DNA from: Haliotis rufescens
Lineage: Eukaryota
NCBI RefSeq assembly: GCF_023055435.1
Contig: NW_025964223.1
Coordinates: 39,928,001 to 39,992,000 of the forward strand
Direction of reading: 5' to 3'
DNA length: 64,000 bases
The position numbers and the translations under genes were made by a program. Shown piece by piece: positions 1 to 64,000 of this stretch (the first letter of the stretch is position 1; every line of letters starts with the position of its first letter). A model generated the notes under the pieces. It saw only the letters and a list, made by a program, of their open reading frames with translations. It searched no databases and had not been told where the DNA came from.

Positions 1-461
1 AAAGGTCACACGAATACATATTATTTCTCAGCGACAAGCCTACCTTAGGGTGAGAAATATAAACAAATGAAACTATTGTGTTTGATTTCAAATATACTAT
101 ATCGTGTTGTTTAATAATTGTTGGTTTTATTAACCACAAACTGTTTTAGGAAATAACCTCAAAATAACGAAACATACTTACATAGTTTTCTTCCTACCTT
201 ATCTTGACGAATATACACCCGCATAATAGAAACTGGGTTGTTCTGGTGTAATCATGAACTTTTTCGCATAACAAAAGCATAATATCTTTTCATGTTTACT
301 TGAAACAGTTGTCTTTCATCAAGATGCAGATTAACCAGACTCTCCTGGGAAATCTAATTTATTGCGGACACAATAGAGATAAGGCTTTGTTATGTGAAGT
401 CTTCACTGAAGCAGAGTAATTTTTTGCTGCATTTGTGTTCACAATCTTGAATGTTACACTT

Positions 462-2990
462 GTATGTTACATACGTTATTGTAACTGTAGATACACATGT
501 GTGTTACATACGCCATTGTAACTGTAGATACACGTGTATGTTACATACGTCATTGTTACTGTAGATACACGTGTATGTGACATACGTCATTGTAACTGTA
601 GATACACATGTATGTTACATACGTTATCGTAACTGTAGATACACGTGAATGTTACATACGTTATTGTAACTGTAGATACACGTGTATGTTACATACGTTA
701 TCGTAACTGTAGATACACATGTATGTTACATACGCCATTGTAACTGTAGATACACGTGTGTGTTACACACGTCATTGTAACTGTAGATACACGTGAATGT
801 TACATACGTTATTGTAACTGTAGATACACATGTATGTTACATACGCCATTGTAACTGTAGATACACATGTATGTTACATACGTCATTGTAACTGTAGAGA
901 CACGTGAATGTTACATACGTCATTGTAACTGTAGATACACATGTATGTTACATACGTTATTGTAACTGTAGATACACGTGAATGTTACATACGTTATTGT
1001 AACTGTAGATACACGTGTATGTTACATACGTTATTGTAACTGTAGATACACGTGTATGTTACATACGTTATTGTAACTGTAGATACACGTGTATGTTACA
1101 TACGTCATTGTAACTGTAGATACACGTGAATGTTACATACGTTATTGTAACTGTAGATACACGTGTATGTTACATACGTTATTGTAACTGTAGATACACG
1201 TGTATGTTACATACGTTATTGTAACTGTAGATACACGTGTATGTTACATACGTTATCGTAACTGTAGATACACGTGAATGTTACATACGTTATTGTAACT
1301 GTAGATACACGTGTATGTTACATACGTTATTGTAACTGTAGATACACGTGTATGTTACATACGTTATTGTAACTGTAGATACACGTGAATGTTACATACG
1401 TTATTGTAACTGTAGATACACATGTATGTTACATACGTCATTGTAACTGTAGATACACTTGTATGTTACATACGTTATTGTAACTGTAGATACACGTGTA
1501 TGTTACATACGTTATTGTAACTGTAGATACACGTGTATGTTACATACGTCATTGTAACTGTAGATACACGTGTATGTTACATACGTTATTGTAACTGTAG
1601 ATACACTTGTATGTTACATACGTTATTGTAACTGTAGATACACATGTGTGTTACATACGCCATTGTAACTGTAGATACACGTGTATGTTACATACGTTAT
1701 TGTAACTGTAGATACACATGTGTGTTACATACGCCATTGTAACTGTAGATACACGTGTATGTTACATACGTCATTGTTACTGTAGATACACGTGTATGTG
1801 ACATACGTTTTTGTCACTGTAGATACACATGTGTATGTTACATACGTTATTGTAACTGTAGATACACGTGTATGTTACATGTGTTATTGTCACTGTAGAT
1901 ACACATGTATGTCACATACGTTATTGTAACTGTAGAAACATGTGTATGTTACATACGTTATTGTAACTGTAGATACACGTGTATGTTACATACGTTATTG
2001 TAACTGTAGATACACGTGTATGTTACATACGTTATTGTAACTGTAGATACACTTGTATGTAACATACGTTTTTGTAACTGTAGATACACATGTGTATGTT
2101 ACATACGCCATTGTAACTGTAGATACACGTGTGTGTTACATACGTCATTGTTACTGTAGATACACGTGTATGTGACATACGTTTTTGTCACTGTAGATAC
2201 ACGTGTATGTTACATACGTTATTGTAACTGTAGATCCACGTGTATGTTACATGCGTTATTGTCACTGTAGATACACGTGTATGTTACATACGTTATTGTA
2301 ACTGTAGATACACGTGTATGTTACATACGTCATTGTAGCTGGAGATACACATGTATGTTATATACGTTTTTGTAACTGTAGATACACGTGTATGTTACAT
2401 ACGTTATTGTAACTGAAGATACACGTGTATGTTACATACGTTAATGTCACTGTAGATACACGTGTATGTCACATACGTTATTGTAACTCTAGATACACGT
2501 GTATGTTACATACGTTATTGTAACTGTAGATACACGTGTATGTTACATACGTTATTGTAACTGTAGATACACGTGTATGTCAAATACGTTATTGTAACTG
2601 TAGATACATGTGTATGTTACATACGTTAGTGTAACTGTAGATACACGTGTATGTTACATACGCCATAGTAACTGTAGATACACGTGTATGTTACTTACGT
2701 TATTGTAACTGTAGATACACATGTATGTTACATACGTTATTGTAACTGTAGATACACGTGTATGTTACATACACCATTGTAACTGTAGATACACGTGTAT
2801 GTTACTTACGTTATTGTAACTGTAGATACACGTGTATGTTACATACGTCATTGTAACTGGAGATACACATGTATGTTACATACGTTATTGTAACTGTAGA
2901 TACACGTGTATGTTACATACGTTATTATAACTGTAGATACACATGTGTGTTACATACGCCATTGTAACTGTAGATACGCGTGTATGTTAC
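462..2990. repeat. 37-bp minisatellite, about 68 copies (consensus GTTACATACGTTATTGTAACTGTAGATACACGTGTAT)
   Basis: TGTAACTG recurs at 961 and 998, giving period 37. Units are head-to-tail with point variants and occasional 39-bp units, and there are no unique spacers. Confidence 0.97.
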
Positions 2991-3308
2991 AAGTGGGAAT
3001 TGAAAAGACTTAAAGACGTTCATTGTTATGTTGGACGTGATAATTAAACGTTTTGCATTAATTAATTTTGCATTGGTTTCGGTTGTGAAAGGCGTCTTTG
3101 GTTCACTTATTTTGACGCGAAGCGGCATTACCGTTGTAGTTGTAACCATAACGATAGTAGATAGTGGTGCTGTTGCAATAGTCGTATCGTATTGCTTCGC
3201 TAGTTAATTATCCTGAAAGTATTGTGTTGCACCGAATTACCTCTTAGCGAGCGTCAGTAATGCAAGTAAAAGTAGTAAGTTTGTTCACATATATACTGTA
3301 TAGTTGTA

Positions 3309-3428
3309 TACAACATCCACCCTCTCACTCGATACAGCAAGCACGGACAATGGGGTAATGGATCGGTACAACATCCACCCTCTCACTCGATACAGCAAGC
3401 AAGGACAATGAAGTAATGGATCGGTACG
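3309..3428. repeat. 58-bp direct tandem duplication (2 copies)
   Basis: TACAACATCCACCCTCTCACTCGATACAGCAAGCA... starts at 3309 and again at 3367. Confidence 0.9.
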
Positions 3429-4243
3429 ACGTTTGCGACCAGGTGTTCAGCAATAGTCAGATACTCAGTGTATTTGGTCGGAACAAAGGATTCGTGTTAA
3501 CATAGTTAGCATGCACGTGTGTCTCCATGGCCAGCTTGTGCTTATTCGTCCCTTTGAACGGACGATATACTAACTTCAATGCAACGAAACAAAACAACTA
3601 TTCTTAATTAAAGGTACAAAAGAGTGCGCGCTTATATTAGGTAGCGTTTAGCGATTTCAGAGTTTTGAAAACAGGGAATTGGCTTTAATCCTTGCGCCTA
3701 CAGGTATACCGGGAATCAAACCGACATGACAAGCTAACGGCTTAACCGCAAGGCTACCCGTCGCCCCATGCACTGAATGTGGTATTTCACAGAGTCACGT
3801 TTTGATTGTCCTGATAAGAAATGTTAAAAGATATATTTACGACTGATAGATGTGCACATTCATTTAAACAAGAATATGAATATATAATTAGGTGATACCA
3901 ACGCTTTAAGTGCTCTTTTGGTTGATGCCTGAAACGATAACAAGTTCGGTGTCGTTGTTCGATGAATTGAATATTTCTAAAAGCACTTCAAATATTTACT
4001 TCTGAAGCAACAAGAGAACGCAAATAACATGCAATCAGATTGGATTCAATTACTATTTCTCTACAGATGTTTATGCTTGAACATCCATTGTTTTCTGAAC
4101 AGAATACGTCTTTAAGTATGAATTCTTTATGAGCCTTTGCTAAATATCTTTTGATGGCAAATATTGAACTTGAGATGTGGTATCTCTTTGAAAAAACCCG
4201 CAGTATTGCCACGTGTGTGTCGCAGTATTAAGGTGTGTCTATT

Positions 4244-4590
4244 GGTGAGGTGAGGTGTAATGGGGTTTAACGTAGTGTTCAAGGTTAAATAGCGACGTGC
4301 ATGCATGCATGCATGTGTGTTGCTGCTTGTACTAGTCCGGACTAATGCCGAGTTTACAGTGCTAGCCAACTGAGATACCATGCCGCAGTTTAACATGAAT
4401 ACCCCTCTCAGACACAGTATACTGTCTCCGAGCCGACCAGTCCTTGTTTTGTCCTCTTAATGCCGAGCGGCAGACAGAATAACAACAAGTACCATCTGTT
4501 AACGTCATTTGGTATGACGCGGCCGGGGATCGAACCACGGACCTTCCGCACTCTGAGCGGACGCTCTGCCAGGAGACCATGGAGGCGGAC
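4244..4590 (-). mobile_element. tRNA-derived SINE, family C (possibly Meta-domain type)
   Basis: On the minus strand: tRNA-like head with B box GGTTCGATCCC, then GTCATACCAAATGACGTTAACAGATGGTACTTG, and a (CACCT)n tail. Related copies at 14722-15090, 28525-28830 and 39620-39777. Confidence 0.75.
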
Positions 4591-5294
4591 AAGTGTCTAT
4601 TGGACTAATATCATTAAACCATAACCGTGACCCGATCCTCAATTGCGCTGATAAAAATAAATCTTACCCTACCTATTACCTTCATTGCATTTAAATGGCC
4701 TCGGACAATTCATCAGCATTGAAAGTAATACAATGAATCTGAAGTTGAAAGAAGTACATATCTATCTAAAAGCCACACATGACCTACTGACAAGAGTGTA
4801 TACCGTATTTCCCTGATCAGTATTGTTATCAAGGTACATTACATTTAAGCTATAAATCCATTCAAATCAGAACGACTACCATGGCATTGTGTGAACGCTT
4901 TGTTTTATACTGTGTGTGTGAGAGTCTTTGTAACGATATTGTCATTGTTCTTGACAAGCCCTAAACATTACCTAGACAACAAACTAGACATCACTTGAAT
5001 GAAAGAGAAACTCACACAGTATGATCTACGTGCCAGAGTCACCTATTTGTGGAATAAGGCTCTTTGGACGTTTGTCATGATCGAGGGATCGAATTCGCCA
5101 TTATAGATACCGTGTACAATAGAAAGTATAAAAGCATAGTTTGGGTCTGTTTGTCGTTTTGTTGAACTGGAATTAATTTCTTTCGATCGACATTCTGAGA
5201 ATACCCTTGCAGCCATTTTTGTGCATTTTCAATGTAGGACAGAGTGGCCTGTTTCCGACAGTTTCAAGATCTTGCTGACGTCGTGTCATTATTG

Positions 5295-5560
5295 GGGCAC
5301 CTGCTACAGTCATCTTATTCGCTGTGCAGGGTTGTGTCTCCTAGGCGTGTGAGAAAACCTATGATTGTGTTCGAATCCCTGTCCACCCTGTTTCTAGATT
5401 TGTCAGTATCGTAACCGTGCCTGTGGGCTTCACCAAAGTGGTAATCGTCTAACTTCCAAAGACCTGCATCACTTCGGGCTTTCCTCCCACATCAAGCTGA
5501 CACGCAGTTTTATAACAGAAATACTTGGCAAAGTGGCACTGAACCCAATTCACATACTCA
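5295..5560 (+). mobile_element. tRNA-derived SINE, family A (degenerate)
   Basis: Contains GTTCGAATCCC, ...TTTGTCAG..CGTG..GTGGGCTTCACC... and TTCCTCCCACATCAAGCTGACACG, matching the other family A copies. Confidence 0.75.
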
Positions 5561-5960
5561 ATTTTTTTAGAAGAAATAGTTTTAAACTTTTGCATTCATC
5601 AGTCCCGCACTTGAACTTCTTATCATCGTTTAGCTGTTAGATTGAAGTTTAGCCTGTGTCACCATGTACTGAATTGTGGTCACAGCAGATAAGTCAACAC
5701 GGATCTAGACCACTGTGATTTGACAGAGAGCAAAATAAGTCACCAATCTAGAGCAGGTCGCGTTGTTATCAATTGTTATACACAGTTTCAAGACACAAAA
5801 TATTTAACTACAACAGGTCAATTTAAAACGCTGAAACCTTATTGTTTTACGTTTGATTAAACCACGGCATTTACAATATGTACAGTCATGTAAATAACTC
5901 TACAGAATTATTTCGGTATTAAAACTAAAACTACCAGTTGCTGTCATTTCATCATGATAT

Positions 5961-8900
5961 TTAATATTTTCCGTTTGATGTGATGAGTTGCGCTGTTACA
6001 AGCGCCACTGAAGACACATATCCCTCCAGAGCCTGGTTGGAAAAGTAAACACGGACTGTGTTAGTGGTCGTTAACAAAGAGGTAGGGACATCAAACTCCC
6101 AAACTTCCCACCAGGTCTTCTTGTCAGACTTTTCGGAATCATACAATTTATAGAAAGAGTCAAGAGTCTGGAGATTGAAGGTAACAGCTGTTAAGTTGTT
6201 TGTTTCATTGACGGGAAGACTGGTAGAAACTCGCAATTTTGCATTTTGGAATTCACCATTTGGTAGAGATATGGTTGTTTCGGGAATGTTATTCTTGATC
6301 GGTATAACCATATCAGCTCCGTAGTATGTGGTTTCATTGAGAGTGATTTTTGGCAGTTGGTCTGAAGGGGTCTTGAATGTAAAGCGACACGTTGCCTCGG
6401 GAGGAAGTTCAACCATTCCCTGAGTATTCCGAATGTCGAAGGGTTCGTTGAATGTGATGATTGGATTCCAGTTGTCCTTGATTGTGATGCAAGTAGCTTC
6501 TCCCGTGGTCGGTGTTATCCAGTCGTCTTGGAACGTTAGCTTGATGGTCTGGGACTTTTGAGAATAGCTATGAAGGAGAATGACGGTTTCATTATTGAAG
6601 GGACTGGACATTGCTAACGGTGACACTGTGCGTTCCTGCCCGTCACATTGGCTGGTGGTTCTGATGAAGGAGTACTCTGTCGTGAAATTGTACCAAAACT
6701 CAAAAGCGTCCACAATACGCGTTGGTTTCCCTTGACGATTAAAAAGTGACCAGTTGAGACTAGCATCTCCTGGGGATTGTTCATTGGATAGAAGAAACAC
6801 AACTCCTCTCTCAACGTATTCCCTAAGACTTAGTTGGGTGAATCTATGGGCATTTGCTTGGTATATTGTTGAAAAGTCCACTATACCAGATGGAGCATAT
6901 TTGTCAATTCCCTCCACGGGTCCACGGCCATATTCACTGATAACAAGAGGGATAATCTTTCCTTTCCTTTGATTGGCGTAGTTTTCAACAAGGTCGACAA
7001 ATGCTACCAGTCGCGCTTCATTCATACCAGTAAATCGGTGAGATTTCCCCGAAACAACAAGTGTGTTGTATGAATGAAAGGAAAACGTGTCTAAATAGTC
7101 TAAAGTGACATCCATGAAGCTTGCTACCTGTTTCCAGTACGAAAAATTGTTTATGTCTGACATCTCTGTATATCCATCGAGTGTAGGGCCAGATACTTTG
7201 ATGTTAAATCTGGCATGGAGTTTCTCAGCAACTGTCTTGTGGAAAATGGAGACAGTCGTGAAATTCATGATCTGCCATTGAGAATCTGGTTCATTGATGA
7301 CCTCGAAGTATGGTGGGATCTGACCTTGGGTGTAGTCGTAAACTCCTTGCATCATCAACAACATGAACTCTGAAGCAGCATCGATATTGTTGGGGAACTG
7401 GCCTTCATGTTGGGACTGATTCATCCATTTCGGCCAGAAAACACCTGAAGACACATAGAATATGAAAGTCACATTCATCTATTTGTTTTTTTAGAATTGC
7501 ATGACATGTCATTCTGGGCTTAATGTGGATTTTCAGAATAGGTCTGCAATACTACTTTATTTCACATGAGCTATGTTTAGAAGTAGTAAACCCGTTTTAC
7601 CTTTGAAATGTAACGCCAAGCTTTAAGGTGTGTATATGCCTGTCAACATTTTAAGGGTTGATCTTGAACATATTTATATAGTTTTTAATCTTTTTTTGTT
7701 GCCACCAAATATCAGAAGTTTGGTTTCAGATACATTGATATTAAGGGGGGCACGGGTGGCCCAATTCGCTGTGCAGTGTTGTGTCACTTATGCATGCAAG
7801 AAACCTATGATTGTGGGTTCGCCTCTTTATGTATCTAGGTTTGTCAGCACCGTACCCGTGCTGATTGGTTTCACTTAGTGGTAAACGTCCGAGACCTTCA
7901 TCATTTAGGGGTTTCCTCCAACATTAAACTGACACGCCCTGATATAACTGGCATACCGTTCAACGCGGCGTTAAACCAAACTCACCCACTCACTTATTGA
8001 TACCCATAACTATAACAATTGAAATAAATCTAGCATTAGCTGCAGTTCTTTGGCTTTTGTTGATACAAGAACAGTTTCAATCGCATATAACAATACAAAT
8101 AAGTAAAAACACATGCAATGCAATCAAGCAATAAAGTACTTTAAGCTGAACACTTTGCAATTCGAAGTGCTCCTCCTCCTTCAGGAACATGGAAAACAGA
8201 AGTGTACGTAGATTTTGTCTAATGCCCTCTTTGTCTGGAAAAACTGTTTGAAAGCTGTTGAAATTAACACATGACATTTTATGTTTTGATATATATTAAT
8301 ATAACGTTGAAACGTTTTTCAGACAGTATTTATTTCAATAGTTTTAAGTCCTATTCGCCAAACCGAGTTAAATATATTTGTTAAGCCGATAAATACACTT
8401 TCATTTTGGGGAAACTTTTAATTCAAGCTGTCTCCAGAGAAAATGTGAAGAGAAACACGTTTGCAATTTGTACTGATATGATATTGTTTGTTTTGATAAA
8501 TGCTGTACGTTGTGCGCTAAAATAGACATGAAAAGTTTCGAAATGCACCTTAGCAGTGTGATTCGCCTATAATTTCCGGGCCCTTAGAATTTCCTTTATT
8601 TTTATAAATAGGTTTGAAAAAAGCGTGTGAATAGTGTGACATATACATCAACATCAACTGTTGAAAGTATAGATTATTTAATAGCATACCAATTCCAGCT
8701 GCTTTGCTACTTTAGAGTACACTTGCAAAATGTACTATAATTTCCGCTATACATGTAGTATCATATATACATGTAGATATTGTAAATCCATACTCACTCA
8801 CTACATTCTACCATGACGAGGTGAACGCTGTAAACACGATACTCATTTGGAATGATATTATTATAATGAAAATGCCAGCTATCTTAGAAAATTCCGACAA

Positions 8901-11900
8901 GGCGTCACAGGTAGTGAAGGAAATAACAAATTATATTCAAGTTCAAGATTAACTACTTGTATTATTGACTGATTTAAACAATGTTTACAAATACACAGCT
9001 TGTTATAAAAGAAGTGATCAAATAACAATTCATTGATACATAGTTAAGTTCATCGCAACCTGTTGCATATGTTCCACTGCTTGGACTTAAATCATTTCTT
9101 GGAAATCAGCATGACATCTCCCACCGTATGAGTGACATGTTGTAGAAGTAGTGCCACAAAATGCTGAATTAGTTTCTTTCTAAACAAGCCTTATTAATTA
9201 ACATTTTAGTTATTTTTATGTTGTACATATGAACCATTTGGTTTGCAATTACTTTCAAAAAGTAATACATATTCAGAATGACTATCTCGTCACCTTGAAC
9301 CTGGTTGAATTGACTTGGGTGCAACAGTAGCTGTCCATTGTGACTGTGCTATTTACAAATTACGTCTAGAAGATAATCCCGCTTTGTAATTATGTTCAAC
9401 AATAACCTGGCGATTTACTTTAGGAAATGAGCCTGCTGGCACATCATTGCCGACGGAACCACCCTGAAATATACTGAACAACAAAAGTTCCTGTGACATT
9501 GAACAAGATTTAATGCAAAGTTATTTTTTTTACCAAATCTGAAACAATTTCGGTTTGCAACAGATACAAAAACTCCTGTAAGTGTTCAAATAGTTTAATT
9601 TACCATACTGACTACTGATTTCATAAAAAATATGAACATGCCAAAATGTCAATTTACAAATCAATAGCGTGTGTATCCACCTCTGGTTTGCGATGCAAGC
9701 AACACATCTTCGTCTCATGGAATGGACCAGGCGTCGCACAAAGTCCTGTGGGATATCTGTCTATATCTGCTGGAGCATGTTTCGAAGCTCCTGGAGTGTC
9801 TGTGGAACACGCGGTTGACGTCGAAGGCGCCGATCCATCTCATCCCACATGTTCTCGATTGGTGAGAGATCAGGGGAGCGAGCCGGCCAGGGGATGATAT
9901 TCACGTTGTTTTGTTGAAGAGAATCCTGAACAAGTCGAGCAATACGAGGCCGGGCGTTGTCATGTTGAAAAGTAATGCCTGTGCCATGACGACGCAAAAA
10001 CGGTAGAACAACAGGGTCGATGATCTCGTCGCGGTAGCGCTGTCCATTGAGATTTCCCTCTACCACTATCAAAAAGGTCCTGTTTTGCTATAATCTCAAC
10101 CAATACCATAACGATGCCGTCCCGAACGATCTTCTTCCATGACACAATGATTGACGTAACGTTCACCTCGACGTTGGTACACTCGAATCCGCTGTCTGCA
10201 CCACTATAGACGTGCTTAACGACGTCTGGCGGGTCTTCTGGCGATAATCCCTGCACATCTGAGGCGACGACGTACGGTTTGTGAAGATATTCGTCAAAGG
10301 CCAGGGATGCTTCTTGCAGTCACTGTTGCTGGCTGGAATCGATTACGTAGGTGTGTTGTTCGAATCCAGTTGTCTTGTCGATTATTGGTTACGCGTGGCC
10401 TGCCACTCCGAGGATGGTCTCTGACTGCATTCGTCTGTTGCTAACGTTCCCATAAACACCAAATGGTGTTTCTGTGGACGTTAAATCTTGCAACATCACG
10501 TTGACTCGCTCCTGCTTCAAGCATACCAATGGCTCGCAGACGCTCATTTTCGGACAGGCGTGGCATTTTGTAATGTTGAATAATTGCGTAATTGTGTTGT
10601 TTTTCTGAGTGGTTGTTGTCAGCAAGATGCTAAACAATGCCTATGGAATCCCGTTAACGCACATGTTTTTATACCCATTCTTGGGTAGTGAAATCCATGG
10701 GGCTAGCATAAAAGTCAACTTTTGCATGGAATGCATGCTTTTCTGTAGCAGTTGCGTATTTGTGACTTGATTCCATATATGTACTACAATAGTGAAAGCC
10801 AAACTTTACTTGTAAAATATTGGTGTCACAGGAACTTTTGTTGTTGAGTATACGTCTGAATACCGCCGTTTTTTAGCTGAAGACCAGCCGGGTTTTGCGC
10901 AACATGTTAAACTACTATTGTTTGTGACACAGTGGTTAGTGTATCTTTTACTTAAGTGTATGTGTTCCGAAATAGATTTCATCATGTTTGATAAGTTATG
11001 CTTGGTATTTGTACCAGTAAGTGACAAAAACATCTGATAATCTTCCGATATCAAACGGATACAGTTCGAATGGGTTATCGGCAATCATTGTTACATGCAT
11101 CGATATGTAGGCTATCGATAGATTGATGTATTCACACACATATGTTTTGTGAAAAGCCAGCATAATTAAGAGATATCCAAAAGAGTTATAAGTGCATCTC
11201 ATCCCAAGGCTACACTATAATCGTGTTTTAATCATAGGCACCTTCTTCCCTTGATATCCACAAACACTACAGGTCTTACAGATTATTTTCTATCTCTAAT
11301 GGCTGAACCATTGAAACAATGTTTCTAAAGCAAACTCTTTTGTGAGCCTGATCATGACGCTCACTTTTGACAGGTGTGACTTTTGACTTTTGTTCTCAGC
11401 AGTGTTGCAGCTGTGTGGAGCCGTCCTGTAAATAATCAACCCTAGGCCAAACAATCCAGAGATTGATCCGCACCAGGTAACCGAGCCTGACCACTAGATC
11501 CATTTGGTCGCTTCTAACACATCAACAAGCTTAGCTTGCCTGGGACTTATTCTGATCCCACGTTCCCACATGTTGTCAGTGGATATTGAACTCATATGAT
11601 TTAGTGACTAACATGCAAATATGAATACCTTCATACGCTTGGCGATTTCAGTTACATTACTTATAAATGAGGGATTGGTTTCTGTACAATCTTACCTTTC
11701 GCCACCATGATCATTTCATTCTTATAACCACTGTTAATATTGGCAAGGTAGTCTGAGAACAGTTCTTGTTGCTTGGTGACGTTCTTAAGGTAGCTGGGAT
11801 CAGGGTAGCCGCTACGGTTTGGGTCCTCTGGCCACTATATAATGAATAAGTACAACATATGGCTCATATGACCCATCAAGAATTAATTGATCTAAGTAAG

Positions 11901-12595
11901 CGAAAAAAGACAACGATAGTTCCAAAGTAGTCTTGCCACTATAAAATCAAGAATAGCGTTATGGCCTTCTACAACCTTACAATTCTAAATTACGTTTCAG
12001 TGGAACGCGTCTCAGTATTGTGTGTGAACAGATTTGTAAAACATGGGCTTCAACCACATAAATTCGGAGCTGTACACAAATAAAAATATGAATAAAATGA
12101 ATATGTCGAATCCTAACCTGGAGATGGACACATGCCTATTGAGACCAGCCTTAATTTGTGAGCCTATGTTGATCCAAGTGAGTGAGGTTTCTATTCATAA
12201 ATTTCTGGTAGAATGGCCTCTAGAAACAATATTTTTTACATCAATTTCAGTATGAACGAATTCAATATTCAGAATATATTTGGAAAACAATATGTTCTTG
12301 TATAAATTTACATAAGAGAACGAAGTAGATTACAGCACGAGGAAGAAAGTCTCACATCTTGGAACAGACGATCATTTAGATCTCTGTTCATCCAGCGCCC
12401 ACTGTCAGTCCGAATGCTCCGACAACTTGGTATCAGGTATTCCTGTTCCAGACCATTGTGCTTGCTCCATCTGTCACGCTCATAGCGAACATTACCCCCC
12501 TTTGCTAGCCACTGAGGATAGATAGTCACAGTCGTGTTACTGTATACTCTAGCTATTGACAGGCTCAAAATGAAAGAGATGAGTGTGCATTTCAT
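5961..12595 (-). CDS. Secreted GH86-like beta-porphyranase/beta-agarase, copy 1 (intact, 620 aa). Exons 12356-12595, 11696-11834, 5961-7444
   Basis: GT-AG sites (GAT|GTGAGA; TAG|TGG; AAAG|GTAAG; CAG|GT). Exons 240+139+1484 nt splice in frame. Signal peptide MKCTLISFILSLSIARVYS; motifs WPEDPNRSGYPD, FEVINEPD, FSFHSYN, ISEYG and C-terminal GYVSSVALV. Family assignment is from recalled motif similarity, not a database search. Confidence 0.88.
7746..7994 (+). mobile_element. tRNA-derived SINE, family A (intron 2 of copy 1)
   Basis: GGGGCACGGGTGGCCCA head, conserved body and ACTCACCCACTCAC tail. Confidence 0.8.
9472..10850 (-). mobile_element. Full-length but defective Tc1/mariner (DD34E-type) DNA transposon in intron 2 of copy 1
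   Basis: TIRs of about 27 bp (TACTGAACAACAAAAGTTCCTGTGACA / TGTCACAGGAACTTTTGTTGTTGAGTA) flanked by TA at 9470-9471 and 10851-10852. Transposase from ATG at 10566 (MPRLSENERLRAIGML...) with a stop and frameshifts; motifs FQHDNARP and WPARSPDLSPIEN. Confidence 0.93.
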
Positions 12596-12639
12596 TGTCG
12601 ATGCTTTCTCCCCAAAAGAATATGTGTTCTTCTATAAAG

Positions 12640-12730
12640 TCAGTGTTTTATGGCATGAACATAATCATTGCTTATCGTTGACCTTTACACCGCCACAAAC
12701 AGCGTCCTATTAACCAATATTTGATAAGAA
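12640..12730 (-). promoter_or_regulatory. Putative proximal promoter of copy 1 (TATA-like, GATA, TGACCT half-site)
   Basis: CATAAAA on the minus strand about 55 nt upstream of the ATG, CTTATCGTTGACCT at 12671-12684 and TGATAAG at about 12722. The same arrangement recurs upstream of other copies. Confidence 0.5.
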
Positions 12731-13557
12731 AACAGACCGAATTTAACAGTAGATGTGGGGCTACAGTGTAGTGTAGACGTAGGTGTCTGTGCTAGACACG
12801 CAGCGCGTTTGTGTGCTGAGACAACCTTTGGAGACACAGAGCCAAGTTTACCGAACTATTATTGTCAATGCCACAGTGGTAACAATCCTCATATCCCTGT
12901 CACATAGTTATTTTTACAGGATACAAAATACAATATATCTTCAAATTATTATGCTTTAAACAGCCCTGAATCATTACGTTATTATATGTTAATCGTTATG
13001 TAGCTGAAGCTAATTTTATTTTTAATGCAAGTTTAACATTGCCAAAGAGTAATACTATCGTATTATTTCACAGAGAACAGCTTCGTTTGTTATCACATCA
13101 CATGATGGTTTGTTCAGGTCACAAAAGTCTGTGATACTCAACATTTCGCTATTAAACCACACGAATTCAATTATTCATTATTCCGCCTCGGGAAAAAGTT
13201 GTACGGCTATCAAAACCTGTCTCCTAAAGTTCGGAAGAAGAAAACTTAGAAATATATACTCTTTGGTATACTATTAGTGTTTGAGATATTAACATGTGCT
13301 AAAGACACAATAAAAATCTTTGGAAGCAATTTCAAAATTTCATCTGAAACATAAGGGTGCTTTTGGGAGGTAATATAGTTCAACATTGTAGAACATTTGA
13401 TTCAAGGTGTATTCTGTTTCCGTAATCTCATTGGCAGTTTGGATTTTCTAATTAACTCTCTACGTTAACGTTTATTATTGTCACATTGGCTGTCGAAGAT
13501 CAGACTTATTATAAAGAAAACACCAAATACGATCGCATGTTACCAATAATTAAGGAA

Positions 13558-13822
13558 CCCGTGAAGATCCGGGTTAGAAAAGGTCTTCAGCAACCCATAA
13601 TTGTCGTGAAAGGCGACTATGCTTGTTGGAAGAGGCGACAAACGCGATCGGGTGGTCATTCTCGCTTACTTGGTTGATGCATGTCATCGTATCCCAATTG
13701 CGTCTATCAATGGTCATGAAGTCAGTCAATGGATTATCTGGTCCAAAATCAAATATTTACAGACCGCCGTCACATAACTGGAATATTAGTGACTGCGGCG
13801 TTAAACAACAAACAAACAAAGA
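13558..13822 (+). mobile_element. SINE-like element, family D (non-tRNA head shared with the LINE 5' end)
   Basis: CCCGTGAAGATCCGGGTTAGAAAAGGTCTTCAGCAACCC head, ...AGAGGCGAC..., and GCGGCGTTAAACAACAAACAAAC tail. A near-complete copy with TSD lies at 56390-56655. Confidence 0.8.
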
Positions 13823-14721
13823 AAAGTAAGTAACGAATGTAATGTTTTTGAAAGTAACCCCGTACTCAATGGGATGTCATTGTCGGTCCCAGCGGAACCT
13901 GGCTCGGCAAAGGGACGCGACTGTTCACATCGAATTGGGGCGCTTTAGACAACGAAACTATCTGTGTTCGCAAATAGTATTAGGACCAGCATACTGAAAT
14001 CATACAGAACAAGGTACCCACGGGTCGACATGCAGGTGAAAACAATAGTTCACCTGGGTACTGAAACCTGGAAAATCTCCGCATTCAAAGTAATCTAAAG
14101 ACCCTGAAAGGAATTTATAGAAGTAAAAGCCTGAGATGCCTTGCTGTGATAATTATGTTTGCTTTTGTACCCACGATGATTGGAATGTCAATTTATATGA
14201 AATCAATTATGGGAAATCCGGATGTCAAACACCGCTTCATCTGAGGACAATGGAATCAGCTACACAGTTTGTGGAACCCATTCTTGATGTCTCCGGTCGA
14301 GAGAAGGGTTAAGTTAAAATAGAAATTTTACCAATTTTCCATATATATGTTGCGATACAAAACTTTATCACAGTCTTTACTATTTACAATAAACAGGATC
14401 TAGTCAATAACCGTAAATTGTACTAAAAGATCCTTAGTATCCTTTTCACTATCACAACATAACATTATTTGTTATGCGGTAATTTGGATGCATTCATTAA
14501 CCTAAGAAAACTCAATTGATGAGAAACAAAGGAGAGATAAAAACAAGTATTATATAAAGGTTTACGGACCAGAATACATTTTGTTGCATTGAAATACAGC
14601 CTTGTGGTGTTACATTCTAGAGAAATAATCTGGTCAACATGTACAACTGAAAACAAGGATACGAGAACTTATGTCACCAACTCAAATTAGGAACGATCTG
14701 ACAATTGTGCAGGAGAATATG

Positions 14722-14778
14722 TGAAGTGAAATGGAGTTTAACGTCGCTTCCAGGGTTATTGCACTTATATAGCGACGA

Positions 14779-14844
<66 letters not shown>

Positions 14845-15090
14845 CTGCTTGTATTATTGTACGGACAAATGCCGAGTATATTGTGCTGGACCACTGAGAT
14901 ACGCTGCCTCGGATACCCCACTCAGACAAAGTTTACAGATTCCGACCAGTCCTTGTTTTAGCCCCTTAATGCCGAGCGCCAGACAGGGTAACAACAAGTA
15001 CCATCTTTTAACGTCTTTTGGTATGACGCGGCCGGGGACCGAACCCCGGACCTTCCGCTCTCCGGGCGGACGCTTTACCACCAGGTGGCG
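14722..15090 (-). mobile_element. SINE family C-like copy with an internal (GT)n microsatellite (about 14779-14843)
   Basis: Minus-strand head GGTGGTAAAGCGTCCGCCCGGAGAGCGGAAGGTCCGGGGTTCGGTCCCCGGCCGCGTCATACC, followed by a body homologous to 4244-4590. Confidence 0.75.
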
Positions 15091-15928
15091 GTATGTAGCT
15101 GAATAAATAACATTTATCAATACGATTGACCTTTCGTCCCTCTGGAACATGTATCGATTCGTGTCCTCTGCGGTACCTCCTATGAATATGAAACAATGAG
15201 CCATTCTTTAGATCTATTTTTATTTGTGTGTCTTTGACATACCATCGGCATAATCGTTTGATCCGACTCCCAGACTTCCCACCTGGTCTTCAGATTTTTC
15301 GGAATCTTACAGCTTTTCGAAAGAGTCAATAATGTGGAGATTATAGCAACAGCTGTTAAATTTGTTTCAATGACGGGAAGACTGGTTCAAAAAGGCATGT
15401 TTTGCATTATCGATTTCGCGATCGCCTTCTAGTGGAGATATAGTTGTTTTTGGGAAGCTATTCTTGATCGGTATAACCATGTCTACTCCGTAGTATGTGG
15501 ATTTCATTGAGAGCGATTTTTGGTAGTTGGTCTGAAGGGGTCTTAAATGTAAAGCGACACGTTGCCTCGGGAGGAAATTTCAACCATTCCTTGAGTAAGA
15601 TGGTGACGGTGACGCGGTTCGTTCTTGTCCGTCATATTGGCTAGTGGTTCTCACGAGGGAATTCTCTGACGTAAAATTGAACTAAAACTCACAGACGTCG
15701 ACAACATGCGTGGGGGAGTGAAACGTGATGACCAGTTTAAACTATCATGTCCTAGATATGGTTCATTGGCTTAAAGAAAGACGACGGTTCTGTCGATGTA
15801 TTCTCCTCTAAGTCCAACCTGGTGAACCCGTGGGCATTTGACTGGTATATTGTTGAAAGGTCATTTGTCCCAGATGGACCAGTTGAGCTGATTCCTGTCA
15901 CTCCCCCACGGCCACATACATTGATAAA

Positions 15929-16105
15929 GGGGCGGTCTGGTAGCCTTGTGGTTAAAGCGTTCGCTCGTCACGCCGAAGACCCAGGTTCGCATCCCGACAT
16001 GGGTACAAGGGATGAAGCCTATTTCCGGTGTCCCCCGCCGTAATATTGCTGAAATATTGCTAAAAGCGGCGTAAAACCATACTCACTCACTCACTCATCC
16101 ACTCA
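15929..16105 (+). mobile_element. tRNA-derived SINE, family B, inserted in exon 3 of copy 2
   Basis: GGGGCGGTCTGGTAGCCTTGTGGTTAAAGCG...GGTTCGCATCCC head, (ACTC)n tail and flanking direct repeat ACATTGATAAA. Confidence 0.88.
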
Positions 16106-17586
16106 CATTGATAAAAAGTGGGATAATTTCCCCTTCTGTCTATGAATGGAAGGAAAGCGTGTCAAAGTAGTCAAGAGTAACATCCATGAAGCTTGCTACC
16201 GCTTTCCAGAACGAAAATTCCCTTGCATCGAAAAAAGTTCCGTTAGGGTGAGTCCAGATACTTTTATGTTAAATCTTGCATGGAGTTTCTCAGCAACGGT
16301 CTTGTGAAAGATGGAGACAGTCGTGATGTTCATGATCGGCCATTGAGCATCTGGTTCATTGATGACCTCGATGTAACGCGGGATCTGACCCGGAAACCCG
16401 GAACCTCCTTGCACCATCAACAACATAAATTCTGGGACTGGTTCACCCATCTTGGCAAATTATGAGCTGAAACCAGCAAATTTAAAAAACTCGATTAGAG
16501 TTTGGAGAATTTAGAGTCCGACAAGGATGAAAATGCCGTTGACTGACGTAAATCAACTTTCACTCACTGTTGTCAGGAGACACAGGAGAAATTCAATTAA
16601 GGAAAAATAACCAGGTCATATCTATTTGTTATTCAAGTGCTTTTTATCTTTTGCACTTAAAATGTGCCGATGTAGATCTCAATAATAATATATCAGGCAT
16701 TGGTACCTGCATGTACAGTGTGGCAATACCAGTTCCAACCTCATTCTGAACATTTGAACTACGTTGTACCACGAATGGTCCAATGATACACCTACTAATG
16801 TCAACTTGTGACTTAACAGATTACGTCATACTCCTGATTCATTCGCTAAGAGCTGTGTCAGGTGGAACTTGTGGGAATTTGAACTTGTTGCTTCCCTTTT
16901 GCTTGAAATATGTTTTATTTGTTTTATGCCGACGATAATGAATATGAATACCACTAAAACCTTAGTGATGGAAAATGTATTACATGTTAATGACATTTTG
17001 TTTTCTGGTGACTCTCATTATCAGGATCATTTCATTCTTATAACCACTGATAATGTTATCAAGGTAACTGGAGAACAGTTCCCGTTGCTGGGTGACGTTC
17101 GTCAAGTAGCATGGATCAGGGTAGCCACTATGGTTTCGGTCCTCTGGCCACTGCAATCAATATCGGTTATTGAATTGTTTTTCCACTTCAAATAGTAGTT
17201 TTGGTGAAAGTAGCCGCTAGGGTCTGGATCCTCTGGCAACGATATAATGAATATGTAGAAAAAGTGTTATTTCTTATAATCCTTTAGGACTAACTGTTGT
17301 TCACTGAAAACGTATCACAGCAGAATAATGGAACTAATTATGTGTAAAACGAAAACAATATTTCGAAATTCATCCTTGTTACAAGAATGTCAATTCACCT
17401 TCTCTTCATCAACCATGATAACATATGTTTGCTTGGGCGATCAAGACACATCTAGCAAGTATTATATATGCCAACTAAATAGCGAATATGGTTGTGATTA
17501 ACACAGTGTCTTATCCTTAACAAGAGATCGACATCAGTACGTTGATCTCCTTCAGCTAGACTGCTATATATATCACGAGAAAATAA

Positions 17587-17754
17587 GAGTGAGTGAGTGA
17601 ATATGGTTTGACACCGCTTTTAGCAATATTCCAGCAATATCACGGCGGGGGACGCCAGAAATGGGCTTCACACATTGTACCCATGTGGAGAATCGAACCC
17701 AGGTCTTCGACGTGACGAGCGAACGCTTAAACGCTAGGCTACCGGACCGCCCCT
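17587..17754 (-). mobile_element. tRNA-derived SINE, family B
   Basis: Reverse-complement homologue of 15929-16105, with TSD GAGAAAATA at 17577-17585 and 17755-17763. Confidence 0.88.
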
Positions 17755-18120
17755 GAGAAAATAGAAGGCTACAATATGCAATGAATAATTGCATTATATA
17801 GAGGCCATAATACAACATATATTTTTGGTAAAGTCGGTTATTTTTCCAATATTACTACAACTTGCAATATGAATGAACTAACTCTTCAGCTGAAACACAG
17901 TTGGAATACAAGATATGCTTGCTTTAGTTTGATGAGAATCTCACATCTTGGAAGAGACGATCATCATTATCTTCGTGTTAATTTGCAAAAGGTAACGATA
18001 AAAGTAAGTGAAATATCAAAATATGGAAAAACAGATTCCATGTCCCTTATGAGCCACCGTAGGACTAACTGGTGTTCACTGAAAATAAACGCATTTATTG
18101 TGTGCTTCTATGATGAAGAG

Positions 18121-18390
18121 GGGGCACGGGTGACCTAGTCGTCTAAGGCACCGCGATTCGCTGTGTAGAGTTGCGTCCGTTTGGCACGCCAGAAACCTAT
18201 GATTGTGGGTTCGAATCCCGGTTCGCCCCGATTATGTTTCTAGGTTTGTCAGCACCATACCCGTGCTCGTGGGTTTCACCGAAATGGTAAACGTCGGAGA
18301 CTTCGGGCTTTCCTCCCACATTAAACTGACACGCCGTGATATAACTGCAATAATGTTAAAAAGCGGCGTTAAAACCCAACTCACTCACTC
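18121..18390 (+). mobile_element. tRNA-derived SINE, family A
   Basis: A-box-like GTGACCTAGTCGTCTAAGG, B box GGTTCGAATCCC and (ACTC)n tail. Confidence 0.88.
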
Positions 18391-19312
18391 TTTGATCAAG
18401 AGCAATCAAGCAAGAACAATGTATTATCTATGCCAATTGAACAGCGAATATAGCCTTATTTCATTCACTTTTCAGAGATAGACAACAGTAGGTTGATCTG
18501 AGCAACACAGTCAGGTAGCAGTCTTACTATATTTATCACAATGTAAACCCGGATGAGTTGAACTGGGTTTGTCGAATTCCAAGTTTTCACGACTCAATTT
18601 AATGTGCGAAGAGTTAAACCTTACTCTGTTTCCTAAAACTTTCACAACAAGTATTATGAGTAAGTCTCACATCTTTGAAGAGAAAATCGTCGTAATCTCT
18701 GTGTATCCAGCGTCCAATGTCTTGGAATGAGAGATTCGTGTTCTAGACCATTGTGCTTGTTTCACCTGTCGGCTTCATGGCGAAGATTACCTCCTTTTGC
18801 TAGCCACTCAGGATAGATCACAGTCGTGTTACTGAAAACTGTGCCTATTGAAAGGCTTAGTGTGAAAAGGACCAGTGTCCATTTCATTGTCGCTGATTTC
18901 TGCTTAGAAAGAATATTAGTGTTCTGCTTGCGAGTGACAGTGTTTATAGCATGAAATAGTGTATTGCTTATCACTGACCTTGATACATTTTCCAAGTTCT
19001 AAAAACGTACAAACATGATAAGGAATGACCGATTACACTACAGAGGTGAAGGGACAGCGCAGCCTAGATGTCAGTGAATGTACTAGTCATTGTGAATTGC
19101 AAAAACGTTAGGATATGACTTATTATTGAAAAAAATACTCCCAGAAAATAATTAATTAATTAATATTAATTATGCTGCAAACTATTGAAAAGAACAATCA
19201 AAAATACATTGTTGTAAGATGTTTAAAAGTTTAAAAAAAATCTGGTTTAGCAACCATAGCGGTAGATAATATCCAGTCTCCATATAAAATCCCAGCTCCC
19301 CACCAGAATATC

Positions 19313-19471
19313 AGATATAAGTTCGCTGTATACGTTAGTTCGCTGTAGAGAGTACGTTATGTACGTACATTTTATGTGATGATATATAGGAGATAAATCG
19401 GGATTTTGTAACAGTTCGTTGTATCCGTTTGTTCGCTCTATCTGTGTTCGTTATATCCGTCTTCTATTGTA
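19313..19471. mobile_element. Fragment of a non-autonomous DNA transposon (MITE-like)
   Basis: Repeated TTCG(C/T)T(G/A)TA motifs ending ...TTCTATTGTA. The segment is absent from the paralogous position near 24740. Confidence 0.5.
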
Positions 19472-21254
19472 GTTTGTAGCTGACAATTCAGAACAGTCAA
19501 AATATATTCTAAATTGAAATTTCAATCTCTCTTTAAAATGATTCTGATGTGTCTATTCCCACTACAATGGAGATGCAATATTTAACATTTGCAGCACATG
19601 GACATATATGTGTTTCAAATATTTCAAATATACTATTCCTGTCGTATTTCTATCTGCGTGGTGTTTCTACTGATCATAATTACCGACAATAAACCGTCAC
19701 TGACCATCTATACCATATAATGTTTTGTAAAACACATTTCCAATCCCTAAATTGATTTGAATAATTTCCATCCTTTTTTTCGTTTGAAGATAATCTGTAG
19801 TTAACCACATTATCCTGTCAGACATTAGTACTGAACACTTGTTTCAAAATGCACAACTTAACATGCTGCATGGTGATATTCAAGATCTTCCCATTTCGCA
19901 TATCATCTCCCAGTCTCTGTACTTGCATGTTACTGAGCAACACTACGACATACACATGGATACGCATACGTTCAAATTAAAATATATTTCATGTGTAAAA
20001 TACAGGAAGTCTTACACTTTAAATGCTACTTACAAACCGTCAATTAAACTACCTGGAAGGAAAGATGTCGCCTCACATCGGGTGGTCATCAAGTGCCCTG
20101 TGCTCAACTCTTCGGACTAATCATATCAATGATTACGCTCCATGCCTCGCAATTCAATCAACAGTGAGAAGGACGATTACTCAAACCGTTAGATTAGAAC
20201 TACAACTGTTTGCAAAGTCATCATTACACCCGTTTCTAACCAGGCTGACCCACACAGATGTGCGTGGGCCGACCTTTCAAAAGATATTTTTATATTATAT
20301 TTTCTGTCTCTACACCAGATTATTGTCACCAGTTCCTTTTGTCCTGGCCAGGTTTTTTTCAATGTATGTTTTTTGTGTGTGTTATCGTTAAACGTCGCGA
20401 CTTTCTCAGTGCAGTATTTCCTTCATGAAAGTACAAAAATATAAGATATTCATATCTATCCAAAACAGAGAAAGCATTTGTACAATGTTAACAAGAAACA
20501 AGACTATTTAGGCCAAATTTGCGAAAATGTGTTCTGTACATTATTCCTGCTCTGTGTAGCTTAAACACTTATACATGACAATTCACTAGCAACTGCATAT
20601 GGATCCTATCAACTTATCTGAATTATAGGACGGTATACGTATAATTGCCATGGCGTAGTCAATGTTATAAGTATTGGGCACTGGCAAGTTTGGCATGTGG
20701 TATACAAGTTTTGGTTGTTCTAAAAAAGTGATTAACGAGAAGGAAAACGAGTGCGAATTTGGAAGATATTGTACATCTTCATACGTCGCTGATGTGTATT
20801 TCAATCAAACTGTAAGGATTCCAAGTTAAAACAGGTCCCAAGTAACATGTTTTCTTATTTGATCAGACTTGGTTGACTGCATGTCATTGTAGTAAGATTG
20901 CTCACAATATTAACCATTGGTTTGTCTGTCGCAATCTTTATTTTCGTACATACCGTCGCCATATATAGCTAGAATATTGCTCAGTGCGGCATTAAACAAC
21001 AACAAACACGAAGAGAATGCCCTCTTGCTGTTTGTATAGACAATTCATAGACAATTTGGATGTTGTACCAGTTTCCACTGTGTTGATGAATATCAGTGGC
21101 GTTGTTTTTAATATACATCAGTATGTGCATTATAGATCACAATCATTATAAAAGACATACGTGGAGACAAGAAGCACTTAAGCCAAGTTTATTGTAACAA
21201 ATTTGTTTTATGGTGTCATTACAATTAAGGAATGTGTCGGAATGTTTCATATTA

Positions 21255-24200
21255 TCAGGACTTCACATCAAATAGGACACGTTTGGCTGTGACGAGGGCA
21301 AGTGAAGAAACATATCCCGCCGTCATGTTGTTAGAGAAGTGGACCTGTACCTGGTTAGCCCCGGTGACAAATAGGGAGGTAGGGACATCAAACTCCCAAA
21401 CTTCCCAATAGGTTGGACTGTCAAACTTGTCAGAATCATACAGCTTATAGAAAGAGTCAAGGCGGTGGAGATTGAAGGTAATATATGAAACACTGTTTGT
21501 TACATTGATCGGCCAACTGGTTGAAACTCTCAGTCTTGCACTGTGATATTGGCCATTTGGTAGAGATATAACTGTCTTGATATTGCCCTTGATTGGTATT
21601 AGTGAATCAGCTCCGTAATATGTGGTTTCGTTGAGAGTGACCGAAGGCAGTGTGTTTGAAGGGGTCTTGAATGTGAAATGACATGTTGCCTCAGGGGGAA
21701 GTACAACCATTCCTTGGGTCATGTCGAAGGGTTCTTTGAAGGTGATGACTGGGTCCCAATTGTCCTTGATGGTGATGCAGGTAGCTTCTCCAGTGGTTGG
21801 TTTGATCCAGCCGTCTTGAAAAACTAATTTAACATTCTGTGACTTCTGAGAATAGCTGTGTAAGAGAATGACGGTTTCATTATACAAGGAACTGGACATT
21901 GCTAATGGCGAAACCGTTCGTTCCTCTCCATCATACTGACTCGTGGTTCTGATGAAGGCGTAGTCTGATGTGAAATTGTACCAAAACTTGTAGACATCGA
22001 CGATATGTGTAGCGTTTCCTTGAAGAGTGAAAAGTGACCAGTTGAGACTGTCATGTCCTGGGTATTTTTCATTAGCTAAGAGAAAGACAACTGTCCTGTC
22101 AATGTATTCTCTGAGACCAAGTTGAGTGAATCTGTGGGCATTGGAGTGGTATATTGTTGCAAAGTCGACAATGCCCGATGGAGCTATTGAGCTAATTCCT
22201 GTCACTCCACCGCGACCATATTCACTGATAATAATGGGGGTAATTTTTCCTGTCTTCAGATAGGCATAGTTTTCAACAAGGTCGACAAATGCTACCAGTC
22301 GCGCTTCATTCATACCAGCAAATCGGTGAGATTTTCCTGAAACAATAAGTGAGTTGTACGAATGAAAGGAAAACACATCTAAATATTCTAAAGTTGTGTC
22401 CATGAACTGTGCCACTTGGCTCCAAAACGAAAAGTCGTTTCTGTCCGCCGCTCCAGAATACCCTGTGAGTGTAGGGCCAGCCACGTTGATATTAAATCTG
22501 GCATGTAGTTTCTCCGCTACTAATTTATGAAAGATGGAGACAGTCGTAAAGTTCATTATCTTCCATTGAGCATCCGGTTCATTGATGGTCTCGAAGTATG
22601 GAGGAATCTGACCTTTGGTAAAATCATAGATTCCTTGCACCATCAACAACATGAATTCTGCAGCTGCATCTACGTTGTTGGGGAACTGACCTTCATGTTG
22701 GGACTGGTTCATCCAATTCGGCCAATTATGAGCTGAAACAAACAAATTTAAAAAATCGATTGTTTAGAGACCAACAGGACATTGATGGAAATAAGGGTTG
22801 ACCATGGCACAATCAACTTTCATTCTATCTTGTCAGTGGACATAGGGGAAATCGAATTAGCGGAAAATAAACAGTTTATTGAATTTAAAATATGTTTGCA
22901 CCTGTATATCGCATATGAAATCATATCAGTAATTGGGCACCACTATTTCACAAATGGGTACTTGCATGTACAGAGGGGCAAAAGCAGTTTCATCCTCATG
23001 CTGGCCCAACCCACATACATGTCCATATTTCAACTTATGACTCAACAAATTACGCCATCATCCTCTTTCATTACTTATTGCTGGGTAAAACGTTGCAGGC
23101 GTCTTTGTTATTTGTAGGAATTTAGATTTTGTTGCTTCTGTCTTGCTTGGAATCCTTTGCATTTTTTCGTGAGGACGAATGTGATTATAAATACCTCCAA
23201 ATCCTTAGTGTTTTAAATTATATTACATATTACTGACATTTTATTTTCTGGCAACACTTACCTCTCATCATCATGACCATTTCATTCTTATAACCACTGT
23301 TGATGTTAGTGAGGTACCGGGAGAACACTTCCTTTTGCTTGGAAACGTTCTTCAAGTAGTTAGGGTCAGGGTAGCCGCTGTGGTTTGGATCCTCTGGCCA
23401 CTGTATAAAAAATAAGTAAAATTTTCTTATCTACAATAAACTTTCATGACTTTACTGAAAATAAATGTAAAATGGAATTTTGTGTGTGTAAAACCAAAAC
23501 ATTATTTCAAAAGGCAACCAGTTGTTACATTTCCAAAACGTATCTCCATGCACCTTCTCCACATCAACCTTGATAGCACTTATCATGGGCTTGTATGATC
23601 AAGAGCAATCAAGCAAGTACAATGTACTAACAAAACCATTTGAACAGCGAATATGGCCTTATTCCATACAGTTTTGAATCCTAAACAATAGATAGACATA
23701 ATAACGATGATCCTAGTGTCTCATTCAGCTTGTCAACTACAGTCGAACACCATTGTCTCGAACTTGGATGTGTTGAATTCCCGTATGTGTCGACTTCGCA
23801 GTCCGGAACCACTGCACTTTCACTATATTTATCCCTATGTTAACCCGGACGAGTTGAACTGGATTTGTCGAATTCCCAGTTGTCTCGGACTCAATTTAAA
23901 GTGCCTAGAGTTTAAAGAAGCTAAAACCTTACCCTGTTTCCTAAAACAGGTATCATATTGTTCCTATGCTAGGATAAAATCATAATTATGCAAAACAGTA
24001 CTGCATCGTTTCTAATGGTAGTTTTATGTTGGTACTCTTTTCAGTATTACTACAACAAGTTTTTTTAAATAAATCTCACATCTTTGAAGAGAGAATCGTC
24101 ATAATCTTCGTGTATCCAGCGCCCGCTGTCAGTCCGAATGCTCCGACAACTTGGAATGAGGGATTCGTGTTCTAGACCATTGTGCTTGTTCCACCTGTCG

Positions 24201-24319
24201 GCTTCATAGCGAAGATTACCCCCCTTTGCTAGCCAATGAGGATAGATCGTCACAGTCGTGTCACTGTGTACAATGTCTACTGAGAGGGTCAATGTGAAAA
24301 GGACCAGCGTCCGTTTCAT
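21255..24319 (-). CDS. Secreted GH86-like enzyme, copy 3 (intact, 618 aa). Exons 24080-24319, 23262-23400, 21255-22732
   Basis: Canonical GT-AG sites and exons 240+139+1478 nt in frame. Signal peptide, FETINEPD and ISEYG present; AATAAA on the minus strand at 21188-21193. Confidence 0.88.
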
Positions 24320-25262
24320 TGTCGTTGATTTCTGCTCAACGATATAAGAGTTCTTGCGAATGACAGTGTTTTATAGCTTGAAATATTTTATTGCTTATCA
24401 CTGACCTCAATACATTTCCTAAGTTCTAAAAACGTACAAACATGATAAGGAACGACCGATTAAACAGCAGAGGTGAGGTGACAGGGCAGCCCAGATGTGA
24501 GTGAATGTACTAGTCATTGTGAATAGCAACAACGTTAGGATATGGCTTTTATTGAAAAAAATATTCTTTCCTAGAAAATGCTTAAACATTAATTATGCTG
24601 CAAACTATTGAAGAGAACAATTGTCTGCGACAAAAATACATTGTTTTAAGATGTTTTTAAACACATATCTGGTTTTGCAACTGTAGCAGAAAATAATATC
24701 CAGTCTCCATACAAAATCCCAGCTCCCTACCAGAATATCAAATAGTAAGCTGACAATGCAGAACAGCAAAAACATGATATTTTAATCTATCTGCATAAAA
24801 TGATTCTTAGCTTTGTATTCCCACTACAATATTGATACAATTCCAAATTTGAAGCACATGGACATATATATGTTTCAAAAATTTCAAATATACTTTTGCT
24901 ACCGTAATATCCACATATCGCTTCTACCCATCATAATTACGAGCAATAAACAACCGCCTACCATCCATACCTAATACCCTTTTTAAAACCATATTACAAA
25001 TCCAAAATGGATTTCAATAATTTCATCCAATTTTTGTTTGAACATACTATTAAGGTCAGTAGCTAACCACAATTTGCCAGTACCTGTTGAAAATACACCT
25101 CTCAGATAGATCCTCCTGAACACTTGTGTTGCTTTCCAACTTCACAATGCTGTATGGTGACAGTCGAGACCTTCCCATTTCGCATATCGTTAGCCAGTCT
25201 CGCTACTTCTACATATTTGCATGTACTACAAATACTACGACATACATATGTATACCTATACG

Positions 25263-25507
25263 AATTCGCTGTGCAGAGTTGCATCCCGTGGACACGCCAG
25301 AAACCTTTGATTGTGGGTTCGAATCCCGGTTCGCCCCGATTATGTTTCTAGGTTTGTCAGCACCATACCCGTGCTCGTGGGTTTCACCGAAGTGATAAAC
25401 GTCTGAGACCTGGATCACTTCGGGCATTCCTCCCACATTAAGCTGACACGCCGCGATATAACTGGAATACTGTTAAAAGAGGCGTTTAACACAACTCACT
25501 CACTCAC
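25263..25507 (+). mobile_element. 5'-truncated SINE, family A
   Basis: TSD TATACCTATACG at 25251-25262 and 25508-25519. The paralogous site near 19960 is empty. Confidence 0.9.
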
Positions 25508-26844
25508 TATACCTATACGTGTACGTGTACGTTTACAATTAATATATATTTCGTATATAAAAGTGAGAATTGCAAACACTTTAAATATCATTTACAAAAC
25601 GTCAGTTAAACGATCTGAAAGGAAAGATGTCGCCTCACATCGGATGGCCATCAACTCTTCGGACTAATCATGTCAATGATTACGCGACAAGCTCGAAATT
25701 CAATCAATTAACAGACAAACGATCACTCGAATCGTTACATTAAATACTTCAACTGTTCGCCAATGCATCAGTACACCCGTTTCTTATCAGGATGTCCCAC
25801 ACACTGCTGTGAGTTGGCCAACTTTTCAAAAGATATTCTTATATTATATTTTCTGGCATTAAACCAGATTAATGTCACACGTTGCGTTTGTCCTTGCAGG
25901 TTTTTTCCATGTATATTATATTTGAATGTGTTATCTTTAAACGTTGTGACTTTCTCAGTGCAGTATTTCCTTCATGAAAGTACAAAAATAGAAGATGTTC
26001 ATAACTATCCAAATCAGAGAAGCATTTGTACAATGTTACCACGAAATAAGATTATTTAATCCAAATTTGCGAAACTGTTTTCTGTACATTATTCCTGCTC
26101 TCATAAATAACAATTCACTTACAACAAGATGTGGATCCTTTTAGCTTATCTGAATTATAGAACGATATACTTATTAAAGCCATGGGATAGTCAATGTTAT
26201 TATAAGTATTGGAGCGCATGACCCCGCGCTGGCAAATTTGGCATGCGGTGTACAACTTTTGGTTGTTCTAATAGGGCGAATAACGAGCAGGAATAAGGCT
26301 GCGAATTGGGAAGATATTGCATACATTCACACGTTGCTGGCGTGTATTTCGATCAAACTGTTAGGATTCCAGGTTTAAACAGGTCTCAAGTAATATGTTT
26401 AATCATCTGAGGCGACAACATGGGTCAGGTGGTCAGACTCGGTGACTTCTTGACTGCGTGTCATTCTTATCCGATTGCTCACAATATTAATTATTGGTTT
26501 GTCTGTCGCAGTTTTTTTCGTACATGCCGCCATCATTTATAGCTAAAACATTGCTTAGTGCGGCGTTAAACATCAAACACACATAGAATGCAGAACAAAA
26601 CTCCTACGTTCCTTTATACCCTTTTGTTGTTTGTATAGACAATTCACTGGATATTGTAACAGTTTTCACTGTGTTGATTATTTTCAGTGGCGTTGTTTTT
26701 AATATACATCAGTATGTGCATTATAGATCACAATCATTATAAAAGACATACGTGGAGACAAGAAGCATTTAAGCCAGGTTTATTGCAACAAATTGTTAAA
26801 TGGTGTCATTACAATTAAGGAATGGGTCGGAATGGTTCATATTA

Positions 26845-29800
26845 TCAGGACTTCACATCAAATGGGACAAGCTTGGCTGTGACAAGGGCAAGTGAAGAAA
26901 CATATCCCGCCGTCATGTTGTTAGAGAAGTGGACCTGTACCTGGTTAGCCCCGGTGACAAATAGGGAGGTAGGGACATCAAACTCCCAAACTTCCCAATA
27001 GGTTGGACTGTCAAACTTGTCAGAATCATACAGCTTATAGAAAGAGTCAAGGCGGTGGAGATTGAAGGTAATATATGAAACACTGTTTGTTACATTGATC
27101 GGCCAACTGGTTGAAACTCTCAGTCTTGCACTGTGATACTGGCCATCTGGTAGAGATATAACTGTCTTGATATTGCCCTTGATTGGTATTAGTGAATCAG
27201 CTCCGTAATATGTGGTTTCGTTGAGAGTGACCGAAGGCAGTGTGTTTGAAGGGGTCTTGAATGTGAAATGACATGTTGCCTCAGGGGGAAGTACAACCAT
27301 TCCTTGGGTCTTGCTCATGTCGAAGGGTTCTTTGAAGGTGATGACTGGGTACCAATCGTCTTTGATGGTGATGCAGGTAGCTTCTCCAGTGGTTGGTTTG
27401 ATCCAGCCGTCTTGAAAAACTAACTTAACATTCTGTGACTTCTGAGAATAGCTGTGTAAGAGAATGACGGTTTCATTATACAAGGAACTGGACATTGCTA
27501 ATGGCGAAACCGTTCGTTCCTCTCCATCATACTGACTCGTGGTTCTGATGAAGGCGTACTCTGACGTGAAATTGTACCAAAACTTGTAGACATCGGCGAT
27601 ATGTGTGGCGTTTCCTTGAAGAGTGAAAAGTGACCAGTTGAGACTGTCATGTCCTGGGTATTTTTCATTAGCTAAGAGAAAGACAACTGTCCTGTCAATG
27701 TATTCTCTGAGACCAAGTTGAGTGAATCTGTGGGCATTGGAGTGGTATATTGTTGCAAAGTCGACAATGCCCGATGGAGCTGTTGAGCTAATTCCTGTCA
27801 CTCCACCGCGACCATATTCACTGATAATAATGGGGGTAATTTTTCCTGTCTTCAGATAGGCATAGTTTTCAACAAGGTCGACAAATGCTACCAGTCGCGC
27901 TTCATTCATACCAGCAAATCGGTGAGATTTTCCTGAAACAATAAGTGAGTTGTACGAATGAAAGGAAAACACATCTAAATATTCTAAAGTTGTGTCCATG
28001 AACTGTGCCACTTGGCTCCAAAACGAAAAGTCGTTTCTGTCCGCCGCTCCAGAATACCCTGTGAGTGTAGGGCCAGCCACGTTGATATTAAATCTGGCAT
28101 GTAGTTTCTCCGCTACTAATTTATGGAAGATGGAGACAGTCGTAAAGTTCATTATCTTCCATTGAGCATCCGGTTCATTGATGGTCTCGAAGTATGGAGG
28201 AATCTGACCTTTGGTAAAATCATAGATTCCTTGCACCATCAACATCACGAACTCAGCAGCGGCATCTATGTTGTTGGGGAATTGACCTTCATGTTGGGAC
28301 TGGTTCATCCAATTCGGCCAACTATGAGCTGAAACAAATCGCATTGGAAAACAAATGAGGAATGACAGCAACAATATGTTGTAAGAGCTATGAGAATATG
28401 CAGTGAGATTTGAATTAAAATGTTTATGTAAAGACAGGTGGCTTATCATTTGAAATATCATGATCAAGCTCATGGTCACGTCAAAATTTCTTGTTACTCA
28501 TATTTGTAAGTTATTATGAGAATTAGGTGAGGTGAATTGGGGTTTAACGTCGCGTTTAAGATTATTGTACGTGCATGCACGTGTGTTTAAATGTGTGTGT
28601 GGCTACCGATTTTATATGATAGGCCACTGAGATAAAATGCCGCAGTTTAACATGTATAATAATACTGAGACACAGTATACTGGACCGACCAGTCCTTGTG
28701 TTAGCCCTTAATGCCGTGCAACAGACCCTGTAACAACAACTACCATATTTGTACGTCTGTTGGCATGATGTGGCCGGGGACGAAGCCCCGACCTTCCGCT
28801 CTCTGGGCAGACGCTTTACCATGGAGGCGGTCTTCGAGCATTAGAAGTGAAAACACTTTTTGTTTTACTATCCTAAAGACTTCTCAAAGATAAAATACAA
28901 TTACCAAATAAAATAGTACAAAGGCAATCATTCTTCACGTCATATATTCCGTATCCACGTTGATATTGTTAATGATGTGTGTTCACCTAATGTAGTAATT
29001 ATAAATTATAACGTATTTGAATGTCTCATGTGTATTTAGAATATTCACAACCATATCAACGATTTAAGACACGCCATTTGTTTGTGTCCTACATTCAGAT
29101 TTCATTATGCATTTCTGACAACCAAAACATATAACATAAAGCCTCCGTCTTTCCGATAAATCATGAAAAATTGAATGCGTGGACACTTATTCTGGTGGCA
29201 TATGGACATTTTTTATATGGACAAGATACAAACGTATACAGAAGCCGAACCCCCTTGTCCGGTATTAGACTATGTCGAAACCCCGACTGTTTCACACTCT
29301 TACTGTATGTTCCACTATTTATACCCGGGTGTGTCGGATGTGTCCAATTCCCTTTTGTCTCGAGCTCAATTGATTTGAAACACAGAAATTTGAATTTGTA
29401 TGAAGTACAATGGCCAAAACATGATATGGCGTGAGATATCGAAGAAGGAAACCGTTGACTGGTCTGAGTAAAAATGTAGATATGACAAATGCTTCTGTTA
29501 GTTTGTGTATACAAATGGGTGAACATGAATACTAGTATATTAAAGAATAAAGTGTTGTCTTATTTATGAATTACCATTCTGTAAGAGAATGTATCCAATT
29601 GTGAACATTCATACCTGACAACATCATGACCATGTCATTCTCATAGCCACTGTTAATGTTTGCAAGGTATACCGAGAACAGTTCCTCCTGTTTGGTAACG
29701 TTCTTCAAGTAGTTGGGGTCAGGGTAGCCGCTACGGTTTGGGTCCTCTGGCCACTGCAAGTGATATGGTAAGAATAAAAGAAATAACCAATTTCCCCTTT

Positions 29801-30332
29801 TCCATGAAATAACCCAACTGAAAAATGTTGAACTGGAATTTCTGTACTCATATCTATTAATATATTATATTTGATTTGTATTGTCCCTGCACAATCCTTG
29901 TGAAAATTTATTTAAAAGCTGTTTTAAATAATAGGGTGAGTTTCTTTTGAAGAACGAAAACATCGACGAAATGAAATCAGTGGATATTAATATGACGCAG
30001 TATAAGGTTGTCTGTCATGCAGTTACAACAATAAGCGCTAACTAAAACATAAGTTTCTCTTCCTCGTATTTGTATTCGTATCCCAGTCTCACATCTTGGA
30101 AGAGACGATCATTTAGATCTCTGTTTATCCAGCGCCCACTGTCAGTCCGAATGCTCCGACAACTTGGAATAAGGGACTCTTTATCCAGGCCATTGTGCTT
30201 GTTCCACCTGTCACTCTCATAGCGCACACTACGTCCCTGTGCCAGCCACTGAGGGTAGACCGTCACCGTCGTGTCACTGTATACACCCCCTATTGTCACG
30301 CACAAGGTGAGAAAGACCAGTGTCCATTTCAT
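26845..30332 (-). CDS. Secreted GH86-like enzyme, copy 4 (intact, 620 aa). Exons 30093-30332, 29615-29753, 26845-28328
   Basis: Canonical GT-AG sites and exons 240+139+1484 nt in frame. Exon 3 is almost identical to that of copy 3; AATAAA on the minus strand at 26779-26784. Confidence 0.88.
28525..28830 (-). mobile_element. SINE family C (intron 2 of copy 4)
   Basis: Homologous to 4244-4590 over head, body and CACCTCACCT tail. Confidence 0.75.
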
Positions 30333-30697
30333 TTTCTGTAAAATGAATGAATTAATGAATAGGTTATGGGGGTACCGCTTATCTCAGATATTCATCCAGT
30401 TGCACAAACGTACGAGCAGCTTCATACATAAAACAAGTATATGAAAGTATTGTAGTTTGGGGTCTTTCTAGACATGCCACCCACTCAATTAAATTTCACT
30501 CATTTTGTCATAGCAGTTAAACCATTAAAGCTGTATGTTCCGGGATAGGACTCATCCCCAGCATTCTACATATGTATGCTTATCGTTCGAGGTGACTTAA
30601 TGGATCCGGAGAAGCTCGGTGATTTGGTTGATGGCGTGGGTCGCTGCTTTGGTCAAGACTCGATTATTGAAAGCCTGCCGACATATACCTGGGATAT

Positions 30698-30740
30698 TAC
30701 AAACAAACAAACAAACAAACAAACAAACAAACAAACAAAC
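30698..30740. repeat. (AAAC)n microsatellite, probably the expanded tail of a decayed family D element
   Basis: About 10 AAAC units preceded by AGACTCGATTATT...GCCGACATATACCTGGGATATT. Confidence 0.8.
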
Positions 30741-31465
30741 ACTATTCCTTGACATTAATCCTTGACAATCTGACATGCATCTTTCACACACGAGGCAACA
30801 CTGTTTATACTCACACAAAGGACTACTCAGATTCACTTAGGCATCAGATATAATCCACCTACTTCTTTCAAGGCTTGGCCCACACTCTCATCAACAGCTG
30901 TTCACCGTCATTTTATCATAATTTCTTATCTTTATGTTGTTCGACATTTAATATATCAGAATATTATCAAGGGCGTTATGATCACGTGATTCATAACCAG
31001 TATAATGTTGGGGGCAGTTTGTACCAGAAACCATGACCTAGCTCTTAACCTTCCAACTTCCCTTCTGTACTGTTTCCGAAGAGTGTGTTACATGTTACAG
31101 ACAAACAGAATAAGTATTATAAAAAAATTCATTTAATTTCTTTCCAATATATTAAATTACCTCTTCTGTCCTTAGTCCTGAATTTCACAGATAGTCTTGA
31201 GAAGAACATTACGTGTACAAATCTGAAAAATATATGCATTGCTGTTTTTGCCATACATTTCTTCACTTCCACACAGAAACCAGAACATTAACTTTCTTTG
31301 CCTTCAAGGCGAGTGCGAGTATACTGTACATATGGTTGTGGAGACATGCTCGTGCCATGTGTTGTGTGTTCATCAGTGTCTAATATGTTCTGTAAACCTG
31401 GGGAATGGTCTGTTCATTTAGCCGACACGATTGGATTTTCACAAAACAAATTCAAACAGAAGATG

Positions 31466-31742
31466 AGTGAGTGAGTTGGGTTTAACGCCGCTTTTAACAG
31501 TATTCCAGTTATATCACGGCGTGTCAGCTTAATGTGGGAGGAAAGCCCGAAGTTATGCAGGTCTCAGACGTTTACAACTTCGGTGAAACCCACGAGCACG
31601 GGTATGGTGCTGACAAACCTAGAAACATAATCGGGGCGAACCGGGATTCGAACCCACAATAATAGGTTTCTGGCGTGCCTAAGGGACGCAACTCTGCACA
31701 GCTAATGGCGGCGCCTTAGACGACTGGGCCACCCGTGCCCAC
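31466..31742 (-). mobile_element. Full-length SINE, family A
   Basis: Reverse complement of the family A consensus, flanked by direct repeat CAAACAGAAGATGA. Confidence 0.92.
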
Positions 31743-32238
31743 CAAACAGAAGATGAATTTGTATATCAGGAAGAGCTTCGGTTGAGTTTAACTAACCATA
31801 CCACTTTTTATTCACAGACAAAAAAATTTGTATATTATCAAGGACTCGTAATTTGTTTTAACTCAATCATTGGGTAGGCATTAAGAAGATAAACATGATC
31901 TGTTTTCAGATTTACCGGAGCCGTTGAGTATTAGTGCCTGAAATTTATTTAGAACCGATGGCGGATTGCGAACAAAATACGTCAATGCATGTATCCATAC
32001 CCTGTGAAATTTGAAATATTTCAGGAAACAAATCTCTGTGGTGGCCCAGTCGTGTAATGCGCCGCGATTCTCTCTATCGAGGTTAATAGAACTACACCTA
32101 TCAGGTCTAATGACTTTTGAAGAATACAACAGCAATTATAAAAAACACACTTGGTTTGGAAGCAAACGTAATTTATTCGAACATAAGTTATTCTTGTTTT
32201 ATTCACATAAATAATGTTCTGTTTCAGAATTATGATAA

Positions 32239-35200
32239 TTATTTTATGTCTGAGGGCACAAGTTTGGCTGTGATAAGGGCAACTGAAGAAATGTATCCCT
32301 CTGCCTCGATGTTGGAGAAGTAAACTCGGACCAGGTTATATGTTGTGGCTAACAAATAGGTAGGAACAACAACCTCCCAAACGTCCCAGTAAGTGTCGAC
32401 GCCAAACTTGTCAGAATCATACAGCTTATAGCTGGCATGAAGAGGTGTGAGGTTAAAGGTGACCGATGAGAGGTTGTTTGTTACATTGGCAGGCCGACTG
32501 CTCGAAATTCGCAATCTTGCAATGTGGAATTCTTCATTTGGGAGAGATATTGTGGTCTCGGTAATGTTCTCCTTGATTTGTATAAACATATCAGCTCCGT
32601 AGTATGTGGTTTCGTTGATAGTCATTGAAGGTAATTTTTCTGATGGGGTCTTGAATTTAAACTGACATGTTGCTTCAGGAGGCAGTTCAACCATTCCTTG
32701 GGTCTTCTGGCTGTCGAAGGGTTCGTTGAAGGTGATGACTGGGTACCAGTCGTCCTTGATGGTGATGCAGGTAGCTTCTCCAGTAGTTGGTTTGATCAAG
32801 TCGTCTTGAAAAACTAACTTAACATTCTGTGACTTCTGAGAATAGCTGTGGAGGAGAATGGCCGTTTCGTTATGCAGGGGACTGGACATTGCTAAGGGAG
32901 ACACTGTTCGTTCCTCACCATTATATTGACTGGTAGTTCTGACGAAATAGTAGTCTGATGTGAAATTTTACCAAAAATCAAAGACGTCGACAATACGTGT
33001 AGCGTTTCCTTTAAGAGTGAAAAGTGACCAGTTGAGACTATCATGTCCTGGATATTTCTCATTGGCTAAAAGAAACACCACTGTTCTGTCAATGTATTCC
33101 CTGAGACTTAGTTGGGTAAATCGGTGGGCATTTGAATGGTATATTGTTGCAAAATCTACTATACCTGATGGAGCAAATTTGTCAATTCCTATCACAATAT
33201 CGCGACCATATTCACTGACAACAAGTGGGATAATCTTCCCTGTTTTCAGATAGGAATAATTTTCAACTAGATCAACAAATGCTGCCAAACGTGATTCATT
33301 CATACCAGTCAGGTTGTGCGATTTCCCATACACAACAAGTGAGTTGTATGAATGGAACGAAAACGCGTCCAATGAGTCCAGAGTGATGTCCATGAAATGT
33401 GCCACTTTTTTCCAGTACAAAAAATTGTCTTTGTCTGCAAACTCGGTATATCCGTCGAGTGTAGGGCCAGCCACTTTGATGTTAAACATTGCATGGAGTT
33501 TCTCTGCTACTAATTTGTGGAAGATGGCAACAGTTGTGAAATTCAAGATGTCACTCTGAGAGTCTGGTTCATTTATGGGCTCGAAGTAGGATGGTATCTC
33601 TCCTTTGGTGTAGTCATAAACTCCTTGCACCATCAACATCATGAATTCAGCAGCGGCATCGACGTTGTTGGGGAACTGTCCTGCATGTTCGGACTTGTTT
33701 ATCCAACTCGGGTAAGAAACACCTGTAAACGGCATGAGAGGAAGGCAATTACAATAATGAATTTGTTGGTAAAATGAGTTCAAAAGAAAAAGGTTTAACA
33801 CTTTCAACTACGTCTCATTTGAAACAGGATTAATGTTGCAATAGAGAATTAAATAAAAATCGTCAAGATCATAGTCACCCCATATCCTCCTTTTTCGCGT
33901 TCATTAGGACGCCTTGCAAAAGAATCAGAAACATTTCCTTTTTATTGTGCCACCTGTTTGATAATGTGAATGAGTATCAAATTATCTCACATTTGTTTAA
34001 GAATACTGTTACTTTATTGCAGAAGTGACAAGCTAGATCTCCCGCAGAAATCCTTGGCCACAAATAATGAAATTGAAGCATCGATTCGACTTCCAAAATG
34101 CTTGTGGTCGTGAGTGAGGAATAAAAGTGAGAATGCTCAGAAAAATGAGAGAGATACTACATAGTTTCATTTTGAGAGAGAGAGTGAGTTGGGGTTTAAA
34201 GCCGAAGTGATGCAGACCTAAGATTGTTATTACTACTTTAGTGAAACCCACGAGCACGGGTGAGGTGCTGACGAACCTAGAAACATAATCTGGGCGAATC
34301 GAGATTCAAACCAACAATTATAGGTTTTTGGCATGCCTAAGAAACACAGCTCTGGACATCGAATTGCGGCGCCTTAGACCCTTGCCCCCCAGTTTAATTT
34401 TAAAAAGGATTCTATAACCAAACAATTTCTTCCTCTTTCGAATGGTGAATACTGAAACATGTAACTGTCCTCTAAATGATTAACTCTTCTCATCGCTGAA
34501 GAAGAGATTGTCATTGATCATAACAGCAAGTATGTCAGCTCTGTTACATTCTTTATAAACGTGACTGATTAGATTGTGCATATGAGAATGTTTACATGGC
34601 AGCATTTACTGGGAAAAGCGAAGATATGGTCTACCAAAAGCAGCCAGAATAGATTACAGAATTAGTTTTGCTTTTGGTTTTCCTGTTGTCAGTACGCGTT
34701 ACTCAATATGGAAGTGAGTTCAAGGCACTGAGCGGACTTTCATTTCTCGATCACTAGACAATTTCAGTTACGTTAAAAGTATTGTGTAGACAACTGTATG
34801 GCCAGTGACGGTAAACCGTTTGATGCATACACATCATGTAGGCCCTATTTTGTCAGTTGACATTGCTCAAATAATTTTGAAAGACATTTGGCAATGTTAG
34901 CCTGTAAACCATACCAGTAGACATCATGATCATGTCGTTCTCGTAACCACTGTTAATGTTAGCAAGGTACTGGGAGAACAGTTCCTGCTGCTTGGTGCCG
35001 TTCTTCAAGTAGTTGGGATCAGGGTAGCCACTATGGTTTGGGTCCTCTGGCCACTGCAATCGATATCGGTTAGTTCGACAATAGTTCGACAATGCATAAC
35101 ACAAACATTTACTTTAAAAAAGGTTGTAACAATACTGCCCGAAGAACTGATAAACTTGCTCACTGAAACTTAAATTTCTGTTTAGCATGTGAAAACGGTC

Positions 35201-35773
35201 CTTGGCAGATACTAGCAAGTTGAAATAAACTATGTACAATGGTTTTGGTCATATACAACAATCGCTCATTTCTACAAACATTTCCCAAATGTGATCATTG
35301 TTATGTAATTTAGTCAGATAAGTAGCCAGATAAAGTAACACGTCTGAAGTTGAAAAGAAAAGAGGAAGTGAAACAGCAATAAAGTAGTTTTTGAACTCGT
35401 CTTAAATGTATATATTTCCCATTACATAATGGTTTTATTCTCGATATTCTTCTGTTCAACGTCAAATCTGTTTGAGAAGAAAACTATTGACAATTTCCAT
35501 TTGCTATAATTTTTAGGCATAAGCCGATCTCACATCTTGAAAGAGACCACCGTTAAGATCTCTGTTTATCCAGCGCCCGCTGTCGGTTCGAAGGCTCCGA
35601 CAGTTGGGAATGAGAGATTCTTGATCAAGACCGTTGTGCTTGTTCCACCGATTACTGTGCTAGTGAACGCTGTGTCCCTGTGTCAGCCACTCCGGGTAGA
35701 TCGTCACGGTTGTGTTGCTGTATACACCGCCTGTTGTTAGACTCAACGGGAAAAATATCAGTGTCCACTTCTT
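32239..35773 (-). pseudogene. GH86-like copy 5, recent pseudogene. Exons 35534-35773, 34915-35053, 32239-33722
   Basis: Exon sizes and splice sites are intact. The start codon is mutated (AAG AAG TGG versus ATG AAA TGG), with in-frame TAG at 35660-35662 and TAA at 32968-32970, both at Tyr positions. Confidence 0.88.
34180..34390 (-). mobile_element. SINE family A, internally deleted (intron 2 of copy 5)
   Basis: GTGAAACCCACGAGCACGGG...AACCTAGAAACATAATC...GCGGCGCCTTAGAC matches the family A reverse complement. Confidence 0.75.
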
Positions 35774-36150
35774 GCTCTGAAAAAATCACAATTTAATGAT
35801 TTGATTGTAAATATGACATTGCCTGGGCTATCTACTTATTTGTAAGCTCTATTTCTTTATGCACTTTGCCACGCCAGTTCCCCCGCACCCCGACAGTTAT
35901 TGCTGAGTGGATATCTCCTATCTTCATGAAGTTGTTCACATAAACGTGCAGCTACGAAATTAAAACATGAAAGCAGACTACACTGACACCATTGACGTAG
36001 ATTTAGTCTCAATAATTAATCAAGGTAAGGAAAATGCCGTTTCAAAAGAACCACTTTGTAGATAAATCGTAATATTTGAAAGGCACAAGGAGAAACCTGT
36101 CATTAAGTCCCCTAGAACATCAGCAGTTACAAATAAGCCGATCATGATAA

Positions 36151-36590
36151 TATACTCTTCCAAAAAAGTTACTCGAAAATAACTTAAAAGTTCCAAAATG
36201 TAAAGGATATTAGTTTCTGGTAATAGTTGTATGATTGTTATAAACGAATCAACACATTACAAATGGTTGTGAAGTATGACAGTAAATGGCCTGACCGCCA
36301 ACGATCTTGAAGGACGATGAGGGTAAGATTGGACTTTTCAAAGTTGACGTTTTTGGATCGGTAGTGCGTAATACCAACAAGATTTGTCAAACAGTCATTC
36401 TCTCGACGAGGTATACTGCGTATTAGTCTCCCAATGTCGATTTGAAGGAGTCTGTCCCACTCCTCTTGCAGCGCCTGGCCTAGTTCAGCCAACGTGGTCG
36501 TCGGCCTATGACGTTGATGCACATGTCTCTCTATCATGTCCCAGACGTCCTCGATGGGGGCAAGGTCTGGGCTCATTGCTGACAAAGACA
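36151..36590 (-). mobile_element. Tc1/mariner transposase 3' fragment with one probable TIR
   Basis: Translation AMSPDLAPIEDVWDMIER...EEWDRL...LIRSIPRR...GITHY; TATACTCTTCCAAAAAAGTT at 36151 resembles a Tc1 terminus. Confidence 0.8.
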
Positions 36591-37814
36591 TTCTATGGAT
36601 GTGCTGTTCCGATAGTTCTGTCCAGTGACCCTTCCTAGGACAATATGGAGTTGGGTTCGTTATGCGAACCTAAAATGTAACCGATCCACCGCCAGGAATA
36701 ATGTCTAACACATTAATTAATCAATCTTCCCTGGAAATGTGAAAATAAGGAATGACACCAAACGCACGTGTGAGGCACGTGCAAACTATAGGATGTGTTT
36801 TGGTGTTAAGTTTTCCAGACATAAACGTTCTTGCACAGGATGACTGTCGTCAACAGTTATCTTTGATCTTATACTTGGCATTAACGTGTAAAGTTCATGA
36901 TACTTTACCTTTCTTAAGAGTGCATATTGGTGGACGGTTGCAGGCTGTATATATAGAAACCCACATGTATAGAAAACAGCTGTCCTGGTAGACCAACCAC
37001 TAATCTCTTATTCTATGATACCAAGTGCTTGCCGATTGTCTTTCACTCACTTTGCCCACAGAAGCTCGATTCATTGATATACATGTACGTCCTTGACAAC
37101 CACCGTCATACAGCTGGAATACTGCTGAGCGCGGCGTTAAACATCAACAATGTCCTTGGCAATCTGACATATATAGAGAAGGTAATAACATGCGTGTTTC
37201 ACGTAAAAAGATTACCCGAATTCACCTTGGTCTCAATGCACTTACTTTGTACAAGGCTGGGCTAACTATCTGTGTCGCCAAAATATGACTTTTCATAATT
37301 ATTCCTTATCGTTATGGTGACATCAGCGGTTTCCCAATGGTGTCATGATCACATGACTCCAAGCCTGTCTATTTTCTAGGTCAGTTATTGACCGTTAGCC
37401 TTACCTCATCTGTAACCTTAAAACTATTTGTCTGTACTGAAGTTACAGTTTAAAGATAGGGAGAGTGAAGTATTGTTTTCTTTTATCAAATGATTATACG
37501 TTTGTAATTATAAATAATATACACTAAGAAAAACAGATAAGGACGCACGCTGTCACATGTAGCACCTCCTTGCTTAGAGATAGTACTCAACGTACACAAA
37601 TTACTGCAGATTCAAAATCGAAACATTTGGAATATATTTGAAAACATTTTAGAAAGTCAGGGGCTGTCCATCTGACGCCAAACCCTCCATGTTAGAACTG
37701 TAGTCGAACTCCTTGTTTCTGGCAGGTGCACACCTTCATAGTGTTTCATGTGCAACATTATACCACTATTTCGGGAGGTCACACCCATGCTCTTCCATGA
37801 AAACAATAAGAAGT

Positions 37815-37982
37815 GTTTGTTTGTTGTTTAATGCCGCACTCAGCGATATTCCAGCTATATGACGGCGGTCTGAAAATAATCGACTGACATCATGAGCATC
37901 GATCATCGATCCACGCACATGCATCAACCAAGTCAGCGAGTCTGACCACTCGATCCCTTTAGTCGCCTCTTACGACAAGCAT
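37815..37982 (-). mobile_element. SINE-like family D, partial
   Basis: GTTTGTTTGTTGTTTAATGCCGCACTCAGC...AGTCGCCTCTTACGACAAGC. Confidence 0.75.
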
Positions 37983-38648
37983 AAAAATATGTTGTGAGTG
38001 AGTGAGATTCTGATCATGCTTTTGAATTCAATACCAAGGGCAGAAAAGACGTAAACATGACTACTAAAATCTTGTGCATTTCCGTTTTCTTAATCTTTAG
38101 TTTGTGCCAAAATTATATTTTACTCATGTAAGTGTCGGATTTTATTTGATGAAAAGAAAATGAGGTTTCATACCTTAAATAAGCTGATTCGTCCAGTGGA
38201 TACACGTGATAATGATAACGATTAAATTATTTTAAGCCCATCAGTAAAACCAAACATGTCATACTAGAATCGAAATAACATATGTCTATTCATCAAAAGT
38301 TGTGTATTTCATGACTAGGAGGCACGAATTGTTATAAAGCTAGATTTTTTTAATTGGCGAAAATCAACTTCACTCAGATCGTGAATGTGCGATCAGTGAC
38401 TTACAGCAAATAGCGGCGGCATGAGGGACAGAAGGAAAAGAATCAAGTCCCCATATAATCACTCCACAAGAAGCTCAACGAAAATATTACATTTGCCTTT
38501 CCTAATATGTTCAAATTGCTTGAGATATTTGACTTTCTGAAGTCAGGTTTTCCTCCTGGTGGTGAAAAGCGTCACCCACAGCTGATGGTTCAAAGCCTTT
38601 TGAATACGAAGGATCTTTCATGAGTTCAAAGTCACAGTCATTGATTGA

Positions 38649-38660
38649 GTGTGTGTGTGT

Positions 38661-38722
<62 letters not shown>
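38649..38722. repeat. (GT)n(GA)n microsatellite
   Basis: Seen directly in the sequence. Confidence 0.95.
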
Positions 38723-39619
38723 TATCAACATTACTTAAGGATGTTGATAAAATGAACAAACTTTAAAATTATGTACCCATATTTTAATAATGATGACTCC
38801 CTGAATAGAATCGGACCTTCGGAAATGTCGGATAAGTCCATTTTACGAACATATAGGTTAAGTGTGGTATATTCCAGATATTTCAAGATATTCTATGTGT
38901 ACCTTATCTTCTAATACCGATTGTCATACTTCTCCAACTTTTCGATGCGATCGTTCGGTCACTGAGTTTATCTGTGTAGCCCAGCTACATCTATGGGGAT
39001 TAACTTACTAGACACTTTTACTCTCAAAAACAACGTCGTTCGATATATGACGTCATCAAGTTGTGAGGGAATATTCGAATCTCCAGAAATGACGTCACGA
39101 TAGAACAATGTTTTATCGTGAAATAAACCACGCTTCTTTCTTCATTGTTCACTGCGATGTATATAGCTACATAAATATATATTAATTTGAACTTAAAGTG
39201 AAATGCTATCATTATTCAGAAACTTCTGACATAAATGACAAAACCATCACTGGCTGTAAGGTTAGGTGAAATGGGATTTAACGTTCATCCACTGGGGAAT
39301 CAAAATTAAGTATTAAGTATATAGAACGATTTACCAGACCTATTTCAAATAAATAACAATAATTTGAAACCATTGAGTGTATTTACAGTTCTCTAGCTGA
39401 TATATTTTCATCATAAATTGATTTACCACTTCGTTAATCTAGGGAGTTTTTATCTAGCTATGATAATTGCAAGCATCATCACGTCATCATTATCAATGTG
39501 CTAGGAGAAAATAGGTGCAAAATTAAAGTTTCATGTAGACATGTTCTACTTTAGAACTAACTATAGCCGTATATGTTACGAAGGCATCATGTGTTCATCA
39601 TCTGTCATGTGAGACGTAT

Positions 39620-39777
39620 TCATCTTAAACTGCGGCATGGTATCTCAGTGTGCTAGAACTATAAATCGGCATCAGTCCAAGTACAAGCAGCCACACACAC
39701 ACTTGCATGCACGTCGCTATATAAGTGCAATAATCTTGGACGCGACGTTAAACCCAATTTCACCTCACCTCACCTAA
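39620..39777 (+). mobile_element. SINE family C, 3' portion
   Basis: TTAAACTGCGGCATGGTATCTCAG...CGACGTTAAACCCAATTTCACCTCACCTCACC. Confidence 0.7.
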
Positions 39778-39962
39778 AAGATAGGTATCTGCACTGAAAA
39801 AAAATAATGGTCGTCACACAAGAGGTTAATAGGTCACAAGTTTAAATACTGTTTCCTTGCCTGAACACACCTGCAACTGTGTACTTTAGAAACAAAACAA
39901 AAATACAAAAGACTTCATCACACATTATATTTAATCAATCAAAATTATGTGTCTTTGTGTTA

Positions 39963-42900
39963 TTATTTAATGTCAGATGGGACAAGCTTGGCTGTGACAA
40001 GGGCTACCGAAGTCACATATCCTTTCGACTCTTTGTTGGAGAAGTTAACCTGGACCGTGATAGAAGTGGTGTTCAACAAGGTGGAATGGACATCAAACTC
40101 CCAAACATCCATGTAGGTATGGATGTCACTGTTCTGCCTGTCTGAGTCATACAGCTTGAAGAAAGAATCAAGAGTTTGGCTGTTGAGGGTAACAGATTTC
40201 AGATCGTTTGTTTCAGTAGTGGGCCAGCTGGTCGAAACTCGCAGAATTCCGTTGTGAATCTCGACAACCGGGAGAGATATGGTTGTAACAGCGATGCTGT
40301 CCTTGATAGGTATAATGACATCAGTTCCGTAGTATGTAGTTTCATTGAGAGTGACTTTAGGTAGTTGGCCTGAGTGGGTCTTGAATGTGAAGCGACATGT
40401 AGCTTCTGGAGGAAGTTCAACCATTCCTTGGGTCTTTCCGATGTCAAAGGGTCTGTTGAAGGTGATAATTGGATTCCAGTTGTCCTCGATTGTGATGCAT
40501 GTAGCTTCTCCAGTGGTTGGTGTGATCCAGTCATCTTGAAAAACTATCTTGACGGTCTGTGACTGTTGAGAATAACTGTGTAGGAGAATGACCGTTTCAT
40601 TATTCAAGGGACTGGACATTGCCAGCGGCGACACAGTTCGTTCCTGTCCGTTAGATTGACTGGAGGTTCTGATAAAGGAGTACTCTGATGTGAAATTGTA
40701 CCAAAATTCGAAGACGTCGGCAATCCGTGTGGGTTTTCCTTGAAGAGTAAAAAGTGACCAGTTAAGACTTTCATGTTCTGGGGATTGTTCATTAGACAAG
40801 AGAAACACCACTCCTCGGTCAACGTATTCTCTGAGACCTATTTGGGTGAATCGGTGGGCATTGGCGTTGTATATTGTTGAAAAATCGACTATACCCGATG
40901 GAGCAGTTGAGCTGATTCCTTTTACTCCACCGCGACCATATTCACTGATAATGAGGGGGATAATTTTCCCCTTCTTTCTATGGACATAGCTTTCAATGAG
41001 GTCGACAAATGCTACCAAACGTGCTTCATTATTACCAGTAAATCTGTGAGATTTCCCCGAAACAACAAGTGAGTTGTATGAATGAAAGGAAAATACATCT
41101 AAATGGTCTAAAGCAATGTCCATAAACTGTACTAGTTTGGGCCAGAACGAAAAGTCGTTCCTATCTATGTCTGTATTATATCCTGTAATTGTCGGGCCAG
41201 CCACCTTGATGTTAAATCTGGCATGGAGTTTCTCGGCAACTGCTTTGTGGTAAATGCCGACAGTGGTGCTGAAATTCAAGATCTGCCAATCAGCCTCTGG
41301 CTCATTGATGACCTCGAAGTATGGCGGGATCTGACCTTGGGTGTAGTCGTACACTCCTTGCACCATCAACATCATGAACTCAGCAGCAGCATCGACGTTG
41401 TTAGGAAAATGACCTTCATGTTCTGACTGGTTCATCCAGTTTGGCCAGTTATGAGCTAAAAACATAAATAAACAACATATTGATATACTGATACAATGAT
41501 GCTCACTTTTTTTGGAAATATGCACAAACATTTCAGAAAGATGGTTCTCATTTAAAGATGTAGTGTGTCTCTGTTCTTAAATATACGAAAATAGATAGGT
41601 CAAATAATGATGATAAATATCGTAAATTGTGTGATTAAATTGCTTTTAGTCCCAATAAATTCATCTTAAAATGTAAATATACATCTAATTTTATTGGTAT
41701 AATTACATTGAGTACCAATCACTGGCATTTTCATGTTGTCTTGGTATGTCTGCTTATTGCAGTTGGGCAGAGTTAACCAAGAATTTTATTACTCTGCTAT
41801 TTGTTTTGCAGTGTCACGTTTCTTACACGCGCCAGGATTCTGTGGTCATTGATTTAATTCATAGATTCTCTCGGGTTATGATCTTTCGTTTGACAGCTCC
41901 ATACCCGTTTTCATCAATGTTTGTTGTTTGTTAGTTGTTTAAAGCCGCACTCACCAATATTCCAGCTACATGACGGCGGTCTGTAAATAATCGAGTCTGG
42001 ACCAGACGATCCAATGATTGACATCATGAGCATCGATCTATGCAAATGGTAAACGATGACATGCATCAACCAAGTGAGCGAGCCTGGCCATCCGTTCCCT
42101 TTCGTCGCCTCTTATGACAAGCGTAGAGGCCTTTTACGGCAAGCATTGGTTGCTGAACACCTATTCTACCCCAGATCTTCACGGGTCTTTTCGTCAATGT
42201 AAACACCAATTATCATTCGTTGTACATCAGTATGAATGCCTCTAAAACCTAGGTTAGTTTGATTTTATTGCCAGTAAGTATTACCAATTGTGTGCTTTCC
42301 GGGTACACTTACATCTTGTCACCATGATCATTTCGTTCTTGTAACCACTGTTAATGTTAGCAAGGTACTTGGAGAATAGTTCCTGCTGTTTGGTGACGTT
42401 CTTGAGATAGTTGGGGTCAGGGTAGCCACTATGGTTTGGGTCCTCTGGCCACTGCAAGTAATATTGGTAGGTATAATAATCATATATTTCTCCATGTTTT
42501 ATATTGTGATTACATGTCACGGAGTCAGGCCTACAAATGAAAACTCACAGACTGCAACCAAAATAATACAACAATACATATCTGTAATATTGTCGCTGTT
42601 TGTTGTACATTTACTCGCTGTCAGCTTCCGTTTTGTTCTGCGCATGCTTTGTGTGGAAGGCTGCGGTCTGTGTGTTTCAGTGCTGACGTTTGCATGTTTT
42701 CGGCAGCGTGCTCTCAGATTTATGTTGCTGTTTCTTAGTTTCGTTCTCATCGTTTTTTGTTGCCGATTCCTTATGTATTGTATGTATACGTTTTTAGGTG
42801 CAGTCTGTCAGTCTTCATTGGTAGGCCGGGGACTATTCAATGAAATGACATGTATGGCATTATAAATATCAATACATCTAATCGTATGAAAACAGAAAAA

Positions 42901-43399
42901 GACTATGTTCCAAAGAGTCTCTGTTGTTTCATTGTCACAAACAATATACGCATACACATTTGAAACATCAGTCTCGAAGAATGTAATTCAAACAACATGA
43001 GTACATTACACGTTCCTGTAATATAACCAGACATGATCAGAGCCCATCTTGTAATTATTGTCTATCCCAATTACAAAGAGAAAAAGAATCTCATTCAGTC
43101 TCTAGTTTTAAACGGGAGATCATCGTTAACAGATTATCGGATATGAAAGAAAGTCTCACATCTTGAAAGAGATTATCATTTAAATCTCTGTTCATCCAGC
43201 GCCCGCTGTCAGTCCGAATACTCCGACAACTTGGAATCAGGAATTCCTGTTCCAGACCATTGTGCTTGCTCCATCTATCCGGCTCATAGCGAAGATTACC
43301 CCCCTTTGCCAGCCACTGGGGGTAGATCGTCACAGTCGTGTTGCTGAATACAACGCCTGTTGACAGGCTCAAAATGAAAAGAACCAGTCTCAATTTCAT
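39963..43399 (-). CDS. Secreted GH86-like enzyme, copy 6 (intact, 623 aa). Exons 43160-43399, 42313-42451, 39963-41455
   Basis: Canonical GT-AG sites and exons 240+139+1493 nt in frame. Signal peptide MKLRLVLFILSLSTGVVFS; motifs FEVINEPE and ISEYG. Confidence 0.88.
41920..42186 (-). mobile_element. SINE-like family D, full length (intron 2 of copy 6)
   Basis: Reverse complement starts CCCGTGAAGATCTGGGGTAGAATAGGTGTTCAGCAACC and ends in a CAAC/AAAC tail. Confidence 0.8.
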
Positions 43400-43959
43400 T
43401 TTCCCTGACATGTAGTATTTCCCGACAAAGGTCATAACTAGTGTAGAGGAGAGTGACAGTGCTGTATAGCTTAAGGTTCACTGGTGATATGTTATCGTTG
43501 ACCTCAATACAGCTGCTCTATAAATGTGTGACAATGATTGTAAAAACAAGGTTTATGTTTTTTTTAGGCTCGTCGATCGGCTAGGTCTCGAGGTTAACTC
43601 AGCGGTGCGCTTCAACAGATTATGTGGAGACCGAACCCATCCAGTTCACTTAACTAAAAGGTCACTTCATCGATTCAGATACACCTAAGTGCCATAGAAT
43701 TAACAACAATTTGCATCTGTCGAGCTGCTTGTTTTATGAAAATACGCACGCGAATTCTTTTTGTAAACACCAAAAACTGATTGTGAGATGTATTATATTT
43801 CCGAAACAAATTCTAAACGATTCAAATTCAAACATTAATCGTTGTAGGAGCGTTAAATCTTTGTATATTATAGCATGATAATAACATAAATAGCTTATTA
43901 TTCAGCTCTCAAAACAGTTACTTGACGATATAAACAGTGCAGAACAAAATTAATATAAT

Positions 43960-44215
43960 GGGGGCACGGGTGGTCCAGTCGTCTAAGGCGCCGCGAATCG
44001 CTGTGCAGAGTTGCGTCACTTGGGCACGCCAGAAACCCGGTTCGCCCCGATTATGTTTCTATGTTTGTCGGCACCATACCCGTGCTCGTGGGTTTCACCG
44101 AAGTGGTTAACCTGCATCACTTGGGGCTTTTCTCCCACATTAAGGTGACACGCCGTGATATAACTGGAATACTGTTACAAGAGCCGTAAAACCCAACTCA
44201 CTCACTCACTCACTC
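43960..44215 (+). mobile_element. SINE family A
   Basis: GGGGGCACGGGTGGTCCAGTCGTCTAAGGCGCCGC head and (ACTC)n tail. A further deleted copy lies at about 44663-44777. Confidence 0.85.
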
Positions 44216-44434
44216 TAGCCCTACCAGTACCAATATTTCTCACCACAGCACCATGTGCCGCCTTTGTGACCGATACACACTGTTCACTTCAACTGCAGAC
44301 CAACCGAGAACCGGCCGACCAAGGGTACCACACCTGCACAGGATCGCTACATTCGACTGTTCCACATAAGTCATCGCAATGCCATAGCTACGGAGACTGC
44401 AGACTGCAGAAATGTATCACTCTGTTCCGAAGTT

Positions 44435-45745
44435 TGAGAAGTGTACAAGGACCAGGTTATATGTGGTGGCTAACAAATGGGTAGAAACACCAAATCTCCG
44501 AAACTCCTATTGGTGTCGCAGTCAAAACTTGCCAGTCGCACACTTCTTAAAGAGGACATTAAGAGGTTAAAGAAGACAGATGATAGATTTTTGTTCGATT
44601 GATTAACTGACTGCGAGAAATCTCATTCTTCAGTATTTATGCAGAACATATCATGATGATTTCGAGTTGCGTCCCTTGGGCACTCAGGAAACCTATGATT
44701 GTGTGTTCGAATCCCGAGTTCCCGATAACTGGAATGTTGTTAAAAGCGGCGTTAAACCCAACTCACTCACTCACTCATGATCAAATCAGACTGAAACTTT
44801 TAATAAGTATCTGGTATTGTTTACAACAATTGATTACACATAAGAGTGAGCTGCGGTCATTGGCACTGTTTCCTAAAATGTCTCTCATGGTATTTCAGCG
44901 AATAACCAGAATTCATAATCATGTTATAATTGTATATTAAACAGGGAAGAGCGACTTTGTAATCAAACCTCTTATCAATTAGTAAGTATTTAAGAAGTGA
45001 AAAATGTCCTCGGTATCAAAGAACAGATCTACCAGCAACAATAACAAATCAACCACAACGAAACTAAAACTGAGTTAGGTGTAGAGTACGATTAACCAGA
45101 TCTGTATTAAATAATAGCAGCAATTTGAAATTACTGCTTTTACTTACAGTTCCTTAGCTGATACATCGCTACTTGTTGTATTGCTTTCTATAATCATGTA
45201 AGAGAATGGATGCAAAGATGTCTTTATTTAGTGCTAACAATTGTCCGAAAACATGTTCCTTGTCTAATGAAAACACCCTCGTTACTTCCATTCAATGTCC
45301 AGTTCTAAAAGGTAAGAATCAGCACAGAAAAGCAATCAGAATCTCAATGCTCCGTGTCATGCACGAGGATACTAAGGCTAGCCTGAGCAGTCATGGGACT
45401 GATATAGTGTTGCAATATCCTAGACAGAGCAGTTGAGATAATTCGTGTTACTCCCCCATTCCCATATTCACTGATAACAGGGGGCATAATCCTTCCCGTC
45501 TTTCGATGGACACAATTGTCACTCAGGGCGACAAAAACTAGCAGACGTGCTTCATTTATACTCGTAAAAGGGTGAGATGTTCCCGAAAAAATAAGTGACT
45601 TGTACGATTGAGAGGAAAACACGTCTAAATAGTGCAGAGCTTAAAGAATGTTCCTCTCTGTCTCTGTGTTATATCCTATAATTGTACAGCCAGCCTCTTT
45701 GATGTTTAATCTGGAAAGGAGTTCCTCAGCAACTGGTTTGCTGTA
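44435..45745 (-). pseudogene. GH86-like copy 7, decayed relic (exon 3 fragments at about 45380-45745 and 44435-44560)
   Basis: Translation FSSQSYKSLIFSGTSHPFTSINEARLLVFVALSDNCVHRKTGRIMPPVISEYGNGGV is clearly homologous. No exon 1 or 2 is seen, and the fragment is cut by a family D element at about 45745-45955. Confidence 0.8.
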
Positions 45746-45955
45746 AAAAGCGACTATGCTTGTAGTAAGAGGTGACTAACGGGATCGGGTGGTCAGGCTC
45801 GCTGACCTGGTTGATGCATGTCTCCGTCATCCCATTTGCGTGGTTCGATGCTAATGATGTCAATCACTGGATTGTCTGGTCCAGACTCGATTTACAGACC
45901 GCCGACATACAGCTGGAATATTGGTGAGTGTAGCGTTACACAACAAACCAACAAG
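45745..45955 (+). mobile_element. SINE-like family D, 5'-truncated
   Basis: GCGACTATGCTTGTAGTAAGAGGTGACTAACGGGATCGGGTGGTCAGGCTCGCTGAC...CAACAAACCAAC. Confidence 0.8.
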
Positions 45956-47669
45956 TCATGTAAGTCTTAGATATATATTTCCCGTGTATGAGATACATGG
46001 GGCATCTACCCAAGATTGTCTATCTCCATTAAATTAAACAATAAATCTTTGTATCTTTTCCTTAAATGCAGATCGGTCTCAAAACTTTCATCCCAACACT
46101 ATCATGCATTATTGCAAAATCACTGTATGATGAAAGATGAGTTTATAAACAGATATTGCAAAATACCTACGCGGACTAGAATTAGAATTATGTAACATTG
46201 CGATTGGTCCTCCTGTCACTCTCATGGCGAACGTTCCTGCGTTCAGACTACAGCCAAATATAAGGGAACTAATGAAATGATAGTGGAGGTGTACTTACGA
46301 TAAATGCAGCCTGACGATAAAGTGTTGTTCATGCATGATGTGAAATTTCATTGTGATAACCTGATGTTGCGTTCAGATGCTTCGCCACAACATTGTAAAT
46401 GTACACCTCAACGATAGCTACTTTCAAATCGTAAGTTCCCTTATTTGTTGTCGATAGTGCATAGACAATTTAAATTGTAATGATCTATAGTACTTGATGG
46501 TGGCTCCTTATTATGTTTGACAGCTCGGTTGCATGGTTGATAGCGTCATCGTCCCTCGACGGCGTGGCTCGGTGTTCACAATATCAAGACCAGACTCGAT
46601 ATAGACAGGCCGCCGTCATATAGCTTGAATGTTGCTGAGAGTGGCATTAAATAAGAAACAAATAAAGACACCGTTTGACAAAGCCTCACCGTTAATACAC
46701 GAAGTTGTACATTTCCAGTAACTATTTGTTATTAAAAGTATTTTCTCGTAACGTAGCTGAAACCTCCATACAAGGTCGGCCCCGTCTAAGATAAATAAAT
46801 TAGACAGGCTTTGGAAATGTATATGAAACCACAACACATAGTCGACTATTTGCTGTTTATATTGTTATGATGTTTTCCTCGCATACGTACGAGCGTTAGA
46901 CAACCAGCTTCGGGGTTATCAAAGATCTGAGATGTCTTAGAATTAAAAAGAATCACGATTGTGTCCCGCTAATATAAAAAAGCCCTCCCACCACCTATTC
47001 GGATGTTCTGTGATGGAACATTGTGTGGATTGATAATGGTCACGTTCGTTTCTTTTGTCTTTGATCCTTGTTAGTGTCTTGCTGAACTTGTTGTCAGATT
47101 GCCTGTTTTATCATCATCGCGCTTTTTTAAAAGGCAAGGATCCTTCAATAAAAATAACCTACACGGACAGGACAACCTGTCTCATTTCATAACGAGGAAT
47201 CAATAATTGGGAATAAAGCTGTTTAAAAGCTGAAAGAGGAATGCTGGTCTGTAGGACATTTCCCCAACACGTTTAAGCAGAGATTTACCTGTTGATGTGT
47301 ACTGTGTTAGAGTCAGCCCATGAAGTGGTGTAGCGTTAAAAAATTAAAAACGTTACCGAGCACTCAAGCCAATATTTGTAGTTTTTATAGCCATGCCATT
47401 GATATTCCTACTATGTTGAACAATGTCCAGTTGATAATGGGGCTTTGCTCAAGCTGAGTAATTTATGTTCAAAATCATCTCAGAGGAATTACTTGCAGTC
47501 GAAAAACTGACCATAAGTTCAAACAGGTAAATATCAGCACCATTTAGTGTTACGACCAGGGCCACAATCGCAATACTGCAAAGATTTATCACCTTGGTCT
47601 AATGACATTTTTGAAATATAGTAATAATGACATGAGACAAAATGACGCGAACTTGTTTAATTATGTCAA

Positions 47670-50600
47670 TTATAATTCTGACGCATTATCAGATGGGACA
47701 AGCTTGGCTGTGACAAGAGCAACTGAAGAAACATATCCTGCTGTCATGTCGTTAGAGAAGTGGAACTGTACAAAGTTAGCCCCCGTGACAAAGAGGGAAG
47801 TAGGGACAGCAAACTCCCAAACTTCCCAATAGGTGGTGCTGTTAAACTTGTCGGAATCATACAGCTTATAAAAAGAGTCAAGGCGGTGGAGGTTGAAGGT
47901 AACATACGATACATAGTTTGTTTCATTGATCGACCAACTGGTTGAAACTCTTAATCTTGCACTGTGGTATTGATCATTTGGTAGATTTATGTCAGTCAAA
48001 GCGATCTTATCTTTGATTGGTATAAGAATATCAGCGCCGTAGTATGTGGTTTCGTTGAGAGTGACAGTAGGTAATTGGTCTGAGGGGGTCTTGAATGTCA
48101 AGTGACATGTTGCCTCAGGGGGAAGTTCAAACATTCCTTGTGTCTTCTGGATGTTAAAGGGCTCGTTGAAGGTCATGATCGGATACCATTCGTCCTTGAT
48201 GGTGATGCAAGTAGCTTCTCCCATGGCTGGTTTCATCCATTCGTCCTTAAAGTCAAGCTTGACTGTTTGCAACTTCTGAGAATAGCTATGTAAGAGAATG
48301 ACGGTTTCGTTATGCAGGGAACTGGACATTGCTAAGGGAGACACGGTTCGTTCCTGTCCATCATATTGGCTGGTTGTTCTGATAAAGGAATAGTCTGACG
48401 AGAACTTGTACCAAAACTCAAAGACGTCGACAATACGTGTAGCATTTCCTTGAAGAGTGAAAAGTGACCAGTTGAGACTATCATGTCCTGGATATTTTTC
48501 ATTGGCTGAAAGAAACACCACTGCTCTGTCAATGTATTCCCTTAGACTGAGTTGAGTGAATCTGTGGGCATTGCAATGGTATATTGTTGAGAAGTCTACT
48601 ATACCTGATGGAGCAAATTTGTCAATTCCTAACACAATATCGCGGCCATATTCACTGATAACAAGGGGGACGGTCTTTCCTGTTTTCTGAGAGGCATAAC
48701 TTTCAACCAGGTCGACAAATGCTACCAGACGTGCTTCATTCATTCCAGTGAGATTGTGAGATTTGCCTGTCACGATGAGTGAATTGTACGAATGAAAAGA
48801 AAACACGTCCAAATAGTCTGATGTGACGTCCATGAAATATGCCACTTGTTTCCAGTACGAAAAGTCGTTTCTATCTGCTGACCCTGTTTCGCCGTCAAGT
48901 GTAGGCCCAGACACTTTGATGTTAAATCTGGCATGGAGTTTCTCCGCAACTAATTTGTGGAAGATGGCAACAGTCGTAAAATTCCAGATGTCAGTCTTAG
49001 CGTCTGGTTCATTTATGGGCTCGAAGTAGGGTGGAATCTCTCCTTTGGTATAGTCATATACTCCTTGCACCATCAGCACTATGAACTCTGCAGCAGCATC
49101 GATGTTGTTGGGGAATTGACCCTCATGTTCGGACTGGTTTATCCAACTTGGCCAGCTATGAGCTTAAAGCAACAATATGATGGAACATGAAACTGACATA
49201 CAAATGAAATTAAAAACATATATGTGCTTTCGATGAGAATATGCTGATTGGTGTTTGATGTGTTGTCTTATTATGAAACATAATAAGTTATCTTTGTTCT
49301 CAAGGAAAATCAATCTATTTAACATGTATTGTGAAATAGATGAACACTAATTTGCTTTTAGGTACTCGCCTCTAAATGTACTTCTCCACTTTTGACAGGG
49401 ATTTTTTTTATTTTTCCGTGGTATACAAAACTGAATCTCATTCTCGTCAAGGGTATTTTAAAATAAAATGACATAACTGATCAAAAGTTGAATAATATAC
49501 ATCTCAAATGTCTGTGCACATCTCCCATAATAATTTGTACATACAAATACAACAATGATTATGGAGTGTGGTTCTTTGTTTTCACTCGCGATGGCCGAAC
49601 ATGCACTCACCTGTCTATTGAACGCTAGTGACGGTTCCGAATTAGTCTCTTACATATTTTGTTTAAACTCTTTTTGTGTTAGAACATTTGTGACAGAGAT
49701 GCAAATCTGAATACACCTAAGATCTTCCGTCTTAAATATATTTATTTAACTTTCACATGATAGTGTTTCTTTGAGAACATTCTCACCTTTGGCCACCATG
49801 ATCATTTCATTCTTATAACCACTGTTGACGTTAGTGAGGTACTGGGAGAACAGTTCCTGCTGTTTGGTGACATTCTCCAAGTAGTTGGGGTCAGGGTAGC
49901 CACTACGGTTTGTGTCCTCTGGCCACTGTATAATTGATAAATGAAATTAACGGTTAATTTGGATCCATTAATGTCGTCAGACATGGAACTTTATGGATAA
50001 CAATTTCTTAATTTTTTGTAGCAACGCTCCGTAGGCTACTTCTTGCCCCTTCATCAGTGAAAATGTAATTTCGAAGATATGAAGAAACATTATGGAAAAC
50101 AACCTTGGTATTCCTTTTCTCCAAACACTATTTTAGAGGTTATTGCTGTTTAAATCCGCACTCAGCAGTTCTTCAGCTATATATGGCGCCAGCATGTAAA
50201 TGATCGAGTATAGACGAGACAATGTAGTCCTTGATATTATGAGGTACGATCCACGCTGCAATGGTACATTGACACGCTTTCCACCAAGTCACTGAGCCTG
50301 ATCACCCGATCCCTCTTAAGCTTGCGATCAGCTTAGGTTATTGCAGACTTACGCTAACCCAGAACCTGCACGTGTAAGCTCATCAAGTAATAAGTGTTGA
50401 TCCTAATGACATAAAGACATAAAGCACTGTCTAATATATGAAGAACAAGGACAAAAAAATCGAATTGGAAAGAAAATCTCACATCTTGGAAGAGACGATC
50501 ATTTAGATCTCTGTTCATCCAGCGCCCACTGTCAGTCCGAATGCTCCGACAATTTGCAATAAGGGACTCCTTTTCCAGGCCGTTATGCTTGTTCCATCTG

Positions 50601-50722
50601 TCACTCTCATAGCGAACTCTACCTCCCTGTGCCAGCCACTGAGGGTAGATCGTCACCGTCGTGTCACTGCTCACACCAACTATTATCAGGCTCAAAGTGA
50701 AATAGACAAGTCTCAATGCCAT
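47670..50722 (-). CDS. Secreted GH86-like enzyme, copy 8 (intact, 623 aa). Exons 50483-50722, 49787-49925, 47670-49162
   Basis: Exons 240+139+1493 nt in frame; the exon 3 acceptor is AAG. Signal peptide MALRLVYFTLSLIIVGVSS; motifs FEPINEPD and ISEYG. Confidence 0.87.
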
Positions 50723-51059
50723 TGCCACTGAAATGTAAGGTAATCTTGGCCTCGTGAAGAGTTGAAAAGATGTACTTGGGAGCGAGAGGTTTTATAGTTA
50801 GAATTCATGGAAATTATCTCTGACCCTGACACTGCCATTCTATAAATGCGTATACATGATAAGGAATGGCGCTGTCATGTAGGTGTGGTGGTAGATTTAC
50901 TTCTGTAGAACGAGAGGTTATATGTATTTTCAAAGTATCACTGAAACGCCAATCCCTTAGAGAACACTCATCTTTTCTGTCAAGTCGAAACTAATATTTG
51001 AAAATATCAATGCAGACGATTTTGTACCTTTATTGATATTCTGAGTGTTTATGAAACAC

Positions 51060-51725
51060 TATCAAATAGTGATGATACCAGGTTTCCTGCCCCAACGGTG
51101 GCATCCGTCACAAACACATGCAAAGACAAGTCATATTTTCACCTAAAAACACCGGAACATATGGCACAAGCCAAAATCTGGAATTGCATCAGACATACGT
51201 TTTGTCACTGATGTGTTAAATTTGGAAATGTCCTCCACATGTCTACCCAAAAAACGTTTTGAAAGCTTTACTGATGCAATAAATGTTATAACCTTGATTA
51301 AACAACTTCTGAGAAAGAGTTGTATGATACTCTTTGAAATATTGGTAAAAAAAGAGCATGCTTGATTTTACCTCAAACATTGGGAAATGTAGACACCTGC
51401 TGCTGCGGGAACATTGTTTGACATAAAGGGAAAGTTGACTATTGGAAAGTTGAAGTTATCTCTCTTCTCATGCAAACTTGTTGAGAGTCACTCTAAATAT
51501 GAAACAGATGAAGCAGTCTCTCTGGTCCCTTTCATTTCTAGTTCAGGTGGGTAAATCAGTAGAAAAAGGAGGGGCAAGTTGATGGTTATTGAACGATATA
51601 AGATGATTGACATACCTAAAGCTTAAGTGAAACGTCTTTGTCAAATTACCATGTTTTGATTTTGACAATCTGTGCAGAAACCGATTCACATGCATCTGAA
51701 ATTCTAATTTATATACATAAAGAAA
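51060..51725 (-). mobile_element. Penelope-like retroelement reverse transcriptase fragment (degenerate)
   Basis: Minus-strand translation gives VFLYVYKLEF, FHLSFRYVNHLISFNN (decayed FRYIDD), LHEKRDNFNFPIVNFP, GVYISQ and KLFNQGY, with stops and frameshifts. Confidence 0.7.
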
Positions 51726-51728
51726 CAC

Positions 51729-54700
51729 CACGTGGGGATCTGGGATAAAATCTGTCCCCAGCACCCCATTGCTGGTCGTAAGAGGCGACCGAATTGGACA
51801 ACTCGTTAGCCGTGAGTTGCGACCCTGTGTAGGTGGAGGAGGGAGTCTAATACTCGAGGGCTCTGGTTCCTTTGGCCTAGACAGATGGTAGTATTGGTCA
51901 GCCCTGTGCGCAATAATTCTATTTTTTTGCACATACATACATTTTATTTTTCACAAATGTATTGAGTCCTATGTCAGAAGGTGGTGGCTCCAAGGCCAAT
52001 CTGGTAATGTTGAACGCTTAATTCTCCAAATTATTGTTATGGACAGAACCAGCTTGGCAGTTAATTAAGTAGACAAATATAGCTATTCATGTAATATTTG
52101 CTGGAGTGTAACACCAACGTAGCCCTGTATTTTTGCATTTTGGATATCCAATGAAACAAGGCACCATCCTTGTTGACACACGATGGTGGGTTGGAGAACC
52201 ACTTTCTCTCATTATGTCTATAAAATACTATGGTTAAAAAAGAAAACACATGGATGCAAGCTCTTCTGATGAAGAAACTGATCTGAAATTAGATTCCTGG
52301 GCTCGAATCACTTCAATCGAAGCATCAGATCATCAACCTTTGAAATTGAACCAATTTGACATTTTGAAGGCCATCAATGGTTGTTGTGGTAAATTGAAAA
52401 TGTTACCCACCTCCGTAATGTCTCCATACTTGTGGAGTCTGGAAGGAAATAACAATATCTAAACTTGTTATCTATCAGCCAATTTGCAAATGTGGCGGTT
52501 GATGTCTCTGCACACAGAACACTGAACTCATGTCGAGGCGTCGTAAGAGACAGAGCCCGATGTCTGTCTGACGGGAGTGAAGATGTCAATGTGACGTAAA
52601 CAAGGTGTAACAGCTGTCAAGCGTTTCACAGAAAAAGATGGCACTATTATCAAGACAAACACTTATCTCTTTACTTTTTCCTTTTTTAAAATTCCAACAT
52701 CTATCAAAGTTGAATATTTTAATGTACCAAACCCACTCCGATGTTCAAAATGTCAATATTTTGGACACGGCGCTAAGACCTGCACTCTCAATACAATCTG
52801 TGTCCGCTGCAGTGGGTCACATGAGAGTAGTAAGGGCACAGCTGTCATCAAATGTGCAAATTGCAAGGGGGACCATTTAGCCTCAGCAAAACTTTGTCCA
52901 GAATTTCTTCTTCAATAACAAATATATAAAATCAAACACACTAACAAGATCTCTTTACATGATGATAAAAGAATTAGTTCAGTCACAATCTCCAAATACT
53001 TCAACTCAATCTTACTCAGCAGCAGTTGCCACGGTATCTACAGGAAGCCAAACAACCATCTCTTGTTTAAGAGATCAGCAGATGCTACTAGATATTACAG
53101 CTCCAACATCTCAAAATGATGCAACAAAAGCAACATCACAGTCTTCAATTAAAACATTACAACCAGAATCAGGACCAATTCAAGGAGATTTACATTTAAT
53201 GAAAAACTAAAATAAAAATGGCCAGGACCTTCAACACTTCTTCTGAGCCCACGCCTTTGGCGTTGCATTCACTCCATTTCAGACAGGCCATGGGAGTAGT
53301 CCTCCCTCCCAGGCAAGATCCACAGAAGAACCATCATGAACAGTTCTAACCCTATAATGCACTGGAATTGCAGAGGCCTTCAGAACAATTATATTGATAT
53401 GCAGCTATTGACACAAGATTTGATGGCTTCAGCGTTTTGTTTGCAGGAAACGTTTTTATAGATACAGATCAACTCAACATTTGACAATATAATTCCTATC
53501 AGTTCTTTTCACATCCAGGGGCTAAGGCAACTGACGGTTCTTCAATCTTGGTGAGGCAGGGAGTTATTCATTGACCTGTTTCTCTCAAGACCCCTCAACA
53601 CGTTATCACAGTGTGACCAGCTTCCTAAGCCCTGTATCATCATGGGCGATGTGAACGGACATAATCCTCTTTGGGGTAGTAAAGGCCAGATCCTTGAAGA
53701 TATTATTTCCAAAAATACTCTGTGCCTTTTTAATGATAATTCGAAAAACATTTTTATATCCTGGTACATCTACAGCCACATACTCTTCTCTTGATTTGTC
53801 TGTTATGGGGGCACGGGTGGCCCAGTCGTCTAAGGCGCCGCAATTCGCAGAAACCTATGACTGTGGTTTCGAATCCCTGTTCGCCCAAACTATGTTTCTA
53901 GCTATAGGTTTGTCAGCACCAGACACGTGCTCGTGGGTTTCACCAAAGTGGTAAGCGTCCAACACCTGCATCCACTCGGGGTTTCCTCCCACATTAAGCT
54001 GACACGCCGTGATATAACTGGAGTACTGTTAACAGCGGTGTTAAACACAACTCACTCACTCACTGTTACAGATTCCAACCTACTACATAAATTTGAGTGG
54101 CCAGTCCACGAAGTGACCACTTTCCAACCCTTCTAAACCCCATTACCCCATCTGACGTTCTGAAAGGCTAACTGGCCTTTATATGACATTCTCTGTACAG
54201 CCAAACTGAAACCTGGTCGCTTTACTGACGTTCCTAACCCTATACAAGCTTTTCTGATGAACTCAAAAATATAGCTGAAGAATGTGTTCCAAGGTCCTCT
54301 GCAAATCCCCATATACGATTACCATGGTTAAACTATGCCTGCAAACGAGGTAGGTAGGCGAGCAAAAGGGCGGAGCGTAATTTGAATAAATTAAAAAAAT
54401 AAAAGCCAAAGCACGGCGTACATTTCAACAAAGTAAACGCTAATCTTTGCGAAATTATGTGTTAAAAATAGATTAACGAAAGCTCATGTCCAAGGTATGG
54501 AACATGATATAAAAAATCAAAGGTAGGGGCACTAAATTTAGTATTCATTATCTTGAAACTTTGTGAAACTTTGTTTAAACACTCTTCCCCATCTAACTGT
54601 GTACCTAAATTTCAAAAGTATCAAAAGCAGCAAGAAAAGAAAACTCTTAATTTTAATTCATGATCAGATAATGGAAAAGATTATAATGAACTATAGTCTA

Positions 54701-56200
54701 TTCATGAGCTCCATACTGGCCTTGGACAAGCTATGATACTGCTAGAGGGACTGATAACATACACTATCAACTCCTGAAAAAACTTACCAGAACCATCTTG
54801 AGAAACACAATTGAACATTTTTGATGAAATCTGGACGTCAGGGACATTTACCCCTTCGTCCTGTGATGCTATAGTTGTCCCAATACCGAAACCCGGTCGA
54901 GATATACTGATCCTTCAAATTACCGACCAATATCCTTGACAAGCAGTGTTGCAAAACCATGGAAAGCATGGTAAATAATCGACTAATTTGGTACTTAGAA
55001 ACCAACAATTTTATTACTAATATACAATTTGGTTTCCGAAAAAAAAACCAGAAGTACCATAGATTATTTAGTTCCCTTAGAATCATTCATTCAGAATGCA
55101 ATAATCAATAAACAACATGCCGTGTCAATCTTTTTCGATCTGGAAAAAGCATATGACACTACCAGGAAACAGGGTATTTTAAAAGATGTACATAATTATG
55201 GATTGCGAGGCCGTATGCCTCTATTTATATCCAAGTTTGTAACCGACAAACAATTTCCGCCTGTCTGATCTTTATAATCAGGATCAGGGTGACCAACAAG
55301 GCAGTATCCTGTCTGCCACAGTGTTTGGTATTAATTAAACAGCTGATCAAAAGTGTTACATGATTCAATTGATTGATCGCTGTTCATCATAAAGGCCTGA
55401 GGCTCTGCCTTGGAGCCTGTAGAACATCGTCTATTTACAGTCTGTATGTGGAGGCTGACATTAAACGACGTCACATTAAATTTTCTTTGCAGTATATCTC
55501 TGAATTACGTTCTACTAAATCCAATCCAGCGTAGGTTTTTTATCCTCTTTACAAAAATCTCTACAATAAGAAATTATCTCTTATTCCACCACTTGGAATA
55601 AGATTACAATCTGATGTTTCTGCTGCGCAGCTTTTCTCTTCTTCACCGTGGCAGTTATAGTGAATCACGAAGAACACAATGGCCGGTGCAAAAGCAGCTC
55701 TCAACAAATCGGTGACACCACTTTTAATTCATACAGTGATTCGAAACCTGTTATTAGATGTTACATTCGAGATTGGATGCAAAAGAAATGGGACACCCAA
55801 GTAGGTATCTTTAAATTACATGAAATTAAACCAACTATCAGTTACACCTACTTGGGCTGTCAGTCCAGATTTGAAGAGGTCATTATGCGACGATGTCGTA
55901 TTAGCCACAACACATATACCCATGAATATATTTTGAAAGGTGAGGATTCTCCGTTTTGTATCCCTTGTGATTAATGAATCGCAGGCGAGCATGTCCTGCT
56001 TGACTGTATTGATTTTTCCATCACAACAATATTGCAGTGTAAAAACAGTCAAAGACCTTTTCAGTCATGTACATCATCATTTAATATTGTGCTTTTTAAA
56101 CAAAATAGGATTAATTCATAATTTTGAATGTACAAAGTGATTTTATTAGATATATTTGTAGTGCTGATTATTAACTTAGATTGCTGGTGGCTGTACCCTC
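51729..56200 (+). mobile_element. Decayed non-LTR retrotransposon (I/Nimb-like LINE): 5' UTR, gag-like ORF1 and APE-RT ORF2 with internal deletions
   Basis: ORF1 remnants with CCHC knuckles (CSKCQYFGHGAKTC, CANCKGDH) at about 52.7-52.9 kb. APE motifs HWNCRGL, FCLQET and IMGDVNGHNPLWG; RT motifs YRPISLTS, QFGFRK, FFDLEKAYD and QGSILS; C-terminal CIPCD...HVLLDC. Many stops. The 3' UTR may extend to about 56800. Confidence 0.85.
53806..54062 (+). mobile_element. SINE family A nested in LINE ORF2
   Basis: Family A head and tail with a short flanking repeat CTGTTA. Confidence 0.85.
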
Positions 56201-56389
56201 GAGCGGAGTTGAAGTAACGTTAAAGTATTGTCCCCCTAAGAGCGCATATTTAAACGTAGTATTTTCGTCATTTTAATCTTCGGCTTAACTGGTAAACTAT
56301 CGCCAGTGACTGAAGGTATGATGTAAATCCTGCCGGTGTCCATGCAGGGAACAAAGGTACTTTAAGTCCCCATGGTCCCTAGTATGGTG

Positions 56390-56655
56390 CACCCGTGAAG
56401 ATCCAGGTTAGAATAGGTCTTCAGCAACCCATGCTTGCCATAAAAGGCGTCTATGCTTGTCGTAAGAGGCGACTAACGGGATCGGGTGGTCAGGCTCGCT
56501 CACTTAGTTGATGCATATCATCGATCTCAATTGCGTGGATCGATGCTCATGATATTAATCACTTGATTGTCTGGTCCAGACTCGTTTATTTACAGACCGC
56601 CGTCATATAACTGGAATATTGCTGAGTGCGCCAGTTAAACAACAAACCAACCAAT
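56390..56655 (+). mobile_element. Full-length SINE-like family D element
   Basis: 12-bp TSD CCTAGTATGGTG at 56378-56389 and 56656-56667. There is no tRNA A/B box head. Confidence 0.9.
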
Positions 56656-57113
56656 CCTAGTATGGTGATCTCCCTTTAGTTACTGACGATCTCTAGCCCA
56701 TTTTTATATTGTGTTGTTAACTAATAATGTTTCTTATGACAAGCTTAGGCTACTTTGTCCTAGGAAAATCGTTAACCTGTTGAATCAAGTAAATAAATGT
56801 GCCTATACTCCCATAGAGTATAACACAAGATCACCTGTGTCTTCAATACACCTGCTTCTTATCAGGCTGGCTCCACAAACTGGTCATGTGTTGGCCAATA
56901 TTAGTATTTTTCATCATATTTTCTTATCATGTTTGTCTGACATAAACGCGGATGATGGTCACGTGTGTTTCTTTTGCCCTTGATCCTGGTTTGTGTCTTG
57001 CTGGACTAGTTGTCAGATTACCTAGTATTTTATTATCATCGCGCTTTTTTAAAAGGCAAGGATCCTCCAATAAAAATAACCCGCACGTACAGAAAAACCT
57101 GTCTCCTTTCATA

Positions 57114-57381
57114 AGGGCACGGGTGGCCCAGTCGCCTGAGGCACCGCGAGTCGCTGGGCAGAGTCGCTTGGGCATGCCAGAATCCTATAATTGTGGGTTC
57201 GAGTCCCGGTTCGCCCCGGTTATGTTTCTAGGTTTGTCAGCACCAGACCCGTGCTCGTGGGTTTCACCGAAGTGTTAAACGCCTGACACCTGCAACACTT
57301 TGGGCTTTTCACCCACATTAAGCTGACACGCCGTGATATAACTGAAATACTTAAACCCAACTCACTCACTCACTCACTCTC
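57114..57381 (+). mobile_element. SINE family A
   Basis: Flanked by TCATAA. The paralogous site near 47185, downstream of copy 8, is empty. Confidence 0.88.
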
Positions 57382-58232
57382 TCATAACGAATTATCCTTA
57401 TTCGGTATTTATGTCAAACCCTTCATGAATTCCGAGTTTGTCAAACCTTTAGGAATGGCATTTGTACAGTGTCAATGCGAAGTCTGATACTGTGATTAGT
57501 TCGTGAAACTGTATTCTTCATATTGTCGCTGCTTTCCATACACATAATTCACAGGGAAAGGTACACCTGCATATGTATACTGTCGACTGACCTTAATCGT
57601 AGAACGATAGACACATCTTTACATCCATACCATAGTCAAAGTTTACAAAGGCCACACAGGGCCATTACAAAAACGGGGAGAAGGCCTTTCATAATTGGGA
57701 ATAAGGCTGTTATTAACCTGAAAGAGTAGTTATGGTATGGAGGATATTTTTCCCACACGTTTGAGCGGGGATTTACCTGTTGATGTGTACTGTATTACAT
57801 TCAGTCCATGAGGTTACCGTTTAGAATTGGAGCAGCATAAAACAAAAACAAAAACAATACAGAGCACCCAAGCAGATATTTGCGGTTCGTAGAACCATGT
57901 CATTGTTATTTCCACTTTGTTGATCAATGTCGAATAGATAACGGGGACTTCAATTGGCGAAGCCAAGTAATCGATGTATATATATAGGAAGTACTAACAG
58001 TCAAAAACCTAACCAGAAGTTAAAACAGGTAAATATCAGCACCATATAATGTTTAAGATCAGGGTCACACTCGCAATTCTGCAAAGATTTCTTACCATGG
58101 TCGAATGACATTTTTGATATATAGTAATAATGACATGAGACTCAGTGACGCCAAATCATATATTCAAACGCTGACAACATAATTTCAACATATTTTGAAC
58201 TTGTTTAATTATGTCAGTTATAATTGTCAAAA

Positions 58233-61200
58233 TTATCCTTCTGATGCATTTTTAGATGGGACAAGCTTGGCTGTGACAAGCGCAACTGAAGAAACATATC
58301 CTGCTGTCATGCTGTTAGAGAAGTGGAACTGTACCAGGTTAGCCCCCGCGACAAAGAGGGATGTAGGGACAGCAAACTCCCAAACTTCCCAATAGGTGGT
58401 GCTGTTAAACTTGTCGGAATCATACAGCTTATAGAACGAGTCAAGGGGGTTGAGGTTAAAGGTAACATACGATACATTGTTTGTTTCATTGATCGGCCAA
58501 CTGGTTGAAACTCTCAATCTTGCACTGTGGTATTGGTCATTTGGTAGATTTATGTCAGTCAAAGCGATTTTGTCTTTGATTGGTATAAGAATATCAGCGC
58601 CGTAGTATGTGGTTTCGTTGAGAGTGACAGTAGGTAATTGGTCTGAGGGGGTCGTGAATGTCAAGTGACATGTTGCCTCAGGGGGAAGTTCAAACATTCC
58701 TTGTGACTTCTGGATGTTAAAGGGCTCGTTGAAGGTCATGATCGGATACCATTCGTCCTTGATGGTGATGCAAGTAGCTTCTCCCTTGGCTGGTTTCATC
58801 CATTCGTCCTTAAAGTCAAGCTTGACTGTTTGCAACTTCTGAGAATAGCTATGTAAGAGAATGACGGTTTCGTTATGCAGGGAACTGGACATTGCTAAGG
58901 GAGACACGGTTCGTTCCTGTCCATCATATTGGCTGTATGTTCTGATAAAAGAATAGTCTGACGAGAATTTGTACCAAAAATCAAAGACGTCGACAATACG
59001 TGTAGCGTTTCCTTGAAGAGTAAAAAGTGACCAGTTGAGACTATCATGTCCTGGATATTTTTCATTGTCTAACAGAAACACCACTGTTCTGTCAATGTAT
59101 TCCCTTAGACTGAGTTGGGTAAATCTGTGGGCATTGGAATGGTATATTGTTGAGAAGTCTACTATACCTGATGGAGCAAATTTGTCAATTCCTAACACAA
59201 TATCGCGGCCATATTCACTGATAACAAGGGGGACAATCTTCCCTTTCTTCTGAGAAGCATAACTTTCAACCAGGTCGACAAATGCTACCAGACGTGCTTC
59301 ATTCATTCCAGTGAGATTGTGAGATTTGCCTGCCACGATGAGTGAATTGTACGAATGAAAAGAAAATGCATCTAAATAGTCTAATGTGACGTCCATGAAA
59401 TATGCCACTTGTTTCCAGTATGAAAAGTCGTTTCTATCTGCTGACCCTGTTTCGCCGTCAAGTGTAGGCCCAGACACTTTGATGTTAAATCTGGCATGGA
59501 GTTTCTCCGCAACTAATTTGTGGAAGATGGCAACAGTCGTAAAATTCCAGATGTCAGTCTTAGCGTCTGGTTCATTTATGGGCTCGAAGTAGGGTGGGAT
59601 CTCTCCTTTAGTATAGTCATATACTCCTTGCATCATCAACACTATGAACTCTGCAGCGGCATCGATGTTGTTGGGGAATTGCCCCTCATGTTCTGACTGG
59701 TTTATCCAACTTGGCCAGTTATGAGCTTAAAGCAACAATATGATGGAACATGAAACTGACATACAAATGAAATTAAAAACATCTATGTGCTTTCGATAAG
59801 AATATGTTCATTTGTGTTTGATGTGTTGTCTTTTTAAGAAACATAATAAGTGACCAATCTGATTATCATGTATGGTGAAATAGATGAACACTAAATTGCT
59901 TTTAGGCATTTGCCTCCAAATATACTTCTCCACCTTTGACAATGGCATTTGTTTGTTTTTCATGATATGCAAAACTGTTTCTCACAATGCGTCAAGATTA
60001 GTTTAAAATAAAATGACATATCTGATCAAAACTTGAAATATATACATTAAATGCCTCTGCAAATCTCCCATAATATTTTTTTTACAAACAAATGCATTAA
60101 TGATTATGGAGTGTTGGTCTTTCAATTCACTCGAGTTGTATGATGGGGAAGGACGCGCTCACCTGCCCATTGAACGCGACTGAAGGTTTCTGAATGAGTA
60201 GCCTATATTATGCTCAAACTCTTCTTGTGGTAAAATGTTTGCGACAGAAATACAAATCTGAATACACCTAAGATCTTCCGTTTGAAATATACTTATTAAG
60301 CTATTAAATGACAGTGTTTCTTTCAGAATTGTCTTACCTCTCGCCATCAAGATCATTTCATTCTTATAACCACTGTTAATGTTAGCAAGGTAGTTGGAGA
60401 AGAGTTCCTGCTGTTTGGTGACATTCTTCAAGTAGTTGGAGTCAGGGTAGCCGCTACGGTTTGTGTCTTCTGGCCACTGTATAATTGATAAATGAAAATA
60501 ACGGTTTGTTATGATCTATTTATGTCAACGCAAACGTTATGGATAACAACTTCTTAATTGTTTGTAACAAAGCTCCAAGGTTACGTCTTGTCCCATCATC
60601 ATCAAAGACATGAAGAAACGTTATGGATAACAACTTCGGTATTTTTTCTCCAAACAATATTTTAGAGGTTATAGTTGTTCAACACAGCACTCAACAGTAC
60701 TTCAGCTATATATGACGCCGGCATTTAAATGATCGAGTCCAGACTAGACAATGTAGTTATTGATACTATGAGCAACGATCCACGCCAGAGGTGTACATTG
60801 ACACGCCATCCACCAAGACAGCGAGCCTGATCAACCGATCCATTAAGTCGCTTCTAAGCTTACGATCCCCTTAGGTTGTTACGGACTAATGCTGACCCAG
60901 AATCCCCACGTATAGGCTCTTCAAGTAATAATTGTTAATCCTAATAGAAAAAGGCATAAACCACTGTCATATATATTAAGTACAAGGAAAAAACAAAGAA
61001 TCGCATTAGAAAGAAAATCTCACATCTTGGAAGAGACGATCACTATCATCTGGGTGTATCCAGCGCCCACTGTCAGTCCGAATGCTCCGACAGTTTGCGA
61101 TAAGGGACTCCTTTTCCAGGCCGTTATGCTTGTTCCACCTGTCACTCTCATAGCGAACTCTACCGCCCTGTGCCAGCCACTGAGGGTGGATCGTCACCGT

Positions 61201-61263
61201 CGTGTCACTGTACACACCGCCTAATATCAGACTCAAAGTGAAATAGACAAGTCTCCATGTCAT
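58233..61263 (-). CDS. Secreted GH86-like enzyme, copy 9 (intact, 623 aa). Exons 61024-61263, 60338-60476, 58233-59725
   Basis: Exons 240+139+1493 nt in frame. Sister duplicate of copy 8 including introns and flanks; signal peptide MTWRLVYFTLSLILGGVYS. Confidence 0.87.
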
Positions 61264-64000
61264 TGTCACTGGAATGTAATGTATCATTGTCTTCATGCAG
61301 AATTGAAATGATGTACTGGGGAGCGAGATCTTTTATAGTTAGAATGCATGGAAATCACCTGTTGCCGTGACACTGCCGTTCTATAAATGTGTATACATGA
61401 TAAGGAATTGCGCTGTCATGTAGGTGTGGTGATAGGGTAGCCAAGATTTGGAAGTTACTTTGTCCCTCTACAACGTCTGTCGTACGAGGAGTTGTAAGTA
61501 TGTTCACAGTTTCACTGAAATGCCAATTCCTAAGAAGAGGATACTCATTTTTTTATATCAAGTCCAACTATTATTTGAAAATACCAACGATGACGATTTT
61601 GAACCTTTAATGTGTTTCTGAGATGTGTTGCGTCTGTCACAGAGAACATTTTCTCTTTGTTAGACTGTATTATATTAGGTCCCTTACTCTTGCCTCGACG
61701 GCCGAAGACATATGCATGCATATTTAGGCCCTAACCAAGGGGTATGTGAACATGGGTCAAATAGTTCAATGTGCTGGTCGCCGTGCATGGACTGTTTTGG
61801 CCAGCTTGACGTTGCTATTCTATTTTCTACTTTACAACAAGGTTAGTATGGTGAACGTTGGATGGAATATTTAACCGAAAATTGTTACTGATGTTGCACA
61901 AAGTTTTGTTACCATGGCAACGTAATGCAAAACTATCTCGTTGCTATTGTTCCCCAGTGTATGCGGAAAATATGATGAAAAATGCCTAGTGTGTGATAGG
62001 ATATGCTGTTAACATTATTTTAGCCATCGACTTGTTTTGCCCATTTACATCATTTTTACTTTGGTGACCCAAACTTTTGTATTTGCTGTAAATGTGAAAT
62101 AGGGTCGAGTGAAGGTCAAAATTCATGTATCACAACGACCGGAAGATGTACATGTATATGACCATAATCCCCACATCATAATGACAGGTGTATAACACTT
62201 TGAAAAAGGGATGGATTAGTAATACATAGTACTGCCTAAAAGTTCATTCCCCTAACACGCGTTGCGAACAAAGTTGAGCACCCGTTGAACACGCGTGTGC
62301 AACGGGTGTGCAGCGCGTGTGCAACCCGTTGAGCACGCCTGAGTCACTCGTTGCACACGCGTGTGCCACGCGTGTAACACGGGACCGGGTTTCAGTTGAA
62401 GTTGGAAAATATATCAAATGGATAGTAAGATAAATCAAAACAGTGAGATGTGAATCTTGAGTTAATGAGCGGCCATTGACCTGTGTTCACCAGACCATGA
62501 ACACGAGGTCGGCCAGTCTTAATTAGTGTTCGGTTGCTGGACTTTTATGGCATGAACCATTCCACGAGGGTCCAGTCTAGCCAATTGTGGCTACCCGACA
62601 GTAGAACAGTAGTGAGTTTAGAAGCGAGTTTATTGCTAATGGGAATCCCCGAGTTGACACGATTGTCGCGGGTTGGTAAATGCCCGCCATTAATTAAGCG
62701 ATCGTTTGTGGATTGCGAACATATTCGTCTTAAGTTTTGCTCACGTGAGTCATTTAGGGTGACTGCAAATATAACGTTTTTCGTTCGCCAAATTTATGCT
62801 TTAGATAGTACAATTGTGATAGAACAGTCATCACTGCTTATGTCTTATCATTTCACGTAGGAATATATCCCATTTTCCCACACCCCACTTTCTGTTTGGT
62901 ATTTTGTAGAATTATTAAGAGAAAGTTTTGTGTGGGACTTAACATTTATCACTAATTCTAAGAGGATATTGGAAATGAATATGAACAGCCATTTTGTCTC
63001 ACTGTTGATAGAATTTAAGATCTTTACAATCACCGGGTGTGACCATGTGGACAGAATCTCGTTAGGGTTTGTGATTTTTACATTTGCCCAATGACCATGG
63101 TGAGTATTGTTTTGGATACCAAACGTGACAGTTTACTATTAGAGGAAATTAGTTGTGAGTACTTATACCATTTGGATAGGATATCTTTAGGATTTTAATC
63201 CTTTCTTTCTCTGTGGGTAATCCTTTCACATTGATTGAAGGAAGTCACTCAACCAGGTCATGACAATGGTTATGCGCAAGGCTCGGAATCGCGAAAAGAT
63301 CACTGGAGGTGTTGATGGAGGCCTTAAATGCAGCATACAGCATTTCCAGTGTAGGCTGGCACCTCGTCTTTGTTTCACTCGGTATTTAAAACCTTGACCA
63401 TTCACAGGTGCATTTGTCTATTTACAATGAAGTTGTTGAGCTTTCCAAGTATTTCTATACTATCTCACTGATTACTTGTTAATTGGTCACTGCAAGTGCC
63501 TTAATTATTTAAATTTCGGTGAACTGAGTTTATTCACATGTTAGCTTTCAAAGGTTGTGATGGATACTTGTATAATCCTCAGTTGAGTTTACTCACTAAC
63601 TACTGTGAGCGTTTTGGCATGACTTCTGTGCTTGTACAAACACAGTAACTGATAAAAGCGGCGTAAAACCATGCTCACTCACAGTAACTGTTAATCCTCT
63701 GCATTGTGCTGGCAAACTGGGGATAAACCTGTGACGATCAAACTTCGTTAGAATCCTTGTTTATCTGTGACATCTTCCAACTGGTGACATTTTAGTAAAC
63801 TTGAAAAGTGATGATGAATTTTAATATTCATATTATTATAGTTTTTCAAATTGTAAATAAAACTTTGATAAAATTGTGCTACACTCTCTGGAAAAATGTA
63901 TTGTGTGTGGGTAAGTTTATATGTCACGTCACATTAGCATTTTTTCAGTTTTATTGCGGCGAAATAATTGCCAGCTTTTGGGACAACATGTAACATGGCT

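What the first reader, a model, noticed from the sequence alone, without database searches (positions are those of the whole stretch)
5961..61263. Animal-genome tandem array of bacterial-type GH86 beta-porphyranase/agarase genes: a candidate endogenous red-seaweed digestion system acquired by horizontal transfer
Seen: nine co-oriented paralogues, six of them intact, with GT-AG introns and signal peptides, embedded among metazoan SINEs and LINEs, so bacterial contamination is not plausible. Established: NEP and (S/T)EYG are the clan GH-A acid/base and nucleophile contexts, and characterised GH86 enzymes (for example BpGH86A of Bacteroides plebeius) are bacterial agarases/porphyranases. The run EDP.R.GY.D / FE..NEP / W....FMD...D.FS.H.Y / D.VE.Y....G...P..ISEYG / YY....PI / A.LR / E..VP..L...N.V.V.F...G.VSS..L follows the GH86 catalytic domain plus C-terminal beta-sandwich as I recall it. 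Inference: an algae-grazing mollusc encodes its own agar/porphyran hydrolases, an activity usually credited to gut bacteria. I am not aware of a characterised animal-encoded GH86, but I cannot confirm novelty without a search.
Basis: partly seen in the sequence, partly recalled or inferred. Interest (0 to 1): 0.95.

Follow-up and report, generated by a model that had tools for sequence, protein, structure and literature searches.

The report
Abalone's own GH86 seaweed-galactan hydrolase genes
The red abalone chromosome carries a tandem array of spliced, transcribed, secreted enzymes of glycoside hydrolase family 86, a family otherwise almost wholly bacterial that cuts red-seaweed agar and porphyran, so the animal itself, not only its gut microbes, probably digests these sugars.

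Summary
Nine co-oriented minus-strand copies lie at 5961-61263. Six are intact (A, C, D, F, H, I). Three are decayed (B, E, G). All full copies share one 3-exon layout with GT-AG introns and a signal peptide. The window is Haliotis rufescens, on a 63-Mb chromosome. RefSeq already names these genes 'beta-porphyranase A-like', but I found no paper on an animal GH86.

Family membership is firm. Only GH86 structures match by sequence (E 1.6e-31). The AF2 model (pLDDT 91.5) superposes on BuGH86, BpGH86A and Aga86A_Wa (Z 35, rmsd 2.8 A) from the signal-peptide cut to the C-terminus. Both catalytic glutamates are conserved.

Copy F is transcribed and spliced exactly as predicted. Paralogue dN/dS is 0.19-0.28.

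The array belongs to an expansion of about 60 or more genes in this genome. The family also occurs in mussels, a pearl oyster and a chiton. Molluscan sequences form one clade, so any transfer was ancient and single, not abalone-specific.

Bacterial origin rests on distribution: hundreds of bacterial relatives, against molluscs plus one unnamed eukaryote. The unrooted tree does not show it. Substrate (agar/porphyran-type galactans) is inferred. LINEs were not confirmed. First-stage notes of this scan flag sister arrays elsewhere in this genome.

The parts
5961..12595 (-). Copy A, intact GH86 gene (RefSeq protein P0005, 620 aa). Exon 1 is 12595-12356, exon 2 is 11834-11696, exon 3 is 7444-5961.
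   Evidence: P0005 maps at 99-100% identity. Exon phases, GT/AG sites and the open frame were checked. Pfam BPA_C scores 32.8 bits against a cut-off of 26.2.
15280..18896 (-). Copy B, a decayed pseudogene. All three exons are recognisable, but exon 3 is broken into six or more out-of-frame pieces with deletions, and the exon 1 donor is lost.
   Evidence: Fragmented tblastn HSPs at 36-76% identity. The boundary printout shows no GT after exon 1.
21255..24319 (-). Copy C, intact. Exon 1 is 24319-24080, exon 2 is 23400-23262, exon 3 is 22732-21255.
   Evidence: It is a young duplicate of D (dS 0.04).
26845..30332 (-). Copy D, intact (RefSeq protein P0009, 620 aa). Exon 1 is 30332-30093, exon 2 is 29753-29615, exon 3 is 28328-26845.
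   Evidence: P0009 maps at 99.6-100% identity. Exons checked.
32239..35776 (-). Copy E, a pseudogene. The splice sites are kept, but there is no ATG, an in-frame stop in exon 1, and a premature stop at 32968-32970 in exon 3.
   Evidence: One search reports '1 TAA' inside the match at C445:39960242-39961717.
39963..43435 (-). Copy F, intact and shown to be transcribed and spliced (RefSeq protein P0001, 635 aa). Exon 1 is 43435-43160, exon 2 is 42451-42313, exon 3 is 41455-39963.
   Evidence: P0001 maps at 99.8-100% identity. Contigs X1 record 4 and X2 record 20 join 43160 to 42451 and 42313 to 41455 with 0-1 mismatches. A 1405-nt contig covers 39980-41384 with 0 mismatches. Intron depth is nil outside a repeat.
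45410..45763 (-). Fragment G, a relic of exon 3 (about residues 201-329) with a stop codon.
   Evidence: 52% identity. One search reports C445:39973410-39973760 with 1 TAA.
47670..50722 (-). Copy H, intact. Exon 1 is 50722-50483, exon 2 is 49925-49787, exon 3 is 49162-47670.
   Evidence: It is a young duplicate of I (dS 0.11).
58233..61263 (-). Copy I, intact. Exon 1 is 61263-61024, exon 2 is 60476-60338, exon 3 is 59725-58233.

Best explanation
The window holds part of a large tandem array of animal-encoded genes for secreted glycoside hydrolases of family GH86 in the red abalone, Haliotis rufescens.

Each gene makes a protein of about 620 aa with four parts:
- a eukaryotic signal peptide;
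- a (beta/alpha)8 barrel carrying the clan GH-A catalytic pair, the acid/base Glu in NEP and the nucleophile Glu in SEYG;
- two beta-sandwich domains, the last being the GH86-specific BPA_C domain.

The enzymes most likely act in the gut lumen or digestive gland as retaining endo-beta-1,4-galactanases. Their probable substrates are agar-type red-algal galactans (agarose, porphyran or funoran-like polymers), which they would cut to neo-series oligosaccharides. That would give the animal its own first step in red-seaweed digestion.

The family most likely entered an early molluscan (or older) lineage once, most probably from a marine bacterium. It then gained a signal peptide and two 5' introns, was lost in many molluscs, and expanded to about 60 or more genes in abalone by repeated tandem duplication under purifying selection.

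Shown here: animal chromosomal location, gene structure, splicing and transcription of copy F, GH86 sequence and fold membership, conserved catalytic residues, selective constraint, the genome-wide expansion, and monophyly of the molluscan genes.

Inferred: secretion site, substrate, and the donor and direction of the transfer.
For: Host and location. The closest proteins are RefSeq Haliotis proteins on a 63.3-Mb contig, and P0001 is 100% identical to the window. The window is G000:C445:39928001-39992000. G+C is uniform.

Gene structure. Six copies have identical exon sizes and GT-AG introns. The same layout is seen in the two other deep abalone clades.

Transcription. Two runs from different samples hold contigs that join exons 1-2-3 of copy F at the predicted bases, with no intron coverage. 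A DNA-like run does cover the introns.

Family.
- phmmer of one exon 3 hits only GH86 chains in the PDB.
- The mollusc profile hits only 8h97, 5ta1, 5ta0 and 4aw7, with E 1.6e-31 to 4e-21 over positions 79-605.
- The AF2 model has pLDDT 91.5 and pTM 0.91.
- The top 7 Foldseek hits are all GH86 (E 1e-39 to 1e-35, TM 0.73-0.81). The next is GH30 at 4e-21 and TM 0.4.
- VIA-align gives Z 34.7-35.1 and rmsd 2.8-3.0 A over 527-565 residues, spanning model residues 31-632. The next families score Z below 20 and cover only residues 32-499.

Catalysis. E190 (NEP) is invariant, and N189 and E310 (SEYG) are at least 90% conserved in 60 mollusc, bacterial and eukaryote sequences. Both motifs are present in all six intact copies.

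Constraint. dN/dS is 0.19-0.28 for all 15 pairs, and dS reaches 0.87.

Expansion. There are 83 exon-3 matches in the genome, and about 60 are full-length without stops.

Distribution.
- The family occurs in four Haliotis species, Mytilus, Pinctada and the chiton Liolophura.
- An exhaustive profile search of 1.84 billion representatives gives 497 hits. The mollusc-type hits score at least 237 bits, then there is a gap to 163 bits or less.
- The named relatives below the gap are bacterial: Gayadomonas, Rubellicoccus and IMG 'agarase' entries. Atlas clusters are Planctomycetota and Bacteroidota.
- Molluscs form one clade, with support 100 in both trees.

Literature. Agarase is listed among abalone viscera enzyme activities without a gene (PMC11241667, PMC6181387). 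Agarases are otherwise described as microbial (PMC5874223, PMC5870069).
Against: No enzymology was done. Identity to characterised GH86 enzymes is only 16-18%, so specificity could differ.

Filter-feeding mussels and pearl oysters keep the family, which does not fit a purely macroalgal role.

The Pfam GH86 domain models reach threshold in only one of four copies tested. BPA_C passes in A only, and Porphyrn_cat_1 is sub-threshold at 13.7 bits against 27.

The tree is unrooted. The nearest relative of the mollusc clade is a eukaryotic transcript, P0110 (SH-aLRT 87). A bacterial donor is therefore not demonstrated phylogenetically.

Only copy F was tested for transcription. The tissue is unknown because the runs are coded, and they are labelled 'RNA?' by guess.
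Confidence: 0.7

Rival explanations
1. Real, expressed GH86-fold hydrolases whose natural substrate is not agar or porphyran. Candidates are other sulfated or methylated galactans of micro- or macroalgae, biofilm or diatom exopolymers, or an endogenous glycan. On this reading the 'red-seaweed digestion' label would be wrong, while everything else holds.
For: Identity to characterised agarases and porphyranases is only 16-18%. The family is kept in filter-feeding Mytilus and Pinctada. The mollusc clade sits on a long stem of 0.66-0.77 changes per site. The abalone expansion has three deep clades at 35-50% identity, which suggests several specificities. From my own knowledge, adult red abalone eats mostly kelp.
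Against: Every characterised GH86 activity known to me (beta-agarase, beta-porphyranase, funoran hydrolase) is on agaran-type galactans. The whole three-domain architecture superposes at rmsd 2.8 A. Agarase activity is reported in abalone viscera (PMC11241667, PMC6181387). From my own knowledge, chitons and abalone graze red and coralline algae.
Confidence: 0.25
2. There was no bacterium-to-animal transfer. GH86 would be an old eukaryotic or metazoan gene inherited vertically and lost almost everywhere, or it reached molluscs from another eukaryote.
For: The nearest relative of the mollusc clade is a eukaryote's transcript (P0110). It has a signal peptide and 17 N-glycosylation sequons, and it hits Mytilus (108 bits) better than any bacterial protein found by the word-indexed search. 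The family spans three molluscan classes with conserved introns in abalone. The tree is unrooted.
Against: No other animal appears among hits from 5.8 billion and 1.84 billion protein sets. Atlas neighbours other than the mollusc cluster are bacterial. Bacterial GH86 span at least four phyla with far greater diversity. Both introns sit in the first 380 nt and the remaining 1.5 kb is intronless, which is typical of acquired genes. The P0110 placement involves two long branches and is not strongly supported.
Confidence: 0.12
3. Bacterial contamination or an assembly artefact, or dead gene relics without function.
For: None found. Three of the nine copies are indeed pseudogenes.
Against: The contig is 63 Mb and shows the same array structure over 180 kb. 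Spliceosomal introns are removed in transcripts. G+C is host-like. Orthologues exist in four Haliotis species. dN/dS is 0.2.
Confidence: 0.01

Closest known systems
BuGH86 of Bacteroides uniformis (PDB 5ta1, 5ta0, 5ta5), an endo-beta-agarase crystallised with neoagarooctaose
   Same: The three-domain architecture is the same: a (beta/alpha)8 barrel plus two beta-sandwiches. It superposes at Z 35.1 and rmsd 2.8 A over 562 residues, from residue 31 to 631 of the abalone model. The NEP and SEY glutamates align.
   Different: Identity is 16-17%. The abalone genes are nuclear, with two introns, a eukaryotic signal peptide, 11-12 N-glycosylation sequons, no lipoprotein or PUL context, and dozens of paralogues.
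BpGH86A of Bacteroides plebeius (PDB 4aw7), a beta-porphyranase
   Same: The family and fold are the same (Z 34.8, rmsd 2.8 A over 527 residues). The C-terminal BPA_C domain is recognised by Pfam in copy A. RefSeq names the abalone genes after it.
   Different: Identity is 17%. BpGH86A is itself a horizontally acquired gene in a gut bacterium, whereas here the recipient is the animal genome. The porphyran-specific sulfate pocket was not examined.
Aga86A_Wa (PDB 8h97), a GH86 beta-agarase
   Same: It is the best sequence match of the mollusc profile (E 1.6e-31, positions 79-605). The fold match is Z 34.7.
   Different: Identity is 18%. It is bacterial.
Endogenous or horizontally acquired polysaccharide-degrading enzymes of herbivorous molluscs. 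Examples are the GH45 cellulase AkEG21 of Aplysia (PMC4123733) and, from my own knowledge, abalone PL14 alginate lyase, GH9 cellulase, GH5 mannanase and GH16 laminarinase.
   Same: All are animal-encoded, secreted digestive carbohydrate-active enzymes with patchy animal distribution. HGT has been discussed for some of them.
   Different: None of them targets red-algal agarans. No animal GH86 was found in the papers searched. The size of the expansion, about 60 genes, is unusual.

Membership tests
Glycoside hydrolase family 86 (CAZy GH86) | Significant sequence similarity to GH86 members, and to no other GH family | tested here: met
   In the PDB sequence search only GH86 chains pass. The single protein gives 2e-9 to 3e-7. 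The mollusc profile gives 1.6e-31 to 4e-21 over nearly full length. No GH5, GH30, GH39 or GH79 chain reaches E <= 0.001.
Glycoside hydrolase family 86 (CAZy GH86) | Three-domain fold: a (beta/alpha)8 barrel followed by two beta-sandwich domains | tested here: met
   The AF2 model has pLDDT 91.5. The top 7 Foldseek hits are GH86. VIA-align gives Z 35 over residues 31-632, while other clan GH-A families score Z below 20 and stop at about residue 500.
Glycoside hydrolase family 86 (CAZy GH86) | Clan GH-A catalytic pair: the acid/base Glu after strand 4 (NEP) and the nucleophile Glu after strand 7 (SEY) | tested here: met
   E190 is invariant. N189 and E310 are at least 90% conserved across 60 sequences. 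The motifs are present in all six intact copies. The SEY motif aligns with that of BuGH86.
Glycoside hydrolase family 86 (CAZy GH86) | Pfam GH86 domain models (BPA_C PF18040, Porphyrn_cat_1 PF18206) above the gathering score | tested here: inconclusive
   BPA_C passes in copy A (32.8 bits against 26.2) but is not reported for D, F or I. Porphyrn_cat_1 scores 13.7 bits against 27 in copy I. PF18040 is precomputed for many family members. The structural match covers both domains.
Glycoside hydrolase family 86 (CAZy GH86) | Retaining hydrolysis of beta-1,4 linkages in agarose, porphyran or funoran | not testable with these tools
   This needs recombinant enzyme assays.
Horizontally acquired animal carbohydrate-active enzyme | Integrated in a host chromosome, with host-like composition and spliceosomal introns | tested here: met
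   The contig is 63 Mb. G+C is 0.38-0.41 throughout. GT-AG introns are at conserved positions.
Horizontally acquired animal carbohydrate-active enzyme | Transcribed and correctly spliced | tested here: met
   Spliced contigs of copy F are present in two runs. The other copies were not tested.
Horizontally acquired animal carbohydrate-active enzyme | Narrow distribution in animals against a wide distribution in the putative donor domain | tested here: met
   Among animals, the named hits are all molluscan. Three mollusc-type hits from unnamed samples (P0103, P0104, P0106) could not be traced to a host. Bacterial relatives come from Bacteroidota, Planctomycetota, Verrucomicrobiota and Gammaproteobacteria. 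One other unnamed eukaryote has a relative.
Horizontally acquired animal carbohydrate-active enzyme | Recipient clade nested inside donor diversity on a rooted, well-supported tree | tested here: inconclusive
   Molluscs form one clade (support 100). The tree is unrooted. The sister is a eukaryote transcript (87), followed by a metagenomic 'agarase' (91). Long branches are involved.

The most novel reading that the evidence does not exclude
Abalone, and more widely some molluscs, make their own active agarases or porphyranases from a GH86 gene captured from marine bacteria more than half a billion years ago. This would be the first animal-encoded members of the family. The expansion to about 60 genes in abalone would represent a host-encoded, substrate-diversified toolkit for red-algal galactans, so red-seaweed digestion in these grazers would be largely a host function rather than a microbial one.
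Probability: 0.5. Interest if true: 0.8.

Novelty: new member of a known kind. Interest (0 to 1): 0.68.

Why it matters
Agarases and porphyranases are treated in the literature as microbial enzymes. The best-known GH86 story is their transfer from marine bacteria into human gut Bacteroides. Digestion of red seaweed by abalone is usually credited to the gut microbiota, or left unassigned.

A transcribed, selectively constrained, host-encoded GH86 family of about 60 genes makes the host-versus-microbiome question directly testable by expression, proteomics and enzymology. It adds an ancient, mollusc-wide case to the list of carbohydrate-active enzymes that animals acquired from microbes. It also offers eukaryote-adapted (glycosylated, secreted) agaran hydrolases for abalone aquaculture nutrition and for making seaweed oligosaccharides.

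Interest is limited for three reasons: the family itself is well known, the genes are already auto-annotated in RefSeq, and activity is unproven.

Tried and rejected
- The search for related loci with the mollusc alignment in genome contigs matched 119 pattern stretches, but none was confirmed. I therefore have no named bacterial loci for the tree.
The hosts of the unnamed mollusc-type proteins P0103, P0104 and P0106 could not be examined. Neither could the intron positions in Mytilus or the chiton.
- The last homologue search, with the eukaryote protein P0110, found only itself, Mytilus and two weak metagenomic hits. Its organism stays unknown.
- Pfam on eight long non-GH86 ORFs gave nothing, so no LINE is supported. 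ARAGORN and Rfam found no RNA gene in the window.
- N-glycosylation sequon density does not separate molluscs from bacteria overall (p = 0.48). Only the window's own clade is rich in sequons.
- Ten paper searches found no report of an animal GH86. The HGT compendium's tables are not held as text.
- I did not try to root the tree with another clan GH-A family, because those families are too distant (Z below 20).
Full-length analyses used the RefSeq proteins returned by the search tool (P0001, P0005, P0009), and exon checks were done exon by exon.
- One translate reference was off by two bases and was corrected.
- I met no human-like contigs. Read laying was given 4001 letters.

Full report
WHAT IS THERE

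The window is uniform in composition, with G+C 0.35-0.41. It has eight long minus-strand ORFs of 221-544 aa that are obvious paralogues.

A homologue search with one of them returned RefSeq proteins of Haliotis rufescens at 100% identity on a 63.3-Mb contig. It also returned orthologues and paralogues in H. asinina, H. cracherodii and H. rubra. Most are named 'beta-porphyranase A-like', 'beta-agarase-like' or 'funoran endo-beta-hydrolase-like'. The window is G000:C445:39928001-39992000 of a 1.33-Gb assembly.

GENE MODELS

tblastn of two RefSeq proteins finds nine co-oriented copies. I checked the exons one at a time, without joining them.

- Copies A, C, D, F, H and I each have an ATG and an exon 1 of 240 nt (276 nt in F, from an upstream ATG).
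- Each has an exon 2 of exactly 139 nt and an open exon 3 of 491-496 codons.
- Each has GT..AG at both introns.
- Exon 1 begins with a typical eukaryotic signal peptide: a hydrophobic core, then VYS/VFS followed by (N/D)TTVT.
- Copy E keeps its splice sites but has no ATG, a stop in exon 1 and a premature stop at 32968-32970.
- Copy B is shattered by frameshifts and deletions.
- G is a 350-nt relic with a stop.

An earlier first-stage note on the two 5' introns (s1-808159) agrees.

The same three-exon layout occurs in the two other deep abalone clades, which I fetched from other contigs. Both introns therefore predate the divergence of paralogues that are now only 35-50% identical.

I did not build my own spliced proteins. 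For full-length work I used P0001, P0005 and P0009, the RefSeq products of copies F, A and D as returned by the search tool.

TRANSCRIPTION

I laid contigs of four public runs on 39700-43700.

- Two runs from different samples of one study each hold a contig that joins 43160 to 42451 and 42313 to 41455, with 0-1 mismatches. These are the predicted exon 1/2 and 2/3 junctions of copy F.
- A 1405-nt contig covers exon 3 with 0 mismatches.
- These runs have no depth in the introns except over a very high-copy repeat.
- A large DNA-like run does cover the introns.

Copy F is therefore transcribed and spliced. The runs are coded and their 'RNA' label is a guess, so tissue and expression level are unknown. 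The other copies were not tested.

FAMILY

By sequence, only GH86 chains in the PDB match. A single exon 3 gives 2e-9 to 3e-7. A nine-sequence mollusc profile gives 1.6e-31 (8h97 Aga86A_Wa), 3e-29 (BuGH86) and 4e-21 (BpGH86A) over positions 79-605.

Pfam BPA_C passes its cut-off in copy A only. Porphyrn_cat_1 and GH5 'Cellulase' are sub-threshold.

An AlphaFold2 model of P0001, built on a 60-sequence alignment, has pLDDT 91.5 and pTM 0.91.

- The first seven Foldseek hits are all GH86 (E 1e-39 to 1e-35, TM 0.73-0.81). The next family, GH30, is at 4e-21 and TM 0.4.
- VIA-align gives Z 34.7-35.1 and rmsd 2.8-3.0 A over 527-565 residues, spanning model residues 31-632.
- That span runs from the residue after the signal peptide to the C-terminus. 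GH51, GH30 and GH39 reach only Z below 20 and stop near residue 500.

The whole mature protein, including the part encoded by exon 1, is therefore collinear with bacterial GH86. Only the signal peptide is different.

In the 60-sequence alignment the NEP glutamate (E190) is invariant. N189 and the SEYG glutamate (E310) are at least 90% conserved. All six intact copies carry both motifs.

CONSTRAINT AND EXPANSION

Nei-Gojobori estimates on exon 3 give dN/dS of 0.19-0.28 for all 15 pairs. dS is 0.63-0.87 for most pairs. Two pairs are young: C-D at 0.04 and H-I at 0.11.

A six-frame search of the whole assembly finds 83 exon-3 matches, about 60 of them full-length without stops.

- This array continues to about 40.11 Mb on C445, with roughly 22 copies.
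- A second array lies at 45.28-45.44 Mb, and there is a single copy at 5.9 Mb.
- A clade at 45-51% identity lies on C11, C190, C599 and C601. Some of these may be haplotigs, since several rows have identical scores.
- A clade at 35-39% identity lies on C90, C1, C285 and C13.

First-stage notes of this scan flag those other arrays. They are unchecked notes, and one search confirms only that copies lie there.

DISTRIBUTION AND ORIGIN

With the mollusc profile, the word-indexed search of 5.8 billion proteins found 98 proteins. They come from Haliotis, Mytilus galloprovincialis and M. californianus, Pinctada imbricata and the chiton Liolophura sinensis, plus one weak metagenomic hit.

The exhaustive profile search of 1.84 billion representatives found 497 hits.

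- Eleven mollusc-type hits score 237 bits or more. Then there is a gap to 163 bits or less.
- Look-ups show the top group is Haliotis and Mytilus plus three unnamed Logan/ENA proteins.
- Below the gap, the named hits are bacterial: Gayadomonas joobiniege, Rubellicoccus/Puniceicoccus, and IMG 'agarase' and 'beta porphyranase' entries.
- Atlas neighbours, apart from one Mollusca cluster, are Planctomycetota and Bacteroidota clusters.

One exception is P0110. It is a complete Trinity ORF from EukProt with a signal peptide and 17 N-x-S/T sequons, so it is genuinely eukaryote-like. Its organism is not given.

I built two trees on the GH86 region: FastTree on 137 rows, and IQ-TREE LG+C20 PMSF on 81 rows.

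- Both recover all 23 molluscan sequences as one clade (support 100) on a long stem of 0.66-0.77.
- P0110 is the sister (94 and 87), followed by the metagenomic 'agarase' P0127 (91).
- Inside the clade, the window's lineage plus the 45-51% clade is sister to a group of chiton, bivalves and the third abalone clade.

This pattern means one origin that predates the split of Polyplacophora, Bivalvia and Gastropoda. Paralogy is old, and many losses followed, because no oyster, limpet, sea hare or cephalopod protein appeared.

The trees are unrooted and long branches are involved. 'Nested within bacteria' is therefore not demonstrated. A bacterial donor is inferred from four points:

- the lopsided distribution;
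- the intron-poor structure, with two introns in the first 380 nt and 1.5 kb intronless;
- the full collinearity with bacterial enzymes;
- the absence of the family from other animals.

A eukaryote-to-mollusc route, or an older eukaryotic history, remains possible. I give it about 0.12.

FUNCTION

The shown elements are a secreted-type precursor, an intact GH-A catalytic machinery in a GH86 fold, transcription, and purifying selection.

The mechanism follows from the family: retaining, double-displacement hydrolysis of beta-1,4-galactosidic bonds. As far as I know from the family's literature and the PDB titles seen, all characterised GH86 enzymes are endo-acting on agarose, porphyran or funoran.

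Papers list agarase among the activities of abalone viscera without assigning a gene (PMC11241667, PMC6181387). They treat agarases as microbial (PMC5874223). They also discuss red-algal polysaccharide degradation in abalone in terms of the microbiota, with GH86 of Polaribacter as an example (PMC5870069).

My best reading is that these genes supply host-made agaran hydrolases to the gut. At 16-18% identity to the characterised enzymes, and with the family present in filter feeders, a different galactan or exopolymer substrate is a serious rival (about 0.25).

NOVELTY AND SCORE

The enzyme family and the phenomenon of microbe-derived digestive enzymes in animals are both known. RefSeq's pipeline has already named these genes by similarity.

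Ten full-text searches found no study of an animal GH86. The library lacks most subscription journals, so this is not proof.

I class the finding as a new member of a known kind. It has three notable features: it would be the first animal members of the family, it has an ancient molluscan origin, and it is expanded to about 60 genes. Interest is 0.68.

LIMITS

- The genome-contig scan returned nothing.
- The taxonomy of most bacterial hits is unknown.
- Only one gene was tested for transcription.
- LINEs were not confirmed.

Noticed in passing
window 13557-13819, 37814-37983, 41924-42186, 45738-45954, 56391-56651: An interspersed repeat of about 260 bp occurs in both orientations at 74-86% identity. 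One copy lies inside intron 2 of copy F. Its word depth in public runs is 1e4 to 1e6, so it is a very high-copy, SINE-sized element of the abalone genome. ARAGORN finds no tRNA-like part, and there is no Rfam hit.
   Followed up: partly
protein P0110 (EukProt transcript, not in the window): This is a complete 674-aa GH86-like protein from an unnamed eukaryote. It has a signal peptide and 17 N-glycosylation sequons, NEC in place of NEP, and SEHG at the nucleophile. It is the nearest relative of the mollusc clade (SH-aLRT 87). Molluscs are therefore not the only eukaryotes with the family.
   Followed up: partly
window copies C/D (21255-30332) and H/I (47670-61263): There are two very young duplicate pairs, with dS 0.04 and 0.11. 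The other pairs have dS 0.63-0.87. The array is therefore still growing by local duplication while shedding copies (B, E, G).
   Followed up: yes
G000:C445 39.93-40.11 Mb and 45.28-45.44 Mb; C601, C599, C190, C11; C90, C1, C285, C13: Genome-wide there are about 60 full-length stop-free exon-3 copies in three deep clades. Several C599 and C601 rows have identical scores and may be haplotig duplicates.
   Followed up: partly
window copies A, D, F (proteins P0005, P0009, P0001): The window's clade carries 11-12 N-x-S/T sequons per protein (1.8-1.95 per 100 aa). That is about three times the median of other molluscan GH86 (0.65) and of bacterial GH86 (0.73).
   Followed up: partly
window 43436-43449 and 43399-43435: A transcript contig reaches at least 14 nt upstream of the annotated ATG of copy F. 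F has an extra in-frame upstream ATG (12 codons) that the other copies lack. Which start is used is unknown.
   Followed up: no
window 1-5960: This is an AT-rich flank (G+C 0.35 in the first 4 kb) with no ORF of 90 aa or more on either strand. No neighbouring gene was identified on this side of the array.
   Followed up: no
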